Below, piece by piece: positions 1 through 64,000 of a DNA stretch of 64,000 nt (its first letter is position 1; each line of letters begins with the position of its first letter). The stretch spans positions 322,543 to 386,542 of the forward strand of contig CAWBMD010000002.1 in the NCBI GenBank assembly GCA_963789865.1. The letters are read 5' to 3'. The stretch is from an uncultured Chloroflexia bacterium (GTDB taxonomy: Bacteria; Chloroflexota; Limnocylindria; Limnocylindrales; CSP1-4). A model generated the notes under the pieces. The model worked only from the letters and a program-made list of their open reading frames with translations. It was not told the DNA's origin and did no database searches. The position numbers and the translations under genes were made by a program.

Positions 1-521
1 TGCCGGACCCGGGCACGCAGCCGCAGATGGCGAAGAAGTCGGGCGTGTACAGGTCGATGACCCGGCGGCCTTCTCGGGCCCGTAGTCGTCGACGGTGCGC
101 TCGATGCAGCCGCCGCTTGCCGCAGACACGGACGATCGTGCCGCGCGGCAGCCGCATCGCCGTGGTGCCGCTGTCGTAGAAGGTCGCGTACCCGGAGATC
201 GTGTACCGCGGCGGCTTCAGGCCGCAGCCGGAGTGCGCTGCGGGCTGGTCACGTTCGGCCGAGAGCTCGGCACCCTGAGCCGCCGCCGGGCTCGACGAAC
301 CTGCCGGATGCGTCGATGTAGCCTTCCGAACGCAGGGCGGCGTCGAGCGGGCCCGGGGCGGGTTGCGCCCGAGCATTCGCGAAGACGGTCACCGAAGTGA
401 AGGCGGCCGACTGCAGGTCCCGGGCGACGGACGGGCTCCTCGATCCCGCAGGTACCGGCATGCCGGCCAGGGCGATCGCAGCGATGAGCGCCGCGGTCGC
501 GACGACCATCCTGCGTCGCAT
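1..521 (-). CDS. RlpA-like double-psi beta-barrel secreted protein; 3' end runs off the window; frame broken at least twice
   Basis: ATG at 521. Signal-peptide-like MRRRMVVATAALIAAIALAG. Downstream pieces GYATFYDSGTTAMRLPRGTIVRVCG / SGGCIERTVDDYGPEKAAG / VIDLYTPDFFAICG lie in three minus-strand frames. Confidence 0.5.
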
Positions 522-564
522 ACTGGCGGAGGGTACCCGATCCGGGAAGTCTTGCCGGTTGCGG

Positions 565-2575
565 TCATGGGTCAATGGCATCCATCTGGGGGCCGGCCGG
601 CCCGCAGGAGGAACCATCGACGTGACGTGAGCGCGAGCCAGGGATCGTGCCTGGCCGTCCGGGGATCAGTGGACGACGGTCGATCCCTGCTGCGAGGCAG
701 CTCAGGCGCCCGACGGAGTCGCCCGACCAGGCAAGCACCTGGACCGTGGTGTTGCCCGCCGCCCGGGGCGCGGACCACACGAGCCGGCCCGCCTCGAGCG
801 AGACGCCGGCGAATGCCGGCGCCTCGTCGAGGAGCGGATGGTCAAGGTCGGCGCGACCGGTGGCCGGGTCGATCGGGTACAGGCTCAGGGATCCGGCGGC
901 CCCGGCACCCTTCCCGGCGGTCCACACGGCGAGCATCGTGCCGTCCTGGTCCCAGTGGACCTCCCAGTCCGCGAGGGCGCCGTCGTGAAGCACCTGTGCT
1001 ACCCTGCGCCGTCCCGTGGCCCAGGCACCCAGGACCAGGCGACCGTCGCCCGGCACAGGGTCACGCCGTCGCCGGCGAGCGACAACGTGCCGTCCCACCA
1101 GACGGCGGCCTTGTGATTGGGACTCACCGCGGGCCGCCACGTCGATACCCGGCTCCGACGGTCGTCTCGGACCCGACACCAAGGTTCATGAGGGCCGTCT
1201 CGGGCTGCCGTCCACGACCCGGCTCACCAGCAGGCGTTCGTCCAGCCAGCCGGAGAACACGGAGGCGTGATCGGTGGTGACCGCGCGCGCCCCGGCGTCG
1301 CCGACGTTCCAGACGTAGACGTCCGGCCCCACGGACCCGTCGGCCGGCCGGGCGGTGAAGGCGAACCTGGACCCGTCGGAGAGTAGGCCGCCAGCGAGCC
1401 GACGACGATGACATCGCGCGCGATCTCGATCGCTCCGTCCGAGGCGGCGTCACCTCGATGGTCGCGTCGGCACCGGTGCACTTGGCTCGGGCGAGAGGGG
1501 CGCGGTGGCGGATGGTGCGGGGAGTGCGGTGGCCGGCGCACCGGGGGAAGCCGGGGCACCCGTGTCGCGGGACCAGGCGTGGGCGAGGGACCCGTGGTCG
1601 TGATCGCCGAGGAGCTCGGCGTGACCGAGGGAGACGGGCCGGGCGAGGCCGAGGCATCCGGCGTCGGAGGAGCGGCCGTCGTCGAGGGGCCCGGCGAGGC
1701 CGAGGGAGACGGGCCGGGCGAGGCCGAGGCATCCGGCGTCGGAGCAGCGGCCGTGGTCGAGGGACCACGCGTCGGAGGAGCCGCGGTGGCGGAGGGGCCC
1801 GGCGTCCCCGTGTCGGTGGAGGCGGTCGGAGCCGCGGTCGGCCCGGGCGTCGCGGTCGGGACGGCGAGGGACGCCGATGGGACCGGGGGCGCGGTTCCCA
1901 CGGTCAGGACGTAGACGCCGGTGGCCCCGTCGCCGCGCTCCACGACGACCATCTGGTCCCGTGAGGGCGAGATGATCGCGTCGAGGGCGGAGGAGCCTGA
2001 GAGCGCCGCGGTCGTCGTGACATCGAACGAGGGCGAGATCCCGCAGGCCTCGGCCCCCATGGGGCAGACCTGGTCGAGGCGACGGGTGAGGATCTGGACC
2101 GTGCCGTCCTGGCCGCGGCTCACGACCTGGACGTCCGTCGCCGCCACGTTGATCGGCGTGGGCATCGGTCCCTCGCCGTTGCTCGTGCTGCTGGGGAAGA
2201 GGGCCCGGCTGTTGAGCAGACCGGCACCGACGACGATCGCGACGACCAGGAGCGCCGCGACAGGCGCCAGCGGCACGGTGCGCACGCGCGACCAGGCGCG
2301 GCCACCACGAGCCACGTGCGCCCTCGGACTCGAGCGCGGCGGACGTGCGGGCCCACAGGTCCCGGGGCGGCTCCGGGGGCGAGACGGAGCGATCGCAGGG
2401 CGGAGCGCTGGTCGTCGTACTCGGCGGCGACGGCGCCGCAGTCGGGGCAGCCGGCGAGGTGATCCGTCGAGCCAGCCGCCGTCGGCGGCCGGGAGCGGCT
2501 CGTCCAGGCGGGCGGCGGCGAGCTCGCGGGCGCGGTCGTGGTCCGCGGCGCCGGGCACGGGGAAGGCGGGCTCAT
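565..2575 (-). CDS. zf-HC2 anti-sigma factor with a single TM helix, a Pro/Thr/Ser linker and a large TolB-like beta-propeller ectodomain; multiple frameshifts; 3' end (565 or 666) uncertain
   Basis: ATG at 2575 forms an ATGA overlap with the sigma stop if the C5 run at 2584-2588 is read as C4. Motifs: HLAGCPDCGAVAAEYDD; TM LAPVAALLVVAIVVGAGLL; YSP.GSRFAFTARPADGSVGPDVYVWNVGD; WEVHWDQDGTMLAVW; LSLYPIDPATG. The pieces sit in different frames. Confidence 0.55.
1627..1776. repeat. 75-bp tandem duplication (2 units, 25 codons each) in the anti-sigma linker
   Basis: gagggagacgggccgggcgaggccgaggcatccggcgtcggag... occurs at 1627 and again at 1702 with a few mismatches. It encodes PDASASPGPSPS(A/V)(S/T)P... 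twice. Confidence 0.8.
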
Positions 2576-3147
2576 GAGCGGGACCCCCGGCCGGTGGTCC
2601 GCGGCGGCGTCGGCGTCCGCGATCGCCTGGCGTTCCGCGGCGAGCGCCTGGCGCAGGCTCTCCCGGGCCCGGGTCAGCAGCGCGCGGGCGGCGACGTGGG
2701 ACACGCCGAGCGCGGCAGCGAGCTCGAGGCCGGTGAGGTCGTGGAGCTCGGCCAGCAGGAGCGCTGAGCGCTGTCGCTCCGGGATCCGCTCGAGCGCCCG
2801 CTGGAGCTCGCCCGAGAGGTGGGCCTCCATCACGAGGTGCTCGGCGGACGGCGCCGTGTTGCGCGATCTCGCCGACGAGCGGGATGAACCGGATGATCCG
2901 TTGCGCCGGAGGTCGTCCAGGGCGACCCGGTGGGCGATCTGGTACAGCCAGGCGCGCGCGTTCTCCGGCTTCTCGCAGCGAGTCGTAGGCCTTGTACGCC
3001 TTGACGAACGCGTCCTGCGTGAGGTCCGCCGCCAGCTCCGGGTCGCGGAGCATGCGCAGCAGGTAGGCGTAGATCTCGTTCTGGTGCCTGGCGAACAGGT
3101 CCTCGACGAAGCGGATAGGCCTCGTCGCGATCCCACCCGGCGCTCAC
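2572..3147 (-). CDS. ECF-type RNA polymerase sigma-70 factor (frameshifted)
   Basis: GTG at 3147. Pieces VSAGWDRDEA / IRFVEDLFARHQNEIYAYLLRMLRDPELAADLTQDAFVKAYKAY / ARAWLYQIAHRVALDDLRR. Region 4: IPERQRSALLLAELHDLTGLELAAALGVSHVAARALLTRARESL. Pieces lie in 3 frames. Confidence 0.75.
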
Positions 3148-3316
3148 GGCGAGGCCGCACGGGCAGGACCCGTCGCTGTTCGAGCTCGAAGGGATCGGCG
3201 ACCACGAATGCTCCGGTTGAGTGAAGGGACAGGCTCCCGCGACCGGGAGCAGCGTGCTCCCGAGCCGCTGTGACGATGTCGACTGCCAGCCGTGTGACGG
3301 CCTCCCCCCGCCCCCG

Positions 3317-4323
3317 TCATCGACGCGGGTGCTCCGGCGGGGCCTCCGTGCCGGGCCCGGACCGCAGCTCGTCCACCGCGTCCTCCGGCGACACCGGGTT
3401 GACCGGGAGGCCGGTGCCCAGCTCCAGGCCCGCGATCTCGCGCAGCCGGGGGTGGATCTCCCAGTGCCAATGGTACGTCGCGTCGACCTGCTCCTGGAGC
3501 GGGGCCGTGTGGAGGACGAGGTTGTAGGGCGGCCCGTCGAGGCTGGCCGAGAGGCGGCTGAGGACGTGGCGCAGCGCCTCCGCGGTGGCGGCGACGTCGC
3601 GGTCCGATGCGCGGGCGAAGTCCGCGTCATGGCGCCGCGGGACCACCCAGACCTCGAACGGCGACCGGGACGCGTACGGGGCGAAGGCGACCGCGTGGTC
3701 GTCCGCGTAGAGCAGGTGGTCCGGTCGGCGGACCTCCTCGCGGACGAGCCGGCAGTACGGGCACTCCCCTTCCCGGATCAGGAAGCGGGCCGCGCCGCCC
3801 AGCTCCTCCGCGACCCGGTGCGGGATCTGGGGCAGGTCGTAGAGGTCGAAGCACAGGTGGTTGGTCCGGGCACCCGCCTGGCCGCCCCAGTTCTGGACGA
3901 TCTGCAGGTGCTGCGTCCGGTTGGCCGCCCGGGCGACGTGGATCTCGTCGCGGGAGCGGGCGAGCAGGCCCTCGATCGTGGCCGTGCCGACGGCGTGCAG
4001 CGGCCGGTGCTCGCCCGGCGGGCGCGACGACCGTCCGCCACGAGCCCGCGGCGCGCGCGTCCGAGATCGTGACCTGGGCCACCGAGCCCTCGCGCGCGCG
4101 CGCCTCCTGCTCGGTGCCGGCCACCGTGAACGCGAAGTCCTTGAGCATGCGGAGGCGGATCGCCGTCGCCGGCCGGCATGCGGCAGTTGAAGCAGTCGCC
4201 GCGGTCGTCGATGGGCAGCGCCGGCGTCGCGAACCGCTCGCGCGCGAACGTCCGGTCCACGATCGTCGCCACCCACCAGCCGGTGATGGCGTCCTTGCGC
4301 AGCTCGAACAGGCCCTGGCTCAT
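3317..4323 (-). CDS. galactose-1-phosphate uridylyltransferase (GalT) family protein with a non-canonical active-site motif; 2 frameshifts
   Basis: ATG at 4323. Pieces MSQGLFELRKDAITGWWVATIV, Zn-site-like DCFNC, QNWGGQAGARTNHLCFDLYDLPQIP (the position of HPHGQ) and a second half-domain YHWHWEIHPRL. N-terminal pieces lie in two other frames. Confidence 0.7.
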
Positions 4324-5147
4324 CGCGCAGCGCTCGCCGGGCTCACGCGGGCACCGCGCCGGCGAGGCGCTCCGGCTCGAGGCTGCCGCGCGCTCCACCG
4401 CGGGATCGGCGTCCGGGGGCAGGCGGCCCGTCGAGCGGCGCCTCGATGCCGGGTCGCGAACGCACGGCGCGAAGACGCGCGGCGGCCCGGCGACGCTCTC
4501 GGTGGACGGCCGCTCGTCGCGGCGGCCCAGCTCGCGACGCGATCGAGGTGGACGCGAGGCCGGGCATCCCGCACGGGTCGATGAGGCCGAAGTCCGAGAG
4601 GTCCACGCTGACGTTGAGCGCGATGCCGTGGTAGCTCACGCCGCGCTCGACGCGGAGGCCGAGGGCGCCGATCTTGCGCGGCAGCGGCCCGTCCGGGTCC
4701 ACCCAGCAGCCGGGGTGGCCCTCGCGGCGGCCGGCGGTGACGCCCGAACGCGGCGCAGTGTCCGACGAGCGCGCCCTCGAGGGCCCGCACGAACGGCCGA
4801 AGCAGGAGACCGCGGTCCGCCAGCCGGACGATCGGGTACGCCACGAGCTGGCCGGGACCGTGGTAGGTCACCTCGCCGCCGCGCTCCACGCGGAGCAGCT
4901 CGATGCCGCGCGCCTCGAGCAGCGCCGGCCGGGGCGAGGACGTGGGAGTCGTCCGCCTGCGCGGCCGAGGGTCAGCACGGCGGGGTGCTCGAGCAGCAGC
5001 AGCTGGTCGCCGATCCGGTCCGCCGCCCGGGCCGCCGGCGAGGCGCTTCTGGAGGTCCCAGGCGTCCCGGTAGCCGATCCGCCCGAGCCAGTGCGCCGCC
5101 AGCGGGGCGCCGGGGATCGCCGTGGGCTCGTTCGGGCGGGGCTCCAT
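4320..5147 (-). CDS. lipB: lipoyl(octanoyl) transferase (frameshifted, C-terminal end approximate)
   Basis: Pieces WLGRIGYRDAWDLQKRLA, LLLLEHPAVLTLGRAG, RVERGGEVTYHGPGQLVAYPIV, KIGALGLRVERGVSYHGIALNV and DPCGMPGLASTSIA in 3 frames. The stop of the first frame overlaps the GalT ATG (ATGA). Confidence 0.7.
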   Translation of the reverse strand: MEPRPNEPTAIPGAPLAAHWLGRIGYRDAWDLQKRLAGGPGGGPDRRPAAAARAPRRADPRPRRRTTPTSSPRPALLEARGIELLRVERGGEVTYHGPGQLVAYPIVRLADRGLLLRPFVRALEGALVGHCAAFGRHRRPPRGPPRLLGGPGRAAAAQDRRPRPPRRARRELPRHRAQRQRGPLGLRPHRPVRDARPRVHLDRVASWAAATSGRPPRASPGRRASSRRAFATRHRGAARRAACPRTPIPRWSARQPRAGAPRRRGARVSPASAAR

Positions 5148-5283
5148 ACCCGCACGATAGCAGCCGGCGCCGCACCCGCCGCTGCCTGCTAGGCTGGGCT
5201 CAACCCATCGTCCCCAGCCAGGGACGACGGGCGAGGGCCCGGAGGTGCCGGAACCACTTCCGGGTCCGTCTTCATTCCCGGGC

Positions 5284-7156
5284 TCAGCCCCGGAGCGCGA
5301 ACCACATGATCGGGACGAGGCGGTCCGGGCGGCGGTCGCCCTCGAAGCGGACGAGGTGCGGCACCACGCGGTGGGCGGTCCGGTGGCCGGCGAACCAGAT
5401 CGGCTTCGGCCAGGCGCGGAACGGCGAGCGGACCACGGTCTTCTCCACCCGCTCGAACATCAGCGGGTTGTGGACGAAGCCGGTCCCGGACCCGATGTCC
5501 GGTGCGGACGTGGCCCGGGATACGCGCCCCACGGCGTGATCCCGAGGCCGTACCCGATCGCCGACCAGTGGTTGAGCGAGACCGTCCCGTAGCGCAGGTC
5601 GTCGATCGCCCGCTCGACAGCGGGGCCCGACGGCCGGGTCCCGCGCCGTCCGCGGGTCCACGATGAGCGTCGCGTTGAGCGTCCCCCACAGCGTCTCGTT
5701 CGCGAAGCGCACCGCGCGCTCGAGGAAGGCGGCCGCGTCCGGCGCATCGATCGTGGTCTCCGCGGTGACGCTGCAGAACGCCTCGATGCGGTAGCACGGG
5801 TCTCCCACGGCGTCCGGCGAGAGGTCCGGGATCAGCATCCACGGCAGGTGCCCGTCGCCGGGCCTCGCCGAAGCGCTCCGCCTCCGGGTGCACCTCGCCG
5901 AAGGCCGCGAACCGCTCCGGCGCCCCCGGGTAGTAGGCCAGGCGCGTCGGCAGCGCGGCCAGGCGCGCGCCGGATCCGGTCCATCAGCGCGGCGCGCTGC
6001 GGCCAGCCCGCCGGCCGTGACGATGACCCGCGAGGTCGTGCAGTTGAAGCCGGCGTTGTTCGTGAGCATCGTCGACGATGTTCTCGGCGTGGTAGTCCAG
6101 GTCCGACGGGCTCCAGCGGCCGGGCACCACGATGATCGGGCGTCAGGTTGCCCAGCTCCGCGGTGAACGGCTTGTGCAGCACCGGGTCGTCGCGGTGCTT
6201 GCGGTCCGCGCCCTCCCGGCCCGGTGCCGATAGACGATGGCCTCGTAGGTGCGGTCGGCGCCGGTGATGTGGAGCGTGTCCACGCCCGGGTGACGGGCGA
6301 GGTGCGCCACCCTCCAGCGGCGCCGCCGTGGACGATCCGCAGGACGCCCGCGCGGACGAGCGGTGCGAGGGCCGCCGCCTGCACCTCGTCCAGGTGCGCC
6401 ATCACCGGGTGCATCTTGAGGACCACGACCTGGAGCTCCACGAACAGCTTGTGGAGCACGTCGAGCGGGCCGATCGAGGAGGCGTTGCCGCCGCCGAGCA
6501 CGAGGCACACGCGCCCGGGCGGCGGCTGCCGGTACGGCGTGGCCATCGTGGACGGCAGCGACTCGGCCGTGACCGCGCGGTCCATCCAGACGTCGGCGTC
6601 GGTGCCGATGTACGTCGCGCGGTCGACGAGGCCCGCCGGGAACACGCGCGCCGTCACGCGCCCGTCCGGGAGCGTCCGCACGGGACCCGGGATGTGCGGC
6701 ACGCCCGCGCGGGCGATCGCCCTGATCGCGTCACGATGGAGCCGGGCCCCGCGCACGAAGATGTACGGCCCGACGATCGATTCCTCGGCCGAGTCCGGTC
6801 CCGCCGGGTCCAGGCCCTCGTGCCGGGAGGCGAGCTCCGTCCAGCGGTCCGCGACGGGGAGCGTCGCCCGGATCACCTCGTCCAGGAGCCGGATCCGTGC
6901 CTCGGGCGTGGCCCGGACCCAGCCGTCGGCCGCCGCCCGGAGCTCGGCGACGGCGACGTCCAGCGCGGCGACGGGCGTCACGTCCGGCACGGGCAGGCGC
7001 GGGACGTACGGGTACGGCCCGGCCGGGATGACCGGACCGGACCCGGACGGCGCCGGACGTGAGGGCGGGAGTGCGGACGACACGATGCGGCGGCTCGGCT
7101 GGCGGGGTGCGGCACACGATCGGACGAACCCGGGTGGCCGGTTGACGCTGACCATG
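5284..7156 (-). CDS. aldehyde dehydrogenase family protein (at least 5 frameshifts; start uncertain)
   Basis: Pieces LVLGGGNASSIGPLDVLHKLF, VAHLARHPGVDTLHITGADRTYEAIVY, LHKPFTAELGN, NNAGFNCTTSRVIV (catalytic Cys context), FANETLWGTLNATLIVDP, YGTVSLNHWSAIGYGLGITPWGAYPG and GFVHNPLMFERVEKTVV. Confidence 0.6.
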
Positions 7157-7217
7157 ATGCCCGGTGCCGGCCCGGGCCGGGGGGGAGCGCTCCTCCGGAC
7201 GGCCGCGCTCGCGACGC

Positions 7218-8365
7218 CTACGCCGGGTCGAGGCCGAACCAGCGTGCGTGACGCTCTCGCCCGAACGCCGCCTTCTCGGCAGCGGTCTCGGGCGATGGTT
7301 CGGTGAACGTGCCGGTCGGATGGCCCGGCGTGGAGAAGAAGTCCACGTGCACGCGCCGCCACCTCGTGGTTGCCGAGCTCGATCCAGCACGCGCCGGTAC
7401 CGTCATACCCGGGCGGCTCGGCCTCGCCGCGGATGCGCGCGATGAGCTGGTCCGCGATGACCCGCGCCGCGCGCTCGGCGAAGACGCCGGCCTTCGGCGT
7501 GCCCACGCTCGTGACGTCGCCGACCGCGTAGACGCCCGGGTACCGCGTGGCCCCTGACCCGGGGTCGACCGGGATCCAGCCGTTGTGCGTCATGCCCGAG
7601 GCCGAGACCACGTCCGGCACACGGTGCACGGGAACGCCCAGGAACAGGTCGAACGGCAGGACGGTGCCGTCGCCGAGGAGCGCCTCGTGCCTGTCGGGGT
7701 CGAGGGCGATCACCACGGCGGTCCGGGATGAACTCGATGCCGCGCTCCGCGAACCGCGCGAGGATCGCGTCCGAGGTCGCCTCCGACGGCGGCACGGGCC
7801 GCCCGAACGGGATCACCACCTGGATCTTCACGGCATCGCGCCGGCCGCGCTCGCGCAGGTGCTCGTCGAGGAGCAGGGCCGTCTCGCTGGGCGCCGGCGG
7901 ACACTTGAACGGCGTGCCGCAGATGCCGACGATGGCGGTGCCGCCCGTGAACCCCGGCAGGATCCGGCGGACGGTCTCTGCACCGGCCATCGAGTAGAAC
8001 TCGTGGCCGACCTCGGCCAGGCCCGGCGTCGCCGCGACGTCGTAGCCGGCGCCCAGCGCTACCACCATGACATCGGCCTCGTAGGCGCCACCGTCGGTGA
8101 CGACGCGGCGGTTCTCCGGGTCGATCGAGGTGATGGTCTCCCGGAGGAATCGGACTGGGGCGTCGCGTATCCGCTGTACGTCAAGTCGGACCGCCTCGGG
8201 CGTCCGCTTGCCGAACATGACGTCCAGCTTGGAGAAGCCGAACACGAATGCGTCCGCCCGGTCGATCAGTGTGACCTCGACCCGGTCGCCCAGCTGACGG
8301 GAGAGGCGGGATGAGAGCTCCAGGCCGCCGAACCCGGCCCCGAGGACGAGGACTGAGGTGGTCAT
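7218..8365 (-). CDS. FAD-dependent pyridine nucleotide-disulfide oxidoreductase, sulfide:quinone reductase / NDH-2-like (2 frameshifts)
   Basis: ATG at 8365. Pieces MTTSVLVLGAGFGGLE (dinucleotide fold), GICGTPFKCPPAPSE, GVYAVGDVTSVGTPKAGVFAE and C-terminal VDFFSTPGHPTGTF in another frame. Confidence 0.7.
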
Positions 8366-8499
8366 CAGCCCAGCATAGGGCGATGTGCCGAATGGCATGG
8401 GCCGAATGGCACACAGCGCATCAGCCGTCGGGGCACCGCATGGGCTGAGTCCCTCGATAACGGGTGTCGCGCGCTGGTCTACGCTCATCCTGCGAGACC

Positions 8500-8943
8500 A
8501 TGAGTGCACCAGCGATCACGGAGGGCTTGGCGATGGGCGTCGATGAGGGCGGCGTGCGGGAGATGCGGCTCGTGGTCACCGCCGCGGACTACGACGAGGC
8601 TCTCGCGTTCTACCGGGACGTCCTGGGGCTCCGGCAGAAGGCCGTGTTCTCGTCGCCCGGCGGCAGGGTGACGCTGCTCGACGCCGGGCGGGCGACGATC
8701 GAGCTTGCCGACCCGCCCCACGCAGCGTACGTGGACGAGGTGGAGGTGGGCCGGCGCGTGGCCGGCCACATCCGCGTCGCGTTCGAGGTTGCCGATGCTG
8801 CCGCGACCACGGCGCGACTCGCGGCAGCGGGGGCCACCGTCCTGGCGGATCCGGTCGAGACGCCGTGGCGGTCGCTCAACTCGCGGCTGGATGGACCGGC
8901 GGGGCTGCAGCTGACGCTGTTCGAGGCGCTCGAGCCCGAGTGA
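8500..8943 (+). CDS. VOC (glyoxalase/bleomycin-resistance fold) family protein
   Basis: Intact ORF. Pieces MRLVVTAADYDEALAFYRDVLGL, ATIELADPPH and ETPWRSLNSRLDGPAGLQLTLFE. The start could be 8464, 8500 or 8533. Confidence 0.7.
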   Translation: MSAPAITEGLAMGVDEGGVREMRLVVTAADYDEALAFYRDVLGLRQKAVFSSPGGRVTLLDAGRATIELADPPHAAYVDEVEVGRRVAGHIRVAFEVADAAATTARLAAAGATVLADPVETPWRSLNSRLDGPAGLQLTLFEALEPE

Positions 8944-9000
8944 CGGTCTCGTCCAGACGAGAGGGCGACCAAACGACACCGCCCGACTACCATCAGGGCC

Positions 9001-9857
9001 ATGGAGACGATCCGGGTCCAGGTCGCTGACGGCGTCGAGCTTGCCGTGGACGCGTGGGCGCCGGCGGAGGCGGAGGGGGCCGCCTTTCCTGCTCGTGCAC
9101 GGCCTGGCCTCGAATGCGCGGATGTGGGACGGCGTCGCCGCTGCCCTGACTGCCGCCGGCTATCCCGCATTCACCGTGGATCTCCGGGGACACGGCCGCT
9201 CGTCGAAGCCGAACGGGCCGTACGACGTCCCGACCGTGGCCGCGGACCTGGCGGCCGTGATCGAGCACCTGGGCCTCGATCGGCCCGTGGTCGCCGGGCA
9301 ATCCTGGGGCGGCAACGTGGTGCTCGAGCTGGCCGCGCGCCGTCCCGACCTCGTCCGCGGGGTCGCCTGCGTGGACGGTGGCTGGCTGGAGCCGAGCCGC
9401 GAGTTCGCCGACTGGGACGCCTGCCGCGAGGCCCTCGCGCCGCCGCGGCTTGCCGGGCGCCGGCTCGTCGAGATCGAGGGCTACGTCCGCTCTGCGCACC
9501 CGGACTGGCCGGAGACCGGGATCCAGGGCGTCCTCGGGAACTTCGAGATCCGGCCGGACGGCACGGTGGCCCCGTGGCTCACGTTCGACCACCACATCAA
9601 GGTCCTCCGCGGACTCTGGGAGCATCACCCCTCGGGGCTGTACGCGGGCGTCGCGGTTCCGGTCCTGCTCGTGCCGGCCGATGGGGGTGGAGGTGATCGT
9701 GTCGTGCGGAAGCGCCGTGACGTCGAGGCGGCCGCGACGACCATCCCGAACGCCCGCGTCCGGTGGTTCAGCGGGCGACCACGACATCCACGCCCAGCAC
9801 CCGGCCGAACTGGCCGGTGTGATGCACGACCTCTCCGCCGACGGGTTCTTCGCATGA
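9001..9857 (+). CDS. alpha/beta hydrolase (2 frameshifts)
   Basis: Pieces METIRVQVADGVELAVDAW, then FLLVHGLASNARMWD, the nucleophile elbow GQSWGG, and the C-terminal DHDIHAQHPAELAGVM in a third frame. Confidence 0.75.
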
Positions 9858-9870
9858 CCGGGCGGCTCCA

Positions 9871-11178
9871 ATGAGCGATCCGCGCCTCCTGGCGATCATG
9901 GGGTCGGGCGAGACTGCGCCCACGATGGCGAAGGTCCACCGGGCGCTGTTCGAGCGGCTGGGCGCGGGGCCGGTGCCGGCAGCCATCCTCGACACACCCT
10001 ACGGGTTCCAGGAGAACGCGGACGACCTGAGCGCCAGGACGGTCAGGTTCTTCGCGGAGAGCGTCGGCCGGGTGGTGGGAGTCGCCTCGTACCGGTCCGG
10101 GAGGTCGACGCGATGACGGCTGCGACGGCCGTCGCACGGCTCCGCCCCGCGCGGTACGTCATGGCCGGGCCCGGCAGCCCGAGCTATGCCCTCCGCCAGT
10201 GGGCCGGCGGCCCGATCCCGCCGGCACTCGCAGCCCTGCTCCGGGAGGGCGGCATCCTGACGATGGCCAGCGCGGCGGCGCTCACGCTCGGGGCCGTGAC
10301 GATCCCGGTCTACGAGATCTACAAGGTTGGCGCGGAGCCGGCGTGGCTGCCGGGCCTCGACCTCCTGGGGGAGGCGACCGGGCTGCGGGCGGCGGTCGTC
10401 CCCCACTACGACAACGCCGAGGGCGGGAACCACGACACCCGGTTCTGCTACATGGGCGAACGCCGGCTGCGGATCCTGGAGCGACAGCTGCCGCCGGACA
10501 CGTTCGTCCTGGGCGTCGACAGCCACACGGCGCTCGTTCTGGACCTCGATGGCGGGGACGCCTCCGTCCTGGGCCTCGGCGGGGTCACGATCCGGGTGGA
10601 CGGCCGATCCGCGGTCTTCCCTGGCGGCAGCGAGGTGACGATCGCGTCGTTGGGCGACGCCGCCCGTGCGCTCGCTGCGGGCCAGGAACCCATGACCGAT
10701 CGGGCGGCCGGAGTGCCAGGAAGCGGGCACCCCCGACCCCACGGGCGTCACGGCGTCGCGCGTGGTCGAGTCGCTGCGGGACGAGACGGCGGGTCTCGAG
10801 GGCATGTTCGTCGCGGCACTGGCCGGCGGCGACGATCACGGCGCCGTGGCCGCTCTCCTCGACCTCGATGAGGCGATCGAGGCCCGGGTCCGCGCCGGCG
10901 AGGACAGCCCCGACCTCGATAACGCCAGGTCCACGTTCCGATCGCTGATCGTGCGCCTGGGCGAGATGGCGGCCGATGGCGGTGGAACCGATCCGCGGGC
11001 CGCGGCGGAACCGTTCGTCGAGGCTCTGCTGGACGTGCGTTCCCGAGCCCGCGAGACGCGGGACTGGGCCACGGCGGATCTCGTGCGTGACCGGCTCACC
11101 GCCGCCGGTGTCGAGGTCCGCGACAGCGCCGAGGGCTCCACCTGGACCCTGGCGGGTCCGAGTTTCGCTGAAACCTGA
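9871..11178 (+). CDS. peptidase-S51/cyanophycinase-like domain protein with a CysRS/MshC-type C-terminal tail (probably one gene, 2 frameshifts)
   Basis: Pieces LAIMGSGETAPTM, VMAGPGSPSYALRQW, MASAAALTLG and C-terminal RDWATADLVRDRLTAAGVEVRDSAEGSTW. Frames change at about 10105 and about 10740. Confidence 0.5.
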
Positions 11179-11360
11179 CCTGATGCCTCGGGTCTGTGTG
11201 GGTGCCTGAACGCACATATGAGCGGATCGGGTACAGGCGTCATGGCGGACCACCCTCGGGTGCCGAGACTCGGTCCTCGAACGGGGCTGCCAGATGGTGG
11301 TCCAAGTGAACAATTCGGGCATCCGGAAGGCCCACCAGGCGCGAGCCGTCGACCGGTCCG

Positions 11361-12055
11361 TCAGTCCGGCACCAACACCGCCGAATCGGCGGCCCGACGG
11401 TGGGCCCCCCGCAGGGCGTCGGTCGCCGCAGCCAGGGCGAGCAGCAACCCCGACCGTGAACAGCGGCCATGGATACCAACCCGGGGAGCCCGCCCCCGAC
11501 CAGGCGCCCGGCGTCGATCGTCCAGGACAGGACCACGACGATCCCGCCGGCAAGGCCCGCGACCCAGTGCCATCGAGAGAGGGCCAGCCGCCGCCCTGAG
11601 CGCACCGTCCGGGCCGCGGCGAGCCCGACGCCGACCAGCGCCAGGCTCACGAGAACCGGCGACCACACCGGGCCGACCCACGGCACCGGGATCAGGAACA
11701 GCAGGTCCGTCGTGCCCAGTGAAGGCGGCCAGCCGCTGAACACGTTGAGCCACGCGTAGTAGCCGATGTCCCACGCGCCGAAGACGACGGCGCTCCACGC
11801 GAGCCGCTCAACCCACGTACGACCGGCGAGCGTGCCGACCGCCGCGATCATCACGAGCGTCGCCGCCTCCCGGCCCACCTCGATCGCGACGAGGTCGCCC
11901 GCCTCGATCGCCGGGCGGAGCGGGAAGATCGCCCCGACCTGCCCGCCGAGCGCGAGCTGCAGGTAGACGACCACTGCCGACTCCAGGTAGGCCATCGCGA
12001 CCGCATATGCGAGCACGACGACTGCGGTCGTCCGGAACGAGAGGTTGGCGCCCAT
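11361..12055 (-). CDS. polytopic membrane protein of unknown function (frameshifted near the 3' end)
   Basis: ATG at 12055. Hydrophobic helices TTAVVVLAYAVAMAYL, AATLVMIAAVGTLAG, WSAVVFGAWDIGYYAWL and VLVSLALVGVGLAAA. The tail WYPWPLFTVGV / LLLALAAAT lies in other frames. Confidence 0.5.
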
Positions 12056-12183
12056 GCGTGTAACGCTAGCATCAGGCCCTCGGTCCCCCCGGAGGGGCTC
12101 TCGGCTGCTGCAACGGCCGGCCACGCGGTTGTCAGGGTGTTCTCACGGCCGTCGGTCATGCTGTATCCCCCAAGGGAGGATCG

Positions 12184-13270
12184 ATGGACCATCCTGAGCC
12201 CGACACGCAGCCATCGGCGGACGCGGCGTGGTCCCGAGCCGATACCCAGGCGTTTGCTCCACCTGCGCAGCCCCCGGCCGCCGCGCGGCCCGAGTTCGAG
12301 CCCGCCAGCCCGGAGCGATGGGCGCTGCCACCGGCCACACCGCCCGAAACGCGACATGACGCCGGTCGCCCTGAGCCCCGGATCGCGAGGCTGGTCGTGC
12401 TCACCGCCGCGGTGAGCGCCGTCCTCGCGTCCGCCATGAGCTTCGCGTTGTTCAGGTGGACCACACCGACGATGGTCGTCGCCGATCCGGCGACCAGTCC
12501 GTCCGCCGTCGCGGCAGTCGCCCGACCATCGCGCCCACGCCACCATCGCGCCCACGCCCACCATCGCGCCCACGCCCACCATCGCGCCCACGCCCACCAT
12601 CGCGCCCACGACGCAGGTCCCATCGAGCCCTCCGGGCTCGAGCACCCCGATCGGCGGCGATTCGGTCGTGGCCGCGGTCGCCAGGGCCATCCCGACGGTC
12701 GTCACGATCACGACCGAGACCGGCACGGGGCGCCGCGCCGGCACCGGGGTTGGATCGGGGTTCCTCTTCGACGGCGGCGGCTGGATCCTGACCAATGCCC
12801 ACGTTGTCGACGGGGCGACCGCCATCAGCGTCGCGCTCGCCGACGGTCGCGATCTTCCGGGCCAGGTCGTCGGTATCTCGAGCATCACCGATCTGGCCGT
12901 CGTGAAGGTCGACGCGTCCGGGCTGCCGGCCCTCGCAATCGGTGATTCGAAAGGCCTTGCCGTCGGCCAGGCGGTCATCGCCATCGGCAGCCCACTCGGC
13001 GAGTTCCCGGACTCGGTCACCACTGGGGTCGTCTCGGGCCTGAACCGGTCCATCACGATCCGTCGGGGCGAGGGCCTCGACGGGCTGATCCAGACCGATG
13101 CCGCCATCAACCCCGGCAACAGTGGTGGTCCGCTCCTCGACATGGCCGGGCGGGTGATCGGGATCGACACCGCCACGAGCGATGGAGCCCAGGGGGTTTC
13201 CTTCGCCATCCCCATCGAGGCGGCGCGCTCCATCATGGCCGACGCCTTGGCTGGCAAGCCGATCCCCTGA
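12184..13270 (+). CDS. membrane-anchored S1C (HtrA/DegP-like) trypsin-type serine protease without an obvious PDZ domain; frameshift(s) inside a repeat linker
   Basis: TM IARLVVLTAAVSAVLASAMSFALF. Triad contexts TNAHVV, DLAVVKV and NPGNSGGPLLD. The catalytic part is an intact ORF (12668-13270). Confidence 0.75.
12525..12610. repeat. 18-bp tandem repeat (about 4.8 units) encoding (TIAPTP)n in the protease linker
   Basis: accatcgcgcccacgccc is repeated head to tail. The first unit is 17 nt (one C short), which shifts the frame. Confidence 0.85.
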
Positions 13271-13308
13271 CGGGCGCCGGAACCGGGAAGCTGGAGTAGC
13301 CTCGGACG

Positions 13309-13743
13309 ATGACGCACGAGTACACGCTCCTGGTCGGTGGGGTCGTGATCACTGGCGGCGGCAGGCCGGACGCCGCCGCGGTCGCGTGGGCGGAGGACAC
13401 CATCCTGGCGATCGGCAGCGACGAGGACGTTCGCGCGATCTCGCGGGGCGATTCCCAGCTGGTCGAGCTGTGGGGGGCATTCGTCGTGGCGCTGGACGCC
13501 GAATTGGAGGCTGGCTGGACTTCCGCCGGGTCGCTGGACGTGGGGGGCCCCGCGGACCTGGTGGTGCTCCCGTGCGATCCGCGACTGCCGACGGGCGATG
13601 GCCTGGAGGCGCAGGCCGTCGAGCCGCTGGCGCTGGTCCGTGGCGGCCGGGTCGTGGCCGGGTCGTTGCCCGGCGCTCACGAGCACGGACACGCCAGGGA
13701 TCGCGACGGCGACGCCGGGCATCAGGCGGCGACGCCAGGCTGA
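13309..13743 (+). CDS. amidohydrolase-like mini-protein or remnant (beta-sandwich N- and C-terminal segments only, no TIM barrel)
   Basis: YTLLVGGVVITGGGRPDAAAVAWAEDTILAIGSDEDV...LVELWGAFVV runs directly into GSLDVGGPADLVVLPCDP...ALVRGGRVV. Confidence 0.4.
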   Translation: MTHEYTLLVGGVVITGGGRPDAAAVAWAEDTILAIGSDEDVRAISRGDSQLVELWGAFVVALDAELEAGWTSAGSLDVGGPADLVVLPCDPRLPTGDGLEAQAVEPLALVRGGRVVAGSLPGAHEHGHARDRDGDAGHQAATPG

Positions 13744-13868
13744 CCCGGCGCCACCGCATCCTGTCCCTCAAACGCGACACAGTATCCGCGGCGCTGGCGG
13801 GTGGCGGGTTGAGCCGCGCCGGCGTGCAGGGCGGGACGGGCCCCGAGGCTGCGCTGCTCGGGTACACC

Positions 13869-13988
13869 ATGCCGACGCTGTTCGGTGGCAAGCCCCGGAT
13901 CAACTTCGCGAAGGTCGTCATCCCCAACGTGGCCGCGTCGAAGGGCGTCATCCACGACATCTATTCGGTGCTCGTCCCGCTCCGGTAG
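13869..13988 (+). pseudogene. possible C-terminal fragment of a fasciclin (FAS1) domain
   Basis: The peptide MPTLFGGKPRINFAKVVIPNVAASKGVIHDIYSVLVPLR resembles the FAS1 C-terminal NGvIHvId.VL.P motif. No upstream remainder of the domain is visible. Confidence 0.25.
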
Positions 13989-14077
13989 CACGACGCGGCC
14001 CCGTGCCGCGGCCACGACCGGTCGCCCCGCTGACACCCCCATGTCGCCCCCCATTGCGGTCCAAGGCCGGAGGGCTC

Positions 14078-14782
14078 ATGCTCCCCGGGTCCATGTCCGA
14101 CCCCGCCACGCCCCTGCGACTCCTCATCGTCGATGACCACGAGGTGGTGCGGCGGGGGCTCGTCGACTACCTCGATCGCCGACCGCAGTTCCAGGTCGTC
14201 GCCGAGGCGGGGACGTGTGCCGAGGCCGTGGCCCAGGCGCGGCGGTTCCTCCCGGACATCGTGCTGCTTGATATCCAGCTCCCCGACGCGTCGGGGATCG
14301 AGGCCTGCCGCCTGCTGCGCGACGAGCTCCCTGCCGTCCTGGTCGTGTTCCTGACGAGCTCGCCCGACGAGCACGACGTGTTCTCGGCGGTCGTCGCAGG
14401 TGCGCGCGGCTACGTCCTCAAGCAGTCGCGGTCCGCGGAGCTCGTCCGAACGCTGGAGGCGGTCGGGCGGGGTGAGTCACTCTTCGACACCGGCGTCACC
14501 GGCATGGTCCTTGAGCGCGTGCGGCGCATCGCGAGCGGGGCCGACGTGGACGACTCGGTGGCCCTCACGGCGCGGGAACGGGAGGTCCTGCCGCTCATCG
14601 CCACCGGCATGACGAACCGCGAGATCGCCGCGGCGGTCTTCCTGTCGGACAAGACCGTGAAGAACTACGTCAGCTCGATCCTTGCGAAGCTGGGCCTGAG
14701 CCACCGCGCCCAGGTCCCCGCGTACTTCGCCAGCCACGACCCCCTGCCGGCGACCCCGCGGCGCACGACCAACCGACGTTGA
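14078..14782 (+). CDS. NarL/LuxR-family two-component response regulator
   Basis: Intact. Pieces LRLLIVDDHEVVRRGL, phospho-acceptor context IVLLDIQLPD, and HTH LTAREREVLPLIATGMTNREIAAAVFLSDKTVKNYVSSILAKLG. Alternative ATG at 14093. Confidence 0.85.
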   Translation: MLPGSMSDPATPLRLLIVDDHEVVRRGLVDYLDRRPQFQVVAEAGTCAEAVAQARRFLPDIVLLDIQLPDASGIEACRLLRDELPAVLVVFLTSSPDEHDVFSAVVAGARGYVLKQSRSAELVRTLEAVGRGESLFDTGVTGMVLERVRRIASGADVDDSVALTAREREVLPLIATGMTNREIAAAVFLSDKTVKNYVSSILAKLGLSHRAQVPAYFASHDPLPATPRRTTNRR

Positions 14783-14916
14783 GGTCCACGGGGTCCGGAC
14801 TGGCCGTCGGTGGCCGGCCAGATGCGGCCCCACGCGTTGCGGACTACCCTTGACGTGACTCCGCGTTCCGTCCCGGCCGCTGGCCCGACCTCGAGGAGCT
14901 AGCCGAGGATCGGCCA

Positions 14917-15387
14917 ATGGGCGACGAGACCAGGCTCCTGCCTGCCGGGACCGAGCTCCGGCGAACCATCCGGATGGCCCGGCGGCTCAATGCCCCGCCC
15001 GAGCGCGTCTCCCGTGCGTGGAGCGATCCGGAGGAGCTCGCTCGCTGGCTGCCGGACCAGGTCGAGGGCGCGCTCGCCGAGGACGCCCGGACCGTGCTCG
15101 TCTGGCGCGACCGCCGCGTCTGGTGGGACGTGATCGAGGTGACGGCAGGACGGGTGTTCGCCTTCCGCCGGCCATGGCTCCCGGACGAGAGCGTGGTAAC
15201 GACCATCCGGGTCACGATCACGCCGTCCGGGTACGGGACGCGGATCCGGCTCGAGGACGGCCCGTTCCAGCTGGACCAGCCCGGGGGCATCGATGCCTGG
15301 GCCGAGGCGCTCCAGACGTGGAGCGAGGCGATCGCCATGCTCCGCGCCTACCTCGACTTCAGCGTCGACATCCGGCCGAGGCAATAG
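14917..15387 (+). CDS. SRPBCC / AHSA1-like domain protein
   Basis: Intact ORF. Pieces RLNAPPERVSRAWSDPEELARW and VVTTIRVTITPSGYGTRIRLE. Confidence 0.8.
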   Translation: MGDETRLLPAGTELRRTIRMARRLNAPPERVSRAWSDPEELARWLPDQVEGALAEDARTVLVWRDRRVWWDVIEVTAGRVFAFRRPWLPDESVVTTIRVTITPSGYGTRIRLEDGPFQLDQPGGIDAWAEALQTWSEAIAMLRAYLDFSVDIRPRQ

Positions 15388-15570
15388 GCGGAGGCAACGG
15401 CCAGGCGCCCGCGACCTGGTGCCGGTGCTGATCGGATCCCTCGCGAACCTGCCCGCCCGCCGGCTGACATCGTCCGGCGGACGGCAGACAGCCTTGGCCG
15501 CGCCCGTCCGTTCGCCGTGCCCGGCGGGCGACGTTGCATCCCGGCCCCGGGTCAATCAGACTCCGGCGAC

Positions 15571-16071
15571 ATGAATGTCAGCGTCCTCGTCCCCGCGATC
15601 GTGGGTGCGATCTGCGGCGCCCTCGGCTGGCTGATGGTCGGCCTCTACATGACCGGGCGCCAGAACGATCGCGTGGCGAAGAACGCCGGCCGGGCGGTGT
15701 ACTTCGAGCTGGTGATGAACCGCCTCAGCGTGGAGGTCGCCCTCGAGTACGGTGCCTTCGCGCCACTCGGACGATCGTCGTTCGACCGCCTCCTCCCGGA
15801 GCTCGCGACGTGGCTGGCGCCCGAGGAGCTCCAGACGATCGTGGCCGCCTACATGAGCCACGTCGGCTACGGCCAGGCGGAGGAGGACCAACAGCTTCCG
15901 GACGATGTCCGGCACCAGGCGCTGTCGGGGATCCTCGGGGCCCAGGAACGGGCCCTCTCGCTCCTGCGGGGCCGGGTGTTCACGGACGACGAAGCACGGA
16001 GGATGGACGCAGCCCAGTCGGTCGATACGTCCGGCCCGGTACATGACGATCGCGAGCAGACGGGAGGGTGA
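15571..16071 (+). CDS. hypothetical protein with an N-terminal TM helix
   Basis: ATG at 15571. Begins MNVSVLVPAIVGAICGALGWLMVGLYM. The stop overlaps the next start (GTGA at 16068-16071). Confidence 0.5.
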   Translation: MNVSVLVPAIVGAICGALGWLMVGLYMTGRQNDRVAKNAGRAVYFELVMNRLSVEVALEYGAFAPLGRSSFDRLLPELATWLAPEELQTIVAAYMSHVGYGQAEEDQQLPDDVRHQALSGILGAQERALSLLRGRVFTDDEARRMDAAQSVDTSGPVHDDREQTGG

Positions 16072-16535
16072 CGATGCCTGTCGACCACCAGGCGCTGGCC
16101 GAGCGGTATGCGAGGGCGCTGGCAAGCGGTGACTACAAGGTCATCGACGAGGTCTTCACCGAGGACTTCGTCGACGAGTATCCGCAGTCCGGCGAGATCA
16201 TCCGTGGGCGCAGCAACCTCCGGGCGATGATGGAGCACCGGCCGGGCCTGACGCCCGACACCGGGCCAGACATCTCCTCGGTTCGGGCCCAGGCGAGCGA
16301 CGAGCACAGGGTGCTGGCGCCGCTGTTCACCGTCGTCAGGGTCCAGGGTCGTGGCGACGCCGGCACGACGTGGCTGAGGTCCCGCTACCCGGACGGTTCC
16401 TGGTGGTGGATGATCGTCGTCTACGAGCTGCGCGACGGCCGGATCGCCCGGTCCACCAGCTTCTTCGCGCCCCAGTTCGAGGCGCCCGCCTGGCGAGCCC
16501 CGTTCGTCGAGCAGCGGGCGTCCCCGGAAGGCTGA
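16068..16535 (+). CDS. SnoaL/NTF2-like fold protein
   Basis: Intact. Pieces LAERYARALASGDYKVIDEVFTEDFVDEYPQSGE and WWWMIVVYELRDGRIARSTSFF. Confidence 0.75.
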   Translation: MTMPVDHQALAERYARALASGDYKVIDEVFTEDFVDEYPQSGEIIRGRSNLRAMMEHRPGLTPDTGPDISSVRAQASDEHRVLAPLFTVVRVQGRGDAGTTWLRSRYPDGSWWWMIVVYELRDGRIARSTSFFAPQFEAPAWRAPFVEQRASPEG

Positions 16536-16561
16536 CCGCCGGCCTGCGCCCAGGACCTCGG

Positions 16562-17745
16562 TCAGCCGATGATCAGCAGCGGCTGAAGCCCGGACAGGAC
16601 CCCGCCCGGCTTCGGCTTCGCGAGGTCGGGCTCGGGGCCCCGGCCCTCGTCACGCTCCGCGAGCGCGGCGTCCAGCTGGGCGACGAGACTCGGGCAGGCT
16701 CGCACCGGAGGGCCGCCCCGTACGCCGGTCCCGATCTCCTTCATGAGCGCCTGCTCGCGTCGGGTCTTCGGCGCCGCGAACCGGAAGTGGATCGTGGTGC
16801 CAGCGGTGCCGCGGCTCCAGCTCGATCGTGTGGAGCGCCTTCACCGGCCCGCCCGGGGTGTCGAGGATCGTCCGGTCCGTGACGTAGTCGTACGGACGCC
16901 AGTCGAGGATCTCCTCGACGACGGCGTCCTTGCCGTGCCGGCAGTGATTCGCCGAGCCGAGCCCGCGCCGTCCCCCGGGCGCTCCCTTGATCGTGACCTC
17001 CGTCACCCAGGGCTGCCACGTCATCCGCTGCCCGGGCTTGGTGAGGAACTCCCAGGCGACCTGCGGCGGCACCCTCGTGGGCACCGAGACGATGAGGACG
17101 GATTCCTCCGGGGAGACGAAGACGCGACCGCGAGCCTCCTCCTCCCGCCAGCGGCGCTCGAGGTCGTGCACCCAGGCCGGCACGTCGCCGATCCGTTCGT
17201 AGGTCTCGACGTGCTCGCGCATGCCGAGCGCGGCCGGGTCGATGTCGGATGCATCGATGCACTGCTGGCTGATCAGCGCGTAGGCGTCGATACCCAGCCG
17301 CTCGACCACCTCGTTCTTCAGCAGCCGGTGCGCGACGATCACGTCGGACCCGAGCAGCTCCTGGCGTCCCGCGACCGTCTGATGGATCGCGGCGCCGTGA
17401 TGGACCACGAACTTGAGGTCGAGGTCCGGGATCCGGCTGCACGCGTTGCACTCGCACGACGTCGCCTGGCGGACGTCGCGACGGCGCCGGCGGAACCCGA
17501 AGTAGCAGCGCTCGATCGTGTCGAGGAGCATCGACCCGTCGATCCTCTCGACCGTCGCGAAGGTGAACGCGGCGTCGCCCTCCAGCTTGGCCAGCCGGAA
17601 GTTGGGCCGGAGGGCCGTGACGACGGCGCCGATGAGGTCCGCGAGGATGTCCTGCGCATGGTCCAGCTCGACGTCGGCGAGGTAGCCGGTGTACCCGGAG
17701 ATGTCGGCGATCAGGAAGCAGGTGGGTTGCGCGGCCGAGAGCATC
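16562..17745 (-). CDS. DUF2652 (cyclase-like) domain fused to an SRPBCC ligand-binding domain (1 frameshift near the 3' end)
   Basis: ATG at 17745. Pieces CFLIADISGYTGYL, LAKLEGDAAFTF, SCECNACSRIPDLDLKFVVHHGAAIHQTVAGRQELLGSDVIVAHRLLKN, then VPPQVAWEFLTKPGQRMTWQPWV. The tail MKEIGTGV... lies in another frame. Confidence 0.7.
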
Positions 17746-17972
17746 GTTCCTCGCCGGAGCGGGAGAAGCGACAGGCGCACTATACGGCGGGGCTCCGATG
17801 CCATCACCGCGTCGGCCACCCGATCGATCCGGAACGCGGCCGCCGCGGCCGTGACCCGGCGCGAGCCTGCGGACGCCCGGGCGCGCTCGGAGTAGTCTCC
17901 TCGGGCCGGCGGACCCGTTCGAAGGTCGGGTCGTCCCACCCACCTGCGCCCGTCGACCGCGAGGAGTCCCAC

Positions 17973-19328
17973 GTGCGCTACGACTTCGTGATCATCGGCG
18001 CCGGCCCGGCCGGCGAGGCGGCCGCCTACCTCGCGCGCTCGCGCGGCGCCAGCGTCGCCGTCGTCGACCGCGACCTGTTCGGCGGGTCGTGCCCGCACTG
18101 GGGTTGCGTGCCGTCGAAGTCGCTGCTCAACGCGGCCGCGCTCCACGCGGCCGGGCGGCGACTACCCGTGGCGGCGGGCGTCCGACCGGCGCGACTACAT
18201 GATCAACCGGGTCGATCGCGACTACCCCGACGACACGGGACACGTGCGCGGCCTGCGCGACGCGGGCGCCGACACGTTCCGCGGGCGAGGGTCGTCTCGA
18301 CGGCCCGGGACGCGTGGTCGTGCGGCACGAGGACGCGTGAGCACGTGCTCGAGGCGCGCACGTCGTGCTCGCGGTCGGCTCCGAGACGAAGATGCCGCCG
18401 ATCGAGGGCATCGACGCGATCCGCACCTGGACGCAACCGGGACGCGACGGCCGCCCGCGAGCTGCCGGCGAGCCTCCTGGTGCTCGGCGGCGGCCCCACG
18501 GGCGTCGAGCTCGCCCAGGTCTACGCGCGGTTCGGCGTCCCGGTGACGATCGTGCAGTCCGGCGCGCGCCTGATCCCGACCGATCACCCGCGCAACTCCG
18601 ACGGCCGCGCTCCGCGCCATGCGAGCGCGACGGCGTCGACGTCCGCCTGGGTGTCCGCGCCGTCCGCGCCCGGCCGGCCGGGGACGCCTGCTCAGCCCGA
18701 CATGATCGAGCTCGACGACGGGAGCACCGCCGCCGGCCATGCCGTGCTGCTCGCGGTGGGGCGCACGATCCCGCTCGGGGGGCTCGGGCTCGAGACGGTC
18801 GGCCTCGAGGCCGGCAGCATCCCGCGCGACGGGCGGCTGCGCCTGCAGGACGGCCTCTATCTCGTCGGCGACTGCGCCGGGCCCGAGCTCCACACCCACC
18901 AGGCGCACTACCAGGGCGAGATCGCGGTCAGGATGGCGCTGGGCGACGACGTCGTTCCCGACTACCGCGCGCTGCCCCGGGCGACGTACACGGACCCGGA
19001 GCTGGCGTCGGTCGGGGTGACGCTCGACGAGGCGAGGGCGGCGGGCCTGGACGCGTTCGAGGCGGTGGCCGACTTCCCGACGACGGCAAAGGGCTACTCG
19101 GTCGAGGCGGACTTCGGCCACGTGACGATCGTCGTCGACCGTGGCAGCGGACAGCTCGTCGGGGCCGCGATGGCCACGCCGGACGCCTCCGCCGCGATCC
19201 ACGAATGCGTGCTCGCGATCAAGGCGCGCGTCCCGGTCGCCGTCCTCGCCGAGACGATCCACGCATTCCCGTCGACGTCGCGGATCCTCAACGGGCTGTT
19301 CGCCGAGGCCGGCGCGAACCTCGGGTGA
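17973..19328 (+). CDS. class I pyridine nucleotide-disulfide oxidoreductase (dihydrolipoamide dehydrogenase / mercuric reductase-like), 3-4 frameshifts
   Basis: GAGGAG then GTG at 17973. Pieces YDFVIIGAGPAGEAAAY, redox-active GGSCPHWGCVPSK, LLVLGGGPTGVELAQVY, LYLVGDC, and dimerisation domain PRATYTDPELASVG...IHAFPSTS. Confidence 0.7.
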   Translation: MRYDFVIIGAGPAGEAAAYLARSRGASVAVVDRDLFGGSCPHWGCVPSKSLLNAAALHAAGRRLPVAAGVRPARLHDQPGRSRLPRRHGTRARPARRGRRHVPRARVVSTARDAWSCGTRTREHVLEARTSCSRSAPRRRCRRSRASTRSAPGRNRDATAARELPASLLVLGGGPTGVELAQVYARFGVPVTIVQSGARLIPTDHPRNSDGRAPRHASATASTSAWVSAPSAPGRPGTPAQPDMIELDDGSTAAGHAVLLAVGRTIPLGGLGLETVGLEAGSIPRDGRLRLQDGLYLVGDCAGPELHTHQAHYQGEIAVRMALGDDVVPDYRALPRATYTDPELASVGVTLDEARAAGLDAFEAVADFPTTAKGYSVEADFGHVTIVVDRGSGQLVGAAMATPDASAAIHECVLAIKARVPVAVLAETIHAFPSTSRILNGLFAEAGANLG

Positions 19329-19329
19329 C

Positions 19330-19368
19330 GGCGCGGGCGGCGCCGACTCGTGACGCCGCCCACGCGCC
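19330..19368. terminator. GC-rich hairpin between convergent genes (candidate bidirectional intrinsic terminator)
   Basis: ggcgcgggcggcg (19330-19342) pairs with cgccgcccacgcgcc (19354-19368): 13 bp with a 2-nt bulge and an 11-nt loop. No U-tract. Confidence 0.4.
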
Positions 19369-19376
19369 GATCGGAC

Positions 19377-20339
19377 CTACTTGGCGAGGCCCTTTGCCAC
19401 CAGCCATGCCTTGGCGACCACGGCGATGTCCTTGTTGTCCACGGACACCTGCTTGCCGAGGTCGGTGAGCGTGGTCGTGTCCATCGCCGCCGAGACGGCG
19501 TTGAGGATCGCCTCGAACCCCGCCTTGTCGGCCAGCTTGGCCAGGAGATCGTCCCGGACCAGCGGGGCGAGGTTCTCGGCCGGCTGGGTCTGCTTGTCGT
19601 CGGCGAGGACGACCCAGCCGTTCACCGCGATGTCGGGCTGCGTCGAGCAGAGCTCGCCGACGTCGATGGTCTTGCCCTTGAGGGCCTGCACCATCGGCGT
19701 GTCGCAGGCGGAGAGCTTGGTGGCGTTGCTCACGTCGATGCCGTAGGCGGTCTTCAGGGCCTGGGCGCAGACGGGATTGGTCGGGCAGTCGGTCGCCACG
19801 CCGAACTTGAGCTGGGTCTGGACCGCCGCGAGGTCGCTCATCTTCGCGAGCTTGAGCTGGTCCGCGGTCTCCTTGCGGACGACGAAGGCGTTCTGGTCCG
19901 CCGCCGGCGAGTAGTCCAGGACGGTGATCCCGCCACCCTTGTCGGCGAGGGCGGCCTGGAGCGCATTCTGGTTGGCCGCTGCGTCGCCGGTCTGCTTGCC
20001 GGGCTGGTAGTACGCCAGCCCGCTCCCGATGTACTCGGGCTTGAGGTCGATCTGGCCGCTCTCGAGGGCCGGGGCGGACACCTTGCGGGCGCCCATGCCG
20101 ATGCCGGTGCGGTCGACCTTGTAGCCGGCGGCTTCGAGAGCCTGCGCGTCGATCTCCGCCATCAGCTTGGCCTCGTAGAAGCCGTCGCTGCCGACCTTGA
20201 TCGTCGGGTCGCTGGCGCTCGCACCGCCGGGTGACGAGCCTGCTGCCGAAGGAGCGCTCGTGCTGCCCCCTCCCGTCGCGCAGGCGCTCACGAGCACCAG
20301 CAGCGACGCCCCGAGGGCGAGCGTGCGGGTCATCCGCAT
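19377..20339 (-). CDS. glycine betaine / osmoprotectant ABC transporter substrate-binding lipoprotein
   Basis: GGAGGA then ATG at 20339. Lipobox LVLVSACATGG. Pieces IKVGSDGFYEAKLMAE and DLKPEYIGS. Intact. Confidence 0.85.
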   Translation of the reverse strand: MRMTRTLALGASLLVLVSACATGGGSTSAPSAAGSSPGGASASDPTIKVGSDGFYEAKLMAEIDAQALEAAGYKVDRTGIGMGARKVSAPALESGQIDLKPEYIGSGLAYYQPGKQTGDAAANQNALQAALADKGGGITVLDYSPAADQNAFVVRKETADQLKLAKMSDLAAVQTQLKFGVATDCPTNPVCAQALKTAYGIDVSNATKLSACDTPMVQALKGKTIDVGELCSTQPDIAVNGWVVLADDKQTQPAENLAPLVRDDLLAKLADKAGFEAILNAVSAAMDTTTLTDLGKQVSVDNKDIAVVAKAWLVAKGLAK

Positions 20340-20445
20340 TGGGTTTTCCTCCATGCCGTTCTTCCCGGGCAGGGGCGCCCAGGGTCCGGCAACTCTAGCA
20401 GCGTGTCCGCCGATGGCCCCTGAGCGGACCTCCGCCCCGCCGCGC

Positions 20446-21193
20446 TCAGTCGTACGGAGCGGTGTCGGGCAGGGGCGGACCCGCGACTCCACGGACGCGG
20501 GCGCGGCTCGGGGCACCCGTCGACGCGGCGGACGCACGACGCTGGAGGCCGGCGAGCAGGCCTTCGGACGTCATCGCGAGCGCGGCCACGAGGACGACGC
20601 CACCGAACAGCATGCCGTCGTCGTTCTGGGCGATGCCGTCCACGATGAACCGGCCCAGGCCGCCCAGCGCGAACAGCGCCCCGAGCGTGACGGTCGCGAT
20701 CACCTGCACCGTGGACGAGCGGACACCGCCGAGGATCACCGCGAGGGACAGCGGGACCTCGACCCGCCGGAGGACCTGCGCCTCCGTGAGGCCCATCCCC
20801 CGGGCGGCCTGCACCACGTCGTCATCGACGCCGCGGATCCCCGCGTCGGCGTTCACGAGCACCGGCGGGATGGCGAGGACGACCATGGCGATGATCGTCG
20901 GGTACAGGGCGAACCCGTTGACCGGGTCGAACGCCTGGGTGATCGGCAGGACGAGCCCGATCAGCGCGAGCGACGGGACGGCGCGGCCGAAGTTCGCGAT
21001 GCCGACGGCGACCCCCGTCCCGCGCCGGGTGTGACCGACGTACGAGGCCGGCCGGGAGCGCGATCGCCAGCGCGATCAGGAGCGCGACGAGGGAGATCGC
21101 CACGTGCTCCTCGAAGCGCACGGGGATCCCGTTCGGTCCCGACCAGTTGGCGGGGTTCGTGAGCCATGCCACCGTCTCCGCGACGATGTTCAT
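20446..21193 (-). CDS. ABC transporter permease (osmoprotectant type), frameshifted
   Basis: Pieces MNIVAETVAWLTNPANW, GIANFGRAVPSLALIGL (other frame), and EAA-loop region DAGIRGVDDDVVQAARGMGLTEAQVLRRVEVPLSL. Confidence 0.7.
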
Positions 21194-21854
21194 CCCGGGG
21201 AGGCTCCGTCCGGCCGCGCGCCGCTGCCCAGGGCGTGAGCCGGCCCTGGAGGTGCACGAACAGGCGGTCCAGGCCGAGCGCCAGGAGGATCGTCAGGATG
21301 GCGCCGGCGTAGATCTCGGTCGGGAAGCTCCGTCGCGCGCCCTCGAAGATGAAGTAGCCCAGGCCGCCGAACGCGTCGCCGAGGGTCGCGGTGATCGTGA
21401 CCAGGCCGATCGTGGAGACGGTGGCGACCCGGAGCCCGGCCATGATCAGCGGGACCGCGAGCGGCAGCTCGACGCGCACCAGCCGCGACGTGCTCGTGTA
21501 GCTCATGGCGTCGGCAGCCTCCCGGACGTCGGGCGGGACGGCGTCGAAGCCGGCGACCACGTTCCGGAACAGGATCACGAGGGTGTACAGGACCAGCGGG
21601 ACCTCCGCCGTGAGCATGTTCAGGCCCACGATCGGGACGAGCGCGGCGAACAGCGCGAGGCTGGGGATCGTGTAGACGAGGCCGGCGACGAGCGAGAACG
21701 GCGGGTAGAGCCGCCGGCGACGGGCGGCGACCACGCCGAGCGCGAGGGAGATCGCGAGGCCGACGGCGATGGCGATGGCCGCCAGGTAGAGGTGCTGGCC
21801 CGTCCGGTACAGCAGCGCCGGAACGTGATCGGAGAGCCAGGCCCAGTCGATCAC
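21190..21854 (-). CDS. ABC transporter permease (osmoprotectant type); 3' end inferred
   Basis: GTG at 21854. Piece FDAVPPDVREAADAMSYTSTSRLVRVELPLAVPLIMAGLRV. A TGA overlapping the next ATG (21190-21193) is in frame only after a 1-nt correction. Confidence 0.7.
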
Positions 21855-21857
21855 GGC

Positions 21858-23063
21858 TCAGACGCGGGCTGCGGCCGCCGCGGACGGTTCGAGGATCGCA
21901 GACGCAGCGGGGAGGTCGCCGCCCGTGTCGGCGCGGAACCAGTCGGCCACCATCCCGACGGTCACGATGCCGCGGAGCCGGCCGTCGCGGTCCACCAGCA
22001 CCCCGGCCTGGACGTCGGCGTCGAGCAGCATCGACAGGGCGTCCTTCAGCGTCGTGCGGCGATCGAACTGCGGCGACACCGGGATCACGGCGCCCGCCGG
22101 CAGCGTCCCCTCGGCCGGCAGCGTGTGCTGGTCGAGCCAGCCGAGCGGCCGGTCCTGCTCGTCGACGAGGAGCAGGTACGGGAAGGGGTCGGCGAGGATT
22201 CGGGCTCGCGCCGGCCCGGCCGCATCGCCCGGTCGAGCGGTGATCGCAGGGCGGATGGGCAGCTCCGCCACCCTGACGAGCGACAGGCGCTTGAGACCGC
22301 GATCGGTCCCGACGAACTGCGCGACGAAGCCCGACGCGGGCCGGGCGAGGATCCCGGCAGGTGGACCGAATTGCATGAGGCGGCCACCGGTGGCCATGAC
22401 CGCGACGAGATCGCCCATCTTGATCGCCTCGTCGATGTCGTGGGTCACGAACAGGATCGTCTTGGCGAGCGTCTCCTGGAGCCGCAGCAGCTCGTTCTGG
22501 AGCCGCTCGCGGACGATCGGGTCGACCGCCCCGAAGGGCTCGTCCATCAGCAGGATGGGCGGGTCTGCCGCGAGCGCACGGGCGACGCCGACGCGCTGCC
22601 GCTCGCCACCGGACAATTGCGCGGGGTACCGGTCCCGGTAGGCCGCCGGATCCAGGCCGACGAGCGAGAGCAGCTCCTCCGCTCGCTCCCGGCGGCGCGC
22701 CGCCGGCCAGCCGAGCAGCCTCGGGACCGTCGAGACGTTCTCGCCGATGGTCTGGTGGGGGAAGAGCCCGACCTGCTGGATCACGTAGCCGATGCTGCGC
22801 CGCAGGTCGACGAGGTCGCGCGTCGCGACGTCCACGCCGTCCACCAGGATCCGTCCCCGGGTCGGCTCGATGAGCCGGTTGACCATCTTGAGCGAGGTCG
22901 TCTTGCCGCAGCCCGACGGCCCCACGAGGACGCAGATGCTGCCGGCCGGCACGGCGAGCGACAGGTCGTCGACCGCACCGGGCGACCCCTGGGCGTCGAG
23001 GGATCGGTCGTAATGCTTGGTGACGTGGTCGAACTCGATGGTGGCGGCCCGGTTGTCGGGCAT
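21858..23063 (-). CDS. ABC transporter ATP-binding protein with C-terminal tandem CBS domains (ProV/OpuA-like)
   Basis: Intact. Walker A GPSGCGKTT, signature LSGGERQRV, Walker B ILLMDEPFGAVD, and a CBS-like tail. Confidence 0.9.
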   Translation of the reverse strand: MPDNRAATIEFDHVTKHYDRSLDAQGSPGAVDDLSLAVPAGSICVLVGPSGCGKTTSLKMVNRLIEPTRGRILVDGVDVATRDLVDLRRSIGYVIQQVGLFPHQTIGENVSTVPRLLGWPAARRRERAEELLSLVGLDPAAYRDRYPAQLSGGERQRVGVARALAADPPILLMDEPFGAVDPIVRERLQNELLRLQETLAKTILFVTHDIDEAIKMGDLVAVMATGGRLMQFGPPAGILARPASGFVAQFVGTDRGLKRLSLVRVAELPIRPAITARPGDAAGPARARILADPFPYLLLVDEQDRPLGWLDQHTLPAEGTLPAGAVIPVSPQFDRRTTLKDALSMLLDADVQAGVLVDRDGRLRGIVTVGMVADWFRADTGGDLPAASAILEPSAAAAARV

Positions 23064-23222
23064 CGGCGACGCGGCTCCTGCGGCGGTGTACGCCGACCAT
23101 ACCCGATACGCCCGGCGGCTGAGCGCGGCATCCCGCCGACCCACGGGACTCCGCCCCGCTGCCCGTTGTCGTAGCCTGTCCTGTGCGCCGGCAGATTGCC
23201 GCAGAACCGGAGGTGGCGTCCC

Positions 23223-23609
23223 ATGCTCACCCAGGCCCGAACCCACGCAGCCCTCCCCGCAGCCGATCTCGACCGCGCCCGCCGCTTCTACGAGGAGGTT
23301 CTCGGCCTCGCTCCCGTCGAGATCTCGCCCGGCGGTGTCCTCTACGGGACCGCCGAGGGCACCCGGTTCCTGGTCTTCCCCTCATCCGGCCGAGCCTCCG
23401 GGACACACACCCAGATGGGATTCACCGTTGCCGACATCGAGACCGAGGTCGCCGAGCTCAAGCTCCGCGGCGTCGTCTTCGTGTCGTACGAGATGCCGCA
23501 GTTCGACGCGGCCACGTCGATCGCGACATTCCCCGGCACCCGCTCTGCCTGGTTCACGGACACCGAGGGAAACCTGCTGGGCGTTGTCCAGCTCGGATCC
23601 CCGGCCTGA
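23223..23609 (+). CDS. VOC family protein
   Basis: Intact. Pieces THAALPAADLDRARRFYEEVLGL and SAWFTDTEGNLLGVVQL. Paralog of 28174-28560. Confidence 0.75.
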   Translation: MLTQARTHAALPAADLDRARRFYEEVLGLAPVEISPGGVLYGTAEGTRFLVFPSSGRASGTHTQMGFTVADIETEVAELKLRGVVFVSYEMPQFDAATSIATFPGTRSAWFTDTEGNLLGVVQLGSPA

Positions 23610-23650
23610 CACCGGGCCCTCGCTCACTGCCGGTCGTGCTTGTGCCTCCG

Positions 23651-25261
23651 ATGCCGGTGAGGCGCGGCTGGATCCTGTTCGCGGTGGTGCTCGGATCGGG
23701 CGTCGTCTTCCTCGACCAGACGGTCGTCAACGTCGCCCTCCAGACGATCGGGCGGGACCTGCCGGCCTCGGTGTTCGGCCGCCTCGAAGGCCTGACCTAT
23801 GTCACGAGCGGATACCTGGTCGTCCTCGCGGCGCTCCTCGTGCTCGCCGGCGCGCTCGGCGACCGGTTCGGCCGTCGTCGGGTATTCGAGATCGGCCTGA
23901 TCGGCTTCGGGGTGACCTCGATCCTGTGCGGCCTGGCGCCCACCCTCGAGGGCCTGATCGTCGCCCGCCTCGCCCAGGGGGCGGCCGGCGCCCTGCTCAT
24001 CCCACAGGCGCTGGCGATCATCACGGCGACCTGGGACGGCGAGGAGCGGGGACGCGCAATCGGGACCTGGGCTGCCGCCACCTCCGCCATCACGATCGCG
24101 GGCCCGCTTGTCGGCGCGCTGCTCGTCCAGGCGGTGTCCTGGCGCGCGGTCTTCTTCGTGAACGTGCCGCTCGTCGCCCTCGGGCTCTACGCGCTCCGCT
24201 ACGTGCCCGAGTCGCGCGATGAGCTGGCGACGGGCCACTTCGACTGGCTCGGTGCCGCCGTGATCGCGGTCGGCGTCGGCGGGCTTGCCTTCGGGGTGAC
24301 GCGTGGCCAGCAGCAGCGCTGGCTGGACCCATTCGCATTCGTTGCGATCGCGGTCGGGGCGCTGGCGCTGGTCCTGTTTCCCTGGCTCATGCGGCGGCAG
24401 CGCGATCCGCTGGTCCCACCGGACCTGTTCCGCTCGCGGGCCTTCGGGGTCATCAACCTGTCCACCTTCCTCATCTACGGCGCGTTGTACGTGAACCTGG
24501 TGTTCATGCAGCTGTATCTCCAGGGCGTCCTCGGGTACTCGCCGACGGCTGCCGCGCTCGCGCTCCTGCCCACCGGCATCCTGCTGACCCTGGTCTCGAC
24601 CCGTGCCGGGCGGCTCGCGGGGCGCCTCGGCGCTCGCCGCTTCCTGGTGGCCGGCCCGGCGCTCATGGCGGCGGGAGTCCTCTATCTCGCCCGTGTGCCG
24701 GCCACGAGCGGAGCGTGGCTCCTGGTGCCGGGGGAGGCTGTCTCGCTCCTGCCGCCGGCCGGATACCTCGTCGACATCCTGCCGGGCCAGCTCGTCTACG
24801 GGATGGGCCTCGCGCTCCTCGTCGCGCCCCTGTCCACGGCGTTGATGGGCTCGGTGCCACCGCGCCGGGCAGGCGTGGCCTCGGCCATCAACAACGCCGT
24901 CTCACGCGCGGGCGCCCCGCTCGTGAGCGCGCTCCTGTTCGTCGCCCTGAGCGCCGCCTTCTACCCCGCGATCGCCTCGCTCGTCCCGGGCCTCGACGTC
25001 TCCACACCCGCGTTCCGTGCGGCCGTCCAGCCGCTCACTCCACCCGACCCGGCGCTCGGGCCCGCCGTCGCGGCCGCCGCGACCGACGCGTCAACCGACG
25101 CCTTCCATCTCGCCATGCTGGCCACCGCGACGCTGCTCGCCATCGGGTCCGCCGTGAACGGCCTCGGCCTGCGTCCGGTCACGCCCAACGGCTCACCCGA
25201 GGGATCCGTGGACCGGGCCGCTCAGGCGCCCGCGTCCGCCTCACCGCCCCCGAGCGCGTAG
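23651..25261 (+). CDS. MFS transporter, DHA2 (EmrB/QacA-like, 14-TMS) drug:H+ antiporter family
   Basis: Intact, about 536 codons. Pieces LDQTVVNVALQTI, LGDRFGRRRVF, LAQGAAGALLIPQALAII and many hydrophobic helices. Confidence 0.85.
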   Translation: MPVRRGWILFAVVLGSGVVFLDQTVVNVALQTIGRDLPASVFGRLEGLTYVTSGYLVVLAALLVLAGALGDRFGRRRVFEIGLIGFGVTSILCGLAPTLEGLIVARLAQGAAGALLIPQALAIITATWDGEERGRAIGTWAAATSAITIAGPLVGALLVQAVSWRAVFFVNVPLVALGLYALRYVPESRDELATGHFDWLGAAVIAVGVGGLAFGVTRGQQQRWLDPFAFVAIAVGALALVLFPWLMRRQRDPLVPPDLFRSRAFGVINLSTFLIYGALYVNLVFMQLYLQGVLGYSPTAAALALLPTGILLTLVSTRAGRLAGRLGARRFLVAGPALMAAGVLYLARVPATSGAWLLVPGEAVSLLPPAGYLVDILPGQLVYGMGLALLVAPLSTALMGSVPPRRAGVASAINNAVSRAGAPLVSALLFVALSAAFYPAIASLVPGLDVSTPAFRAAVQPLTPPDPALGPAVAAAATDASTDAFHLAMLATATLLAIGSAVNGLGLRPVTPNGSPEGSVDRAAQAPASASPPPSA

Positions 25262-28007
25262 GCCACGACCTCGTCGATGGACATCGCGGCGCCCTCGGCC
25301 GCCAGGCGGACGACCTCGTCGGCGCCGAGCATCGCCCTCGCGGATGGCAGCTGCTGGTCGAGGAACTGGTCCACGAACGACGCGAGGCCGGCACCGGTGG
25401 CATTCGACAGGCTCCGGGCGGCCCCCCACAGCCGAGCGGCGCGCTCCGCGTCGCCGTCGTACGCGGCGAGGCCCGCCAGGTCGTCGAAGACCAGCGTGAG
25501 CCCGGCAGCGTCGCCCGACTCGCGGAACAGCCGCAGGGCGCCGTGGACCGACACGCGCGCCGCCTCGCCGTCGCCGTGCTTGAGCAGGGCCGCCCCCCTC
25601 ATGTGCAGCGCCCATGCCTCCATCGTCCGGTCGCCGACCCGCTGGTAGATCGCGAGCGCCTCGTCGAACTGGGCAATGCCGGCGGACGGATCGCCCTGGA
25701 AGTAGCGCTTGTTGCCCATCCCCCACAGGACGTTGGCCTGTCCCCGCTCGTCGCCGAGCGCCCGGTACAGCCCGAGCGCCTCGTCGAGCGCCACCCAGCC
25801 GGCACCGTCCGGATCGATGATCGCGGGCGCCTCGAGCGGGTCGATTGGCACCGTGAAGCAGAACGAGTAGTTGTAGAGGGCGTTGGCGAGCTCGACGCGG
25901 TTGCCGTCGGCGCGCCACAGCTCCACCGCCTCCGCGTAGGCGACGCGCATCGGCGCGATGTCCGCCTGCCACCAGCACACGCCTCCGAGCGCCTCCATGA
26001 GGCGCGCCCGCAGGACGGGCGACCTCACCGACCACGCGGCAGCCGCCATGGCATCGAGCCGGCGCCGCGCCTCGAACAGGTGGCCGCGCATCTGCCAGAA
26101 GCGCCAGAGGGCGAACGCGAGCCCGATTGCGAGATCCGCGTCCTCGGCGGCGGCACCACGATCGAGCGCAGCGCGGAGGTTGTCGTGCTCCAGCTCGAGC
26201 CTGTCGAGCCAGCGCCGCTGGTCCGGGCCGGCCAGCATCGGCCGCGCCTGCTCCGCGAGCCCCAGGAACCAGGTTCCGAACCGGGCGCGCACCACCTCGG
26301 CTTCGCCACGGGACGCCAGCATCTCCGCGGCGTACTCCCGGATGCTCTCCAGCATCTGGAAGCGCACCTCGGCCCCGTCGATCACCCGCAGCAGGCTCTG
26401 GTCCGCGAGCTCCCCGAGGCCGTCAAAGACGTCCCGGTCGAGCTCCTCGGCCGGGCCGCACACGGCCTCGGCAGCCTCGAGGTCGATGGCTGCGCGGAAC
26501 ACGGACAGCCGCTCCAGGAGGCGGCGGTCCCCGGCGTCGAGGATGTCGTAGCTCCACGCGATCGCGCCGCGCAGCGTCTGCTGCCGCTCGGGAAGGTCCC
26601 GCGAGCCGCCGCCGAGCGAGGCCAGCTGGTGGGTCAGCCGGGCGAGGATCGCGTCCGGGGACAGGACCTTGACACGTGCGGCCGCGAGCTCGATCGCCAG
26701 CGGCATCCCCCGCAGCCGCGCACAGATCGCGGCGACGGCTGGCGCATTGTCGTTGGTGACCTGGAAGTCGGGCTTGACGGCCGTGGCCCGCTCGATGAAC
26801 AGCCGCACGGATTCGTACACCGCGAGTCCCCCGGCGTCGACCTCCCGGTCCGCCACCGGCATCTGCGCGCGCTCGAGCGCCGAGAGTCCGGCCAGATCCG
26901 GCGGCGCCGGCAGCCCGGGCACCGGGTACTCGTGCTCGCCGGAGATCCGGAGGGCGGCCCTCGAGGTGACGACCAGCTTGAGGCCCGGGACCGAGCGGAG
27001 CAGGTCCGCGACCGCCGGCGCCGCCTCGACCACCTGCTCGAAGTTGTCCAGGACGAGGAGGACCGTCTTGCGGGCCATCCAGTCGACGACCAGGTCCCGC
27101 GCCGGCCGGCTTCCCGTCTCCGCGAGCCCGAGGGAGGCAGCGATCTGCGACGGCACGAGGCCGGGGTCTCGCACCGCGTCGAGGGGCACGAAGTAGACGC
27201 CATCAGGGAAGTCGTCGACGGCCGCGGCGGCGACCTCGAGCGACAGCCGCGTCTTGCCGGTGCCGCCCGGGCCGGTCAGGGTGACGAGCCGGTGACCGGC
27301 CAGGAGCGACAGGACGGCGGCGCGCTCCGCCTCGCGGCCGACGAACGAGGTGAGCTGGGCTGGCAGGTTGTTCGGCCGGGCGTCGACGGTCTTCGGCGGC
27401 GGGAACTCGCTGCGCAGGCCGTCGGCCACCAGCTGGTACAGGCGCTCCGGCTCGTCGAGGTCCTTGAGGCGGTGGCTGCCGAGGTCCCGGAAGGCGATAC
27501 CCTCCAGTGCCTCGTCGCGGTCGCGCACGAGCGCCCGCGTCGCGCCGGAGACGAGGACCTGGCCGCCGTGGGCGGCGGCGGCGATCCGGGCCGCGCGGTT
27601 GATATCGATGCCCACGAGCGAGCCGCCCTCGGTCCGCGCCTCGCCGGAGTGGACCCCCATCCGGACCCGGATCGTGGCATCGTCCGGCCACGGCTCCGCG
27701 GCGAGCGAGCGCTGCGCGGCCATGGCTGCGGCGATGGCCCCGCGCGCCGACCGGAAGATGACGAAGAACGAGTCGCCCTCGGTCCCCTGCTCCTCGCCGC
27801 CCCAGGCACTGAAGGCCTCGCGGAGGAGGGCGCGGTGGCGCTCCCGCACGGCTCCATACGCGCGCGTGCCGATCTCCTGCTCCAGCCGGGTCGATCCCTC
27901 GATGTCGGAGAACAGGAACGTCAGCGTCGCGCCGTCCGGCTCCGCGACCTGGACGGGCGGCTGGACGGGCGGTTGGACGGGCTCCGGGAACGGGGACGGT
28001 TCCTGCA
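25222..28007 (-). CDS. class III adenylate/guanylate cyclase domain - P-loop NB-ARC/AAA (STAND) - TPR repeat protein
   Basis: Intact, about 928 codons. Pieces LTFLFSDIEGSTRL, GDSFFVIF, GVHSGEA, IDINRAARIAAAAHGGQVLVS, and Walker A LTGPGGTGKTRL. The C-terminal half is rich in TPR-like helices. No C-terminal HTH is seen. Confidence 0.85.
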
Positions 28008-28173
28008 TCTGTGCTCCGCCGCGGACGAACCGGGTGGCGCCCTCGCGCACCGGCTGCAGGGCACATTCTGCGCGAACCGTCAACGCGCTGCCGTCGGGGT
28101 GCCGTCGGGGTGCTGGAGGGTGCGTGTAGGCTCTGCCGATCCACACGATCCACGACCGGAAGGGAACCTGTCC

Positions 28174-28560
28174 ATGCTCCACCAGCGCCGCGCCCACGCC
28201 ACGCTTCCGGTCTCGGACCTGGCGGCCGCCCGCGACTTCTGGGAGGACCGCCTCGGCTTCGTCCCGCTGGAGGAATATCCGACCGCCGTCCTGTACGCCG
28301 GTGCCGGCGGCTCCGTGTTCGCGATCTCCAGGGCATCCGCGCGGTCAACAGGCGGCAACACGCAGATGGCGTTCACCGTCCCCGACATCGGGGCGGAGGT
28401 CGCCGAACTCATGGGCCTGGGCATCGCGTTCGACACCTACGACATGCCCGGGCTCCGGACGGTCGACGGGATCGCCGAGGTGGGCGGCAACCGGGTCGCG
28501 TGGTTCAGGGACCCGGACGGCAACGTGATCGGCGTGATCGAGTTCGGCGGCCGCGCCTGA
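28174..28560 (+). CDS. VOC family protein
   Basis: ATG at 28174. Pieces AHATLPVSDLAAARDFWEDRLGF and VAWFRDPDGNVIGVIEF. It forms the tail of an otherwise spurious 1281-aa ORF. Confidence 0.75.
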   Translation: MLHQRRAHATLPVSDLAAARDFWEDRLGFVPLEEYPTAVLYAGAGGSVFAISRASARSTGGNTQMAFTVPDIGAEVAELMGLGIAFDTYDMPGLRTVDGIAEVGGNRVAWFRDPDGNVIGVIEFGGRA

Positions 28561-28631
28561 CCGCGCGGTCCTTCGCCGGGCGACCGCGCCCGGCGACGCG
28601 CGCTGCTGTCGCGCCCGGCTACCGCGCCCGG

Positions 28632-30038
28632 CTAGGGGACCCGCCGCTGGGTCGGGAGGATCACCTCGAAGCACGTCCCTCCCGGCCCGGACCTGACCTC
28701 GATCCGGCCCCCGTGGCGGCCCACGACGTTGTGCGAGATGTGGAGCCCGAGGCCGGTGCCGCTGCCCGGCGGCTTCGTGGTATAGAAAGGCTCGAAGATC
28801 CGCTCGCGGACCTCGGGCGGCATGCCCGGCCCGTCGTCGCAGATCTCGACGACCAGGTCCGCGTCCCGGACGAAGGCGTGGATCCGGATGCGGCCGTGCC
28901 CGCCCATCGCGTCGATCGCGTTGTCGAGGATGTTGGTCCACACCTGGTTGAGCTCGCTGCCGAACGCCTCGATCGCGGGGAGCCCTGGTTCGTAGTCTCG
29001 CTCGATCTCGATCCCCGACTTCAGCTTCGGGCGCAGGATCACGAGCGTGTTGTCCAGGCCGACCGTCACGTCCACCTGCTGGACCGGCGCCTGGTCCATG
29101 TACGAGTAGTCCTTCACGGCCTTCACGATCTCGGAGATGCGGCGGGCGCCCGTGCCCACCTCGTCGACCAGCGCGTGGATCTCGCTCCCGGACGCGACCC
29201 ACGCCGCCACGACGCCGAGGTCTGAGCCCGGGAACGCCTCGGCGGCGGGCCCAAGGTGCCCCGGTGCCCACCCCCCCGCGGCCAGCGTTGCCGCGAGCTC
29301 CGTGGCGTCCGCGACACCGCGTCCCTCCAGAAACCTCTCCAGGTCGTCGGCCCGGTCGCCCACCTCGAGCGGGTCGACGGAGGCCTCGGAGGCGGCGAGA
29401 CGCGCGATCTCGGTGCCCAGTTCGCCCACGACCGCTGCCTGGCGGGCATCCGCAACGACACGGCCCACGTCGCGCGTGGCGACGGCCCACCGGTCGAGGG
29501 CGTCGCGAAGCAGACCGGAGCTGCGCTGGACGGCCGCGGCGGGGTTGTTCAGCTCGTGCGCGAGCCCCGCGGACAGCGTCCCCAGGGCAGCCAGCTTCTC
29601 CCGCTCCCGGAGCAGCGCCTCGGTGCTCCGGAGGCGGCCGGTCACGGTCCGGATCATCGATAGCGCGGCCGAGGGGCGGGTGCGCACGAGCTCGAGCACG
29701 ACGTCCCTGCTGATCGTGATGATGCGGCTCGCTTCGATGGCACGGATGGTCGCCATCCGGGGTGATCCCTCGAGGACAGCCATCTCGCCCACGATCTCGC
29801 CGGGGCCCAGCCGGGCGATCGGGACGTCGGAGGATCGCGACCGCTTCACGACCTCCAGCTCGCCGGCCGTGATCACGAACAGCGTCTCGCCGTCGTCGCC
29901 CTCGGCGGCAACCACCTCGCCCACCGCCAGGTCGGCCGTGTCGCAGGCACCGGCGATCCAGTCCAGGTCATCTTCGTCGAGCGCCGCGAACAGCGGCACC
30001 CGGCGGAGCAGCGAGCGGTCTGCCGGCGAGAGCGTCAT
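28632..30038 (-). CDS. cyclic-nucleotide-binding domain sensor histidine kinase
   Basis: Intact. cNMP-binding [12 protein letters not shown]...[24 protein letters not shown]-box [18 protein letters not shown] boxes [17 protein letters not shown] and GSGTGLGL. Confidence 0.9.
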
Positions 30039-30080
30039 CGGGCGGGGGCCGTCATCGGGCAGGGGTCGTCATCGGGCGCC

Positions 30081-31744
30081 CTACAGCCCTGCGATGTGCT
30101 GGTGGACGAACTGGACCGCCATCGACCCCTCGCCCACGGCCGACGCGATGCGCTTCACCGAGCGTGACCGCACGTCCCCGGCGCTGAAGATCCCCGGGAC
30201 GCTCGTCTCGAGCATGAACGGCTCGCGCAGGAGCGGCCACCCGGGCACCTTGTCCCCGCTCCTGGTCAGGCCCGGGCCGGTCACCACGAACCCGGCCCCG
30301 TCACGTTCCACGATGCCGCCCAGCCAGTCCGTCCGTGGCGCCTGCCCGATGAATACGAACATCGCGGCCACCGGGAGCGTCTCGCGAACCTTCGGCTCGC
30401 TGTCCTCGACCTCCAGCGTCTCCAGCGCCTGGCCCCCGCCGACCGCGGTGACCGACGCGCGCAGCCGGACGGAGATGTTCGGGGTCGCCTCGATCTGGTC
30501 CACGAGATAGGCGGACATGCCGGCGCCCAGGGACCCGCCCCGGACGAGGATCGTCACGTGCTCCGCAAACCGGGCCAGGTACACCGCCGCCTGGCCGGCC
30601 GAGTTGCCGCCCCCGACGACAGCGACCCGCTGGCCGCGGTAGAACGCCGCCTCCGTGGTCGCGGCCCCGTAGTAGATGCCCGAGCCCGCGAGCCGGTCCG
30701 CGTCGGGCAGGTCCAGCTTCCGGTACTCCACGCCGGTCGCGATGAGCAGCGCCTGGCAGCTCAGCCGCGCACCGTCGCTCCAGGGTGACGACCTTGTACC
30801 GGTCGTCGATCGCGAGACCGGCGACGCCCTGCGGCGTGAGCACCTCCGCGCCCAGGCGGGTCGCCTGGGCCAGGGCTCGACGCGCGAGGTCCGCACCCGT
30901 GAGCCCGGCCGGGAAGCCCAGGTAGTTCTCGATCCGCGACGTCGTGCCGGCCTGTCCGCCAGGCGCCTCCCGCTCGACGAGCAGGGTCTTGAGCCCCTCG
31001 GAGGCACCGTACACGGCGGCCGCGAGCCCCGCGGGTCCGCCGCCCGCGATGACCAGGTCGTAGTACGGGAGCGCCGCGTGCTGTGCGCAGCCCGACGCGC
31101 TCGGCGATCTCGGCGTTCGACGGCCCGACGAGGTGGCTGCCGTCGGCGAGAACGACGAGCGGCTCGTGCGCGGCGTCGACGCCGGCGCTCGCGGCCAGCG
31201 CGATCGCCTCGGGGTCCGTCTCGATGTCGAGCCAGCGGTACGGGAGCTGGTTGCGCGCGAGGTAGTCCTTGATGGCGTGGCCGCGCGCCGACCACGCGTG
31301 GCCGACCACCCGGATCCCCTCGAACGGCGGGCGGAAGCCGGCCTGCCAGTCCGAGAGCAGGTCCTCGAGAACCGGGAACAGGCGCTCCTCGGGCGGGTCC
31401 CAGGGCTTGAGCAGGTAGTGGTCGAGGTGGATGGTGTTGATCGCCGCGATGGCGACCTCCGTGTCCGCGTAGGCCGTGAGCAGGACCCGTTTCGCGTCGG
31501 GATGAACGTCCGCGACGGCCTCGAGGAACTCGATGCCCGTCATGCCCGGCATCCGCTGGTCGGCCAGGAAGAGTGCGACCGGCGTGCCCCGCAGCTTCAG
31601 GCGCCGCGCCGCGTCGAGGGCAGCCTCGCCGCCTCCGGCGGCCACGATGCGGTAGTCGGAGCCGAAGCGGCCACGCAGGTCACGTTCGACGGCGCGCAGA
31701 ACCTGCGGATCGTCGTCGACCGAGAGGATGACCGGCTTGTCCAT
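30081..31744 (-). CDS. response-regulator receiver domain fused to a thioredoxin-reductase-like flavoprotein lacking the CxxC motif (2 frameshifts)
   Basis: GGGAGA then ATG at 31744. Pieces [11 protein letters not shown] and [13 protein letters not shown], then [55 protein letters not shown] and PGIFSAGDV. The stop lies 43 nt upstream of the kinase start. Confidence 0.8.
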
Positions 31745-31909
31745 TGTCGTCTCCCGCCGCATGACACGCTGCCTGAGGCCCGAACTCTAGCGACTCGACG
31801 GTGAGGGCGTCAGCGGGATGCCATTGACCGCTGCCGCTCGGGTACGCTCCGCGCGTCTCGGACGGGCGGCCGGCGCCGGCGCCCCCGCGGAGCCTGTGAG
31901 GAGCGAACG

Positions 31910-32191
31910 ATGAGCGACCGAACCGAAGCGCTGGCCCGGATCCTCGAGCGGGCGGAGCGCGTGCACGCGGTGGTGGCGGAACAGGCGGGCGGGGCCGATG
32001 CGGACTGGGCGCTGTTCTACGCGTGGTGGCTCCTGAACTGGTCCGACTTCGCGTCCGTTCTGGGCCGGACGCCGTCCCTGGCGGGGCTCACGGTGGAGCT
32101 CACGAACCTCGACGCCGCGTATCGGGCGGGCCCGCGGACACAGGCCTGGCCGATGGCGTATGCGGAGGCCCTCGACGGCGGCGAGGCCTAA
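31910..32191 (+). CDS. hypothetical protein (93 aa)
   Basis: Intact ORF with protein-like composition (WALFYAWWLLNWSDF). No family recognised. Confidence 0.45.
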   Translation: MSDRTEALARILERAERVHAVVAEQAGGADADWALFYAWWLLNWSDFASVLGRTPSLAGLTVELTNLDAAYRAGPRTQAWPMAYAEALDGGEA

Positions 32192-33108
32192 CCAGTCGCG
32201 GCGGCCTCGACGGCCCGCGTGTCGATCGTGACGACCCCCAGGCTCCCGATCCGTCCCGCGATCTCGACCTGTCGTTCGCCGGGCGGCACCCCGGCGCCCG
32301 CCCGGTCCCAGGTCGCGCGACTCACGAGAAGCTCGCCGGGGCCGGCTTGGCTGCCGAGACGGGCCGCGATGTTGACGGTGTCGCCGAGGGCCGTGAAGTC
32401 CAGCTTCTCGTCGCCGCCGACGACGCCGACGAACGCTTCGCCGGTGTGGACCCCGGCTCCGACCATGAGGCCCCGGCGGGCCAGCCCCTCCCGCTCGACC
32501 CCCGCCAGGATGGCCCGACCCGCCTCGATTGCGCGTTCGGCGTGGTTCTCGCCGGTGATCACCGGGATGAACAGGGCCATCACGCCGTCGCCGAGGAACT
32601 TGTCGATGATCCCGCCGTACAGGTCGATGGCCTTCGCGGCCGCCCCGTAGTAGTCCTGGATGAGCCGCCGGTACGCGGACGCGGACGAACGCTCGGCCAT
32701 GCCCGTCGAACCGCGGACATCCGCGAACACAACGCTGATCTCGACCTCCGCGCCGCCGGGACGCTTCGAGAGGTGGCCGAAGCACGCCCTGCACAGCAGC
32801 GGGCTGTCGCGCATCGGGCCGTGCCAGAACAGACGTGCCAGCGCTCCGCCCGGGCCGTGGAACGGCGAGGCGCACACCTTGCAGCGTGGCGACGACGGAA
32901 CGTGGCGCCAGAAGCGGCGCACCTCACGCAGGCTCGGGTCCTCGCCCGTCAGCAAGGCCCGCCATTGCTCGGCAACCTGATCGTTCTCGCCCACCGGCTC
33001 GATGGCGACCACCTCCCTTCGAGGCCCGGTTCGCAGCATCATCCACCCGCGATCGCGGCTGTCAAGCAATTCCCGCTCGATGCCCGAGTGCGGCATCATG
33101 TCCGCCAT
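32188..33108 (-). CDS. class III adenylate/guanylate cyclase with an N-terminal CxxC...CxxC zinc-ribbon-like segment
   Basis: Intact. Pieces PRCKVCASPFHG...LLCRACFGHL, VVFADVRGSTGM, IDKFLGDGVMALF, GVHTGEAFVG and LGDTVNIAARL. The start (33108 / 33165 / internal) is uncertain. Confidence 0.85.
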   Translation of the reverse strand: MADMMPHSGIERELLDSRDRGWMMLRTGPRREVVAIEPVGENDQVAEQWRALLTGEDPSLREVRRFWRHVPSSPRCKVCASPFHGPGGALARLFWHGPMRDSPLLCRACFGHLSKRPGGAEVEISVVFADVRGSTGMAERSSASAYRRLIQDYYGAAAKAIDLYGGIIDKFLGDGVMALFIPVITGENHAERAIEAGRAILAGVEREGLARRGLMVGAGVHTGEAFVGVVGGDEKLDFTALGDTVNIAARLGSQAGPGELLVSRATWDRAGAGVPPGERQVEIAGRIGSLGVVTIDTRAVEAAATG

Positions 33109-33742
33109 GATCCCGCCCAATGACCGCGGTTCCCGGAATCGCGGAACCCTCCTGCTCGCCGACATCTCGGGCTACACGGCCTTCCTCAACGGCGTCGCCC
33201 AGGCCCATCGGGCACTGATCGTCGAAGCCGACGAGCCGCCCCCGGCGTACGCCGTCCTGTCGCGGCTGCTCGACGCGATGCTGGCGGCGATCGAGCCGGC
33301 GTTTCGACTTGCCAAGTTCGAGGGCGACGCGCTGTTCGCGGTGGAGGATGCCGCCCTGGCCCACGGCGCGGCGATCCTCGACTGCATCCGCGCGTGCTAC
33401 GACGCCTTCCGCGAGCAGCTGGGCCTCGCCGGGTCGCAGTGGACGTGCACCTGCACGGCCTGCGCCCGGATCCACGACCTGGACCTCAAGTTCGTCGTCC
33501 ACCACGGCGACTACGTGGTCCAACGGATCGCGGGCCAGCAGGAGCTCGCCGGGCCCGACGTCATCGTGGCCCACCGGCTGCTGAAGAACCACGCCCGGGA
33601 CCTGGTCGGCGACCGGTCCTACCTGCTGCTCTCGGACGCGGTGCTCGAGGCGCTCGACGTCCCGACGGAGGGGATGCTGGCGGGCGTGGAGACCTACGAT
33701 GACCTGCCATCGCTGGGGGTGAACGTCCTCGCGCTCACCTGA
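33098..33742 (+). CDS. DUF2652 (cyclase-like) domain protein
   Basis: Intact. Pieces LLLADISGYTAFL, LAKFEGDALFAV and WTCTCTACARIHDLDLKFVVHHGDYVVQRIAGQQELAGPDVIVAHRLLKN. Paralog of the N-terminal half of 16562-17745. Confidence 0.8.
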   Translation: MSAMIPPNDRGSRNRGTLLLADISGYTAFLNGVAQAHRALIVEADEPPPAYAVLSRLLDAMLAAIEPAFRLAKFEGDALFAVEDAALAHGAAILDCIRACYDAFREQLGLAGSQWTCTCTACARIHDLDLKFVVHHGDYVVQRIAGQQELAGPDVIVAHRLLKNHARDLVGDRSYLLLSDAVLEALDVPTEGMLAGVETYDDLPSLGVNVLALT

Positions 33743-33769
33743 CGCACGACCGGGAACAGGCGCCTCACG

Positions 33770-34360
33770 CTACAGGCGCTCCCCCGCCCTCACGGCCACC
33801 GCGAGCCGGTTCGCCGGCGGCGCGAGGGGACAGCTCCACCTGGGGTCGTAGGCGCACGAGGGGTGGTACGCGTAGTTGAAGTCCAGCACCAGCCGGTCGC
33901 CCGACCCGCCGAGATCCGCGCCCTTGACCGTGTCGAGCAGGTAGCGGCCCGCCCCGTACGTCTCGGCTCCTGACGTCGCGTCCCGGAACGGGATGAAGGC
34001 GCCGCCGCCGTAGGCCGCGATCCAGTACACCTGCAGGACGCCGATCGGCAGACGCACGCGGCCGATCCGTTGGAGCCCGAAGTCCTCGCCGGTCAGGCTC
34101 GTCACCGTGACCGGCTCAGCCGGCAGCGGCTCCACATCCGCCGCGAACCGCAGGGCCGGGTCGTACGACCAGTACGGGATCCCCCGGAAGCCGGCGCGTG
34201 CCTCGGGCGGCAGCGGTGACTCCGGGTGTTCGCGGAACAGGCGATCGCGCTCGACCCGGAAGCGTCCTGCCGCGCCGGCGGGGTCTCGCTCGGCGGAGGC
34301 ACGTACCTCCGCGTACATGGCCGCGACGCGCCGGCGCCAGTCGAGAAGCGTCATGGACAC
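33770..34360 (-). CDS. DUF1684 family protein
   Basis: Intact. Pieces LLDWRRRVAAMYAEV, GIPYWSYDPALRF, FIPFRDATSGAETYGAGRYL and DFNYAYHPSCAYDPRWSCP. Confidence 0.8.
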   Translation of the reverse strand: MSMTLLDWRRRVAAMYAEVRASAERDPAGAAGRFRVERDRLFREHPESPLPPEARAGFRGIPYWSYDPALRFAADVEPLPAEPVTVTSLTGEDFGLQRIGRVRLPIGVLQVYWIAAYGGGAFIPFRDATSGAETYGAGRYLLDTVKGADLGGSGDRLVLDFNYAYHPSCAYDPRWSCPLAPPANRLAVAVRAGERL

Positions 34361-34963
34361 ACGGTCACCTCCGTCGTCACGGCCCTGCGCTCGCCAGGGG
34401 CGCCGGGCCGCCTCATCAGCCCATCATCGCGCAGCTGGTGCCCGCCGTACTCCCGCATGGTGGGCACTCGCCATCGTTACCGACGCCAACCGCCTGAGAG
34501 GGCATCCCGGATGCCCACGTGGCGGGCCTGCGGGGCCGCGGCCGGGGACACGGTGGTCCGGCACGGCCCCCTGGCCGGCTCGTCTCCGCGTCCCCGCTGG
34601 CCAGTGCCCACGTAGCGGACATCCAGCAGGGGCGCGACGCCCGGTAGGCGGCGCGACCGGAGCGATCCACGATCAGGCTGGGCCGGGTAGCACCGGCATG
34701 CGCGTCGTCCCCGACGCAGCCGGCCCGCCAAGGACGAGACGCAAAACCGGCTCCGTCCGCCGGGGCCTTGCAGTTTCGTGGCGACCGGCGGGAGCCGGGG
34801 GCAGGCCCCTTGACGGAGCGGGGGCTCGCGGCGCATACCGGGGGCTGACAGGAGGTATTCACACGCGGCCTGCATATGTCGGCCGCCTCGGGCCGCGTCG
34901 AACCACGGGCGGCACCGACCTGTCGGCGCCCGTTGCAGTCTGGGCGCCTCCTGAGGTTGCACC

Positions 34964-35203
34964 ATGAAGGCTCACAGGCCACGCCACGTCGGTTGTCCGT
35001 CCCCGGAGGAGTGCGAGGTCGACCGGCGCGCCCTGTCGCTCTGGCCGCGGCTCGACCGGCGCGCCCTGTCGCGCTGTCGCCACGACCTTGTCTGCGTCGC
35101 CGGCCTCATCGAGCGCCGCACCAGCCTGCCGCCGACCGCCATCCGGCTGCTGCTCGCGTCGCGCCCCGCGACAAGCGAGGAAGTCGAGACCTGGTTCGGC
35201 TGA
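34964..35203 (+). CDS. small hypothetical ORF (79 aa) containing an in-frame 33-bp duplication
   Basis: ATG preceded by ctcctgaggttgcacc. Peptide ...VDRRALSLWPR LDRRALSRCRH DLVCVAGLIERRTSLPPTAIRLLLAS. No family recognised. Confidence 0.3.
   Translation: MKAHRPRHVGCPSPEECEVDRRALSLWPRLDRRALSRCRHDLVCVAGLIERRTSLPPTAIRLLLASRPATSEEVETWFG
35019..35072. repeat. 21-bp direct repeat with a 33-bp period
   Basis: tcgaccggcgcgccctgtcgc occurs at 35019-35039 and at 35052-35072. Confidence 0.85.
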
Positions 35204-35329
35204 CGAGGCCACGGCGCGTCTCGCGGTAACGACCCCCCGACACTCCAGCGGCGGATCGTTACCGCCGGGCGAGACCGCCAGACGAGACCACAGCCAACCC
35301 CGAAGGACGCTCAGAGTTATCGTTCCGCC

Positions 35330-35707
35330 ATGAGCGTCCTGAAGGTGCAGCTCTTCTCGATCCCGGTCACGGACCAGGACCGCGCACGCGACTTCTACGT
35401 GGATGTCCTCGGCTTCGAGCTCGTTCGCGAGATGCAAATCGGTCCGGGCCAGCGGTGGATCCAGCTCCGGCCCCCCGGCGCGGAGACGTCGGTGACGCTC
35501 GTCACCTGGTTCGCGAGCATGCCCGCGGGCTCCCTCACGGGGGTCGTGCTCGAGACCGACGACCTCGACCGCGACCTCACCCGGCTCCGGGAGCGCGGAG
35601 CCGTCACCGACCTCGACATCTCCGAGCAGCCGTGGGGGCGGTCGGTCGGGTTCGCCGACCCCGACGGGAACAGGCTCATCCTCCAGACGACAGCCTCGGG
35701 GACCTGA
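35330..35707 (+). CDS. VOC family protein
   Basis: Intact. Pieces VQLFSIPVTDQDRARDFYVDVLGFELV and GFADPDGNRLILQ. Confidence 0.8.
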   Translation: MSVLKVQLFSIPVTDQDRARDFYVDVLGFELVREMQIGPGQRWIQLRPPGAETSVTLVTWFASMPAGSLTGVVLETDDLDRDLTRLRERGAVTDLDISEQPWGRSVGFADPDGNRLILQTTASGT

Positions 35708-35782
35708 CCGGGACCCACGCCGAGGCCAGAGTGGACGCGCGGATCCGCGGCTGAGGACCTGGCCCCGCGCAGCCTGGCGGGG

Positions 35783-36025
35783 CTACGGCTTCGGGCGACG
35801 CAGGAATCGCCGGGCGAGGACCGTCGCGAGGATGCTCATCCCGACGCTCATGACGACGGGAACCCACGCCGGCGGCTTTTCCGGGCGTCCCCGCCGCATG
35901 GCCTCGGTGTCGAGGAACACGGCCTTGCATGCCGGACACCGCCACGCACCCGAGCGTCGACCGACCGGCGCCATCTCCGTCCCGTCCTTGGGGCAGGCCC
36001 AGGCCTTCTCAGCCACATCCGTCAT
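35783..36025 (-). CDS. zinc-ribbon (TFIIB-type-like) protein with a C-terminal TM helix
   Basis: GAGGTG then ATG at 36025. Pieces WACPKDGTEM...WRCPACKAVFLDTEAM and TM VPVVMSVGMSILATVLA. Confidence 0.65.
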   Translation of the reverse strand: MTDVAEKAWACPKDGTEMAPVGRRSGAWRCPACKAVFLDTEAMRRGRPEKPPAWVPVVMSVGMSILATVLARRFLRRPKP

Positions 36026-36191
36026 GTTCGCCACCTCGGGGACGCTCCGTTCGTTGACGACCGTGATTGTCACACCCGGGAGCCACCACCTGCCCGGTCC
36101 GCATCACCCGACGCACATCGGCGGCAACTCGTGAGGTGGAGAACGCGATGCGGCGCCCGGCACGGGCGGCGACGATCTCGCCGCCCGCGGA

Positions 36192-37169
36192 TCAACCGTG
36201 GCTCGCCGGGAGCGGCCGCGTCGGGATGACGGCGACCCAGCGCCCGTCGCGGCCGGGATAGTGTCCCTCGGGTCGCCTCCAGGCGATGTAATTCCGGGTC
36301 ATCCCCTTCATGTCGTAGAAATGGCCGGGCGGGTTGACGTGGCCCCAGATCGAGCTGACGCGCGGGTACCAGGGGTCGACGATGTACGCGCCCGTGAACG
36401 CCGCCTTGGGGTTCGTCGCCAGGTCGCCCGTCGCACGGTAGCCGGTCATGACCCACGTGTGGGCGCCCCACCACGCGAGCAGGAGAACGGGCTCGTGCGT
36501 ATCGGAGAGGGCGATGCCGGCGGCACGGAGCGCCGCGGCCCGGGTGGCGTACGTCTTGACGACGTAGCCCGGAGCGCCATAGGCGGCGAGAGCCTTCGTC
36601 ATGGCCAGCGGCCCCCAGCCACCGTTGTGCGAGTCCGCGCGCGTGGTCCACGCACCGATCCGGCTCTCGATCTTCCGCTGGACCGTGTTGGACGCCTTGA
36701 CCAGGCCCATCGTCGCCAGGGCGCCGGTCAGCCCGGCAGGGGCACACATCTCCTTCGTGATCTGGCTCGAGAAGACCGCGTTCCCGTTCCGTGCGAGGTT
36801 GATGTCGATCGGCCCGCGGGGTGGCGTCGGAGACGGACTCGGAGTCGCGCTCGGTGATGGACTCGGTGAGGGGCTCGGCGACGGACTCGCGGCGGCCGTC
36901 GGCGGCGGGGCGGCCGAGGCGGATGGCGCCCGTGTCGGGGCCTCGATCGCGAGCGACGGGACTTGACTCGCCGCCCCACCGCCCCCGGGGGCGGTGACCG
37001 GCTCAGGCGGGCGGGTGAGGCGGCCGACGGCCACCACCCCGGCGACGACGGCAACCAACAGCCCGGCCGTGACGGCAACGCGACCCATCGTGGGGCGACG
37101 CCGGCCGGGCTGCGTGGATCCCGTGCTCACAGGCTGCATCGGCTGATCTGATGGTCGGGCGCGCGCCAT
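36192..37169 (-). CDS. membrane-anchored papain-fold (peptidase C39-like) protein with a Pro/Ser linker
   Basis: Intact. TM VAVTAGLLVAVVAGVVAV. Linker SPSPSPSPSPSATPSPSP. Candidate Gln/Cys SSQITKEMCAPAGL and His GAHTWVMTGY. Confidence 0.6.
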   Translation of the reverse strand: MARARPSDQPMQPVSTGSTQPGRRRPTMGRVAVTAGLLVAVVAGVVAVGRLTRPPEPVTAPGGGGAASQVPSLAIEAPTRAPSASAAPPPTAAASPSPSPSPSPSPSATPSPSPTPPRGPIDINLARNGNAVFSSQITKEMCAPAGLTGALATMGLVKASNTVQRKIESRIGAWTTRADSHNGGWGPLAMTKALAAYGAPGYVVKTYATRAAALRAAGIALSDTHEPVLLLAWWGAHTWVMTGYRATGDLATNPKAAFTGAYIVDPWYPRVSSIWGHVNPPGHFYDMKGMTRNYIAWRRPEGHYPGRDGRWVAVIPTRPLPASHG

Positions 37170-37177
37170 TGTGACTG

Positions 37178-39327
37178 TCAGCCCGGCACGACGTCGTCGG
37201 GAACCAGCGGCAGCGAGCGGAGACGGACGCCGGTCGCGGCGAAGATCGCGTTCGCGATCGCGGGTGCGATCGCGAGGATCGGCGTCTCGCCCGCGCCCGC
37301 CGGTGGGATCTCGGGGTGGTCGAGGAGGATCGACCTCCACCGGGGGCACGTCGTCGATTCGCGGCACGCGGTAGGCGGCGAACGACGCGTTGCGGATGAC
37401 GCCTGCCTCGAACCGGATCGCCTCGAACAGCGCCGCCCCGAGCCCCATGACGACGGCGCCCTCGACCTGGTTCGCGAGCCCGTCGGGGTTGACGATCGCG
37501 CCGCAGTCGAAGGCGGCCACGACCCGGTCGATCACGAGCCGGCGGTCCTCCCCGACGTGGACCTCGACGGCCGTCGCGACGCGGGCCCCCTTCTCCACCC
37601 CGCAGGCGATCCCGAGGCCCCGGCCCGGGTTGGACGGCCGCCCCCAGAGGATGCGGTCGGCGGCGGCGTGGAGCACGTCCCGCAGGCGCTGGTCGGCGAG
37701 GTGATCGAGCCGCAGGTCGAGCGGATCGACGCCCATCGCCGCCGCCAGCTCGTCCATCGCCGACTCGCGCGCGAAGTGGTTCGCCGTCGCCGCGAGCGCG
37801 CGGTACGAGCCCTGGCGCAGCGGGGAGTCGGCCGGCTGGAAGTCCAGGCGCTGGGTCGGGACTCGTACGGCCCCACGAGGCCGAACATCCCGGAGTTGGT
37901 GTTGCGCATCTCCCAGGCCGTGATCGCATCGCCGGTCGGCACCGCCTCGAATGTCGATGACGGCAGCGGGCCGCAGGTGGCCCTCGGTGAACTCCTCGGG
38001 GCGCGTCCAGCGCACCTTCACGGGTCGCCCGACGGCTCGGGCGAGGCGCGCCGCCTCGATGGCCAGGCCACCCGCGTGCTTGCCACCGAACCCGCCGCCC
38101 GTGTCGGGGGCGATGACGCGCACGCGCTCCTCGGGCACCCCGAGCGCCTCGGCCAGCTCCGCCCGGACACCGAACGGGACCTGCGTGCCGGTCCAGACCG
38201 TGAGCCGGCCGTCGTCCCGCCACGAGGCGAGTGCGACCCGCGTCTCGAGGGGGACGTGGGCGATGTAGGCCGTCGTGTACGTCGCGGCGAGGTACGTGGG
38301 CGCGATCTCCAGCGCCGCGTCGACGTCGCCGGCCTCGCGGTGGAACGATCCGCCCCAGCCCTCCTCCTCGAGCGGGTGCTCGCGGAGCCACGCGACGAGC
38401 CCGTCGTCGGACGGCAGTGACGGGCGGTCCCACTCGGCCACAACCAGGCCGAGCGCCCGCCCGGCGAGGAACGGGTTGGGCGCCACGACGCCGACGAGCC
38501 CGTCCTCGCTGGACGACGGTCACGCCCGGCAGCGCCCCGGCGGCCGAGGTGTCGACGCGGCGGAGCGTCGCCGCCGGGGCCGGTGGCCGGAGCAACCGGC
38601 CGTGGAGCATCCCCGGGACGGAGAGGTCGGACGGGTAGCGGTGTGCGCCCGTCACGATCGCGGGACCGGTGACGCGCCGCGCGTTCCGACCGGCCAGGCG
38701 CCCGGTCTCTCCGCCGGGCGCCGGCCCTCCGCCGTCGATCGTCTCCACGCGACGGAGGCCGCGGACGAGCTCGCCGTACGTCACCGCGCGATCGCCGACG
38801 GCCTCGCAGACCGCGCCACCCGACGCCACGAGCGCGAGAGGCTCGATCCCGAACCGGTCCGCCGCGAGCCGCACCAGGGTCGCTCGCGCGCCCGCGGCGA
38901 CCCGGCGGAGCAGCTCGCCCGCGTCCGGCATCGACCGGCTGCCGAACGTGCCCTCGTCGTACGGGCAGATGTCCGTGTCGCCCATCACGAGCCGGACCGA
39001 CGCGAGCGGCACCCGCAGCTCGTCGGCGACCAGCACCGAGAGGCCGGTCCGGTTGTCCTGGCCCACGTCGACCTTGCCGGTGAACGCCGTCACGAGCCCG
39101 TCCTCGCCGACGTGGAGCCAGGCACCGGCGCTCGTCGTCCAACCGTCCGCCGCAGGCTCCGGCTCGTGGACCGCGACCAGTCCCGGCGGCAGGACGTCGA
39201 ACCAGTCGCGCTCATCGGCCGGGGCCAGGTCCCAGGGCCGCCTGCGGCTCCCAGCGGTCGGTCGCCCGCTCGTCGCCGACCGGGGCAGGCGCGAACGGCG
39301 GAGCGGCGGGCGCCGGCTCTCCGGCAT
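37178..39327 (-). CDS. molybdopterin-binding large subunit of a xanthine dehydrogenase / aldehyde oxidase family enzyme (IorB-like), at least 4 frameshifts; start uncertain
   Basis: Pieces GKVDVGQDNRTGLSVLVADEL, MGDTDICPYDEGTFGSRS, VIAPDTGGGFGGKHAG, AFDCGAIVNPDGLANQVEGAVVMGLG and the tail GETPILAIAPAIANAIFAATG in another frame. Confidence 0.7.
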
Positions 39328-39811
39328 CGGCCCCGGTCCGGGTCAGCTCAGCCGCCCGATGCACCGCGCTCAGGATCCGGGGATAGGTGCAGCAGCGGCA
39401 GGCGTTGGGGTGGAGCGCCGCCTTCACCCCGGCATCGTCGGGATCCAATTCGTGCTCGAGGAGCGCGACGGTGCGCATCACCATCCCGGCCGTGCAGTAC
39501 CCGCACTGGAACGCCCCGACCTCGAGGAACGCCTGCTGGACCGGGTGGAGCATCCCGCCGGCGTCGAGCCCCTCGACCGTCCGCACCCCCCGGCCGGCGA
39601 CCTCCGACAGGTGCACCTGGCAGGCCGTCACCGGCTCGCCGTCGAGCAAAACGGTGCAGGCGCCGCACTCCCCCTCGCCGCAGCCGGGCTTCGCACCCGT
39701 GAGGCCGAGCTCGTCGCGCAGGACGAACAGCAGCGAGCGGTCCGGTCCCGGCGCCACCATGCGCGGGACGCCGTTCACGACGAGCGTGGCGGTGGCGGCG
39801 GGATCGGTCAT
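39212..39811 (-). CDS. (2Fe-2S)-binding small subunit of the molybdenum hydroxylase
   Basis: Pieces GCGEGECGACTVLLDGEPVTAC and FQCGYCTAGMVM. The true stop may lie upstream of 39212, because the tail overlaps the large-subunit start region. Confidence 0.85.
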   Translation of the reverse strand: MTDPAATATLVVNGVPRMVAPGPDRSLLFVLRDELGLTGAKPGCGEGECGACTVLLDGEPVTACQVHLSEVAGRGVRTVEGLDAGGMLHPVQQAFLEVGAFQCGYCTAGMVMRTVALLEHELDPDDAGVKAALHPNACRCCTYPRILSAVHRAAELTRTGADAGEPAPAAPPFAPAPVGDERATDRWEPQAALGPGPGR

Positions 39812-39915
39812 GGTCGAACCTCGGCGGACGTGCCGGACGCGGGGCGAGCATAGTCCCGAAGTCGGCAGAGGGGTTCCGCTCGCCCGTCGGCCTCACCCTC
39901 GGCGCGGACGGACTG

Positions 39916-40893
39916 TCAGCTGCGGCTGGTCGTCCCGCAGGTAGCGTCCCCGGCCACGTGCAGCACGTGCGGCGTCGCGCCCGCCTTCACCGTCTCGGTG
40001 AGGTCGCCGGCGACCGTGACGCCACCCGGGGTGAAGGTGACGAGCCCGGGCGCCTTGCTCGAGTAGACGCTGGTGGCCGTCTTCGTCTCCAGCACGGCCT
40101 GGAGCAGGGCGGCGCTGGCGTTCACGAACACGAGGACGGGCGTCGTCCCGGCCGTCCCGAGCTCCTGCACGGTGACGTAGGTGGCCGGCCCGACCACCCG
40201 GCACGCCACGTGGGCCCCCGTGAACGTGGCGCCGATGGGTCCAAGCGCCGAGTTGCCGCTGAGCGCGATGGTCGAGGTCCCTGCCTGCTGGTCGCCGCAG
40301 TCGATGGAGCCCGAGATCGAGCTCAGCGCTCCGAGATCGCCGACGGCGGTTCCCTTGTCCGTCGTCTCGGTCAGCTTCGTGTCGAGCGTCGCGCCGGTGG
40401 CGGCATCGAACCCCGTCACGCCGGTGCCCTCGAAGGTTCGAAGCTTGAGGGTCGTCGCCGCCCCTGTCCCCACGCGAGCTTCGACATGCCCGGCGGAGAT
40501 GAACAGCACGACCTGCGGGCCCGAGGCGCCGGCCGTGCCGAGGACGGAGATCGATGGGCCGTCGAGACCCGGCTGGCCGCAGGTGATGGTGGTCGGCGTC
40601 ACGGGGCCCGTGAGCCCGGCGGTGCCCGTGATGCCGACCTGGGCCGTCGCGGGTCCCTTGCTCGGAGCCGGCGACGGAGCCTCGGATGTCGCCGCGGTCG
40701 GCGCCGCGGTGGGCGCCGCGGTGGGCGCCGCGCGGGACGCCTGCGGCGCCGCAGACACGATCGGGGCTGCAGCCGATGGCGAGGTCGTCGCCGTCGAAGC
40801 GGAGCCGCCGCAGGAAGCCACGACGGCTCCGACCAGGCCGATCGCCGCCCATCGCGAGAGGGAGCGGATCGCCGGATTGACCATGGGACGCAT
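39916..40893 (-). CDS. lipoprotein of unknown function with two internally similar Thr/Gly-rich domains
   Basis: GAGGAG then ATG at 40893. Lipobox VGAVVASCGG. Each half carries a Cys pair (ITCGQ / DCGDQ, ACRV / ATCG). Confidence 0.7.
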   Translation of the reverse strand: MRPMVNPAIRSLSRWAAIGLVGAVVASCGGSASTATTSPSAAAPIVSAAPQASRAAPTAAPTAAPTAATSEAPSPAPSKGPATAQVGITGTAGLTGPVTPTTITCGQPGLDGPSISVLGTAGASGPQVVLFISAGHVEARVGTGAATTLKLRTFEGTGVTGFDAATGATLDTKLTETTDKGTAVGDLGALSSISGSIDCGDQQAGTSTIALSGNSALGPIGATFTGAHVACRVVGPATYVTVQELGTAGTTPVLVFVNASAALLQAVLETKTATSVYSSKAPGLVTFTPGGVTVAGDLTETVKAGATPHVLHVAGDATCGTTSRS

Positions 40894-41019
40894 GGACGAT
40901 CTCCTCAGGGCTGCGGACGGCGGGGCAGTCGCGGCGCCTATCCTGCGTCCATCGGCCGATCCGTGCACCGGAGGCGAGCGAGCCTGCCGATGCACCGGCC
41001 TCAGCGAGGCCCGGCGACG

Positions 41020-41511
41020 TCAGCCGACCGATCGCAGCACGGCGTCGAGCACCTCGTAGCTGCGGTCCAGCCCGGCCTTCATCCCGGACTGCAGCATCCC
41101 GTCGCGCTCCTCGGGCGTGTGGAAGAGGCTGACCACGATGACGCGTGTCCGACCTGGCGCCACCTCTTCGAGCGTCATGTCGTTGACGATGACGTGGCCG
41201 GGCATCCCGTCCCACTCGAACGTCTGCACGATCCGCTCGGGCGGCGTGACCTCGCGGAAGCGGCCTTCGAAGCCGTCCGCGGCACCGTCGTGGTGCTCCA
41301 CGAACCGCCAGTGCCCCCCGCGCTCGACCTCCAGGCGCACGACGTCGAGGCGGTTGCCACGACCCCACCACTGGGCGACGAGGTCCGGCTCGGTCATCGC
41401 CCGCCAGACACGCTCGCGAGGGGCGTCGAACAACCGCTCGACGCGGATCTCGCGATCGGATGGAAGGCCCAGGGTCGAGGCGCGGGACGGGTCGTCGGCA
41501 CGGCTTGTCAT
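41020..41511 (-). CDS. SRPBCC / AHSA1-like domain protein
   Basis: Intact. Pieces IRVERLFDAPRERVWRAMTEPDLVAQWWG and RVIVVSLFHTPEERDGM. ATGA overlap with the upstream ArsR gene. Confidence 0.8.
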   Translation of the reverse strand: MTSRADDPSRASTLGLPSDREIRVERLFDAPRERVWRAMTEPDLVAQWWGRGNRLDVVRLEVERGGHWRFVEHHDGAADGFEGRFREVTPPERIVQTFEWDGMPGHVIVNDMTLEEVAPGRTRVIVVSLFHTPEERDGMLQSGMKAGLDRSYEVLDAVLRSVG

Positions 41512-41889
41512 GTCGGATCTCCCTTCGTGCGCTCGAGGAACGCGCCCAGCCGGTCGAGGCGGGCTTCGAGCGACTGTTGATGCCTGGCGATCCAGGCGGT
41601 CTCGAGATCGAGCCGCCGCGGACCGAGCGTGCACCGGCGCACGCGCCCGACCTTCTCCGTGGCGATCAGTCCGGCCTCCTCGAGGATCCGGACGTGCTTC
41701 CGCATGCCCGGTCAGGGTCATGTCGAAGCCTGCGGCGAGCTCGCTGATCGACGCATCGGCGCGACCGAGGCGCTCGAGGACGCCGCGCCGGGTCGGGTCT
41801 GACAGCGCGGCGAAGATGATGTCCAGCTCGTCGGCGTCCGGACGCCCGCCACCCGCGGACTCTCCCGGACCGGACTGATACTGAACCAT
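41508..41889 (-). CDS. ArsR/SmtB-family transcriptional regulator (1 frameshift)
   Basis: Pieces IFAALSDPTRRGVLERLGRADASISELAAGFDMTL, then VRKHVRILEEAGLIATEKVGRVRRC in another frame. Confidence 0.7.
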
Positions 41890-42040
41890 ACGGTTCACTA
41901 TGCCTTCGTCACCACCGGATGTCAAGATCCGGATCGGACACGTGTCGTCACGCGGGCTGGATCTGCCCAGGGCTGGATCAGTCCAGGGCTGGATCAGTCC
42001 AGGATGCAACGATCCGGCGTCCGATCGTGTTCCGGAGTTC

Positions 42041-42992
42041 ATGAACGCCATCCGTCGCCTCCCCTGGCAGGCATCCTTCGCAGCGCTTGGGCTGATCTGG
42101 GGCTGTTCGTTCCTGTTCATCAAGCTGGGGCTGCAGTCGTTCACGCCCGTGCAGGTCGCCTTCGGACGACTCGCGATCGGCGCCCTGACGCTGCTCGTCC
42201 TCAGCCGGATCGCCGGTGCCCCTCTTCCACGCTCCTGGAGCACGTGGCGTCACCTCGCGGTCGGTGGCCCTCCTGTTCTGCAGCATCCCGTTCACGTTGT
42301 TCGCCTTCGGTGAGACCCGTGTCTCGTCGGTCCTCGCCGGGATCATCAACGCCGTCACCCCGCTGGCTACCCTGGTGGTCGTCCTGGCCGCCTTCCCGGA
42401 GGAGCGGGTGACCCGCGAGAAGGTCGGCGGACTCGTCATCGGCTTCGTCGGGGTCCTCGTCGTCCTCGGCGTCTGGGCGGGCCTCGGGGCCGGGGAGGTC
42501 GCGGGCGTGGCCGCCTGCGTCGGCGCCGTCTGCTGTTACGGGATCGCCTTCCCCTACACGCGACGACACCTCGTCGGGACCGGGGAGAGCCCGATCACGC
42601 TCGCGACGGGACAGGTGCTCCTCGGGGCAGCGTTCCTCGCCCCGGTGGTCGTCGGCACGGCCGCGGTCGACGGAGGGGCGATCCGGATGCCGATCGAGCC
42701 GGGCACGATCCTCGCGATGCTCGCCCTCGGGGCGCTGGGCTCCGGGATCGCCTACGTCCTGAACACGCGGATCGTCATCGCCGCGGGCGGCACCACCGCG
42801 AGCTCGGTGACCTACGTCACGCCACTGGTCGCGGTGGCCGTTGGCGTCACCCTCCTCAACGAGCCGGTCACGTGGAATGAGCCGGTCGGAGCGCTGATCG
42901 TGCTGTTCGGCGTCGCGGTCGCCCAGGGTCGGGTCGGCCTGCGATCCCTCCGGCTTCCGGGACGCGCCGTCGTCGACCAGCACCGCGGCTGA
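42041..42992 (+). CDS. DMT superfamily (EamA-like) transporter (1 frameshift near 42250)
   Basis: Pieces LGLIWGCSFLFIKLGL, ALLFCSIPFTLFAFGE and SVTYVTPLVAVAVGVTLLNEP. Ten hydrophobic segments. Confidence 0.75.
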
Positions 42993-43126
42993 CGTCTGGT
43001 CACGGAGGAGTGAGGACCAGCGGCTGGTGGTCTCGCCCTATTCGTCGTCTTCCTCGCTCTCCCTGACCGGCCGCGCTCATCGACGGGCGCGGCTCCAAGA
43101 CGGGCGAGTCGCATGACGCTCACCGC

Positions 43127-43141
43127 TACAGTAGGCGCGTG
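43127..43141 (+). promoter_or_regulatory. candidate -10 element TACAGT placed 6 nt before the GTG start (leaderless-type arrangement)
   Basis: TACAGT at 43127-43132, GTG at 43139, no Shine-Dalgarno sequence. The same ctacagta box precedes the paralog at 62677. Confidence 0.35.
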
Positions 43142-44339
43142 GAGAGATACGAGATCGCCGACGCGGCCGTGCGGGCCGGGGTCAGCATCGACGAGCTGCG
43201 TCGGCTTGTCGACCTGGGCATCCTCACGCCGGACGCCGAGCACCGGTTCACGTCGGGTGACGTCCGCCGCGTCGGGATGGTCGCCAGCCTGACGGCCGCG
43301 GGCATCCCGCTCGACGGCCTGGCCGCGGCCATCCGGAGCGGCCAGGTCTCGCTCGACTTCCTCGACGAATCCGCCTATGAGCGGTTCTCGGCGCTCAGCG
43401 GGTCGACGTTCGCCGAGTTCGGTGAGCGCACCGGCATCCCGGTCCCCTTGCTGATGCTCATCCGCGAGGCTGCCGGTTCGCCTCCGCCGCGTCCGGACGA
43501 TCTGATCCGCGACGATGAGCTGCCGTATGCCGCGTTCATCGAGGCGCAGGTCAACGCCGGGTTCGATCCGGCGGCCAGCCAGGGACTGCTCCGGGTCCAG
43601 GGCGACAGCCTGCGCCGCATGGCCGAGACGGAGACGGCCTGGTGGCGATCCGAGGTCATCATGCCGGCCGTCGCGGCGGGCAAGCGGCCCGACGAGATCC
43701 TCGGGGCCGACTTCGCGAATCGGATGAGCATCCTGGCCGAGCAGGCCATCCTCGGGATGTACCACCTCCAGCAGGCACAGGCCTGGACCGGCACCATCAT
43801 CGAAGGCCTGGAGATGCAGCTGGCCGCCGCCGGCCTGCACAGCCGCCTCGAGCATCCGCCGGCGATGTGCTTCCTGGACGTCACCGGCTACACGAGGCTG
43901 ACACAGGAGCGGGGCGACACCGCGGCGGCTGGACTCGCCGGAGCAGCTCGGTCGACTCGTGCAGCGATCGTCGGTCAAGCACGGCGGCCGGCCCATCAAG
44001 TGGCTCGGCGACGGGGTCATGCTGTTCTTCCCGGATCCCGGACGCGGCGTGGTGGCCGCCATCGAGATGTCGGCGGGCGTCGCCGAGGCCGGGCTGCCGC
44101 CGGCCCACGTCGGCCTCCACGCCGGGCCGGTGATCTTCCAGGACGGCGACTACTACGGCCAGACCGTGAACCTGGCCTCCCGCATCGCCGACTATGCCCG
44201 GCCGGGCGAGGTGCTGGTCAGCCAGGAGGTCGTCGCGGCATCGGCCGGGGCCGAGGTCGTCTTCCGCGAGATCGGCCCGGTCGAGCTCAAGGGCGTGACC
44301 GGTTCGATCCGCCTGCACGCCGCCACGAGGCCCGGCTAG
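43139..44339 (+). CDS. MerR-like HTH - helical linker - class III nucleotidyl cyclase domain protein (1 frameshift)
   Basis: Pieces RYEIADAAVRAGVSIDELRRLVDLGILTPD, MCFLDVTGYTRL, KWLGDGVMLFF, GLHAGPVIF and YYGQTVNLASRIA. An extra G in CCGGAG at 43938-43943 shifts the frame. Confidence 0.75.
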
Positions 44340-44653
44340 CGGGCTGAACGACAAGCGCGGGCCTCCGAAGTCCTGCCCGGGTTCGCTGGCGGGCTCGCCT
44401 TCTCGACCGCCGGTCGCTCCCCTGGCAAGAGGCCTCCCGTGATCCGTAGCATGCCGTCGCAGTCGCAAGACGACAGCGTCGGCGGCGAGCGTGGTCGGCT
44501 TGCGGGTTTGGTCGCGGCCGTTCGGCTGCAGGTACCCACGCGGTCCCATCCCATCGAGCGCCCTCAGCGGCAGAGAGCGTCGAGCAGAGCTGGCGCCGGT
44601 GGGCGGAGCAGGTCGGGCTCAGCGTCGACGGGGTACCCGCGCGAATAGTGCGC

Positions 44654-44707
44654 TTGACGGCGCCGGACGTCGACCTATACTCAGTCGCACTTACTACGTC
44701 TGACTGA
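44654..44707 (+). promoter_or_regulatory. near-consensus sigma-70-type promoter plus a palindrome upstream of the PadR gene
   Basis: TTGACG (44654-44659), 16-nt spacer, TATACT (44676-44681). Inverted repeat TCAGTC (44681-44686) / GACTGA (44702-44707). GAGGTG lies before the GTG at 44722. Confidence 0.5.
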
Positions 44708-44721
44708 AATGAGGTGAACGC

Positions 44722-45048
44722 GTGGAGAACGACGCAGGGCGGCTGTCCGACCCGGGCCTGCTCATCCTCGCGAGCCTCGCCGACGGCGCGAAGCACGGCT
44801 ACGGCATCCTCGAGGACATCGTCCGCTTCAGCAATGTTCGCTTCGAGCCGGGCACGCTCTACGGGGCGCTCGCTCGCCTCGAGCGCGAGGGGCTGGTCGC
44901 GGCGCTCGAGCCCGCCGGCCGGCGCCGGCCGTACACGCTCACCGCCACGGGTCACGGCGTCCTCGAGGCCCGGCTCGCGACGATGGAGCGCGTCGTGAGC
45001 GTCGGGCGCCAGCGGACGGCCCGCGTTCCGCTGGAGGTGCCTCAATGA
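44722..45048 (+). CDS. PadR-family transcriptional regulator
   Basis: Intact. Piece LLILASLADGAKHGYGILEDI...EPGTLYGALARLEREGLV. Confidence 0.85.
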   Translation: MENDAGRLSDPGLLILASLADGAKHGYGILEDIVRFSNVRFEPGTLYGALARLEREGLVAALEPAGRRRPYTLTATGHGVLEARLATMERVVSVGRQRTARVPLEVPQ

Positions 45049-45899
45049 GGACGCGCGGCTGGCTTCGAGCCACGTGCAGGCTGGTGCTGGCGCTCTACCC
45101 CGGCACCTGGCGGGCCCGCTACGGTGCGGAGCTCGAGGAGGTCCTCGACCAGCACCGCGTCACGCCGTCCACCGTCGCCGACCTCGCGGCCAGCGCGATC
45201 CACGCCCATCGCCACCCGGAGCTCGGCCCCGCCGAGGCGCTCCCGATGGCTGCTCGCCTGCATTCGACCTTCGGTCCGGTGGTGCTGGCCACAGGGCCGT
45301 TCGCACTGGCATGGGCGGGGGTCGTAACCGTGAGGGTCCGGGATCCCCGGGTCTGGATGTTCGACAGTCCGAGAGGCGCGGATGAGGCGGTCAAGGTCGT
45401 CGCGCTCGCAGGCGCCGTCGGCTTGCTCGCGATCATGGCCGCCGCGCTCCTGTTCCTCTGGTCGGCCGGCCTGCGCCGGCAACGACAGCGTCGCGGCGTG
45501 GTTGTCCCGCTCGCCGTCACTGCCCTCGCGCTTGCCGCATTCGTCGGGCTGCTCGTGGCGGCCGCGTCCGCGGTCGACTCCACTGGTAGCGGCGCGCTCT
45601 GGTGGCCCGCACTCCTCGGCTGGACCCTCGTGTCGGCGGGCGTCGCGGGGGCGGTCGCCCACGCGACGCCGGATCCGAGCATCGTCCGCCCGTGCATCGC
45701 GCTGGTGCGGCTCGGCGTGGGCGCCATGGCGCTCGCGGTGGCGGGCAGCGTCTGCGTCGGCGCCGCCCTGTACCTCGAGGCCACCGCGATCGGCGCTCCC
45801 GTGATCCCGATCATCCTCATGACGGGCGCGGTGGTGTGGGCCGCGGGCGCCCTTCGCCGCGCCGGCGTTCAGGGGCCTGGCAGCCGGCGGGTCACATAG
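45045..45899 (+). CDS. membrane protein co-transcribed with PadR (ATGA overlap)
   Basis: Intact. Piece LALYPGTWRARYGAELEEVL followed by 6 or more hydrophobic helices. Confidence 0.65.
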   Translation: MRTRGWLRATCRLVLALYPGTWRARYGAELEEVLDQHRVTPSTVADLAASAIHAHRHPELGPAEALPMAARLHSTFGPVVLATGPFALAWAGVVTVRVRDPRVWMFDSPRGADEAVKVVALAGAVGLLAIMAAALLFLWSAGLRRQRQRRGVVVPLAVTALALAAFVGLLVAAASAVDSTGSGALWWPALLGWTLVSAGVAGAVAHATPDPSIVRPCIALVRLGVGAMALAVAGSVCVGAALYLEATAIGAPVIPIILMTGAVVWAAGALRRAGVQGPGSRRVT

Positions 45900-46018
45900 G
45901 CACGCGGACGCGCCTGCCAGAAGCCCAACGGTCGGGCGCGGCAACGAGTCGCAGCCGCGCTGCTCACCGGAACCGCGGCCACAGCCCCGCAACTCCCCGC
46001 GGCGCATAGAATCCGGCG

Positions 46019-47683
46019 ATGAACCTCGCCACACGCGCCCCCGAACCGATCTCGGCGGATGCCGCAACGACGCCTGTCGTCATCGTCGGCGCCGGTCTCG
46101 CCGGCCTGACCGTCGCCCTGCAGCTCGCCGATCGACACCGGATCATCGTGCTCGCCAAGCGCGGCTTCGACGAGGCAGGGACCGCGTGGGCCCAGGGCGG
46201 CATCGTCGGTGTGCTGGGTGACGACGACAGCGTGGAGCTGCACGTCCACGACACCCAGGAGGCCGGCGCAGGCCTCGTCGACGAGCACGCCGCCGAGTTC
46301 ATCGCCGAGCACAGCGCCCAGGCGATCCAATGGCTCGTGGACGAAGGGGTGCCCTTCACCAGGGACCCGGAAGGCCCCCTGGGCCTCCACCTGACACGCG
46401 AAGGCGGCCACGCGGTCAGGCGGATCGCCCACGCCGCCGACGCGACCGGGCGCGCGATCCACGAGACGCTCCTCGCCCGCGCCCGGCGCCACCCGAACAT
46501 CACGATGCGCGAGCGCTGGATGGCGATCGACGTCGTCACGTCGCGACATCTCCACCGCGAGGGGCCCCCGCGCTGCTATGGCGTCTATGCGCTCGACCTG
46601 GACAGCGGGCGCGTCGAGACGCTGGCGGCCGACGCGGTGGTGCTCGCGACCGGCGGCGTCGGCAAGGTGTACCGCTACACGACGAACCCGGACACGTCGA
46701 CGGGAGACGGGATCGCGATGGGCTGGCGCGCCGGCTGCCGGGTGGGGAACATGGAGTTCATCCAGTTCCACCCGACCTGCCTCTATCACCCCATGGAACG
46801 AAGCTTCCTGATCAGCGAGGCACTCCGGGGCGAGGGGGCACACCTCACGCTGCCCGACGGCACCCGGTTCATGGCGGCGCACGACCCGCGCATGGAGCTG
46901 GCGCCGCGCGACATCGTCGCCCGCGCGATCGACTTCGAGATGAAGAAGCACGGCCTGGACCACGTGTGGCTGGATGCCACGCACCTCGGGGAGGCATTCC
47001 TGGTGGAGCACTTCCCGACGATCCACGCCCGGTGTCTCGAGCTCGGCATCGACATCGCCCGGCAGCCGATCCCGGTTGTGCCGGCGGCGCACTACACCTG
47101 CGGAGGGGTGGTCACGGACCTCGACGGTCGGACGGACCTGCCGGGCCTCTACGCCGTCGGCGAGACCGCCCACACCGGACTCCACGGCGCGAACCGGCTC
47201 GCGAGCAACTCGCTGCTCGAATGCGTGGTCATCGGCCGATCCTGTGCCGCCCGCATCGACCGCGAGCCGCCCGCCGAGAAGGCTCCGCTCCCGGACTGGG
47301 ACGAGAGCCGGGTGGAGGACGCCGACGAGCAGGTCGTGATCTCGCACAACTGGGACGAGCTGCGGCTGGTCATGTGGAACTACGTCGGCATCGTGCGAAC
47401 CACGAAACGGCTCGAACGCGCGCTCCGGAGGATCAACCTCCTGCGGGCCGAGATCGACGAGTACTACGCCGCCTTCCGGGTCAGCCGCGACCTCCTGGAG
47501 CTGCGCAACCTCGTGGATTGCGCGGAGCTCGTGGTCCGGTCGGCGCTGGAGCGTCACGAGAGCCGCGGCCTGCATTTCAGCCGCGACTACCCGTACACGC
47601 TCCCGGCCAGCTTCCCGACCATCCTGACCCGCGGGCCGCGGGAGCCCGAGCCACGGACCGGCTACACGAACCGCATCGAGTAG
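46019..47683 (+). CDS. nadB: L-aspartate oxidase
   Basis: Intact. Pieces [57 protein letters not shown] and ESRGLHF. Confidence 0.9.
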
Positions 47684-48531
47684 TCGACCGCCCGCACGTC
47701 CTTGGTCAGCGCGCCGACGGAGATGCGGTCGACGCCCGTCCCGGCGATCTCCCGGAGCTGGTCCAGGGTCACCCCGCCCGAGACCTCCAGCAACGCCCGT
47801 CCGGCGGTCAGGGCGACAGCGTCGCGCACGCGCTCGAGCGTGAAGTTGTCCAGGAGGACGCTGGTGGCGCCCGCCGCGAGCGCGTCCCGCAGCTGGTCGA
47901 GTTGCTCAACCTCGACCTGGATGTCAACCCCAGCACCGAGCGCGGCCGCCCGCTCCAGGGCCGCCGCGATGCCGCCCGCAGCCGCGATGTGGTTCTCCTT
48001 GATGAGGATGCCGTCCCAGAGCGCGAGGCGCTGGTTCGCCCCGCCCCCGGTGCGGACCGCGTACTTCTGCGCCTGGCGCAGACCCGGGACCGTCTTGCGG
48101 GTGTCGAGGATCGCGCAGCCGCGGGGGTTCGGCGAGGCCCCGTCGATCGCGCGCACGTAGTGCCGCGTGATCGTCGCGGTGCCCGAGAGCAGCTGGAGGA
48201 AGTTCAGGGCCGGGCGCTCTGCCGTGAGCAGCGCGCGCGCATCGGCGCGCAGCTCGCAGACCTGGGCATCGGCCGCCATGTCGGCGCCGTCCGCGTAGCG
48301 CCACTCGATCCGGGCCTCGGGGTCGAGGGCCCGCACGCACGCCTCGAACCAGTCGCGCCCGCACAGGACGGCCGCTTCGCGGACGGTCACCCGCGCGGTG
48401 GCCGGGTGCTGAGGGACCAGGCGGGCGGTCCAGTCCCCGGTTCCCACGTCCTCGCGCAGCGCGTCGCGCACGTTGCGGGCGCGCGCCTGCTCGAGGGTCT
48501 CGTTCGCGACCGACGGGGTGAAGGCCTCCAT
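47662..48531 (-). CDS. nadC: nicotinate-nucleotide diphosphorylase (carboxylating)
   Basis: Intact. Pieces [28 protein letters not shown] and ILIKENH. 22-bp convergent overlap with nadB. Confidence 0.9.
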
Positions 48532-48542
48532 CCCGGGCCGCC

Positions 48543-49656
48543 TCAGGCCGAGCCGAGATGCGGCACGAACCCGTGGTCCGGTGCGGCGAGGCTGTCGGGG
48601 TTCGCGGCGACGAACGCGAGCATCCGCTCGATGGAGAGCTGGGCGCGGACACGCGTCGGCTCGGGCACGGCGACCTCGCCGGTCCCTCGCTCCAGGCAGT
48701 CGATCACGCCCTGCACGGCGTTCATCGCCATCCACGGGCAGTGCGCACAGCTCTTGCAGGTGGCACTGCTGCCCGCGGTCGGGGCCTCGATCAGGACCTT
48801 GCCCGGGAGCCAGCTGGCGCATGCGGTGGAAGATGCCGTTGTCCGTCGCGACGATGTACTCGCGGGCGTCGCCCTCGACGACGGCCTTGAGCAGCTGGGA
48901 CGTCGAGCCGACGACGTCGGCCTGGGCCACGACGCTCTCGGGCGATTCCGGGTGGACCAGCACCCGGGCGCCGGGGTGCTCAGCGCGCAGGAGCTCGAGC
49001 TCGATGCCCTTGAACTCCTCGTGGACAACGCAGCTGCCGTCCCACAGCACGATGTCCGCGCCGGTCTCGCGCGCGATGTAGCCCCCGAGGTACCGGTCGG
49101 GCGCCCACAGGATCCTCTCGCCGGCATCGGCGAGGTGCCGCACGATCGCCAGCGCACAGGAGCTCGTGACCACCCAGTCGGCTCGCGCCTTCACCGCGGC
49201 GCTGGTGTTCGCATACACGACGACGGTGCGGTCGGGGTTCGCGTCGCAGAACGCGGCGAACGCGTCGGGCGGGCAGCCGAGGTCGAGGGAGCAGGTGGCC
49301 TCGAGGTCTGGCATCAGCACGCGCTTCTCGGGACTCAGGATCTTCGCCGTCTCGCCCATGAACCGGACGCCCGCGACGACGAGCGTCCTCGCCTCGTGGT
49401 CGCGCCCGAAGCGGGCCATCTCGAGCGAGTCCGCGACGCACCCACCCGTCTGGAGCGCGAGGTCCTGGATGTCAGCGTCGACGTAGAAGTGCGCGACCAG
49501 GGCAGCGTCGTGATCGCGCAGCAGGGTCGCGGCGCGGGCCATCTGCTCGGCCCGCTCGGACGGCGTGGGGACCCTCGGCACCCGTGCCCACGCCAGGGCG
49601 AGACGGTTCGAACCGTCACCGGCGGGCTGGGAGTACTCGACCTGCACCTGGGACAT
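48543..49656 (-). CDS. nadA: quinolinate synthase, long E. coli-like type (1 frameshift near 48800)
   Basis: Pieces [70 protein letters not shown] and VHPESP, then [22 protein letters not shown] in another frame. Confidence 0.85.
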
Positions 49657-49928
49657 GACCTGGGTTCGCTCGCTGGAAGGTCTGCGCAAGTGCGCAGCAG
49701 CCGGATCCTACCCCCCAGGCTTCGGATCCACACACGGAGGCTTCTCCCATCATGCGACCGTGGGATCGCGGGCCGCGGCGGAACCGGTCGATGGCCGCGC
49801 TGGGACGCCCGCGCTCGGCTTCAGCCTGGCCAGCGTAGAGGTACGGCAGTTGTCCCGATCGTCGCAGCCGCCGACGACGTCTCCCCGCCCCGTCCGTGGT
49901 TCGCCGTGCCCGGCGTGACCGGGTGGCC

Positions 49929-50281
49929 GTGCCGTGGCGCAACCGGATCACCGGCCACGGCCAGGTGGTGCCGGCCGACCTCGTCGCCAATCCCGACACT
50001 GGCGCCGGCACCCGCGCCGCCAGCGGGCGACCCTCGCGGGCGCGATCTCGGCGGTCGGCCTGGTCGCCGGCGTGACCGTCAACCGCGTGACCGGCAATAT
50101 GCTCGACGGCCACCTGCGCACCGAGCTCGCGCTCGAGCGGGGTGAGTCGTACCTCGACGTCACCTACGTCGAGCTCAGCCCCGAGGAGGAGCGGCTCGTC
50201 CTCGCGACCCTCGACCCGCTGGGAGCGACGGTCGAGATCACGGACCGGCGTCGGTCCGTGACCCCGGTGACCGTCGCCTGA
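49929..50281 (+). pseudogene. truncated ParB-like N-terminal (ParBc) domain, the kind fused to phage/ICE DNA methylases; 1 frameshift
   Basis: VPWRNRITGHGQVVPADLVANPD / NWRRHPRRQRATLAGAISAVGLVAGVTVNRVTGNMLDGHLRTELALERGESYLDVTYVELSPEEERLVLATLDPLGA. The ORF ends about 15 codons later with no further domain. Confidence 0.5.
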
Positions 50282-50420
50282 GCCTCCGCGGCAGCGTCGG
50301 TCGTCACCACGGCCCTCGCCGACGATCGGCCGGCACGACGACGGGCGCCCGAGCGTGACCCGGGGCGCCCTGCGTCGTCGGTCGAGGACCGAAGCGTCGA
50401 CCGCCGGTGTGATCCGGAGG

Positions 50421-51893
50421 CTACGGCCGCCCAGCCGCCATGTCGTATTGCAGGTAGACGACGTGGGTTCGCGTGTACTCGAGCACGCCGTACTTGCCGT
50501 CCGCGCCCCCGATCCCCGACTTTCGCCAGCCGGCATGGAACCCCTGCATGTTCTCCATCATGTTCTCGCGATTGACGTATGTCTCCCCGAACCGGAGCTC
50601 GTTGCACGCTCTCATGATCACGTCGACGTTCTTGGTGAAGATCGACGACGCAAGACCGTAGATCGAGTCGTTCGCCCAGGCGATCGCTTCGTCGAGGTCG
50701 TCGAACGCCACGACCGGCATCACCGGCCCGAAGATCTCCTCGCGGACGATCGCCATGTCCTGGCGGCAGTTGGCGATGACGGTCGCCGGATAGTAGTGAC
50801 CCTCCGGCCTGTCCTCGGCACGCTTGCCGCCCGTCACGATCTGGCCGCCATCGGCGGTGGCACGCTCCACGCGTCCGCTGACCGCCTCCAGCTGCCGCTC
50901 GCTCACGAGGGGACCCAGGTCGCGGCCCTCATCGACGAGCGCGTTCCCGTACGTCGCCTGGCTCATGGCCGAGGCCAGCCGGTCAGTGAGATCGGCGGCG
51001 ACGCTCTGATGCACGTAGGTCCGGTCGGGCGCGCCGCACACCTGTCCCGTGTTCAGGAGGCGACCTGCCTTGATGGCCCTGACCGCCATGTCCAGGTCGG
51101 CGTCCGGCATCACGATGACCGGATGGCTGCCGCCGAGCTCCAGGCTCACCTTCGTGATGTTCCTCGCGGCGAGCTCCATGACCCGGGAGCCCGTCCTGAT
51201 GCTGCCCGTGACGGTCACCATGCCGATGAGCGGGTTCGAGGCCAGTTCCTCGCCGACGATCGGTCCGTAACCGCACACGATGTTGACGACTCCGGCGGGG
51301 ACGCCCGCCTCGTCGAAGATGTGGCCGAGCTCGAGGGTGCTGTTCGGCGTGATCTCACTCGGCTTCACGACGATGGCGTTGCCTGTGAGAAGCGCCGGGG
51401 CAACCTTCCGCGCGAGGACGTAGAGCGGGAAGTTCCAGGGGACGATGCCCCCGATGACGCCGATTGGCTGCCGCAGCAGCAGCTGCATGTCGTTCGGCTG
51501 GTCGCTGGCGATGACCTCGCCCTCGATGCGGCGGGCCCACTCTGCCGTGTAGTCGAAGTAGTTCGCCGTCCCCTCCACTTCGCCCCGCGCCTGGTCGAGG
51601 GGCTTGCCCTGCTCCTCGGACAGGGTCCGGGCCAAGTGCTCGGCATCCTTTCGGATACCGGCGGCAATCTTGTGCAGGTAGTTCGCGCGTTCGACGGGGG
51701 CCAGCTTCCCCCACGTGCGTTGTGCCCGCTCCGCGCACTCGATCGCTTCGCGCGCATCCTCAACCGACGAGTCGGGCACGTTGGAAACGACGGCACCGGT
51801 GGCCGGGTTCTCGACGGGCAGCGTCTTGTCGCCCTGCGCGCCGACGAATTGACCGTTCACGTAGTTCTGATAAAGCCGGGTTGCGACAGCCAT
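50421..51893 (-). CDS. NAD-dependent aldehyde dehydrogenase (lactaldehyde/glycolaldehyde dehydrogenase-like)
   Basis: GGAGGT then ATG at 51893. Intact. Pieces VPWNFP, ELGGSHP, NTGQVCGAPDR and EEIFGPV. Confidence 0.9.
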   Translation of the reverse strand: MAVATRLYQNYVNGQFVGAQGDKTLPVENPATGAVVSNVPDSSVEDAREAIECAERAQRTWGKLAPVERANYLHKIAAGIRKDAEHLARTLSEEQGKPLDQARGEVEGTANYFDYTAEWARRIEGEVIASDQPNDMQLLLRQPIGVIGGIVPWNFPLYVLARKVAPALLTGNAIVVKPSEITPNSTLELGHIFDEAGVPAGVVNIVCGYGPIVGEELASNPLIGMVTVTGSIRTGSRVMELAARNITKVSLELGGSHPVIVMPDADLDMAVRAIKAGRLLNTGQVCGAPDRTYVHQSVAADLTDRLASAMSQATYGNALVDEGRDLGPLVSERQLEAVSGRVERATADGGQIVTGGKRAEDRPEGHYYPATVIANCRQDMAIVREEIFGPVMPVVAFDDLDEAIAWANDSIYGLASSIFTKNVDVIMRACNELRFGETYVNRENMMENMQGFHAGWRKSGIGGADGKYGVLEYTRTHVVYLQYDMAAGRP

Positions 51894-52015
51894 TTGTGAC
51901 CTCCGAGTCGACCCTCCGCATCCGGGATGCGGCATAGACCTTGGGGCAGGGCGCGAAGCCGCCGGTCAGCGCCGGCCAGCTCCGCGTCCGCCACTTACAC
52001 CACAGGCGCTGGCGG

Positions 52016-53155
52016 CTAGCCGAGAACGAGCGCTGAGAGGCTCAGGTCGGCATGGGTGGGAATGCCTGGCACCGAGACGCCCTGCTCCCCGAACGCGAGG
52101 TAGCCGATCAAGGGCATGTGCCCGACGGCGTGCTCGACCTCGGCGGGGATCTCCCTGATCCGGTCGCCGAGGGCGATGGCGCGACCGCCGCAATGGGCGA
52201 GGACGATGGCCTTTGGCTGTCCCACGTCCTGGACCGCCTTGTACGCGACGTTGCCGGCCTCGGCGATCAGCCCGTTGACGGAGGCCTCACCGAGCTCCAG
52301 GACCATGCCGGGGCTCATGGCCGCCCCGAAGTCCATCGACCCGTCGGGGTTGCTGTTGACCGGGTGGGCGGAATACATGATCCCGTCCTTATGGAAGAGC
52401 AGCGGGTACTGCACGCTGAACGACACGAGCGCGCCGCCCCCGATCTCGGACTCGGGTCGGGCGACCCACTCCGAGTAGACGTCCATGGCCCGGCGACCGC
52501 CGAGCTCGTACACGGTGCGCCCCGAAGCCTTGCTGACGGTGGCCGTCTTGCCGGTCGGTCGGTAGCCGTTCGTGAACGCGTAGCCGATCGGCCCTCCGAG
52601 CGCTGCCACGGCGAAATGGTTCTTGTAGGCGTGACCGTTCGCGAACTGCTGGAAGTTGCCGTCGGGAGAGTGGTCCGACGACGATCCGCCGACCACCGGC
52701 ACCCCCGGGGCCACCTCGGCGATCCCCCGCAGGATCTCCTCTTCAGGACCCATGAAGGCGATGGTCAGCAGGGCGCTGGCCTGACCGCCAAGGTGCTCGA
52801 GCGCCGCCCGAGCCGCCTCCTTGCCGGCAGCGAAGCCGTCGCCGTCGGCGACGGACGCCACGCCCACCTTGGCCAGCCGGTCCGTGATCAGCATCAGGCT
52901 GGCCGCGCCACCTTCGCCCGTGACCCAGCGGTCGTCCTGGAACACGCCGGTCGAAGAGGATCCGCCCCACAGGGGCACGCCGCCCAGTCGCTCCGACACG
53001 CCGCCCACGAGGCTCTCCGTGTCGTACTGCGTCGTCGCGAACAGGATGGCAAGCGTCGGCGTGCCATCGAGTCCTGCCGTCGCCTGCTCGACCAGCTCGG
53101 CGGCTGCCGACTTCGCATCGGTGGAAGTCGTGCTGCCAGTGCCAATTACGCTCAT
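52016..53155 (-). CDS. FIST-type (FIST_N/FIST_C-like) domain protein without an output domain
   Basis: Intact, 379 aa. Pieces PTLAILFATTQYD, VPLWGGSSSTGVF, VPVVGGSSSD and IVLAHCGGRAIALG. The family assignment is from memory. Confidence 0.65.
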   Translation of the reverse strand: MSVIGTGSTTSTDAKSAAAELVEQATAGLDGTPTLAILFATTQYDTESLVGGVSERLGGVPLWGGSSSTGVFQDDRWVTGEGGAASLMLITDRLAKVGVASVADGDGFAAGKEAARAALEHLGGQASALLTIAFMGPEEEILRGIAEVAPGVPVVGGSSSDHSPDGNFQQFANGHAYKNHFAVAALGGPIGYAFTNGYRPTGKTATVSKASGRTVYELGGRRAMDVYSEWVARPESEIGGGALVSFSVQYPLLFHKDGIMYSAHPVNSNPDGSMDFGAAMSPGMVLELGEASVNGLIAEAGNVAYKAVQDVGQPKAIVLAHCGGRAIALGDRIREIPAEVEHAVGHMPLIGYLAFGEQGVSVPGIPTHADLSLSALVLG

Positions 53156-54564
53156 GAGACCGCCTCCTGGGTGACTTCGAAGGGGACCTGCCCGGAACCG
53201 GGCAGCCGTCCCGATTGACTGATCTGGCCGAGGATCGCCGCGCCGAGCAACGAGGACTGGTTCTGGAGGACGTAGTCGAAATCGCCGGTCCAGCGGCGTC
53301 GGGCTTCGAGCATTCCGCGGATCCTCGCCCCGCCGCCCGAGATCCCGACCCGCCGGCCGATGGGCACGAGCTCGGCGACGTCCCGCAGGTGCCCGCCGAG
53401 GTACGACGCGTTGCCGCGGACGAGGCTGAGCAACAGGTCCTCACGCGTGGTCTCGAGCGTCAGGCCGGCGAACCCGGCGGTGAGCCGCTCGAGGGAGTAC
53501 CGGCTGCCGCCAAGGTATGGCACGTATTCGGGAAGCTCGGCTTCGCGGGCATCCGGGTCCTGACCGCCGAAGAACTCGTCGAGCACGCGTGGGACGTAGT
53601 CGGTGTAGAACATGTCGTCGCCCAGCTCGCTGCAGGAGACCCGACGGAACCAGTCCAGCGCCTCGCCACCGGCATTGAGCACGAAGAACGTGAGCCAGCG
53701 ACCGGGGAGGACGTGGCACCGGACGTTGAATGTGGGCGAGGCGATCGGATGGTCGGTGCAGACGTTGGCGATGTCGCACGTTCCGCTGATGATGTTGAGG
53801 TCGCCGGGCTCAGTCAGACCCCCGGACAGCGCAGCGAGCACCGCGTCGTTCCCCCCGCAGAGCACCGAGCAGTCGCGAGGGAGACCGAGCTCATCCGCGA
53901 CCGCGGGAAGCAGCCGCCCGACGGGCTGATGCGAGTGCATGAGCGGCGGCAGCCTGTCCTCCGGGATGCCGGCAAGGTCGAGGACCTCCCGGTTCCAGGT
54001 GAGGTCGTTGCGGGCCGTGTTATAGAGGCCGGTGATGGACGTCGTCGAGGGATCGATCGCCCAACGGCCCGTCATCCGCTTGACGAGATAGGTGTTGCAG
54101 TGGCCGAACTTCGCGGCTGCGGCCCAGACCCCGGGTTCTTCGTCCCGGAACCAGAGGATGGACGACAACGAAGATCCGCCCGATACCGGAAGGTTGCACG
54201 CTTCGGCCAGGAACCTCCTCTCTCCGACGAGCTCGCGAATGGCCGCCGACTGCGCACGGGAACGTCCGTCGAGGAACAACACGGCGGGCGCGAGCGCCGT
54301 GCCGTCCGCGGCCATGGGCGTGAGCCCCGGCGTGGTGACGGAGAGCGAGACGACGCCGACCCCGGCCAGGCCGGACGCCAGCTCCGCGCAGCAATCGCGG
54401 AGCGCCTCCCACCAGGCTTCTGGCTCGAAGTCCGCCTTGCCCCGATCGTAGATGTGCGGGGTGTAGGTGCGCCGCGCCTCGCATTGCACCTCGAGGTCCG
54501 CATTGAACACCGCGAGCTTGAGCGCGCTCGTCCCGACGTCGATGCCGAGAATGTCGCCGCTCAC
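53152..54564 (-). CDS. FGGY-family carbohydrate kinase
   Basis: Intact. Pieces ILGIDVGTSALKLAVF, VLCGGNDA and GISGGGARI. ATGA overlaps on both sides. Confidence 0.85.
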   Translation of the reverse strand: MSGDILGIDVGTSALKLAVFNADLEVQCEARRTYTPHIYDRGKADFEPEAWWEALRDCCAELASGLAGVGVVSLSVTTPGLTPMAADGTALAPAVLFLDGRSRAQSAAIRELVGERRFLAEACNLPVSGGSSLSSILWFRDEEPGVWAAAAKFGHCNTYLVKRMTGRWAIDPSTTSITGLYNTARNDLTWNREVLDLAGIPEDRLPPLMHSHQPVGRLLPAVADELGLPRDCSVLCGGNDAVLAALSGGLTEPGDLNIISGTCDIANVCTDHPIASPTFNVRCHVLPGRWLTFFVLNAGGEALDWFRRVSCSELGDDMFYTDYVPRVLDEFFGGQDPDAREAELPEYVPYLGGSRYSLERLTAGFAGLTLETTREDLLLSLVRGNASYLGGHLRDVAELVPIGRRVGISGGGARIRGMLEARRRWTGDFDYVLQNQSSLLGAAILGQISQSGRLPGSGQVPFEVTQEAVS

Positions 54565-55463
54565 GACAGGAGACCCTCCCCGACAAGGAGCGCCCTCAGC
54601 GCCTGGACCTGGGCCGGCTCCAGGGGCAGGAGGGGCCGTCTCGGGACTCCTCCGCGGAGGCCGGCGAGGGTCATGGCCGCCTTGACGCCCGCGACCCCGT
54701 ACGCTCCGGAGATCGCCGCGTTGATGCGGCTGACCCGGACTTGCAGCGGGACGCCGTTGATCTCGTCGCGAGCCTGTCCGCAGCGGAGGAGGTCGAGCGC
54801 AAGCTCCGGGAAGGAGTTGGCCAGCGATACCGTGCCGCCCGGGGAGCCGCCCATCATGGCCCGGAAGAGGAAGTTGGCCGAGCCTGCCAGGACGTGGAAG
54901 AACGGACCCTGGAACCGCAGGAAGGCGTCGATCCCGCTTGCCGCACTGTCCTTGAGACCCACGATGTTCGCATGGGACGCGAGGCGTCCGACCAGCTCCG
55001 GGCTCAGGGTGACCCCGCTGAAGCCCGGGGCGTTGTAGAGGAGGAGCGGGATTCGCGCCCTGTCGGCCAGCGACGAGAAGTACCGGTACAGGACCTCGTC
55101 CGTCATCTGCGTCCGGAAGTAGCCTGGCGGCAGGACGAGCCCGAAATCGGCTCCGAGGTCGGCGGCGGCCGCGAGGAAGGCCTCCGCCTCGCGCTGCCCG
55201 TCGTATGCGGCTCCGGCCAGGACCACCTGCCCGGGCCCCTTGTGCCGGACGACATCGTCGAGGACACGCCGCTTCTCGTCCTCGGCCAGGCTCCTGTTCT
55301 CCCCGTTGGACCCCAGCGCGAGGTAGCCGAGGATCCCGGTATCCGCGTAGCGGGCGAGATTGAACTGCAGGGCGCCGTGGTCAACATCCTCGTTCGCAGC
55401 AAAGGGCGTGCAGATCGGCGCGAAGACGCCCGAGAGCCTCGCCTGGAGCTCCAGGGGGAGCAT
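54561..55463 (-). CDS. dihydrodipicolinate synthase / N-acetylneuraminate lyase family class I aldolase
   Basis: Intact. Pieces GYLALGSNGE, LLLYNAPGFSG and Schiff-base Lys context IVGLKDS. Confidence 0.85.
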   Translation of the reverse strand: MLPLELQARLSGVFAPICTPFAANEDVDHGALQFNLARYADTGILGYLALGSNGENRSLAEDEKRRVLDDVVRHKGPGQVVLAGAAYDGQREAEAFLAAAADLGADFGLVLPPGYFRTQMTDEVLYRYFSSLADRARIPLLLYNAPGFSGVTLSPELVGRLASHANIVGLKDSAASGIDAFLRFQGPFFHVLAGSANFLFRAMMGGSPGGTVSLANSFPELALDLLRCGQARDEINGVPLQVRVSRINAAISGAYGVAGVKAAMTLAGLRGGVPRRPLLPLEPAQVQALRALLVGEGLLS

Positions 55464-56284
55464 CAGGTCGCCTCGCCTGTGGAGCCGCTGCGACCCTCGG
55501 GCGGGCCGCCCGCGTCGGCCCCCAGCTCCCGGGCGATCGCTGCGGCAACGGCGCGCACGCGTTCACCGAAGTACGGGAGGCGATCGCGGATGCGGAAGTC
55601 CGGCCCGGAGACGCTGATCGCGCCGACCGGCCGGCCGTCAGCTCGAACGATCGCGGCCCCGACGCACGCCCCGAACGGCTCGTTCTCGCGGTCGTCGGTG
55701 GAGTAGCCGCGGAGCCGCGTACGCTCGATCTCCTCTCGGAACGTGGTCACTTCCCGGATCGTCCTGTCGGTCCGAGGTGAGAAGTCCATCCGTGCGTACG
55801 TCCACTCACGTTCCTCGTCCGGCTGCGCCGCGAGCATGGCCTTGCCAAGCGAGGTCGAGTGAAGCGGCATCGTCTGGCCGATCGCCGAGACGAGCTGGAT
55901 GCTGTTGTCGGCTTCCAGCTTGTCGACGTAGACGACCCGCAGATCGTCCAGAACGCCCAGGTGGACGGTCTCGCCGAGCTCGTCGCGCAGTGCCGTCAGG
56001 TGTGGTCGGGCGACGCTCCGGAGGTCGAGGCGGACGGTGGCCCGGTGGGCCAGCCACAGGATCCTGCCGGTCAGTCGATAGCGACGAGTCGTCTCGTCCT
56101 GGGTGACGTACCCGGCCTCGATGAGGGTCCGCAGGATGCGCAACACGGTCGCCTTGTCGAGGTCTACCTGCCGGCCGAGCGCCGAGGGCCCGAACCCGTC
56201 CTGGTCGGCGCGCGCCAAGGCCTCCAGGACGTCGAGACCTCGGCTCAGGGTGCCGGTCACCATCGTTTCACTCAGTGAACCCAT
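55463..56284 (-). CDS. IclR-family transcriptional regulator
   Basis: Intact. Pieces LSRGLDVLEALA, LGRQVDLDKATVLRILRTLIEAGYV and PLHSTSLGKAMLA. The stop shares one base with the aldolase start (TGATG). Confidence 0.85.
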   Translation of the reverse strand: MGSLSETMVTGTLSRGLDVLEALARADQDGFGPSALGRQVDLDKATVLRILRTLIEAGYVTQDETTRRYRLTGRILWLAHRATVRLDLRSVARPHLTALRDELGETVHLGVLDDLRVVYVDKLEADNSIQLVSAIGQTMPLHSTSLGKAMLAAQPDEEREWTYARMDFSPRTDRTIREVTTFREEIERTRLRGYSTDDRENEPFGACVGAAIVRADGRPVGAISVSGPDFRIRDRLPYFGERVRAVAAAIARELGADAGGPPEGRSGSTGEAT

Positions 56285-56649
56285 GGTTCGGTGAACGCAA
56301 CCATTGTAGCGCACGGTTTCACCATGCGTGGCGCTGCTATGCCGAGGAGCACAGCGACGTTGCGGAGCTCGGGCCGCGGGTGACGGCCTTCGAGGCGGCG
56401 TGCGCGGAGGTCGGCCGCGAACCGTCGACGATCGGCCGCTCGGCCGGCGTCGTCGTGGCGCCACCCGAGCCGGCGGGAGCCATCGGCGGGTTCGGGACGA
56501 TGATCAGTGGCTCGGCCGAGCAGCTCGCCGATTCGATGCGGTCGATCCGCGGTGCCGGGTTCACCCAGCTGGAATTCATGCTCCATCCCCAGTCTGTTGC
56601 AGCCCTCGAGGCGATGGCGCCCGTGCTGGAGTTGCTGGACGCGGATTGA
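56275..56649 (+). pseudogene. C-terminal fragment of a luciferase-like (LLM class, F420/flavin-dependent) oxidoreductase
   Basis: FEAACAEVGREPSTIGRS...ISGSAEQLADSMRSIRGAGFTQLEFMLHP...LEAMAPVLELL matches only the last roughly 100 residues of LLM enzymes. The space for the N-terminal roughly 200 aa is taken by the divergent IclR gene. Confidence 0.5.
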
Positions 56650-56855
56650 AGGTCATTCGGCGAAGTCGGTTCGGACGATCTTGGCTCCCACGTCGTCGGC
56701 CGTTCGCGCCGAGTCGGCCGGCGATTGATTGGCCGCTGGGTCGCTGCTGCCCGCGGGGGTGGTCACCGGATCTCGGGCACAACGACCCTAGCCCGCCCGG
56801 CCGCGAACGCCAAGCATCGGGGGCGGCGAGACGCGTCGATGCATGGGAGACCACG

Positions 56856-57710
56856 GTGACCGAACGGAAGCGGATGACTCTGCCCGCGCTGATGGAGAAG
56901 GCCCGCGAGGCGACCCCGATCACCTGGCTGACCTGTTACGACTACCCGACCGCCTACCTCCAGGACCAGGCTGGGATCGACATGATCCTGGTCGGCGACA
57001 GCCTCGGCATGACCATGCTCGGCTTCGACAGCACGCTGCCGGTGACGATGGACGACATGATCCGCCACACCGCGGCGGTGCGGCGCGGCGCGCCCAACGC
57101 CTGGGTCGTGGGCGACATGCCCTACATGAGCTACCAGCCCAGCGTCGAGACGGCGATCCGGAACGCGGGCCGCTTCATGGCCGAGACCGGGTGCGACGCG
57201 GTCAAGCTCGAGGGCGGCGCCGAGATGGCCGACCAGGTCGCCGGCATCGCCCGGGCGGGCATCCCGGTCATCGGCCACCTCGGGCTCACCCCGCAAAGCG
57301 CGGGCGCCCTCGGCGGCTTCCGCCTCCAGGGCAAGAGCGGCGCGCAAGCGAAGAAGATCGTGGACGACGCCCGGATCCTGGAGGAGGCCGGCGCGTTCTG
57401 CATCCTGCTCGAGCTGGTGCCCGATCGCGTCTGCGGCCTGATCACCGAGCGTGCGGCGGGCACCATCATCATGAGCCTGGGCTCGGGGCCGAACGCGCAC
57501 GGCCAGCTGCTCATCTACCACGACGCGTTCGGGCTCTACCCGAAATTCAAGCCGCGGATGGCCAAGGTGTTCGCCGACGCCGGTGCGGTGATCCGCGAGG
57601 GCCTGGCGGCCTACGTTGACGAGGTGACCGCGCGGACCTTCCCGGCTCCCGAGAACTGGTTCGGCATGAAGGACGAGGAGTACGACGAGCTGGTGCGGCT
57701 GCTCGACTGA
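56856..57710 (+). CDS. panB: 3-methyl-2-oxobutanoate hydroxymethyltransferase
   Basis: GGGAGA then GTG at 56856. Intact. Pieces LTCYDYPTA, ILVGDSLGM, VGDMPYMSY, VKLEGG, IGHLGLTPQ and ILLELVP. Confidence 0.9.
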   Translation: MTERKRMTLPALMEKAREATPITWLTCYDYPTAYLQDQAGIDMILVGDSLGMTMLGFDSTLPVTMDDMIRHTAAVRRGAPNAWVVGDMPYMSYQPSVETAIRNAGRFMAETGCDAVKLEGGAEMADQVAGIARAGIPVIGHLGLTPQSAGALGGFRLQGKSGAQAKKIVDDARILEEAGAFCILLELVPDRVCGLITERAAGTIIMSLGSGPNAHGQLLIYHDAFGLYPKFKPRMAKVFADAGAVIREGLAAYVDEVTARTFPAPENWFGMKDEEYDELVRLLD

Positions 57711-57753
57711 GCGATCGGTGTCCCGCGCTCCCGGCACAGGCGAGGTAACGACC

Positions 57754-59044
57754 ATGACCACGACCGCACTCACGGGCTCGGGCGCCGACCTGCGCGATCG
57801 GCTGGCGATCCCCGCCAGCCGGCTGGACGACCTCAATTCGCTGCTGCTTGATCCGGATACACGGATCGTCAACGACCTGTTGGCCGTCGTGGCCCGCTAC
57901 GGCACCCCGGAGGAGATCAACCGCCGGGCCAGGGAGGCGGGCGAGCTGCCCGCGCTGCTGGACCGGGTGCGCGAGACCCGGCCGGACTACCTCGCCGACC
58001 TCGAGTGGCTCACCGAGCAGCGCGACCGTGGCGCCTTCGTCAGCGTGGCCGACTTCCGGCGCAGCGTGCTGGGCAACCGGGCGGACGCGATGACCTTCCG
58101 CGACGACATGGCCGTCACCCTCGAGGTCAGCTCGCTGCAGTACTTCCCGTGGGTCATCGCGGCGGCCCGCAGTGCGATCGCCGATCGCTCGCTCATGCCG
58201 GGGCGCTGGATCCGGGTCCGCAAGATGAAGGAGCAGGAGGCGGACGGCGACCTCGCGGCCGTGGCGGCGGCGATGCAGATCATCGGCGCGAGCGTCGTCG
58301 AGACGCTCGACACCAAGGGCACCGACGGCTCGAACGTCCACCTCGACGGACCGGCCACCATCACCGGCTACTTCGGCGGCGTCGGGCAGCCCAACGACCA
58401 TCCCCTGCTCTGGGTGGACGAGTTCCTTCACTACTACACGACCTACGGCGTGCAGCAGGTGCTCAACCTCAATCCCGGCACCGTCCTGGCCGGCTACCTG
58501 CTCCACCGGCTGGGCGTCGACATCGAGTTCAAGATCTCGGTGTTCATGGGCAACGACAACCCTTTCGCCGGGCCTGTGGACGCTGCTGGGTGCCAAGCTG
58601 TTCGCCCGCGAGGACGGCACGACGCCGCTGGTGGGCTTCAACTGGAGCAACTCGGTCGACAACCAGACCATCGAGATCGCGGCCGACATCCGCCGGGCGC
58701 TCGGCTTCGAGCAGGCCGTCCGGTTCGAGCACCACATCACCGAGACCCAGAAGAGCATCGTCCGCCAGCCGTACGACCGGCGCGAGGAGCTGATCGAGCT
58801 GGCCGACCACGTGGCCAACATCTCGGCCAAGCACGAGGGCGGCGATCCCGCGGTCGATGCCGCGCATCCGCACCCGTCGGACATCCTGGACTACTTCCGG
58901 GACAAGGACGAGATCATCGCGAGCGGCGACTGGGACGCGCTGGCGGACGACTTCGTGGACAAGCTCGATGCCACCAACCACACCGCCCGGGCGCTGACCG
59001 AGCACGGCCTGAGCTTCGTGGCGGCGCACCACCTGCACCACTAG
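57754..59044 (+). CDS. conserved-looking protein of unknown function, about 430 aa (1 frameshift near 58570)
   Basis: GAGGT then ATG at 57754. Pieces LQYFPWVIAAARSAIADRSLMPGRWIRVRKMKEQE, TITGYFGGVGQPNDHPLLWVDEFLHYYTTYG and KISVFMGNDNPF, then LWTLLGAKLFAREDGTTPLVGFNWSNSVDNQTIEI...HEGGDPAVDAAHPHPSDILDYF in the next frame. Confidence 0.6.
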
Positions 59045-59093
59045 GGCCGGGTCGAACGATCGCAAGGACCCCGGCCGAGCGGGGAGAATCAGC

Positions 59094-59679
59094 GTGTCGG
59101 CCTCGCCTGCGAAGAAGGCGGTTGGTCCCGCCGACGACCTGGACGTGAGCTCGGGCCTGGATCGGGAGCTGAACCACAGCGACGAGTCCCGCCGCCTCCG
59201 GGAGGCGCTGATCGGCGGTCCCGTCGCGGAGGCCGCACCGGACCCTCGCGTGCTCGCTGCGATGCAGCGCGTCCCGTGCCCCACCGGGATGAGCTTCCCC
59301 GACGCCTACCGGGCTGCATTGATGATCGCGGCACGAGCGACGGTCAGGCATCGACGGCTGACGCCCGGTTGATCAAGTCGATGATCGACTTGGAGGCCGA
59401 CATTGGCGCAACAAGCTCCACGGCGGCAGCAAGCCCGAGGTCGGGCGCCTGGCCGACTACCTCGCGCTCATCGGGTACCCCGTGCCCGACGAGGCCGAGC
59501 CCGGCCACGTGGGCGACACGATCCGGGACCTGCGGCCGAGGCTGGAGCGGGGGCTCCCGCTGACCGCGCCGCAGCAGGCACGCTGGGACCGCCTCGTGGA
59601 GCACAACCGGTTCGACTGCGCCGGCATGCGGGCGGTCTGCCTGCGGGCGACACGGGAGCTGGACGAGGCGGCCGAATGA
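59094..59679 (+). CDS. possible RNase-H-fold (YprB/PolB-exonuclease-like) domain protein, degenerate and frameshifted
   Basis: GGGGAG then GTG at 59094. Pieces DDLDVSSGLD (where DxE would be), GMSFPDAYRAALMIAARA, SMIDLEADI, then KLHGGSKPEVGRLADYLALIGYP...WDRLVEHNRFDCAGMRAV in a third frame. Only the last roughly 90 residues look convincing. Confidence 0.35.
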
Positions 59680-59759
59680 CCGGCGGGTCCACGGACAGTC
59701 GTGACAGCCAAGGTGGCACGACCGGCGCATACGGTGGTGACGGAATGGAGGGGGGATCG

Positions 59760-60766
59760 ATGGACGAACGACAGGTACGGGACCAGCTCCGCGAGGCCCT
59801 GGGGACGATCCGGCCCCTGGTGACGATGTCCCGGGACGGACTGGTGATCACGGCGCTCGAGTGGGGCGCGGCGCGGGACGCCGGGTACGAGACGGCGACG
59901 GCGGCCGCGGCGGCCGGCGACCTCGAGCTGCGCGAGCAGGGATCGGGCGCGGTCCCGACCATCGAGGCGGTCACGAAGACCAGGCCGGTCGTGATCTTCG
60001 CCGGCGACACGGTCGTGGGCGGCAAGCAGAACCGGATCATCAACATCACGGTCTGGCTGCCCGCGGCGGCGGTCACGGCGATCCCGGTCTCGTGCCTCGA
60101 GCTCGGGCGCTGGAACCACGGCGTACGCGTTCGCGACCTCGCGCAAGGTGGACTACCTGATGCGGGCCCGGATGAGCGACCAGCTGGCCGATGTCGCGCT
60201 GGTGGAGCGCCAGATGGCCGCCGCAGCGCCCGGGCCATGCGCCGGTGCGGCGGTCGTACGCCGCGAACCAGGGCGAGGTCTGGGCGGAGATCTCCGCCAA
60301 GGAGGCCCGGATCGGCGTCCACTCGCGGACCTCGGCGCTCCACGACCTCTACGAGCGCGAGGCCATCGACCTCGGGGCGCTCGTGCGGGCGTTCCCCTGC
60401 CCCGCCGGGGCGAGCGGGATCGCCGTGGGGATCGGCGGCAAGCTCGTGGCCGCGGAGCTGTTCGACGCGCCGTCCACGCTCGCGGAGCAGTGGCCGCGCC
60501 TGGTCGAGGGGGCCGCCTCGGCGTACGCGGACCATCGCCGCGCGGTGGACGCCGGCCTGGCGCCGAAGCCTGCGCACCGCTACCCGGACGAGGGGGCGCT
60601 CGGGCGGATGGTGGAGCGGACGGCGGCCGCCGTGGCCGAGGCGGTCGTCGGGCCGTCGGTCGGCGAGGGGTTCGACGTCCGGCTGGCCGGCACGCGGGTC
60701 CGCGGCGGCGCGCTCGTCGTGAACGGACACCCGGTGCACCTGGAGCTGTTCCGCGTCGAGGCGTGA
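59760..60766 (+). CDS. DUF6569 / ARPP-1-like family protein (2 frameshifts); assignment from memory
   Basis: GGAGGGGGG then ATG at 59760. Pieces VIFAGDTVVGGKQNRIINITVWLP, IPVSCLELGRWNHG, then NQGEVWAEISAK and GASGIAVGIGGKLVAAELFD in other frames. Confidence 0.55.
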
Positions 60767-60875
60767 CCGCCGTGGGTGAAGATCCCAGGAAGTCGGGGCG
60801 CGGCGATCTTGTCCGCCATGCCGCCGGCCCAGGGAGGTTGCCGACGGGCCGTGCTCCCGTTGCACGGTGCGAGAG

Positions 60876-61068
60876 GTGAACCGACTCGACGGACATCATC
60901 TTCCTCTTTGGCGGTCTCTACTTCATCGCCCGCGGCTTCGGGGCCTACAACCGGCACGATGACCCGTCGTGGCGATCCTTCCGCGGGGACTACGCCATCG
61001 AGGACGGCTGTACCGGATGCCTCTGGTGGGTCGCCGCCGTGGTCCTGATCGTGCTCGCTGTCGCCTGA
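60876..61068 (+). CDS. possible small membrane protein (about 60 aa), needs one frame correction
   Basis: GAGAGG then GTG at 60876. After a shift the reading is DIIFLFGGLYFIARGFGAYNRHDDPSWRSFRGDYAIEDGCTGCLWWVAAVVLIVLAVA, ending at the stop at 61066. Confidence 0.3.
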
Positions 61069-61309
61069 CGACAGCAGGACCTGAGATGGAGGTACGTTCG
61101 GGTCCCTGCGGACGCATCGGTCGGCGCCTAGGCTCGGGGCGCGCGTCCCAGCCTGTCTGAGCCTCATAGGAGCTTGGCTCGTAACCGATGGCAGCGGCGC
61201 TGACCGCGGACCGCTCCTCCGGGGTGAGCTGTGCCAGGGCGACGGCCAGCTGGGGCGGGGACCGGCATCGTCGCTCCCGGCTCTCGGCCAAGGCCGAGAA
61301 CGCATCGGC

Positions 61310-61961
61310 CTAGGGACGACCCGCGTCGATCCACGCCTGGATCCAGTCGCTCGCGATGGCACGTTGGGCGCTCGCGAGCGCCATCGTCCCGTCGCAGACG
61401 TCGCGCTTGAGCGTGTTCTCCAGGTGGTCCTTCGCGTCCGCCCCGATGGGCGTGCCGTCGGGAAGGCTGGCCGTCAGGGGCTCCGGCCACAGGTTCTTCG
61501 GGATCGCGCGGTGCGCCGCCGAGCTCCAGGGGAACCAGATGGTCCTCCTCGTAGTGCCGGGGGTTCTTGTCGGCGTACCCGTACTCGACGATCTGGACGA
61601 CCTTGAGAGCGGAGGTGTAGGCGGACGGCGGGCGCACCGTCTTGGTCCAGCCCGACTTGCAGATGGTGTTCGTGAGGGTGTCAGGGCGCACGTTCGGGTT
61701 GATCGCCCCGGGCGTCAGGTGGGGGTCCGGCAAACCTTGCCGCGCCGCCGCCGGTGCCGCGGACGCCGTGGACTGGGACGCGGGAGCGGCGGAGGCTGGC
61801 GTCGTCCTGCCCGTGGCCGACGGGGACCTGTCCGTTGAAGCTGGCGAGACGGCCGGGGCGGGCGGCACCGCGGCACTGGGTCCACGAACCCAGGAACTCG
61901 CCGCCATGCTCGCGCCGACGAGGACGACGATCACCGCGATCGCGATGAGGAGGCGTCTCAC
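61310..61961 (-). CDS. secreted/anchored HNH-motif nuclease-like protein (1 frameshift near 61497)
   Basis: GTG at 61961. TM LLIAIAVIVVLVGASMAA. Pieces TNTICKSGWTKTVRPPSAYT and YEEDHLVPLELGGAPRDP, then KNLWPEP...AKDHLENTLKRDVCDG in another frame. Confidence 0.6.
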
Positions 61962-62217
61962 GAGGCGCTCACCGCGATCGTCGATCCCGGGGCCCTCGCG
62001 GCGATCCGGCGTTGCCGCATCCCGCACCTCCGCTGTGATCCGGACGCCCGGTCCGCATCGTACGTCCCAGCGCGACCCGCCCCCGTCCCCGCCACTCGGT
62101 GCACTCCGCGACGGGCTGGGTTGTGCCCGCAGCGACAACTGGACCTTGCCGAGGTCCACCTCCCAATCGGCAGTTGAGGAGACCGCCTGTCTCGTCTAAG
62201 ATGACCCAGCCTCCCGA

Positions 62218-62290
62218 GCGGGAGTAACTCAGTTGGCAGAGTGTCAGCTTCCCAAGCTGAATGTCGCGGGTTCGAACCCCGTCTCCCGCT
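62218..62290 (+). tRNA. tRNA-Gly (anticodon CCC); genomically encoded CCA follows at 62291-62293
   Basis: Manual cloverleaf. Acceptor gcgggag/ctcccgc. D arm actc-agttggcag-agt. Anticodon stem tcagc/gctga with loop ttCCCaa. T arm gcggg-ttcgaac-cccgt. Confidence 0.9.
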
Positions 62291-62324
62291 CCACCTTCCC
62301 GTCGGATCGACCTCGGTTCACCGC

Positions 62325-62375
62325 GTCTGCCTCTCAAGCTGAACGTCGCGTGTTCGAACCCTGTCGCCCGCCCCA
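62325..62375 (+). pseudogene. decayed duplicate of the 3' half of the tRNA-Gly gene (anticodon stem to CCA)
   Basis: gtctgcctctcaagctgaacgtcgcgtgttcgaaccctgtcgcccgcccca aligns to tRNA positions 62243-62293 with 8 mismatches in 51 nt. There is no matching 5' acceptor or D arm upstream. Confidence 0.7.
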
Positions 62376-62663
62376 CTCCCCCTTCTGAAACCAGGGCGAC
62401 ACCCTGACCGGGTGGCTCCCTGCGGTGCGGGGACCCTGAGCTCGTGCCACAACGCTCCCCGTGCCGATGTCGGCGCGTCGCCAGCCACCCGATGTGTCCG
62501 CGCAAGCCCGTTGTCGTGGTCGCGGAGGCGTGTCGCCACCTCGCCCCGAAGGGGAGTGCTCTCGAGCCCTGACATGGACCATCGAGGCGGCGCGTCGAGC
62601 CACACGACGACGGATCGAGGCTCACGACGCGCACCGGGAGTGGCCATCGCCTGGTCCTCCGCC

Positions 62664-62679
62664 TACAGTACGGCTCGTG
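62664..62679 (+). promoter_or_regulatory. candidate -10 element TACAGT placed 7 nt before the GTG start (leaderless-type)
   Basis: TACAGT at 62664-62669, GTG at 62677, no Shine-Dalgarno sequence. The box is conserved with 43127-43132. Confidence 0.35.
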
Positions 62680-63878
62680 CAGAGATACGAGATCGCTGAG
62701 GCGGCCGAGCGGGCCGGGATCAGCGTCGAGGAGCTGGGCAACCTCGTCGAGCTGGGCATCCTCACGCCGGACGCCGAGGGACGCTTCACAACGGGTGACG
62801 TGCGCCGTGCGGAGCTGGTCGAAAGCCTCGTCGCTGCGGGGATCTCGCTGGACGGCCTGGGCGCCGCCGTGCGCGGCGGGCAGGTCTCGCTCGACTTCCT
62901 CGATGCGCCAGCCTTCGAGCGGTTCTCGGCGTTCGGCGGGTTCACGTTCGCGCAGCTCGCCGAGCGGACCGGGGTGCCTGTCGAGCTCCTGACGCTCATC
63001 CGCGAAGCCACCGGATCCAGCCTGCCACTGCCCGAAGATCGCGTTCGCGACGGCGAGCTGCCCTACGCGGAGTTCATCGAGTTCCAGGTCGCTGCGGGCT
63101 TCGACCCGATCGCCATCCAGCGATTGCTGCGTGCGACGGGCGACAGCCTGCGCCGCCTGGCCGAGTCGGAGTCCGCCTGGTGGAACACCGAGGTGATGTT
63201 GCCGGCCACGAAGGCGGGAGAGCGGCCGGACGTCGTGGCTGGGGCGGACTTCGTCACCCGCATGAACGTCCTTTCGGAGCGGGCCGTCATCGAGATGTAC
63301 CGCCTGGAGCAGACGAGGACCTGGACGGCGAACATCATCGACGGCTTCGAGACGACGCTGGCCGGGGCGGGGTTGCACAGCCGTCTTGACCATCCGCCGG
63401 CCATGTGCTTCCTCGACATCACCGGTTACACACGGCTGACCCAGGAGCGCGGCGACGCGGCGGCGGCCGACGTGGCCGAGCAGCTCGGTCAGGCTGGTGC
63501 AGCGAACGTCGATCAAGTACGGCGGCCGGCCGGTGAAGTGGCTGGGCGACGGGGTGATGTTCTTCTTCCCGAACCCCGGCCCGGGGGTCGTCGCCGCCCT
63601 GGAGATGGTCGGAGGGCGTGGCCGAGGCCGGGCTGCCGCCGGCGCACGTCGGCCTCCACGCGGGCCCGGTGATCTTCCAGGAGGGCGACTACTACGGCCA
63701 GACGGTCAATCTCGCGTCGCGCATCGCCGAGTACGCCCGACCCGGCGAGGTGCTCGTCAGCCAGGCCGTCGTCGACGCCTCGGGCGGCTCGGATGTCGCC
63801 TTCCGCGAGATCGGCCCGGTCGAGCTGAAGGGCGTCGGCGGCGCCGTGCGCCTGCATGTCGCCTCGCGGGCCGGCTGA
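62677..63878 (+). CDS. MerR-like HTH - helical linker - class III nucleotidyl cyclase domain protein, paralog of 43139-44339 (2 frameshifts)
   Basis: Pieces RYEIAEAAERAGISVEELGNLVELGILTPD, MCFLDITGYTRL, KWLGDGVMFFF, GLHAGPVIF and YYGQTVNLASRIA. Confidence 0.75.
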
Positions 63879-63971
63879 GCGGGGCGGACTGCCCGCTGCG
63901 TGACGGTGCCGAGTCCGCCCGCCCACCGACATGGGATGATCGCGAGACCAGTCTTCACCTCGAAGGAGCCG

Positions 63972-64000
63972 ATGGTGACCCTCGACCCGGAGGACCTCCG
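63972..64000 (+). CDS. 5' end of an unidentified gene running off the window
   Basis: AAGGAG, then 5 nt, then ATG at 63972 (MVTLDPEDL...). Confidence 0.3.

Follow-up and report, generated by a model that had tools for sequence, protein, structure and literature searches.

The mycobacterial repertoire of class III cyclases (Rv1264, Rv1900c/LipJ, Ma1120 and the Rv0386 type) resembles the cyclase set found in the 64-kb stretch of DNA analysed here (the window) in that a single genome encodes several enzymes that differ in their regulatory modules. In the window the cyclase genes are physically clustered. Two of them, at 43 and 63 kb, can be aligned with Rv1264 across regulatory and catalytic domains alike (1y10, E 2e-13, residues 92-396 in the case of the 43-kb cyclase), and in the catalytic domain they match Rv1900c and Ma1120 best; they differ from Rv1264 in a regulatory-domain score under the Pfam cut-off (Ad_Cy_reg 22.7 against 28.6) and in a MerR-like stretch that precedes this domain. 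A further cyclase has a cyclase-STAND-TPR layout that resembles the Rv0386-type cyclase-ATPase proteins, from which it differs in having no C-terminal LuxR-type HTH and in its Gly-Ser substrate pair.

Among signalling proteins of the two-component type, the TrxB-type response regulators recorded in two-component censuses carry the same fusion of a receiver with a pyridine-nucleotide-disulphide-oxidoreductase as one window protein, and in the strain columns of a census of 17 thermophilic cyanobacteria the sole column with such a regulator is also the sole column with a cNMP_binding kinase (PMC9953108). Our literature searches found no functional study of TrxB-type response regulators. Our study adds to the description of this family the absence of CxxC, a glutaredoxin-like middle domain and a partner kinase with a cNMP-binding (CNB) domain, which is nearly always present. 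A cNMP-binding domain is likewise coupled to a TrxR-fold flavoenzyme in ATII-TrxR, a Cupriavidus metallidurans-related fusion of both in one polypeptide with described redox-centre cysteines (PMC6544261), whereas in the window operon the coupling would run through a His-Asp phosphorelay to an enzyme without CxxC. The DUF2652 proteins are predicted nucleotide cyclases, including M. tuberculosis Rv2561/Rv2562 (Ramakrishnan et al. 2016, PMC4886424), and both window representatives agree with the mycobacterial ones described there in keeping the two metal Asp, the Lys-Glu pair and the Arg, with Ile in place of Asn. A DUF2652 and polyketide-cyclase fusion has been recorded before in one Bradyrhizobium protein; here proteins with the DUF2652-SRPBCC fusion make up a 392-aa family that is abundant in soil metagenomes and highly conserved, and DUF2652 genes of the window and its relatives recurrently stand beside canonical cyclases and DUF1684 genes. 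Finally, the locus recalls Pycsar systems in having a class III-type cyclase gene beside a gene for a CNB-domain protein, with PADLOC matches at the domain level, and differs from them in its housekeeping context and in what its CNB domain is joined to, a histidine kinase that has a cognate regulator in place of a TIR or membrane effector.

The host is a high-GC soil Chloroflexota genome whose closest kin are 'Candidatus Limnocylindria' MAGs. Based on the comparisons below, we lean towards the view that the window holds a real, lineage-conserved cNMP-signalling neighbourhood, in which flanking cyclases would act through the kinase on a receiver-flavoenzyme. Its features are collected in Table 1; the VOC gene, the small ORF and the riboswitch-like element had been overlooked in the earlier note.

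Table 1. Features of the window with their Pfam bit scores (GA, Pfam gathering cut-off; frameshifts hand-corrected before translation)
Feature	Position	Strand	Scores and remarks
DUF2652-SRPBCC fusion	16562..17744	-	DUF2652 104.7 (GA 22.1); Polyketide_cyc2 43.3 (GA 27.4)
Cyclase-STAND-TPR protein, 928 aa	25222..28008	-	Guanylate_cyc 27.7 (GA 21.9); TPR_12 33.7
VOC/glyoxalase-family gene	28174..28560	+	Between kinase and STAND cyclase; paralogue of 23221-23610
cNMP-binding histidine kinase	28632..30038	-	cNMP_binding 67.5 (GA 27.5); HATPase_c 98
REC-glutaredoxin-like-TrxR-like flavoprotein	30081..31744	-	Response_reg 54.5; Pyr_redox_2 123
Small conserved ORF, 93 aa	31910..32191	+	Divergent from response regulator
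Cys4 zinc-ribbon-like motif, then class IIIb adenylyl-cyclase domain	32188..33108	-	Guanylate_cyc 56.4
Stand-alone DUF2652, cyclase-like	33098..33742	+	DUF2652 93.6; divergent from Zn-ribbon cyclase
DUF1684 gene	33770..34360	-	DUF1684 140
c-di-GMP-II-like riboswitch element	34842..34929	+	Riboswitch-like; 1.1 kb away
Rv1264-like adenylyl cyclase	43139..44339	+	Guanylate_cyc 36.2; Ad_Cy_reg 22.7 (GA 28.6); MerR_1 17.7
Paralogue of the 43-kb cyclase	62677..63878	+	Guanylate_cyc 37.4; Ad_Cy_reg 22.8; MerR_1 22.0

The domains that the earlier note had read in eight genes all scored above the curated Pfam cut-offs, its gene coordinates were correct within 1 nt, and its count of four canonical cyclase domains plus two cyclase-like DUF2652 domains was confirmed. 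The kinase also stands as the sole recognisable cNMP receptor: the Pfam scan of all other coding segments of the 64-kb window returned no further cNMP_binding, GAF, CRP or phosphodiesterase domain. Frameshifts occur in four of these eight genes: one near 16800-16840 in the DUF2652-SRPBCC gene, two in the receiver-flavoprotein gene (near 30765-30778 and 31083-31088), one near 43927 in the 43-kb cyclase and two near 63486 and 63610 in the 63-kb cyclase. Because database proteins that are intact and equally long are 91-97% identical to the corrected ones, these breaks are most likely long-read indel errors and not pseudogenes. The unusual density of cNMP-signalling genes also exceeds the background. 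In neutral control loci centred on the opuA ATPase we found no cyclase, DUF2652 or CNB domain in 369 kb of Chloroflexota and one cyclase in 1037 kb of Actinomycetota. With the 95% upper bound of the neutral Chloroflexota rate, the Poisson P is 0.002 for four cyclase domains and 2e-5 for six cyclase-type domains within 64 kb; the crowding of cyclase genes in the window is not due to chance.

At the centre of the neighbourhood lie the flavoprotein and kinase genes. The kinase is soluble, has the N-terminal cNMP-binding domain as its only sensor, and shows a legible H-box (AHELNNP) as well as N, G1, F and G2 boxes. The regulator gene comes first, on the same strand and with a gap of 42 nt. Among 80 relatives belonging to Chloroflexota, Acidobacteriota, Cyanobacteria, Actinomycetota and Proteobacteria, 69 likewise have the regulator gene immediately before that of the kinase; the partnership proposed earlier is thus that of a cognate pair. 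The 'flavoprotein' label itself needs correcting to a TrxR-like enzyme without CxxC. Intact 553-aa homologues are 96-97% identical to it; TIGR01292 gives 238 bits, under its cut-off of 343, and the mycoredoxin-like TIGR02200 matches residues 145-217 with 37 bits. Where CxxC is expected, all 62 family members have YYGAAxTEA, and the family as a whole retains no conserved Cys column. The glutaredoxin-like and the TrxR-like domains of the window regulator are cysteine-free. The identification as a true thioredoxin reductase was rejected because the CxxC disulfide is missing. The DD/D/T/K positions of the receiver are conserved throughout the family.

Different cyclases lie on the two sides of this operon. 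On one side, the STAND cyclase keeps both metal Asp, the Asn and the Arg next to a non-canonical Gly-Ser substrate pair, and its residues 220-350 give AAA_16/nSTAND/NACHT-type matches; effector-STAND-TPR is a typical architecture of bacterial NLR-like sensors. On the other side, the zinc-ribbon cyclase has Cya2, CyaB and CyaC as nearest solved structures, carries a Lys-Thr pair together with both Asp, the Asn and the Arg, and shares its CxxC...CxxC with L004 and two paralogues in L007. Its DUF2652 neighbour aligns with class III cyclases (hhalign probability 95.6%, E 1e-8), the top 50 Foldseek PDB matches of its AlphaFold model (pLDDT 62) are all cyclase catalytic domains, and it has four invariant Cys (C100, C117, C119 and C122). 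The DUF1684 gene adjoins the DUF2652 gene in the window, L004 and the JGI contig, and the DUF2652-SRPBCC gene in L087. The small ORF, which has no Pfam or NCBIfam match, occurs only in the close relatives L003, L004, L320 and L321 and in the JGI contig, where the gene encodes 93 aa.

Conservation of the neighbourhood, a check proposed in the earlier note, is found in part. The order REC-flavoprotein, kinase, cyclase-STAND-TPR is retained in these five close relatives, with the STAND cyclase directly downstream of the kinase; three of them (L003, L320 and L321) lack the zinc-ribbon cyclase and its DUF2652 companion next to the operon. It is important to note that close relatives also have the general gene order in common, including MFS, opu and glyoxalase genes, and conservation among them is therefore weak functional evidence. 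More distant Chloroflexota carry operon-adjacent cyclases of differing types and orientations: a Zn-ribbon-cyclase-AAA_16-TPR protein directly beside the operon in L009, L011 and L024, tandem Zn-ribbon cyclases in L007 and a cyclase-NB-ARC-TPR protein in L038. One related contig holds the operon, three cyclases and two DUF2652 genes inside about 27 kb. Over 498 kb of operon flanks there are 13 cyclases, whereas the 369 kb around the neutral control gene in Chloroflexota contain none (P = 7e-4). The flank cyclases are immediate neighbours of the operon more often than if they were scattered at random over the flanks (P about 1e-3). Class III cyclases are thus physically associated with the kinase pair well above background, mostly as immediate neighbours. 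The pairing is not obligatory, since about 69 of the 80 operon-bearing loci have no cyclase within 10 kb.

It is possible, if unlikely, that the genes are co-located without being coupled, in a paralogue-rich and rearranging region whose cyclases signal to receptors elsewhere and where the kinase pair is present by accident. This would agree with the unrelated housekeeping genes that are interspersed (opu transporter, MFS, VOC, xanthine-dehydrogenase-like genes and nadABC), with a cyclase complement that varies among close relatives, with the even spread, free of adjacency, of extra cyclases over ±10 kb around the Rv1264-like type, and with the diffusion of cNMPs, for which function needs no linkage. 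The cyclases directly beside the operon in several distant Chloroflexota, in varied orientation and type, and the neutral control loci without cyclases argue against it, as does the correlation of cyclase neighbours with an intact cNMP-binding cassette.

The window kinase retains Glu85 and Arg94 of the phosphate-binding cassette, and the Gly-Glu...Arg-x-Ala motif is kept in all Chloroflexota-type relatives as well. In about half of the kinase family the cassette Arg is lost; in Acidobacteriota and cyanobacterial kinases Phe or Tyr replaces it and the Glu is often missing. Cyclase neighbours occur at 9 of 37 loci with a canonical Glu/Arg kinase versus 2 of the 43 others (Fisher P = 0.02), and the association is concentrated in the subfamily with the canonical cNMP-contacting residues. 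The degenerate cassettes, together with the majority of family members that have no nearby cyclase, would suit a CNB fold that binds a non-cNMP ligand, as some CRP/FNR-family domains do, with the cyclases using other, unlinked receptors; given the motif of the window kinase and the subgroup in which cyclases are found, we consider this improbable here.

The DUF2652-SRPBCC gene and the two Rv1264-like cyclases form a second recurrent association, apart from the kinase operon. The first encodes a class III cyclase-like domain and a ligand-binding domain, has intact 392-393-aa homologues in at least 120 clusters (82-91% identity), and is syntenic in the JGI contig, placed after the opu operon. 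In the 43-kb cyclase a regulatory domain and then a class III cyclase domain follow a short MerR-like N-terminus; this protein has all six canonical catalytic residues, Lys-Asp among them, and intact 399-aa homologues (91-95% identical), and its 63-kb paralogue is about 67% identical to it. The partners of this cyclase type in relatives are the DUF2652-SRPBCC type or small free-standing CNB proteins, and its 90-95% identical copies are located in unrelated neighbourhoods. No specific link of the three genes to the kinase was seen in the relatives' loci. The DNA-binding (HTH) gating proposed for the two cyclases is doubtful, because their alignment with the pH/lipid-sensing Rv1264 spans most of their length, including the regulatory domain.

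An anti-phage Pycsar/NLR-like system, in which the STAND/TPR cyclase would sense infection and its cyclic nucleotide would activate a CNB effector, is highly improbable. In its favour, PADLOC PycC models match the cyclase domains (the Zn-ribbon cyclase with 65.6 bits, an L024 neighbour with 76 bits) and Pycsar effector models the kinase CNB domain (40-41 bits), operon-adjacent cyclases carry non-canonical Gly-Ser or Arg-Thr substrate residues, and the STAND cyclase fits the NLR-like sensor architecture. Against it, the matches are limited to common domains, and an effector of the TIR, transmembrane or nuclease kind is absent; the CNB domain belongs to a complete histidine kinase that has its own regulator, the surroundings are housekeeping genes in an order kept between relatives and not a defence island, and in most genomes the operon has no cyclase near it.

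In the signalling neighbourhood that we favour, the core is a two-gene operon found in many phyla, the receiver-flavoenzyme followed by the cNMP-binding kinase, flanked in this lineage by the cyclase-STAND-TPR protein on one side and by the zinc-ribbon class IIIb cyclase with its DUF2652 partner on the other. These cyclases may be switched on when their STAND/TPR and zinc-ribbon modules sense a signal, and their cNMP product would be bound by the kinase CNB domain, as its intact binding residues suggest; binding would alter autophosphorylation and phosphotransfer to the adjacent receiver, to which the operon structure and the intact catalytic and acceptor residues point, and the phosphorylated receiver may then switch the NAD(P)H/FAD oxidoreductase. 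Of the idea that differently gated cyclases feed one cNMP-sensing phosphorelay, what stands is that the two flanking cyclases plausibly do so; the three outlying genes belong to the other association. The cyclases need not make the same nucleotide, because the substrate-specifying pairs of the cyclase-type proteins differ (Lys-Asp, Lys-Thr, Gly-Ser and Lys-Glu). Counting against the model, the opposite-strand VOC gene separates the kinase from the STAND cyclase in the window; it has 66% nucleotide identity (blastn) to its paralogue and is absent from this position in L003, L004, L320 and L321. As ATII-TrxR also combines a cNMP-binding domain with a TrxR-fold flavoenzyme, cNMP control of a redox enzyme would be a recurrent arrangement, and if the receiver controls the flavoenzyme, the output of this pathway would be enzymatic and not transcriptional.

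Pfam searches were run on the window after split frames had been joined by hand. In the corrected proteins the Guanylate_cyc, cNMP_binding and DUF2652 domains named in the earlier note all score above their curated cut-offs (GA), and the gene starts agree with those read from the sequence to within 1 nt. When all other coding segments of the window were scanned, no additional domain of the cNMP_binding, GAF, CRP-type or phosphodiesterase kind turned up, in keeping with the single dedicated cNMP receptor, the kinase, that the earlier note could recognise. The intervening genes encode a glycine-betaine-type ABC transporter, an MFS transporter, VOC/glyoxalase proteins, flavoproteins, a xanthine-dehydrogenase-like enzyme, nadABC, an aldehyde dehydrogenase, IclR, panB and others. 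The G+C content is 72%, falling to 0.685-0.70 between the 50-kb and 60-kb positions of the window.

Features of the window, with the scores of their defining matches
Feature	Position	Strand	Match
DUF2652 + SRPBCC gene	16562-17744	-	DUF2652 104.7 bits (cut-off 22.1)
VOC/glyoxalase gene	23221-23610	+	
Guanylate_cyc + STAND-type NTPase + TPR gene (STAND cyclase)	25222-28008	-	Guanylate_cyc 27.7 bits (cut-off 21.9)
VOC/glyoxalase gene, duplicate	28174-28560	+	
cNMP_binding + histidine-kinase core gene (kinase)	28632-30038	-	cNMP_binding 67.5 bits (cut-off 27.5)
Response_reg + Pyr_redox_2 gene (receiver-flavoprotein)	30081-31744	-	Response_reg 54.5 bits
93-aa ORF	31910-32191	+	
Zn-ribbon Guanylate_cyc gene	32188-33108	-	56.4 bits (PF00211 cut-off 21.9)
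Stand-alone DUF2652 gene	33098-33742	+	93.6 bits (PF10851 cut-off 22.1)
DUF1684 gene	33770-34360	-	
Riboswitch-like element	34842-34929	+	RF03169 57.6 bits (gathering 40), E 8.5e-9
79-aa ORF	34964-35203		
Guanylate_cyc gene, Rv1264-like (43-kb cyclase)	43139-44339	+	36.2 bits (cut-off 21.9)
nadB	46010-47683		
nadA/nadC	47662-49707		
ARPP-1 domain gene	59676-60763	+	PF20208 182 bits
tRNA gene	62218-62290	+	
Guanylate_cyc gene, Rv1264-like (63-kb cyclase)	62677-63878	+	37.4 bits (cut-off 21.9)

Codon-position composition indicates that many genes of the window are interrupted by single frame changes. Such changes also split unrelated genes across the window (for example at 4000-5200, 17950-19330 and 36200-39230), including lipB, a pyridine-nucleotide-disulphide oxidoreductase and xanthine-dehydrogenase-like subunits, a distribution that fits uncorrected long-read indel errors along the whole contig. 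After correction, the receiver-flavoprotein (553 aa) aligns along 100% of its length with intact 553-aa proteins that are 96-97% identical, the DUF2652-SRPBCC protein (393 aa) has counterparts of 392-393 aa in more than 100 clusters, and the 43-kb cyclase (399 aa) corresponds to unbroken genes of 399 codons with 91-95% identity. The same type of breaks occurs in the nearest genomes, which are soil MAGs from long reads. As judged from these comparisons, sequencing errors are the most likely cause of the frameshifts; the existence of unbroken homologues of equal length and the breaks in unrelated genes throughout the window argue against pseudogenes as the main reading. The best relatives of the kinase (82-83% identity), and likewise those of the other genes, come from MAGs labelled Candidatus Limnocylindria/Limnocylindrales or "uncultured Chloroflexia".

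The kinase and the receiver-flavoprotein, separated by 42 nt in the window, form an operon. We gathered 80 loci of kinase relatives from Chloroflexota, Acidobacteriota, Cyanobacteria, Actinomycetota, Proteobacteria and others, and in 69 of them the same-strand gene immediately before the kinase is a homologue of the receiver-flavoprotein (45-90% identity), while in 1 more the homologue comes directly downstream; in the databases, relatives of this regulator number more than 8000, in several phyla. The HATPase_c domain of the kinase scores 98 bits and its HisKA only 18.6 (GA 26.9), with the H-box AHELNNP and the N, G1, F and G2 boxes readable in the sequence, while the DD, D (in DQRMP), T and K (in KPWD) positions of the receiver are at least 90% conserved across the regulator family. 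With a catalytic core, an acceptor histidine, a receiver pocket and same-strand adjacency, the kinase and the adjacent regulator have the sequence features by which a two-component system is recognised.

The output domain of the regulator is closest to low-Mr thioredoxin reductases, which supply its best PDB matches (E about 1e-45). The position of the CxxC motif reads YYGAAxTEA in all 62 aligned members of the regulator family, no Cys column is conserved family-wide, and in the alignment to thioredoxin reductase 7p9d GAAT lies opposite CAIC. The absent CxxC, together with a TIGR01292 score of 238 bits against an equivalog cut-off of 343, rules out a true thioredoxin reductase. The FAD/NAD(P)H binding motifs GxGPAG, GGxNSAGQ and GD are conserved in the family, and the receiver is separated from the flavoenzyme by a mycoredoxin/glutaredoxin-like domain that is also without cysteines (TIGR02200 37 bits, residues 145-217). 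The partner that the earlier note had called a flavoprotein is thus placed beside the kinase by the recurrent operon, and its label can be refined to a thioredoxin-reductase-like enzyme lacking the CxxC. Database entries name its homologues "thioredoxin reductase (NADPH)" or "FAD-dependent oxidoreductase", and a "TrxB" class of response regulator is listed in censuses (PMC9953108). Our literature searches found no functional study of CNB (cNMP-binding) kinases or of REC-TrxR regulators.

When 140 cyclase domains were aligned, each of the four canonical domains of the window showed the two metal-binding Asp residues together with the transition-state Asn and Arg. The 43-kb and 63-kb cyclases have the adenine-specifying Lys-Asp pair and align to Rv1264 (1y10) over residues 92-396, across its regulatory and catalytic domains, with E 2e-13. 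Despite Ad_Cy_reg (PF16701) scores of 22.7 and 22.8 bits, under the cut-off of 28.6, this alignment makes homology to the Rv1264-type regulated adenylyl cyclase likely. A MerR-like stretch preceding the regulatory domain is short and scores at or below its cut-off, and since the alignment spans the Rv1264 regulatory domain, the description of these enzymes as HTH-gated has become doubtful. The Zn-ribbon cyclase has a conserved CxxC...CxxC motif; because it carries a Lys-Thr pair, the adenine-specifying form in subclass IIIb, and its best matches are Cya2, CyaB and CyaC, we place it in that subclass, some members of which respond to bicarbonate. The STAND cyclase has a Gly-Ser pair and the Zn-ribbon-STAND neighbours at other loci have Arg-Thr, pairs from which the products of these enzymes cannot be predicted; in divergent members the assignment of residues to these alignment columns may be one residue off. 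The NTPase of the STAND cyclase carries the Walker A motif GPGGTGKT and scores below cut-off for AAA_16 (29.7; GA 32.6) as well as for nSTAND1, NACHT and AAA_22 over the same 220-350 stretch; equivalent neighbours of the operon at other loci pass the NTPase cut-offs (AAA_16 82-97 bits; NB-ARC 45 bits in L038).

The order of regulator, kinase, STAND cyclase, MFS and VOC/flavoprotein/opu genes is kept in four close-relative loci (L003, L004, L320 and L321) and in a 49.7-kb JGI contig, whose regulators are 90-92% identical to that of the window. The block of Zn-ribbon cyclase, DUF2652 and DUF1684 is present in L004; unrelated genes stand in its place in L003, L320 and L321. The JGI contig keeps DUF2652 and DUF1684, with a Zn-ribbon-cyclase-AAA_16 gene 4.5 kb further on. 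Like the window, it carries the DUF2652-SRPBCC gene immediately behind the opu operon; in this contig the gene adjoins yet another cyclase. Close-relative synteny alone is weak evidence, because general gene order is shared at that distance; co-location without coupling is the strongest rival to a functional link. More distant Chloroflexota, with kinases 40-50% identical, provide stronger evidence, having different cyclases directly beside the operon in varied orientations: a Zn-ribbon-cyclase-AAA_16-TPR gene at three loci (L009, L011 and L024), two tandem Zn-ribbon cyclases at L007 and a cyclase-NB-ARC-TPR gene at L038. A further operon-adjacent cyclase occurs in a proteobacterial MAG (L077).

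The association was then compared with neutral loci. The flanks of the operon hold 13 cyclase domains in 498 kb, against none in 369 kb of opuA-centred Chloroflexota loci (conditional binomial P = 7e-4), and opuA-centred loci of Actinomycetota hold 1 in 1037 kb. The gene nadB had been tried first as the neutral control and was replaced by opuA, since nadB relatives are almost all from Burkholderiales and are uninformative on the Chloroflexota background. Cyclases also stand immediately adjacent to the operon more often than under random placement in the flanks (P about 1e-3). The unusual density of cyclic-nucleotide genes remarked on in the earlier note is real and exceeds chance.

A second rival holds that the kinase responds to a ligand other than a cNMP. 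In CNB domains, the cassette Glu and Arg contact the ribose-phosphate. The kinase keeps both (Glu85 and Arg94), a pair common to 48 of 96 related CNB domains that form an essentially Chloroflexota-type group, while most Acidobacteriota and cyanobacterial relatives have Phe or Tyr at the Arg position. These residues suggest a sensor capable of cNMP binding, though in only part of the family. A cyclase lies within 10 kb at 9 of 37 loci with the canonical cassette versus 2 of 43 without it (Fisher P = 0.02). An anti-phage role is the weakest rival, as its PADLOC matches are at domain level only and no killing effector is present; Pycsar, which pairs a PycC cyclase with a TIR or transmembrane CNB effector, was rejected because the locus has no TIR or TM effector and its CNB protein is a histidine kinase.

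Two other genes lie close to the operon. The 93-aa ORF, transcribed divergently from the response regulator, matches no family and is 74-80% identical to its counterparts in the closest relatives; being found in close relatives only, it was rejected as a third universal component. The VOC/glyoxalase gene that separates the kinase from the STAND cyclase is encoded on the opposite strand; it duplicates the copy at 23221-23610 (66% nt identity) and is missing at that place in four close relatives.

The remaining cyclic-nucleotide genes of the window show a second association. Relatives of the 43-kb and 63-kb cyclases are common in Limnocylindria and Actinomycetota, and their flanks hold 24 cyclases in 620 kb of Chloroflexota and 17 in 651 kb elsewhere, evenly spread (P = 1e-5 for the enrichment against the neutral control), along with 8 DUF2652 genes and 9 CNB genes. 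A DUF2652-SRPBCC copy (80-88% identical) adjoins a cyclase of this type in convergent (L085, L089 and L093) or divergent (L095 and L096) orientation; in L087 and L094 the two are at most a few kb apart. At L097 (11216-11731), L107 (12222-12647) and L149 (7399-7860) a stand-alone CNB protein of about 145 aa is encoded no more than about 1 kb from an Rv1264-like cyclase, and at L134 (19060-19494) within 10 kb of one; these proteins are possible dedicated receptors for such cyclases, and the window holds none of this type. Copies of the 43/63-kb cyclase that are 90-95% identical (L081-L084) have no other gene in common with the window. The outlying genes thus share the same kind of signalling-gene crowding, with nothing that ties them specifically to the kinase. 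The proposal that several cyclases feed one cNMP-sensing kinase is accordingly narrowed to the operon-flanking genes, whose adjacency is non-random, and is not supported for the three outliers. The tRNA gene stands just upstream of the 63-kb cyclase, and the ARPP-1 domain gene 2 kb before it.

Both DUF2652 proteins of the window are, as far as profile and model comparisons can tell, cyclase homologues. The comparison of DUF2652 with the cyclase alignment by hhalign gives a probability of 95.6% (E 1.2e-8), and the top 50 Foldseek PDB matches of a model of moderate confidence (pLDDT 62) are all class III cyclases (best E 7e-7, TM about 0.5). Both proteins keep the two Asp, the Lys and the Arg as invariant residues, have Ile instead of the Asn and Glu at the second substrate position, and carry four invariant Cys; these results agree with a cyclase prediction made in 2016 (PMC4886424). 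By analogy with the eukaryotic C1-C2 pair, DUF2652 proteins could possibly act as partner subunits of adjacent canonical cyclases in heterodimers. The DUF1684 gene adjoins the stand-alone DUF2652 in the window, in L004 (5550-6138) and in the JGI contig, and adjoins an SRPBCC-fused DUF2652 in L087 (18122-18709), a recurrence that hints at a functional partnership.

Two other observations concern the surroundings of these genes. The riboswitch-like element matches the Rfam c-di-GMP-II-GAG aptamer over its full length, stands 1.1 kb away from the DUF2652 gene and reads GGC where the RF03169 consensus has GAG (in GGCGAGACC). It lies 35 nt upstream of the 79-aa ORF, which has no family match and is followed by a VOC/glyoxalase gene. 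Seven related loci lack the element, and scanning metagenomes for its pattern gave 8 chance matches, none with an Rfam match. The proteins of nadB and the adjoining nadA/nadC are 60-83% identical to those of Burkholderiales (Rubrivivax, Piscinibacter, Aquabacterium), and only one Chloroflexia-labelled MAG (L160) has these genes in common with the window, which suggests either horizontal transfer into the lineage or an assembly/binning chimera.

The best-supported model for the operon and its neighbours builds on what is observed here, namely the identity of the domains, the key residues kept intact, the organisation of the operon and a genomic association that is not random; its functional steps, the nucleotide and the enzyme substrate are all points that we infer. 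Cues would gate the flanking cyclases, the cNMP they make would bind the CNB domain of the kinase, the phosphorylation state of the receiver would then change, and the attached NAD(P)H/FAD oxidoreductase would be switched. We offer only tentatively, as a reading that may well prove wrong, that the operon is a two-component system with cNMP input and a post-translational redox output through a receiver-switched, cysteine-free thioredoxin-reductase-like flavoenzyme, hard-wired in Chloroflexota to adjacent STAND/TPR- or zinc-ribbon-gated cyclases. All the parts are of known kinds; what is new is the combination of a CNB kinase, a cysteine-free thioredoxin-reductase-like regulator and adjacent STAND or Zn-ribbon cyclases.

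What is understood of bacterial cAMP/cGMP signalling comes mostly from CRP-type transcription factors and a small number of enzyme fusions. The locus points to a widespread alternative route, from cyclase to cNMP-binding histidine kinase to receiver-controlled flavoenzyme, whose output enzyme is mis-named "thioredoxin reductase" in databases despite the absent catalytic disulfide. The locus also offers a genomic entry point to DUF2652, a predicted cyclase family that includes a M. tuberculosis member and is here repeatedly paired with canonical cyclases. Since the Chloroflexota layout sets candidate cyclases, receptor and output side by side, the whole pathway would be testable with a handful of recombinant proteins.

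Follow-up and report, generated by a model that had tools for sequence, protein, structure and literature searches.

We provide evidence that the two genes at positions 28632-31744 of the window (the whole 64,000-nucleotide stretch of DNA that was analysed) are, as judged from sequence comparison, one copy of a two-gene signalling unit present across many bacterial phyla. A histidine kinase with a cyclic-nucleotide-binding (cNMP-binding) domain is encoded beside a response regulator, in which a receiver (REC) domain and a thioredoxin (Trx) fold precede a flavoprotein body of the thioredoxin reductase (TrxR) type. The body has lost the CxxC redox pair, and this loss is family-wide and no local mutation. 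With a probability that we put at roughly 0.6, the locus is a self-contained two-component module, in which a cNMP signal would pass via phosphohistidine and phosphoaspartate to a gated NAD(P)H flavoenzyme that does not act on disulfides. The features of the locus lie far beyond chance expectation, and homologues run into the thousands (down to E = 0).

Organization of the locus

Both genes are transcribed in the same direction from the minus strand, the regulator gene first and the kinase gene second:

30081-31744, minus strand: response-regulator gene (REC, cysteine-less Trx fold, CxxC-less TrxR-like flavoprotein)
30039-30080, minus strand: spacer of 42 nt, from the TAG stop codon of the regulator (30083-30081) to the ATG of the kinase
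28632-30038, minus strand: histidine kinase gene, intact, encoding a soluble protein of 468 aa (cNMP-binding domain, DHp with helical insert, CA domain)

A preliminary description of this DNA had called the genes co-directional, which their common strand bears out, and 43 nt apart, where we count 42; in relatives the spacer measures 3-28 nt. It had also presumed that they are partners in one operon. This gains support from the conserved adjacency and co-orientation expected of a cognate pair: at least 8 phyla are represented by 82 loci, and in 74 of these a full-length cNMP kinase orthologue adjoins the regulator, typically 6-120 nt downstream (upstream in Bacteroidota). At least four regulator loci with adequate flank have no kinase.

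Frame breaks in the regulator gene

The same description treated the regulator as a gene with a partner; the pairing holds, but as assembled the gene is not one open reading frame and spans three frames (31744-31085, 31084-30778 and 30777-30081). Relative to homologues of 553 aa it carries two 1-nt insertions, which were mapped by pairwise alignment to the closest intact homologue (L001, 93% nucleotide identity):

31084, minus strand (approximate): first frame break, one extra base (CGC-A-CAG) whose exact place is ambiguous within CGCACAGCAC (alignment to L001)
30777, minus strand: second frame break, an extra C (GAG-C-GAC) (alignment to L001; tblastn)

Searches by tblastn with the L083, L084 and L002 proteins show frame switches at both places. 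Deletion of the two bases gives a clean, stop-free frame of 553 codons, and homologues of 553 aa (71-97% identity) match the corrected regulator across both breaks. Past the breaks, the differences from L001 are mostly synonymous (21:1 and 36:14). At least four further genes in the 64-kb window are frame-broken. Given that other genes of the window are broken too and that substitutions after the breaks are mostly synonymous, the breaks are most likely assembly indels rather than marks of a pseudogene, and the organism therefore probably makes an intact 553-aa regulator.

It might be argued that the gene is a true, very recent pseudogene with two real frameshifts, which would leave the cNMP kinase an orphan. 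The two insertions are independent and neither lies within a homopolymer run, and several broken genes in one window would also be seen in a decaying genome. We consider this rather unlikely: removing two bases restores a perfect frame, neither the partner kinase nor the large neighbouring genes show a break, and the regulator gene is intact in all close relatives (90-97% identity). Moreover, a density of roughly one break per 8 kb on a contig of 738 kb, together with a frame-split gene on the related contig L002, fits uncorrected consensus errors of long reads.

The kinase

The following features were located in the kinase gene:

29679-29924, minus strand: cNMP-binding domain, aa 39-120 (Pfam PF00027)
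29739-29789, minus strand: phosphate-binding cassette of this domain, aa 84-100 (sequence motif)
29556-29558, minus strand: codon of the predicted phospho-accepting His161 in the H-box (H-box conservation)
29235-29447, minus strand: insertion of four helices, about 70 aa (aa 198-268), that separates the two DHp helices (AF2 model)
28647-28955, minus strand: catalytic ATP-binding (CA) domain with N, G1, F and G2 boxes, aa 362-464 (Pfam HATPase_c)

The complete cNMP-binding domain that had been described in front of the H-box is indeed found at aa 39-120, with the cassette at aa 84-100 and His161 behind it. Its Pfam score (cNMP_binding, 67.5 bits against a cut-off of 27.5) and its G-E...R-[STA]-A cassette are those of a predicted cyclic-nucleotide-binding domain (PF00027). 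Residues G84, E85, R94, A96, R99 and A100 are unchanged throughout 41 kinase homologues, the pattern G-E...R-x-A is retained by orthologues from different phyla, and the domain structurally resembles CRP-type domains (TM 0.84, Foldseek).

The H-box is at least 90% conserved among 63 full-length orthologues. Pfam HisKA matches only weakly (18.6 bits, cut-off 26.9), which the helical insert of the DHp domain probably explains. This insert comprises helices 198-216, 223-238, 245-254 and 259-268, modelled by AF2 with a pLDDT of about 90-96, and the sequence of a Bacteroidota orthologue (L070) has an equivalent one. The CA domain scores 98 bits with HATPase_c, and the boxes LNQVWTNxxDNAxDA, DxGPG, FEPFFTTK and GTGLGL are conserved, so that the protein combines an H-box His with the N, G1, F and G2 boxes of a histidine kinase. 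Among the 120 kinase homologues listed, nearly all have 468 aa and every one carries both cNMP_binding and HATPase_c. Structural matches of the kinase (Foldseek) are ZraS, HK853, CckA and CRP-type cNMP domains.

The regulator and its lost cysteines

In the regulator (numbered after frame correction) we located:

31391-31729, minus strand: receiver domain, aa 6-118 (Pfam Response_reg)
31559-31561, minus strand: codon of the predicted phospho-acceptor Asp62 (REC alignment)
31094-31312, minus strand: glutaredoxin/mycoredoxin-like Trx-fold domain, aa 145-217 (NCBIfam TIGR02200, AF2, Foldseek)
31283-31294, minus strand: CxxC position of the Trx fold, W151-S-A-R154, cysteine-free (sequence)
30126-31062, minus strand: TrxR-like FAD/NAD(P)H two-domain body, aa 228-539 (Pfam Pyr_redox_2)
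31027-31044, minus strand: FAD motif GGGPAG (sequence)
30648-30665, minus strand: AATTEA, aa 360-365, at the place of the TrxR redox site CATCDG (codons, alignment)
30585-30614, minus strand: NAD(P)H motif (sequence)

The preliminary description had seen a receiver fused to a TrxR-fold flavoprotein. Both parts are present, but the cysteine-less Trx fold between them had been missed. The receiver scores 54.5 bits with Response_reg (PF00072, cut-off 30.2), and the residues expected of a receiver (D10-D12, D62, T90 and K113) are conserved in 83 orthologues. The Trx fold matches TIGR02200 with E 3.2e-9 and 37 bits, under the cut-off of 89.5, and aa 144-217 show the order beta-alpha-beta-alpha-beta-beta-alpha in the AF2 model. 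Its RWSP/xWSxx motif is conserved among orthologues.

For the body, Pyr_redox_2 scores 123 bits. The AF2 model of the regulator has a pLDDT of 91.3, and its body superimposes on TrxR structures with a TM-score of 0.95-0.96 (Foldseek), the best of these matches being L. lactis TrxR in a structure labelled as the FR conformation. A sequence search of the PDB with the regulator likewise matches TrxRs, at E ~1e-45. The GxGxxG, GG[GA]NSAGQAA and AGDV/GD motifs are conserved among the regulators, and the whole body is 49-66% identical between phyla.

At the redox site, the codons (30665 to 30648) encode AATTEA, as had been read before, and the cysteines are replaced within a single frame that aligns well with E. 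coli, again in agreement with the earlier reading. In the alignment with E. coli TrxB, C135 corresponds to A360, C138 to T363 and D139 to E364. Glu364 thus sits where TrxR has its acid catalyst Asp139, and Glu is found here in 128 of 143 sequences. Whether the loss extends to orthologues, a question that had been raised, is answered clearly: a CxxC at this site occurs in none of 83 aligned orthologues (from at least 8 phyla) and in none of 150 representatives clustered at 50% identity. Nor does the family alignment contain a conserved cysteine column. The corrected regulator of the window has a single Cys (Cys329), which is not conserved and whose equivalent in E. coli TrxR is a non-catalytic Cys.

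Family distribution and a cNMP-fused sister family

The module is carried by experimentally tractable bacteria such as Streptomyces, Nostoc/Anabaena and Chitinophaga pinensis, and automated pipelines label the regulator family 'thioredoxin reductase (NADPH)'. Receivers without the acceptor Asp (pseudo-receivers) occur in 57 of 97 full-length family representatives, about 18 of which are cNMP-fused. Of 80 loci, 14 have a zf-UBP gene nearby, but otherwise no conserved neighbour hints at a dedicated substrate protein.

A sister family consists of a cNMP-binding domain, a Trx fold and a TrxR-like body, likewise without CxxC. It is 36-41% identical to the regulator over the full length and shares the Glu at the old active site, whereas a directly fused cNMP-binding domain replaces the receiver, as in a one-component version. 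By its predicted domains, this fusion independently connects cNMP to the same flavoprotein effector. We place here ATII-TrxR from the Atlantis II brine pool, whose published description gives 552 aa and a matching arrangement of domains, and its Cupriavidus metallidurans relative. Dimeric ATII-TrxR contains FAD and can oxidise either NADPH or NADH; for its reported reduction of DTNB and of a thioredoxin, kcat values of 5.6 s-1 and 28 s-1, respectively, are given (PMC6544261). The report passes over the missing CxxC and proposes the redox pairs Cys206-Cys223 and Cys376-Cys467 (PMC6544261), which have no equivalents in the window regulator. Taken at face value, the thioredoxin and DTNB activities conflict with the inference that these proteins are not thioredoxin reductases.

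Neighbouring cyclase genes

Three further genes near the operon encode two class III cyclase proteins and a putative relative of such cyclases:

25222-28197, minus strand: class III nucleotidyl-cyclase domain with AAA ATPase and TPR repeats, 991 aa, downstream of the kinase (Pfam Guanylate_cyc, AAA_16, TPR_12)
32188-33165, minus strand: class III cyclase of 325 aa, encoded upstream of the regulator (Pfam Guanylate_cyc, 56 bits)
33107-33742, plus strand: gene of a DUF2652 protein (Pfam PF10851, 93 bits)

The cyclase-AAA-TPR protein is a candidate source of the cNMP. Homologues begin to align with its reading frame at 28008, and L002 and L083 have the gene in the same place. The upstream cyclase is missing from the close relative L001, compared with which the window holds about 850 additional nt. 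DUF2652, predicted to be related to class III cyclases (PMC4886424), also adjoins the locus in L001 and L084. Overall, the cyclase neighbours are limited to this lineage and not kept family-wide.

Proposed mechanism

In the module reading, cAMP or cGMP, for which the class III cyclases next to the operon are a plausible source, would bind the kinase and alter its autophosphorylation at His161, after which the phosphoryl group would move to Asp62 of the receiver. The phosphorylated receiver may then shift the REC/Trx-fold unit on the flavoprotein, and the shifted unit could gate either FO/FR domain rotation or access to the flavin (gating by the Trx fold is conjecture). Such gating would switch an NAD(P)H-dependent flavin oxidoreductase activity that proceeds without dithiol-disulfide exchange and delivers electrons to a general acceptor, for which O2, quinones, metal chelates and small redox proteins are candidates, with the conserved Glu364 presumably occupying the place of the former CxxC/Asp catalytic unit.

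Some observations count against this mechanism. If correct and general, the reduction of thioredoxin and DTNB by ATII-TrxR argues for a thiol-reductase output; the lineage-specific cyclase neighbours and the four or more loci without a kinase likewise weigh against it.

Alternatively, the flavoprotein body might be a sensor or scaffold whose FAD and NAD(P)H report the redox state. The protein would then combine redox input with cNMP input, for instance by contacting other proteins or by serving as a phosphate sink. That the CxxC sites of both the Trx fold and the body are dead would agree with this, as would the absence of a conserved substrate gene nearby and the frequent pseudo-receivers, which suggest regulatory tinkering around a binding module. 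However, the strong conservation of the cofactor motifs, of Glu364 and of the entire body across phyla is typical of a working enzyme, and NAD(P)H turnover is on record for the sister-family enzyme (PMC6544261), so that we regard a purely sensory body as improbable.

Returning to a catalytic body, a more specific version can be put forward tentatively: the Trx fold and the CxxC-less body may together form a second-messenger effector, an NAD(P)H-consuming flavin oxidoreductase (such as an H2O2-generating oxidase or a donor to a general acceptor). The dead Trx fold would act as a 'pseudo-substrate' that gates the catalytic domain rotation, and would be controlled by interchangeable N-terminal switches (a REC driven by the cNMP kinase, a pseudo-REC or a fused cNMP domain). 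If true, this would be a direct and previously undescribed route from cAMP or cGMP to the redox or NAD(P)H state in many phyla, bypassing transcription.

Significance

The bacterial outputs of cAMP and cGMP known so far are mostly CRP-type transcription factors. Here a very widespread and strongly conserved module joins a predicted cNMP sensor to a putative flavoenzyme, the two being either fused directly or linked by a presumed His-Asp phosphorelay. The flavoprotein has shed the cysteines that define its parent family, is routinely misannotated and is handled as a third trxB in Streptomyces. Should an acceptor be found and switching by phosphorylation or cNMP be shown, second messengers and redox metabolism would have a defined connection at the post-translational level, a pervasive misannotation would be put right, and the 'TrxB-type' regulator class, present in censuses since the 2000s, would be explained.

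Comparison with known systems

The regulator shares its REC and Pyr_redox_2/TrxB-like body with the 'TrxB-family' response regulators (P2CS/P2RP; the REC-thioredoxin-reductase class of Galperin) and belongs to this class. The architecture has been catalogued (PMC9739842, PMC5847659), and one thermophilic cyanobacterium is recorded with such a regulator (PMC9953108). S. coelicolor SCO7298 with its kinase SCO7297 is an example of the pair; the literature searched holds only expression data for it (acid shock, polysulfide), among them the induction of SCO7298 ('trxB3') by polysulfide (PMC9952706). Unlike the present analysis, the censuses concern architecture only, and those searched do not mention the double CxxC loss, the dead Trx fold, the conserved cNMP kinase or the cNMP-fused sister family. 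The literature searched yielded no functional study of a TrxB-family regulator or its His-Asp pathway, in line with the preliminary statement that no experimental characterisation of a cNMP-His-Asp-flavoenzyme pathway was known to its author.

Low-Mr TrxB (TIGR01292; E. coli 1TDE/1F6M, L. lactis 5MH4) and the regulator are about 30-35% identical. Both have the GxGxxG, GxGxxA and GD motifs, and their two-domain FAD/NAD(P)H folds superimpose with a TM-score of 0.95 and an rmsd of 1.5 A. The regulator differs from TrxB in that CATC has become AATTEA and Asp139 Glu, HRRxxxR (the 2'-phosphate motif) reads VRGxS, and the FF motif for thioredoxin docking is replaced by AF, LS, QA or PA in the family (motif definitions partly from PMC9025218). 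It furthermore has about 20 extra residues ahead of the GD motif and the added N-terminal REC and Trx-fold domains, and scores 238.3 bits with TIGR01292, below the curated cut-off of 343.45.

The regulator might nonetheless still reduce thioredoxin or other disulfides if the thiols involved were non-canonical or came together between molecules; phosphorylation would then turn thioredoxin reduction on or off. Its nearest solved relatives by sequence are genuine TrxRs, ATII-TrxR is reported to reduce DTNB and thioredoxin (PMC6544261), SCO7298 is induced by polysulfide (PMC9952706), and the pipelines' name says the same. We find this very unlikely given that CxxC is absent throughout the family (83/83 and 150/150), that no Cys column is conserved and the sole Cys329 matches a non-catalytic one, that the docking and HRRxxxR motifs are not retained, and that TIGR01292 stays below its cut-off; the ATII-TrxR paper, moreover, is silent on the missing CxxC and its Cys pairs have no counterparts here. 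The HRRxxxR and FF losses, the TIGR01292 score and the single non-conserved Cys also support the earlier opinion that classical thioredoxin reduction is unlikely.

AhpF is the best full-length Foldseek match (about 520 alignment columns) and, like the regulator, joins an N-terminal Trx-fold domain to a TrxR-like body. It has two Trx folds with CxxC and a TrxR-type CxxC and passes electrons to AhpC, whereas the regulator has one Trx fold, no cysteines at either centre and an added receiver. Assignment to AhpF was rejected (W-S-A-R without Cys in the Trx fold; TIGR03140 181.6 against a cut-off of 502.9).

The TRLF ferredoxin-NADP+ reductases (B. subtilis YumC, Chlorobaculum FNR; 3LZW, 3AB1) are far more distant from the regulator in the PDB sequence search (E 7e-18 to 9e-16 against 3e-45 for TrxRs) and, unlike it, have no REC or Trx-fold domains. 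A C-terminal subdomain stacking on the flavin is characteristic of them. Like the regulator, they have a TrxR fold without CxxC, and as they pass flavin electrons to a non-thiol acceptor, they provide a precedent for a cysteine-less TrxR fold.

Reading frame of the regulator gene

The locus holds two adjoining minus-strand genes. Three-frame translation shows the regulator protein to be spread over three frames as assembled:

31744-30081, minus strand: response regulator gene (ATG at 31744, TAG at 30081)
31744-31085, minus strand: first frame segment, receiver and the domain that follows it
31084-30778, minus strand: second frame segment, FAD-binding start of the flavoprotein
30777-30081, minus strand: third frame segment, remainder of the flavoprotein
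30038-28632, minus strand: histidine kinase gene, an intact ORF of 468 codons whose ATG lies 42 nt further downstream

The preliminary description of this pair (a kinase with a receiver-thioredoxin reductase (TrxR)-like flavoprotein lacking CxxC) was right at the positions it quoted, but the assembled regulator gene is broken twice. It was aligned to the closest intact relative retrieved, locus L001 (93% nucleotide identity over the regulator gene), whose product P0001 has 553 aa and shares 97% identity with the corrected window regulator. The window differs in length at exactly two sites, each time by one extra base (at ~31084 and at 30777). Deletion of both yields a continuous ORF of 553 codons. 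In the corrected frame, synonymous to non-synonymous substitutions against L001 after the breaks stand at 21:1 and 36:14, and, compared with three further relatives, the segments behind the breaks show ratios at least as good as those ahead of them. The window has at least five more genes that appear frame-broken:

59385-60766, plus strand: ARPP-1 domain gene, split over two overlapping ORFs near 60150
36195-39342, minus strand: aldehyde-oxidase/xanthine-dehydrogenase gene, cut within the hammerhead domain near 38519
43067-44336, plus strand: cyclase, with regulatory domain and C-terminal catalytic part in different frames near 43900
20476-21193, minus strand: ABC permease gene, frame change near 21070 relative to its orthologue
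17973-19322, plus strand: Pyr_redox_dim gene, frame change at 18120-18440 relative to its orthologue

The orthologues used for the last two comparisons were taken from the homologous loci L083 and L084. With approximately one break every 8 kb, the consensus looks error-prone; moreover, the window is part of a 738-kb contig (row P0307) and the assemblies of relatives carry long-read-style contig names. Given the mostly synonymous changes after the breaks, the other broken genes and this contig background, we attribute the two insertions to assembly (consensus) error rather than biology, with a probability of roughly 0.75-0.8. Neither insertion lies within a homopolymer, as would fit a true, very recent pseudogene in the source genome; set beside the evidence for consensus error, such a pseudogene is unlikely. 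Programmed frameshifting was ruled out: relatives at 90-97% identity stay in a single frame across both sites, and each break is a plain 1-nt insertion with no slippery run. An exact-match search with the window kinase returned no independent assembly of the same strain on record. Among named organisms, Candidatus Limnocylindrales (Chloroflexota) come closest, at 72-78% identity.

Architecture of the corrected regulator

With the insertions taken as consensus errors, the corrected regulator matches Pfam Response_reg (54.5 bits) and Pyr_redox_2 (123 bits), and its receiver keeps the acidic pocket, Asp62, Thr90 and Lys113. The best NCBIfam model is TIGR01292 (thioredoxin-disulfide reductase), at 238 bits well below the 343-bit cut-off; AhpF models rank next, likewise under their cut-offs, and neither the regulator nor the kinase has a dedicated model in NCBIfam. 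Residues 145-217 match an actinobacterial mycoredoxin/glutaredoxin model below threshold (NCBIfam, E 3e-9), and the AlphaFold model (query P0001 plus 63 homologues; mean pLDDT 91.3) has a beta-alpha pattern of the Trx-fold type at these residues. The regulator had been read as consisting of two parts, and the receiver and TrxR-fold body indeed stand, but the intervening Trx-fold domain was overlooked. Full-length AhpF, which likewise has an N-terminal Trx-fold domain tethered to a TrxR-like body, is the top Foldseek match of the model. In Foldseek, genuine TrxRs align with the flavoprotein body at TM values of 0.95-0.96, the best-matching entry being annotated as the flavin-reducing (FR) conformation.

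Loss of the redox-active cysteines

The codons at 30665-30648 read AATTEA, exactly as first noted. In an alignment with E. coli TrxB, Ala360 and Thr363 take the places of Cys135 and Cys138, and Glu364 that of the acid catalyst Asp139. Eighty loci (49-66% identity) were fetched from species-representative genomes of Chloroflexota, Cyanobacteria (Nostoc, Anabaena), Acidobacteriota, Gemmatimonadota, Planctomycetota, Burkholderiales, Bacteroidota (Chitinophaga, Chryseobacterium, Dyadobacter, Hymenobacter) and Actinomycetota (Streptomyces, Williamsia), giving 83 aligned orthologues together with the close relatives. CxxC is present at the former TrxR site in none of these 83, where the motif is Y-G-[AGS]-x-x-x-E-A, nor in any of the 150 best representatives that HMMER returned when run exhaustively against 1.84 billion cluster representatives; an orthologue with intact CxxC, which would have contradicted the preliminary description, was found in neither set. 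Glu364 is kept in 128 of 143 representatives.

At the CxxC position of the Trx fold the window reads W-S-A-R, and most relatives xWSPx. Since neither this position nor the TrxR-type site carries a cysteine, both redox centres of an AhpF-like ancestral layout are, judged by sequence, cysteine-free. The alignment of the 83 orthologues has no conserved cysteine column at all. The commonest ones are Cys329 (59/83), corresponding to a non-catalytic cysteine in E. coli TrxR, and Cys368 (58/83), where the window has Tyr; over its whole length the window regulator contains a single cysteine. The NADPH 2'-phosphate motif HRRxxxR is replaced by VRGxS...MSxY and the FF thioredoxin-docking pair is not retained, while the FAD motifs and GG[GA]NSAGQAA are conserved. 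Lacking CxxC and any conserved cysteine but retaining the latter motifs, the body appears to be a functional FAD/NAD(P)H protein, but one that would be incapable of intramolecular dithiol-disulfide chemistry. Retained thiol-reductase activity, to which the sequence kinship with genuine TrxRs might be taken to point, is improbable beside this cysteine loss and the TIGR01292 score below cut-off. A non-catalytic sensor or scaffold, to which the loss of both redox centres might equally be taken to point, would leave the conserved FAD and GG[GA]NSAGQAA motifs to be explained, and we regard it as a rather doubtful reading of the body.

The kinase and its pairing with the regulator

The kinase has the following parts:

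aa 39-120: cNMP_binding domain (Pfam, 67.5 bits)
aa 198-268 (29235-29447, minus strand): four-helix insert of ~70 residues within the hairpin of the dimerisation-phosphotransfer (DHp) part
aa 362-464: HATPase_c domain (Pfam, 98 bits)

The motif quoted at the outset, [17 protein letters not shown], is the phosphate-binding cassette (aa 84-100) inside the cNMP_binding domain. In characterised cNMP domains (PKA, CAP) the Gly-Glu and Arg-x-Ala of this cassette touch the cyclic phosphate/ribose. The cassette residues are conserved in kinase orthologues, as are the H-box [11 protein letters not shown] and the N, G1, F and G2 boxes. The HisKA Pfam match around the H-box is weak, which may be explained by the insert: it is confidently modelled after the H-box helix and ahead of the second DHp helix, and also occurs in Bacteroidota orthologues. 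No membrane segments were found in the kinase, and none of the structural matches to its model combines a cNMP domain and kinase core in one solved structure. A scan of 28400-32300 for sigma-70 promoters and intrinsic terminators gave no match and is uninformative because of the high GC content (~72% in the window, 72% for the genome).

Searching the flanks with the window kinase (tblastn), we found a full-length kinase orthologue, cNMP domain included, at 74 of 82 regulator loci. Most often it follows the regulator gene at a distance of 6-120 nt; Bacteroidota and some Gemmatimonadota have it directly upstream instead, and it is absent from at least four loci with adequate flanks. The kinase is thus, on this recurrent linkage, the predicted cognate partner of the regulator. 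The initial interpretation is supported and turns out firmer than it was stated, since cysteine loss and kinase pairing both extend over several phyla.

Alternative N-terminal switches

Many representatives match query residues ~140-551 only, yet are of similar overall length. In a Pfam scan of ten of these, nine had an N-terminal cNMP_binding domain instead of a receiver and one a receiver. Like the receiver-fused proteins, the cNMP-fused ones have the dead Trx fold and CxxC-less body, which suggests that the same effector is wired to cyclic nucleotides in two ways: by one-component fusion, or by a cNMP-sensing kinase plus receiver. The phospho-acceptor Asp is kept in 40 of 97 full-length cluster representatives; besides the cNMP-fused proteins, many have pseudo-receivers, receiver-like domains without the Asp, DD pocket or Lys, on the same flavoprotein body (e.g. 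the homologous proteins P0127, P0141, P0173 and P0231).

Genomic neighbourhood

Further genes flank the pair:

25222-28197, minus strand: cyclase-AAA-TPR protein (class III cyclase, AAA/STAND-type ATPase, TPR), downstream of the kinase
31910-32191, plus strand: 93-aa ORF divergent from the regulator gene, with no Pfam match
32188-33165, minus strand: class III nucleotidyl cyclase, 325 aa, upstream, between the regulator operon and a DUF2652 gene

A convergent glyoxalase-family gene separates the kinase and cyclase-AAA-TPR genes. The latter holds the same position in L083 and L002 (called as two genes in L002, where a frame error is probable), and its relatives also show HTH_77. DUF2652 is predicted to be a cyclase-like family (PMC4886424). 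The ~850 nt with the 325-aa cyclase are missing from the close relative L001 (93% nucleotide identity; L001:2656-2700), so that this cyclase beside a cNMP-sensing operon is, from the alignment, a strain-level gain or loss. Cyclase neighbours are not family-wide, being seen only in close relatives. A 93-aa gene is also called in L001 at the position equivalent to 31910-32191.

Clustered ORFs of the 80 loci recur as regulator, kinase (with antisense shadow ORFs) and, in 14, a zf-UBP protein; no other conserved third gene (a possible substrate) was found among them. The zf-UBP protein is Cys/His-rich, ~90 aa long (PF02148, E 5e-15), and encoded co-directionally adjoining the regulator gene in six phyla (L072:5639-5911, L004:7731-8045, L065:7690-7965 and 11 more). 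It may serve as an optional third component or be a target; the window has no zf-UBP gene. The Streptomyces polychromogenes locus (L072) has no cNMP kinase adjoining the regulator, and an ORF after the regulator (L072:8392-9087) resembles truncated haemoglobin by eye.

Proposed mechanism

From the observed parts, their conservation, the pairing and the alternative cNMP fusion, we infer every step of the following scheme. Binding of cAMP or cGMP to the N-terminal kinase domain would alter autophosphorylation at His161, and the phosphoryl group would be passed to Asp62. The phosphorylated receiver would then alter the packing of the receiver/Trx-fold unit against the flavoprotein, and this packing would govern the rotation between flavin-oxidising and flavin-reducing (FO/FR) conformations, or flavin access, of an NAD(P)H-dependent oxidoreductase. 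Its electrons would not go to a protein disulfide; given that no conserved third gene accompanies the pair, the acceptor is probably a general cellular one and not a dedicated partner. By analogy with AhpF and the TrxR-thioredoxin complex, a role of the dead Trx fold as tethered pseudo-substrate is conceivable.

Comparison with known systems

P2CS-based reviews name 'TrxB' as one class of enzymatic response regulator, including S. coelicolor SCO7298 with kinase SCO7297 (PMC9739842), and a cyanobacterial census counts one TrxB-class regulator (PMC9953108). On SCO7298 the searched literature holds expression data only: it is induced by acid shock (PMC2631018) and, under the name trxB3, by polysulfide (PMC9952706). 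No functional study of REC-TrxB, the 'TrxB family' or cNMP-binding histidine kinases was found in that literature, and nothing on this cNMP kinase, its phosphorelay, the dead Trx fold or family-wide cysteine loss. Its only biochemistry concerns ATII-TrxR, which, placed by its description and not by sequence, is likely a member of the cNMP-fused sister family. This FAD-containing dimer uses NADPH and NADH with similar Km and reportedly reduces DTNB and a thioredoxin; its authors left the absence of a canonical CxxC undiscussed (PMC6544261).

Summarizing, the locus is not unique: it belongs, as an ordinary member, to a very large family. The architecture of this family is already known, and its members are widely mis-annotated (publicly as 'thioredoxin reductase (NADPH)' or 'FAD-dependent oxidoreductase'). 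No description was found in the searched literature of the two routes by which cNMP is proposed to act, of the two dead redox centres or of the exchange of N-terminal switches.
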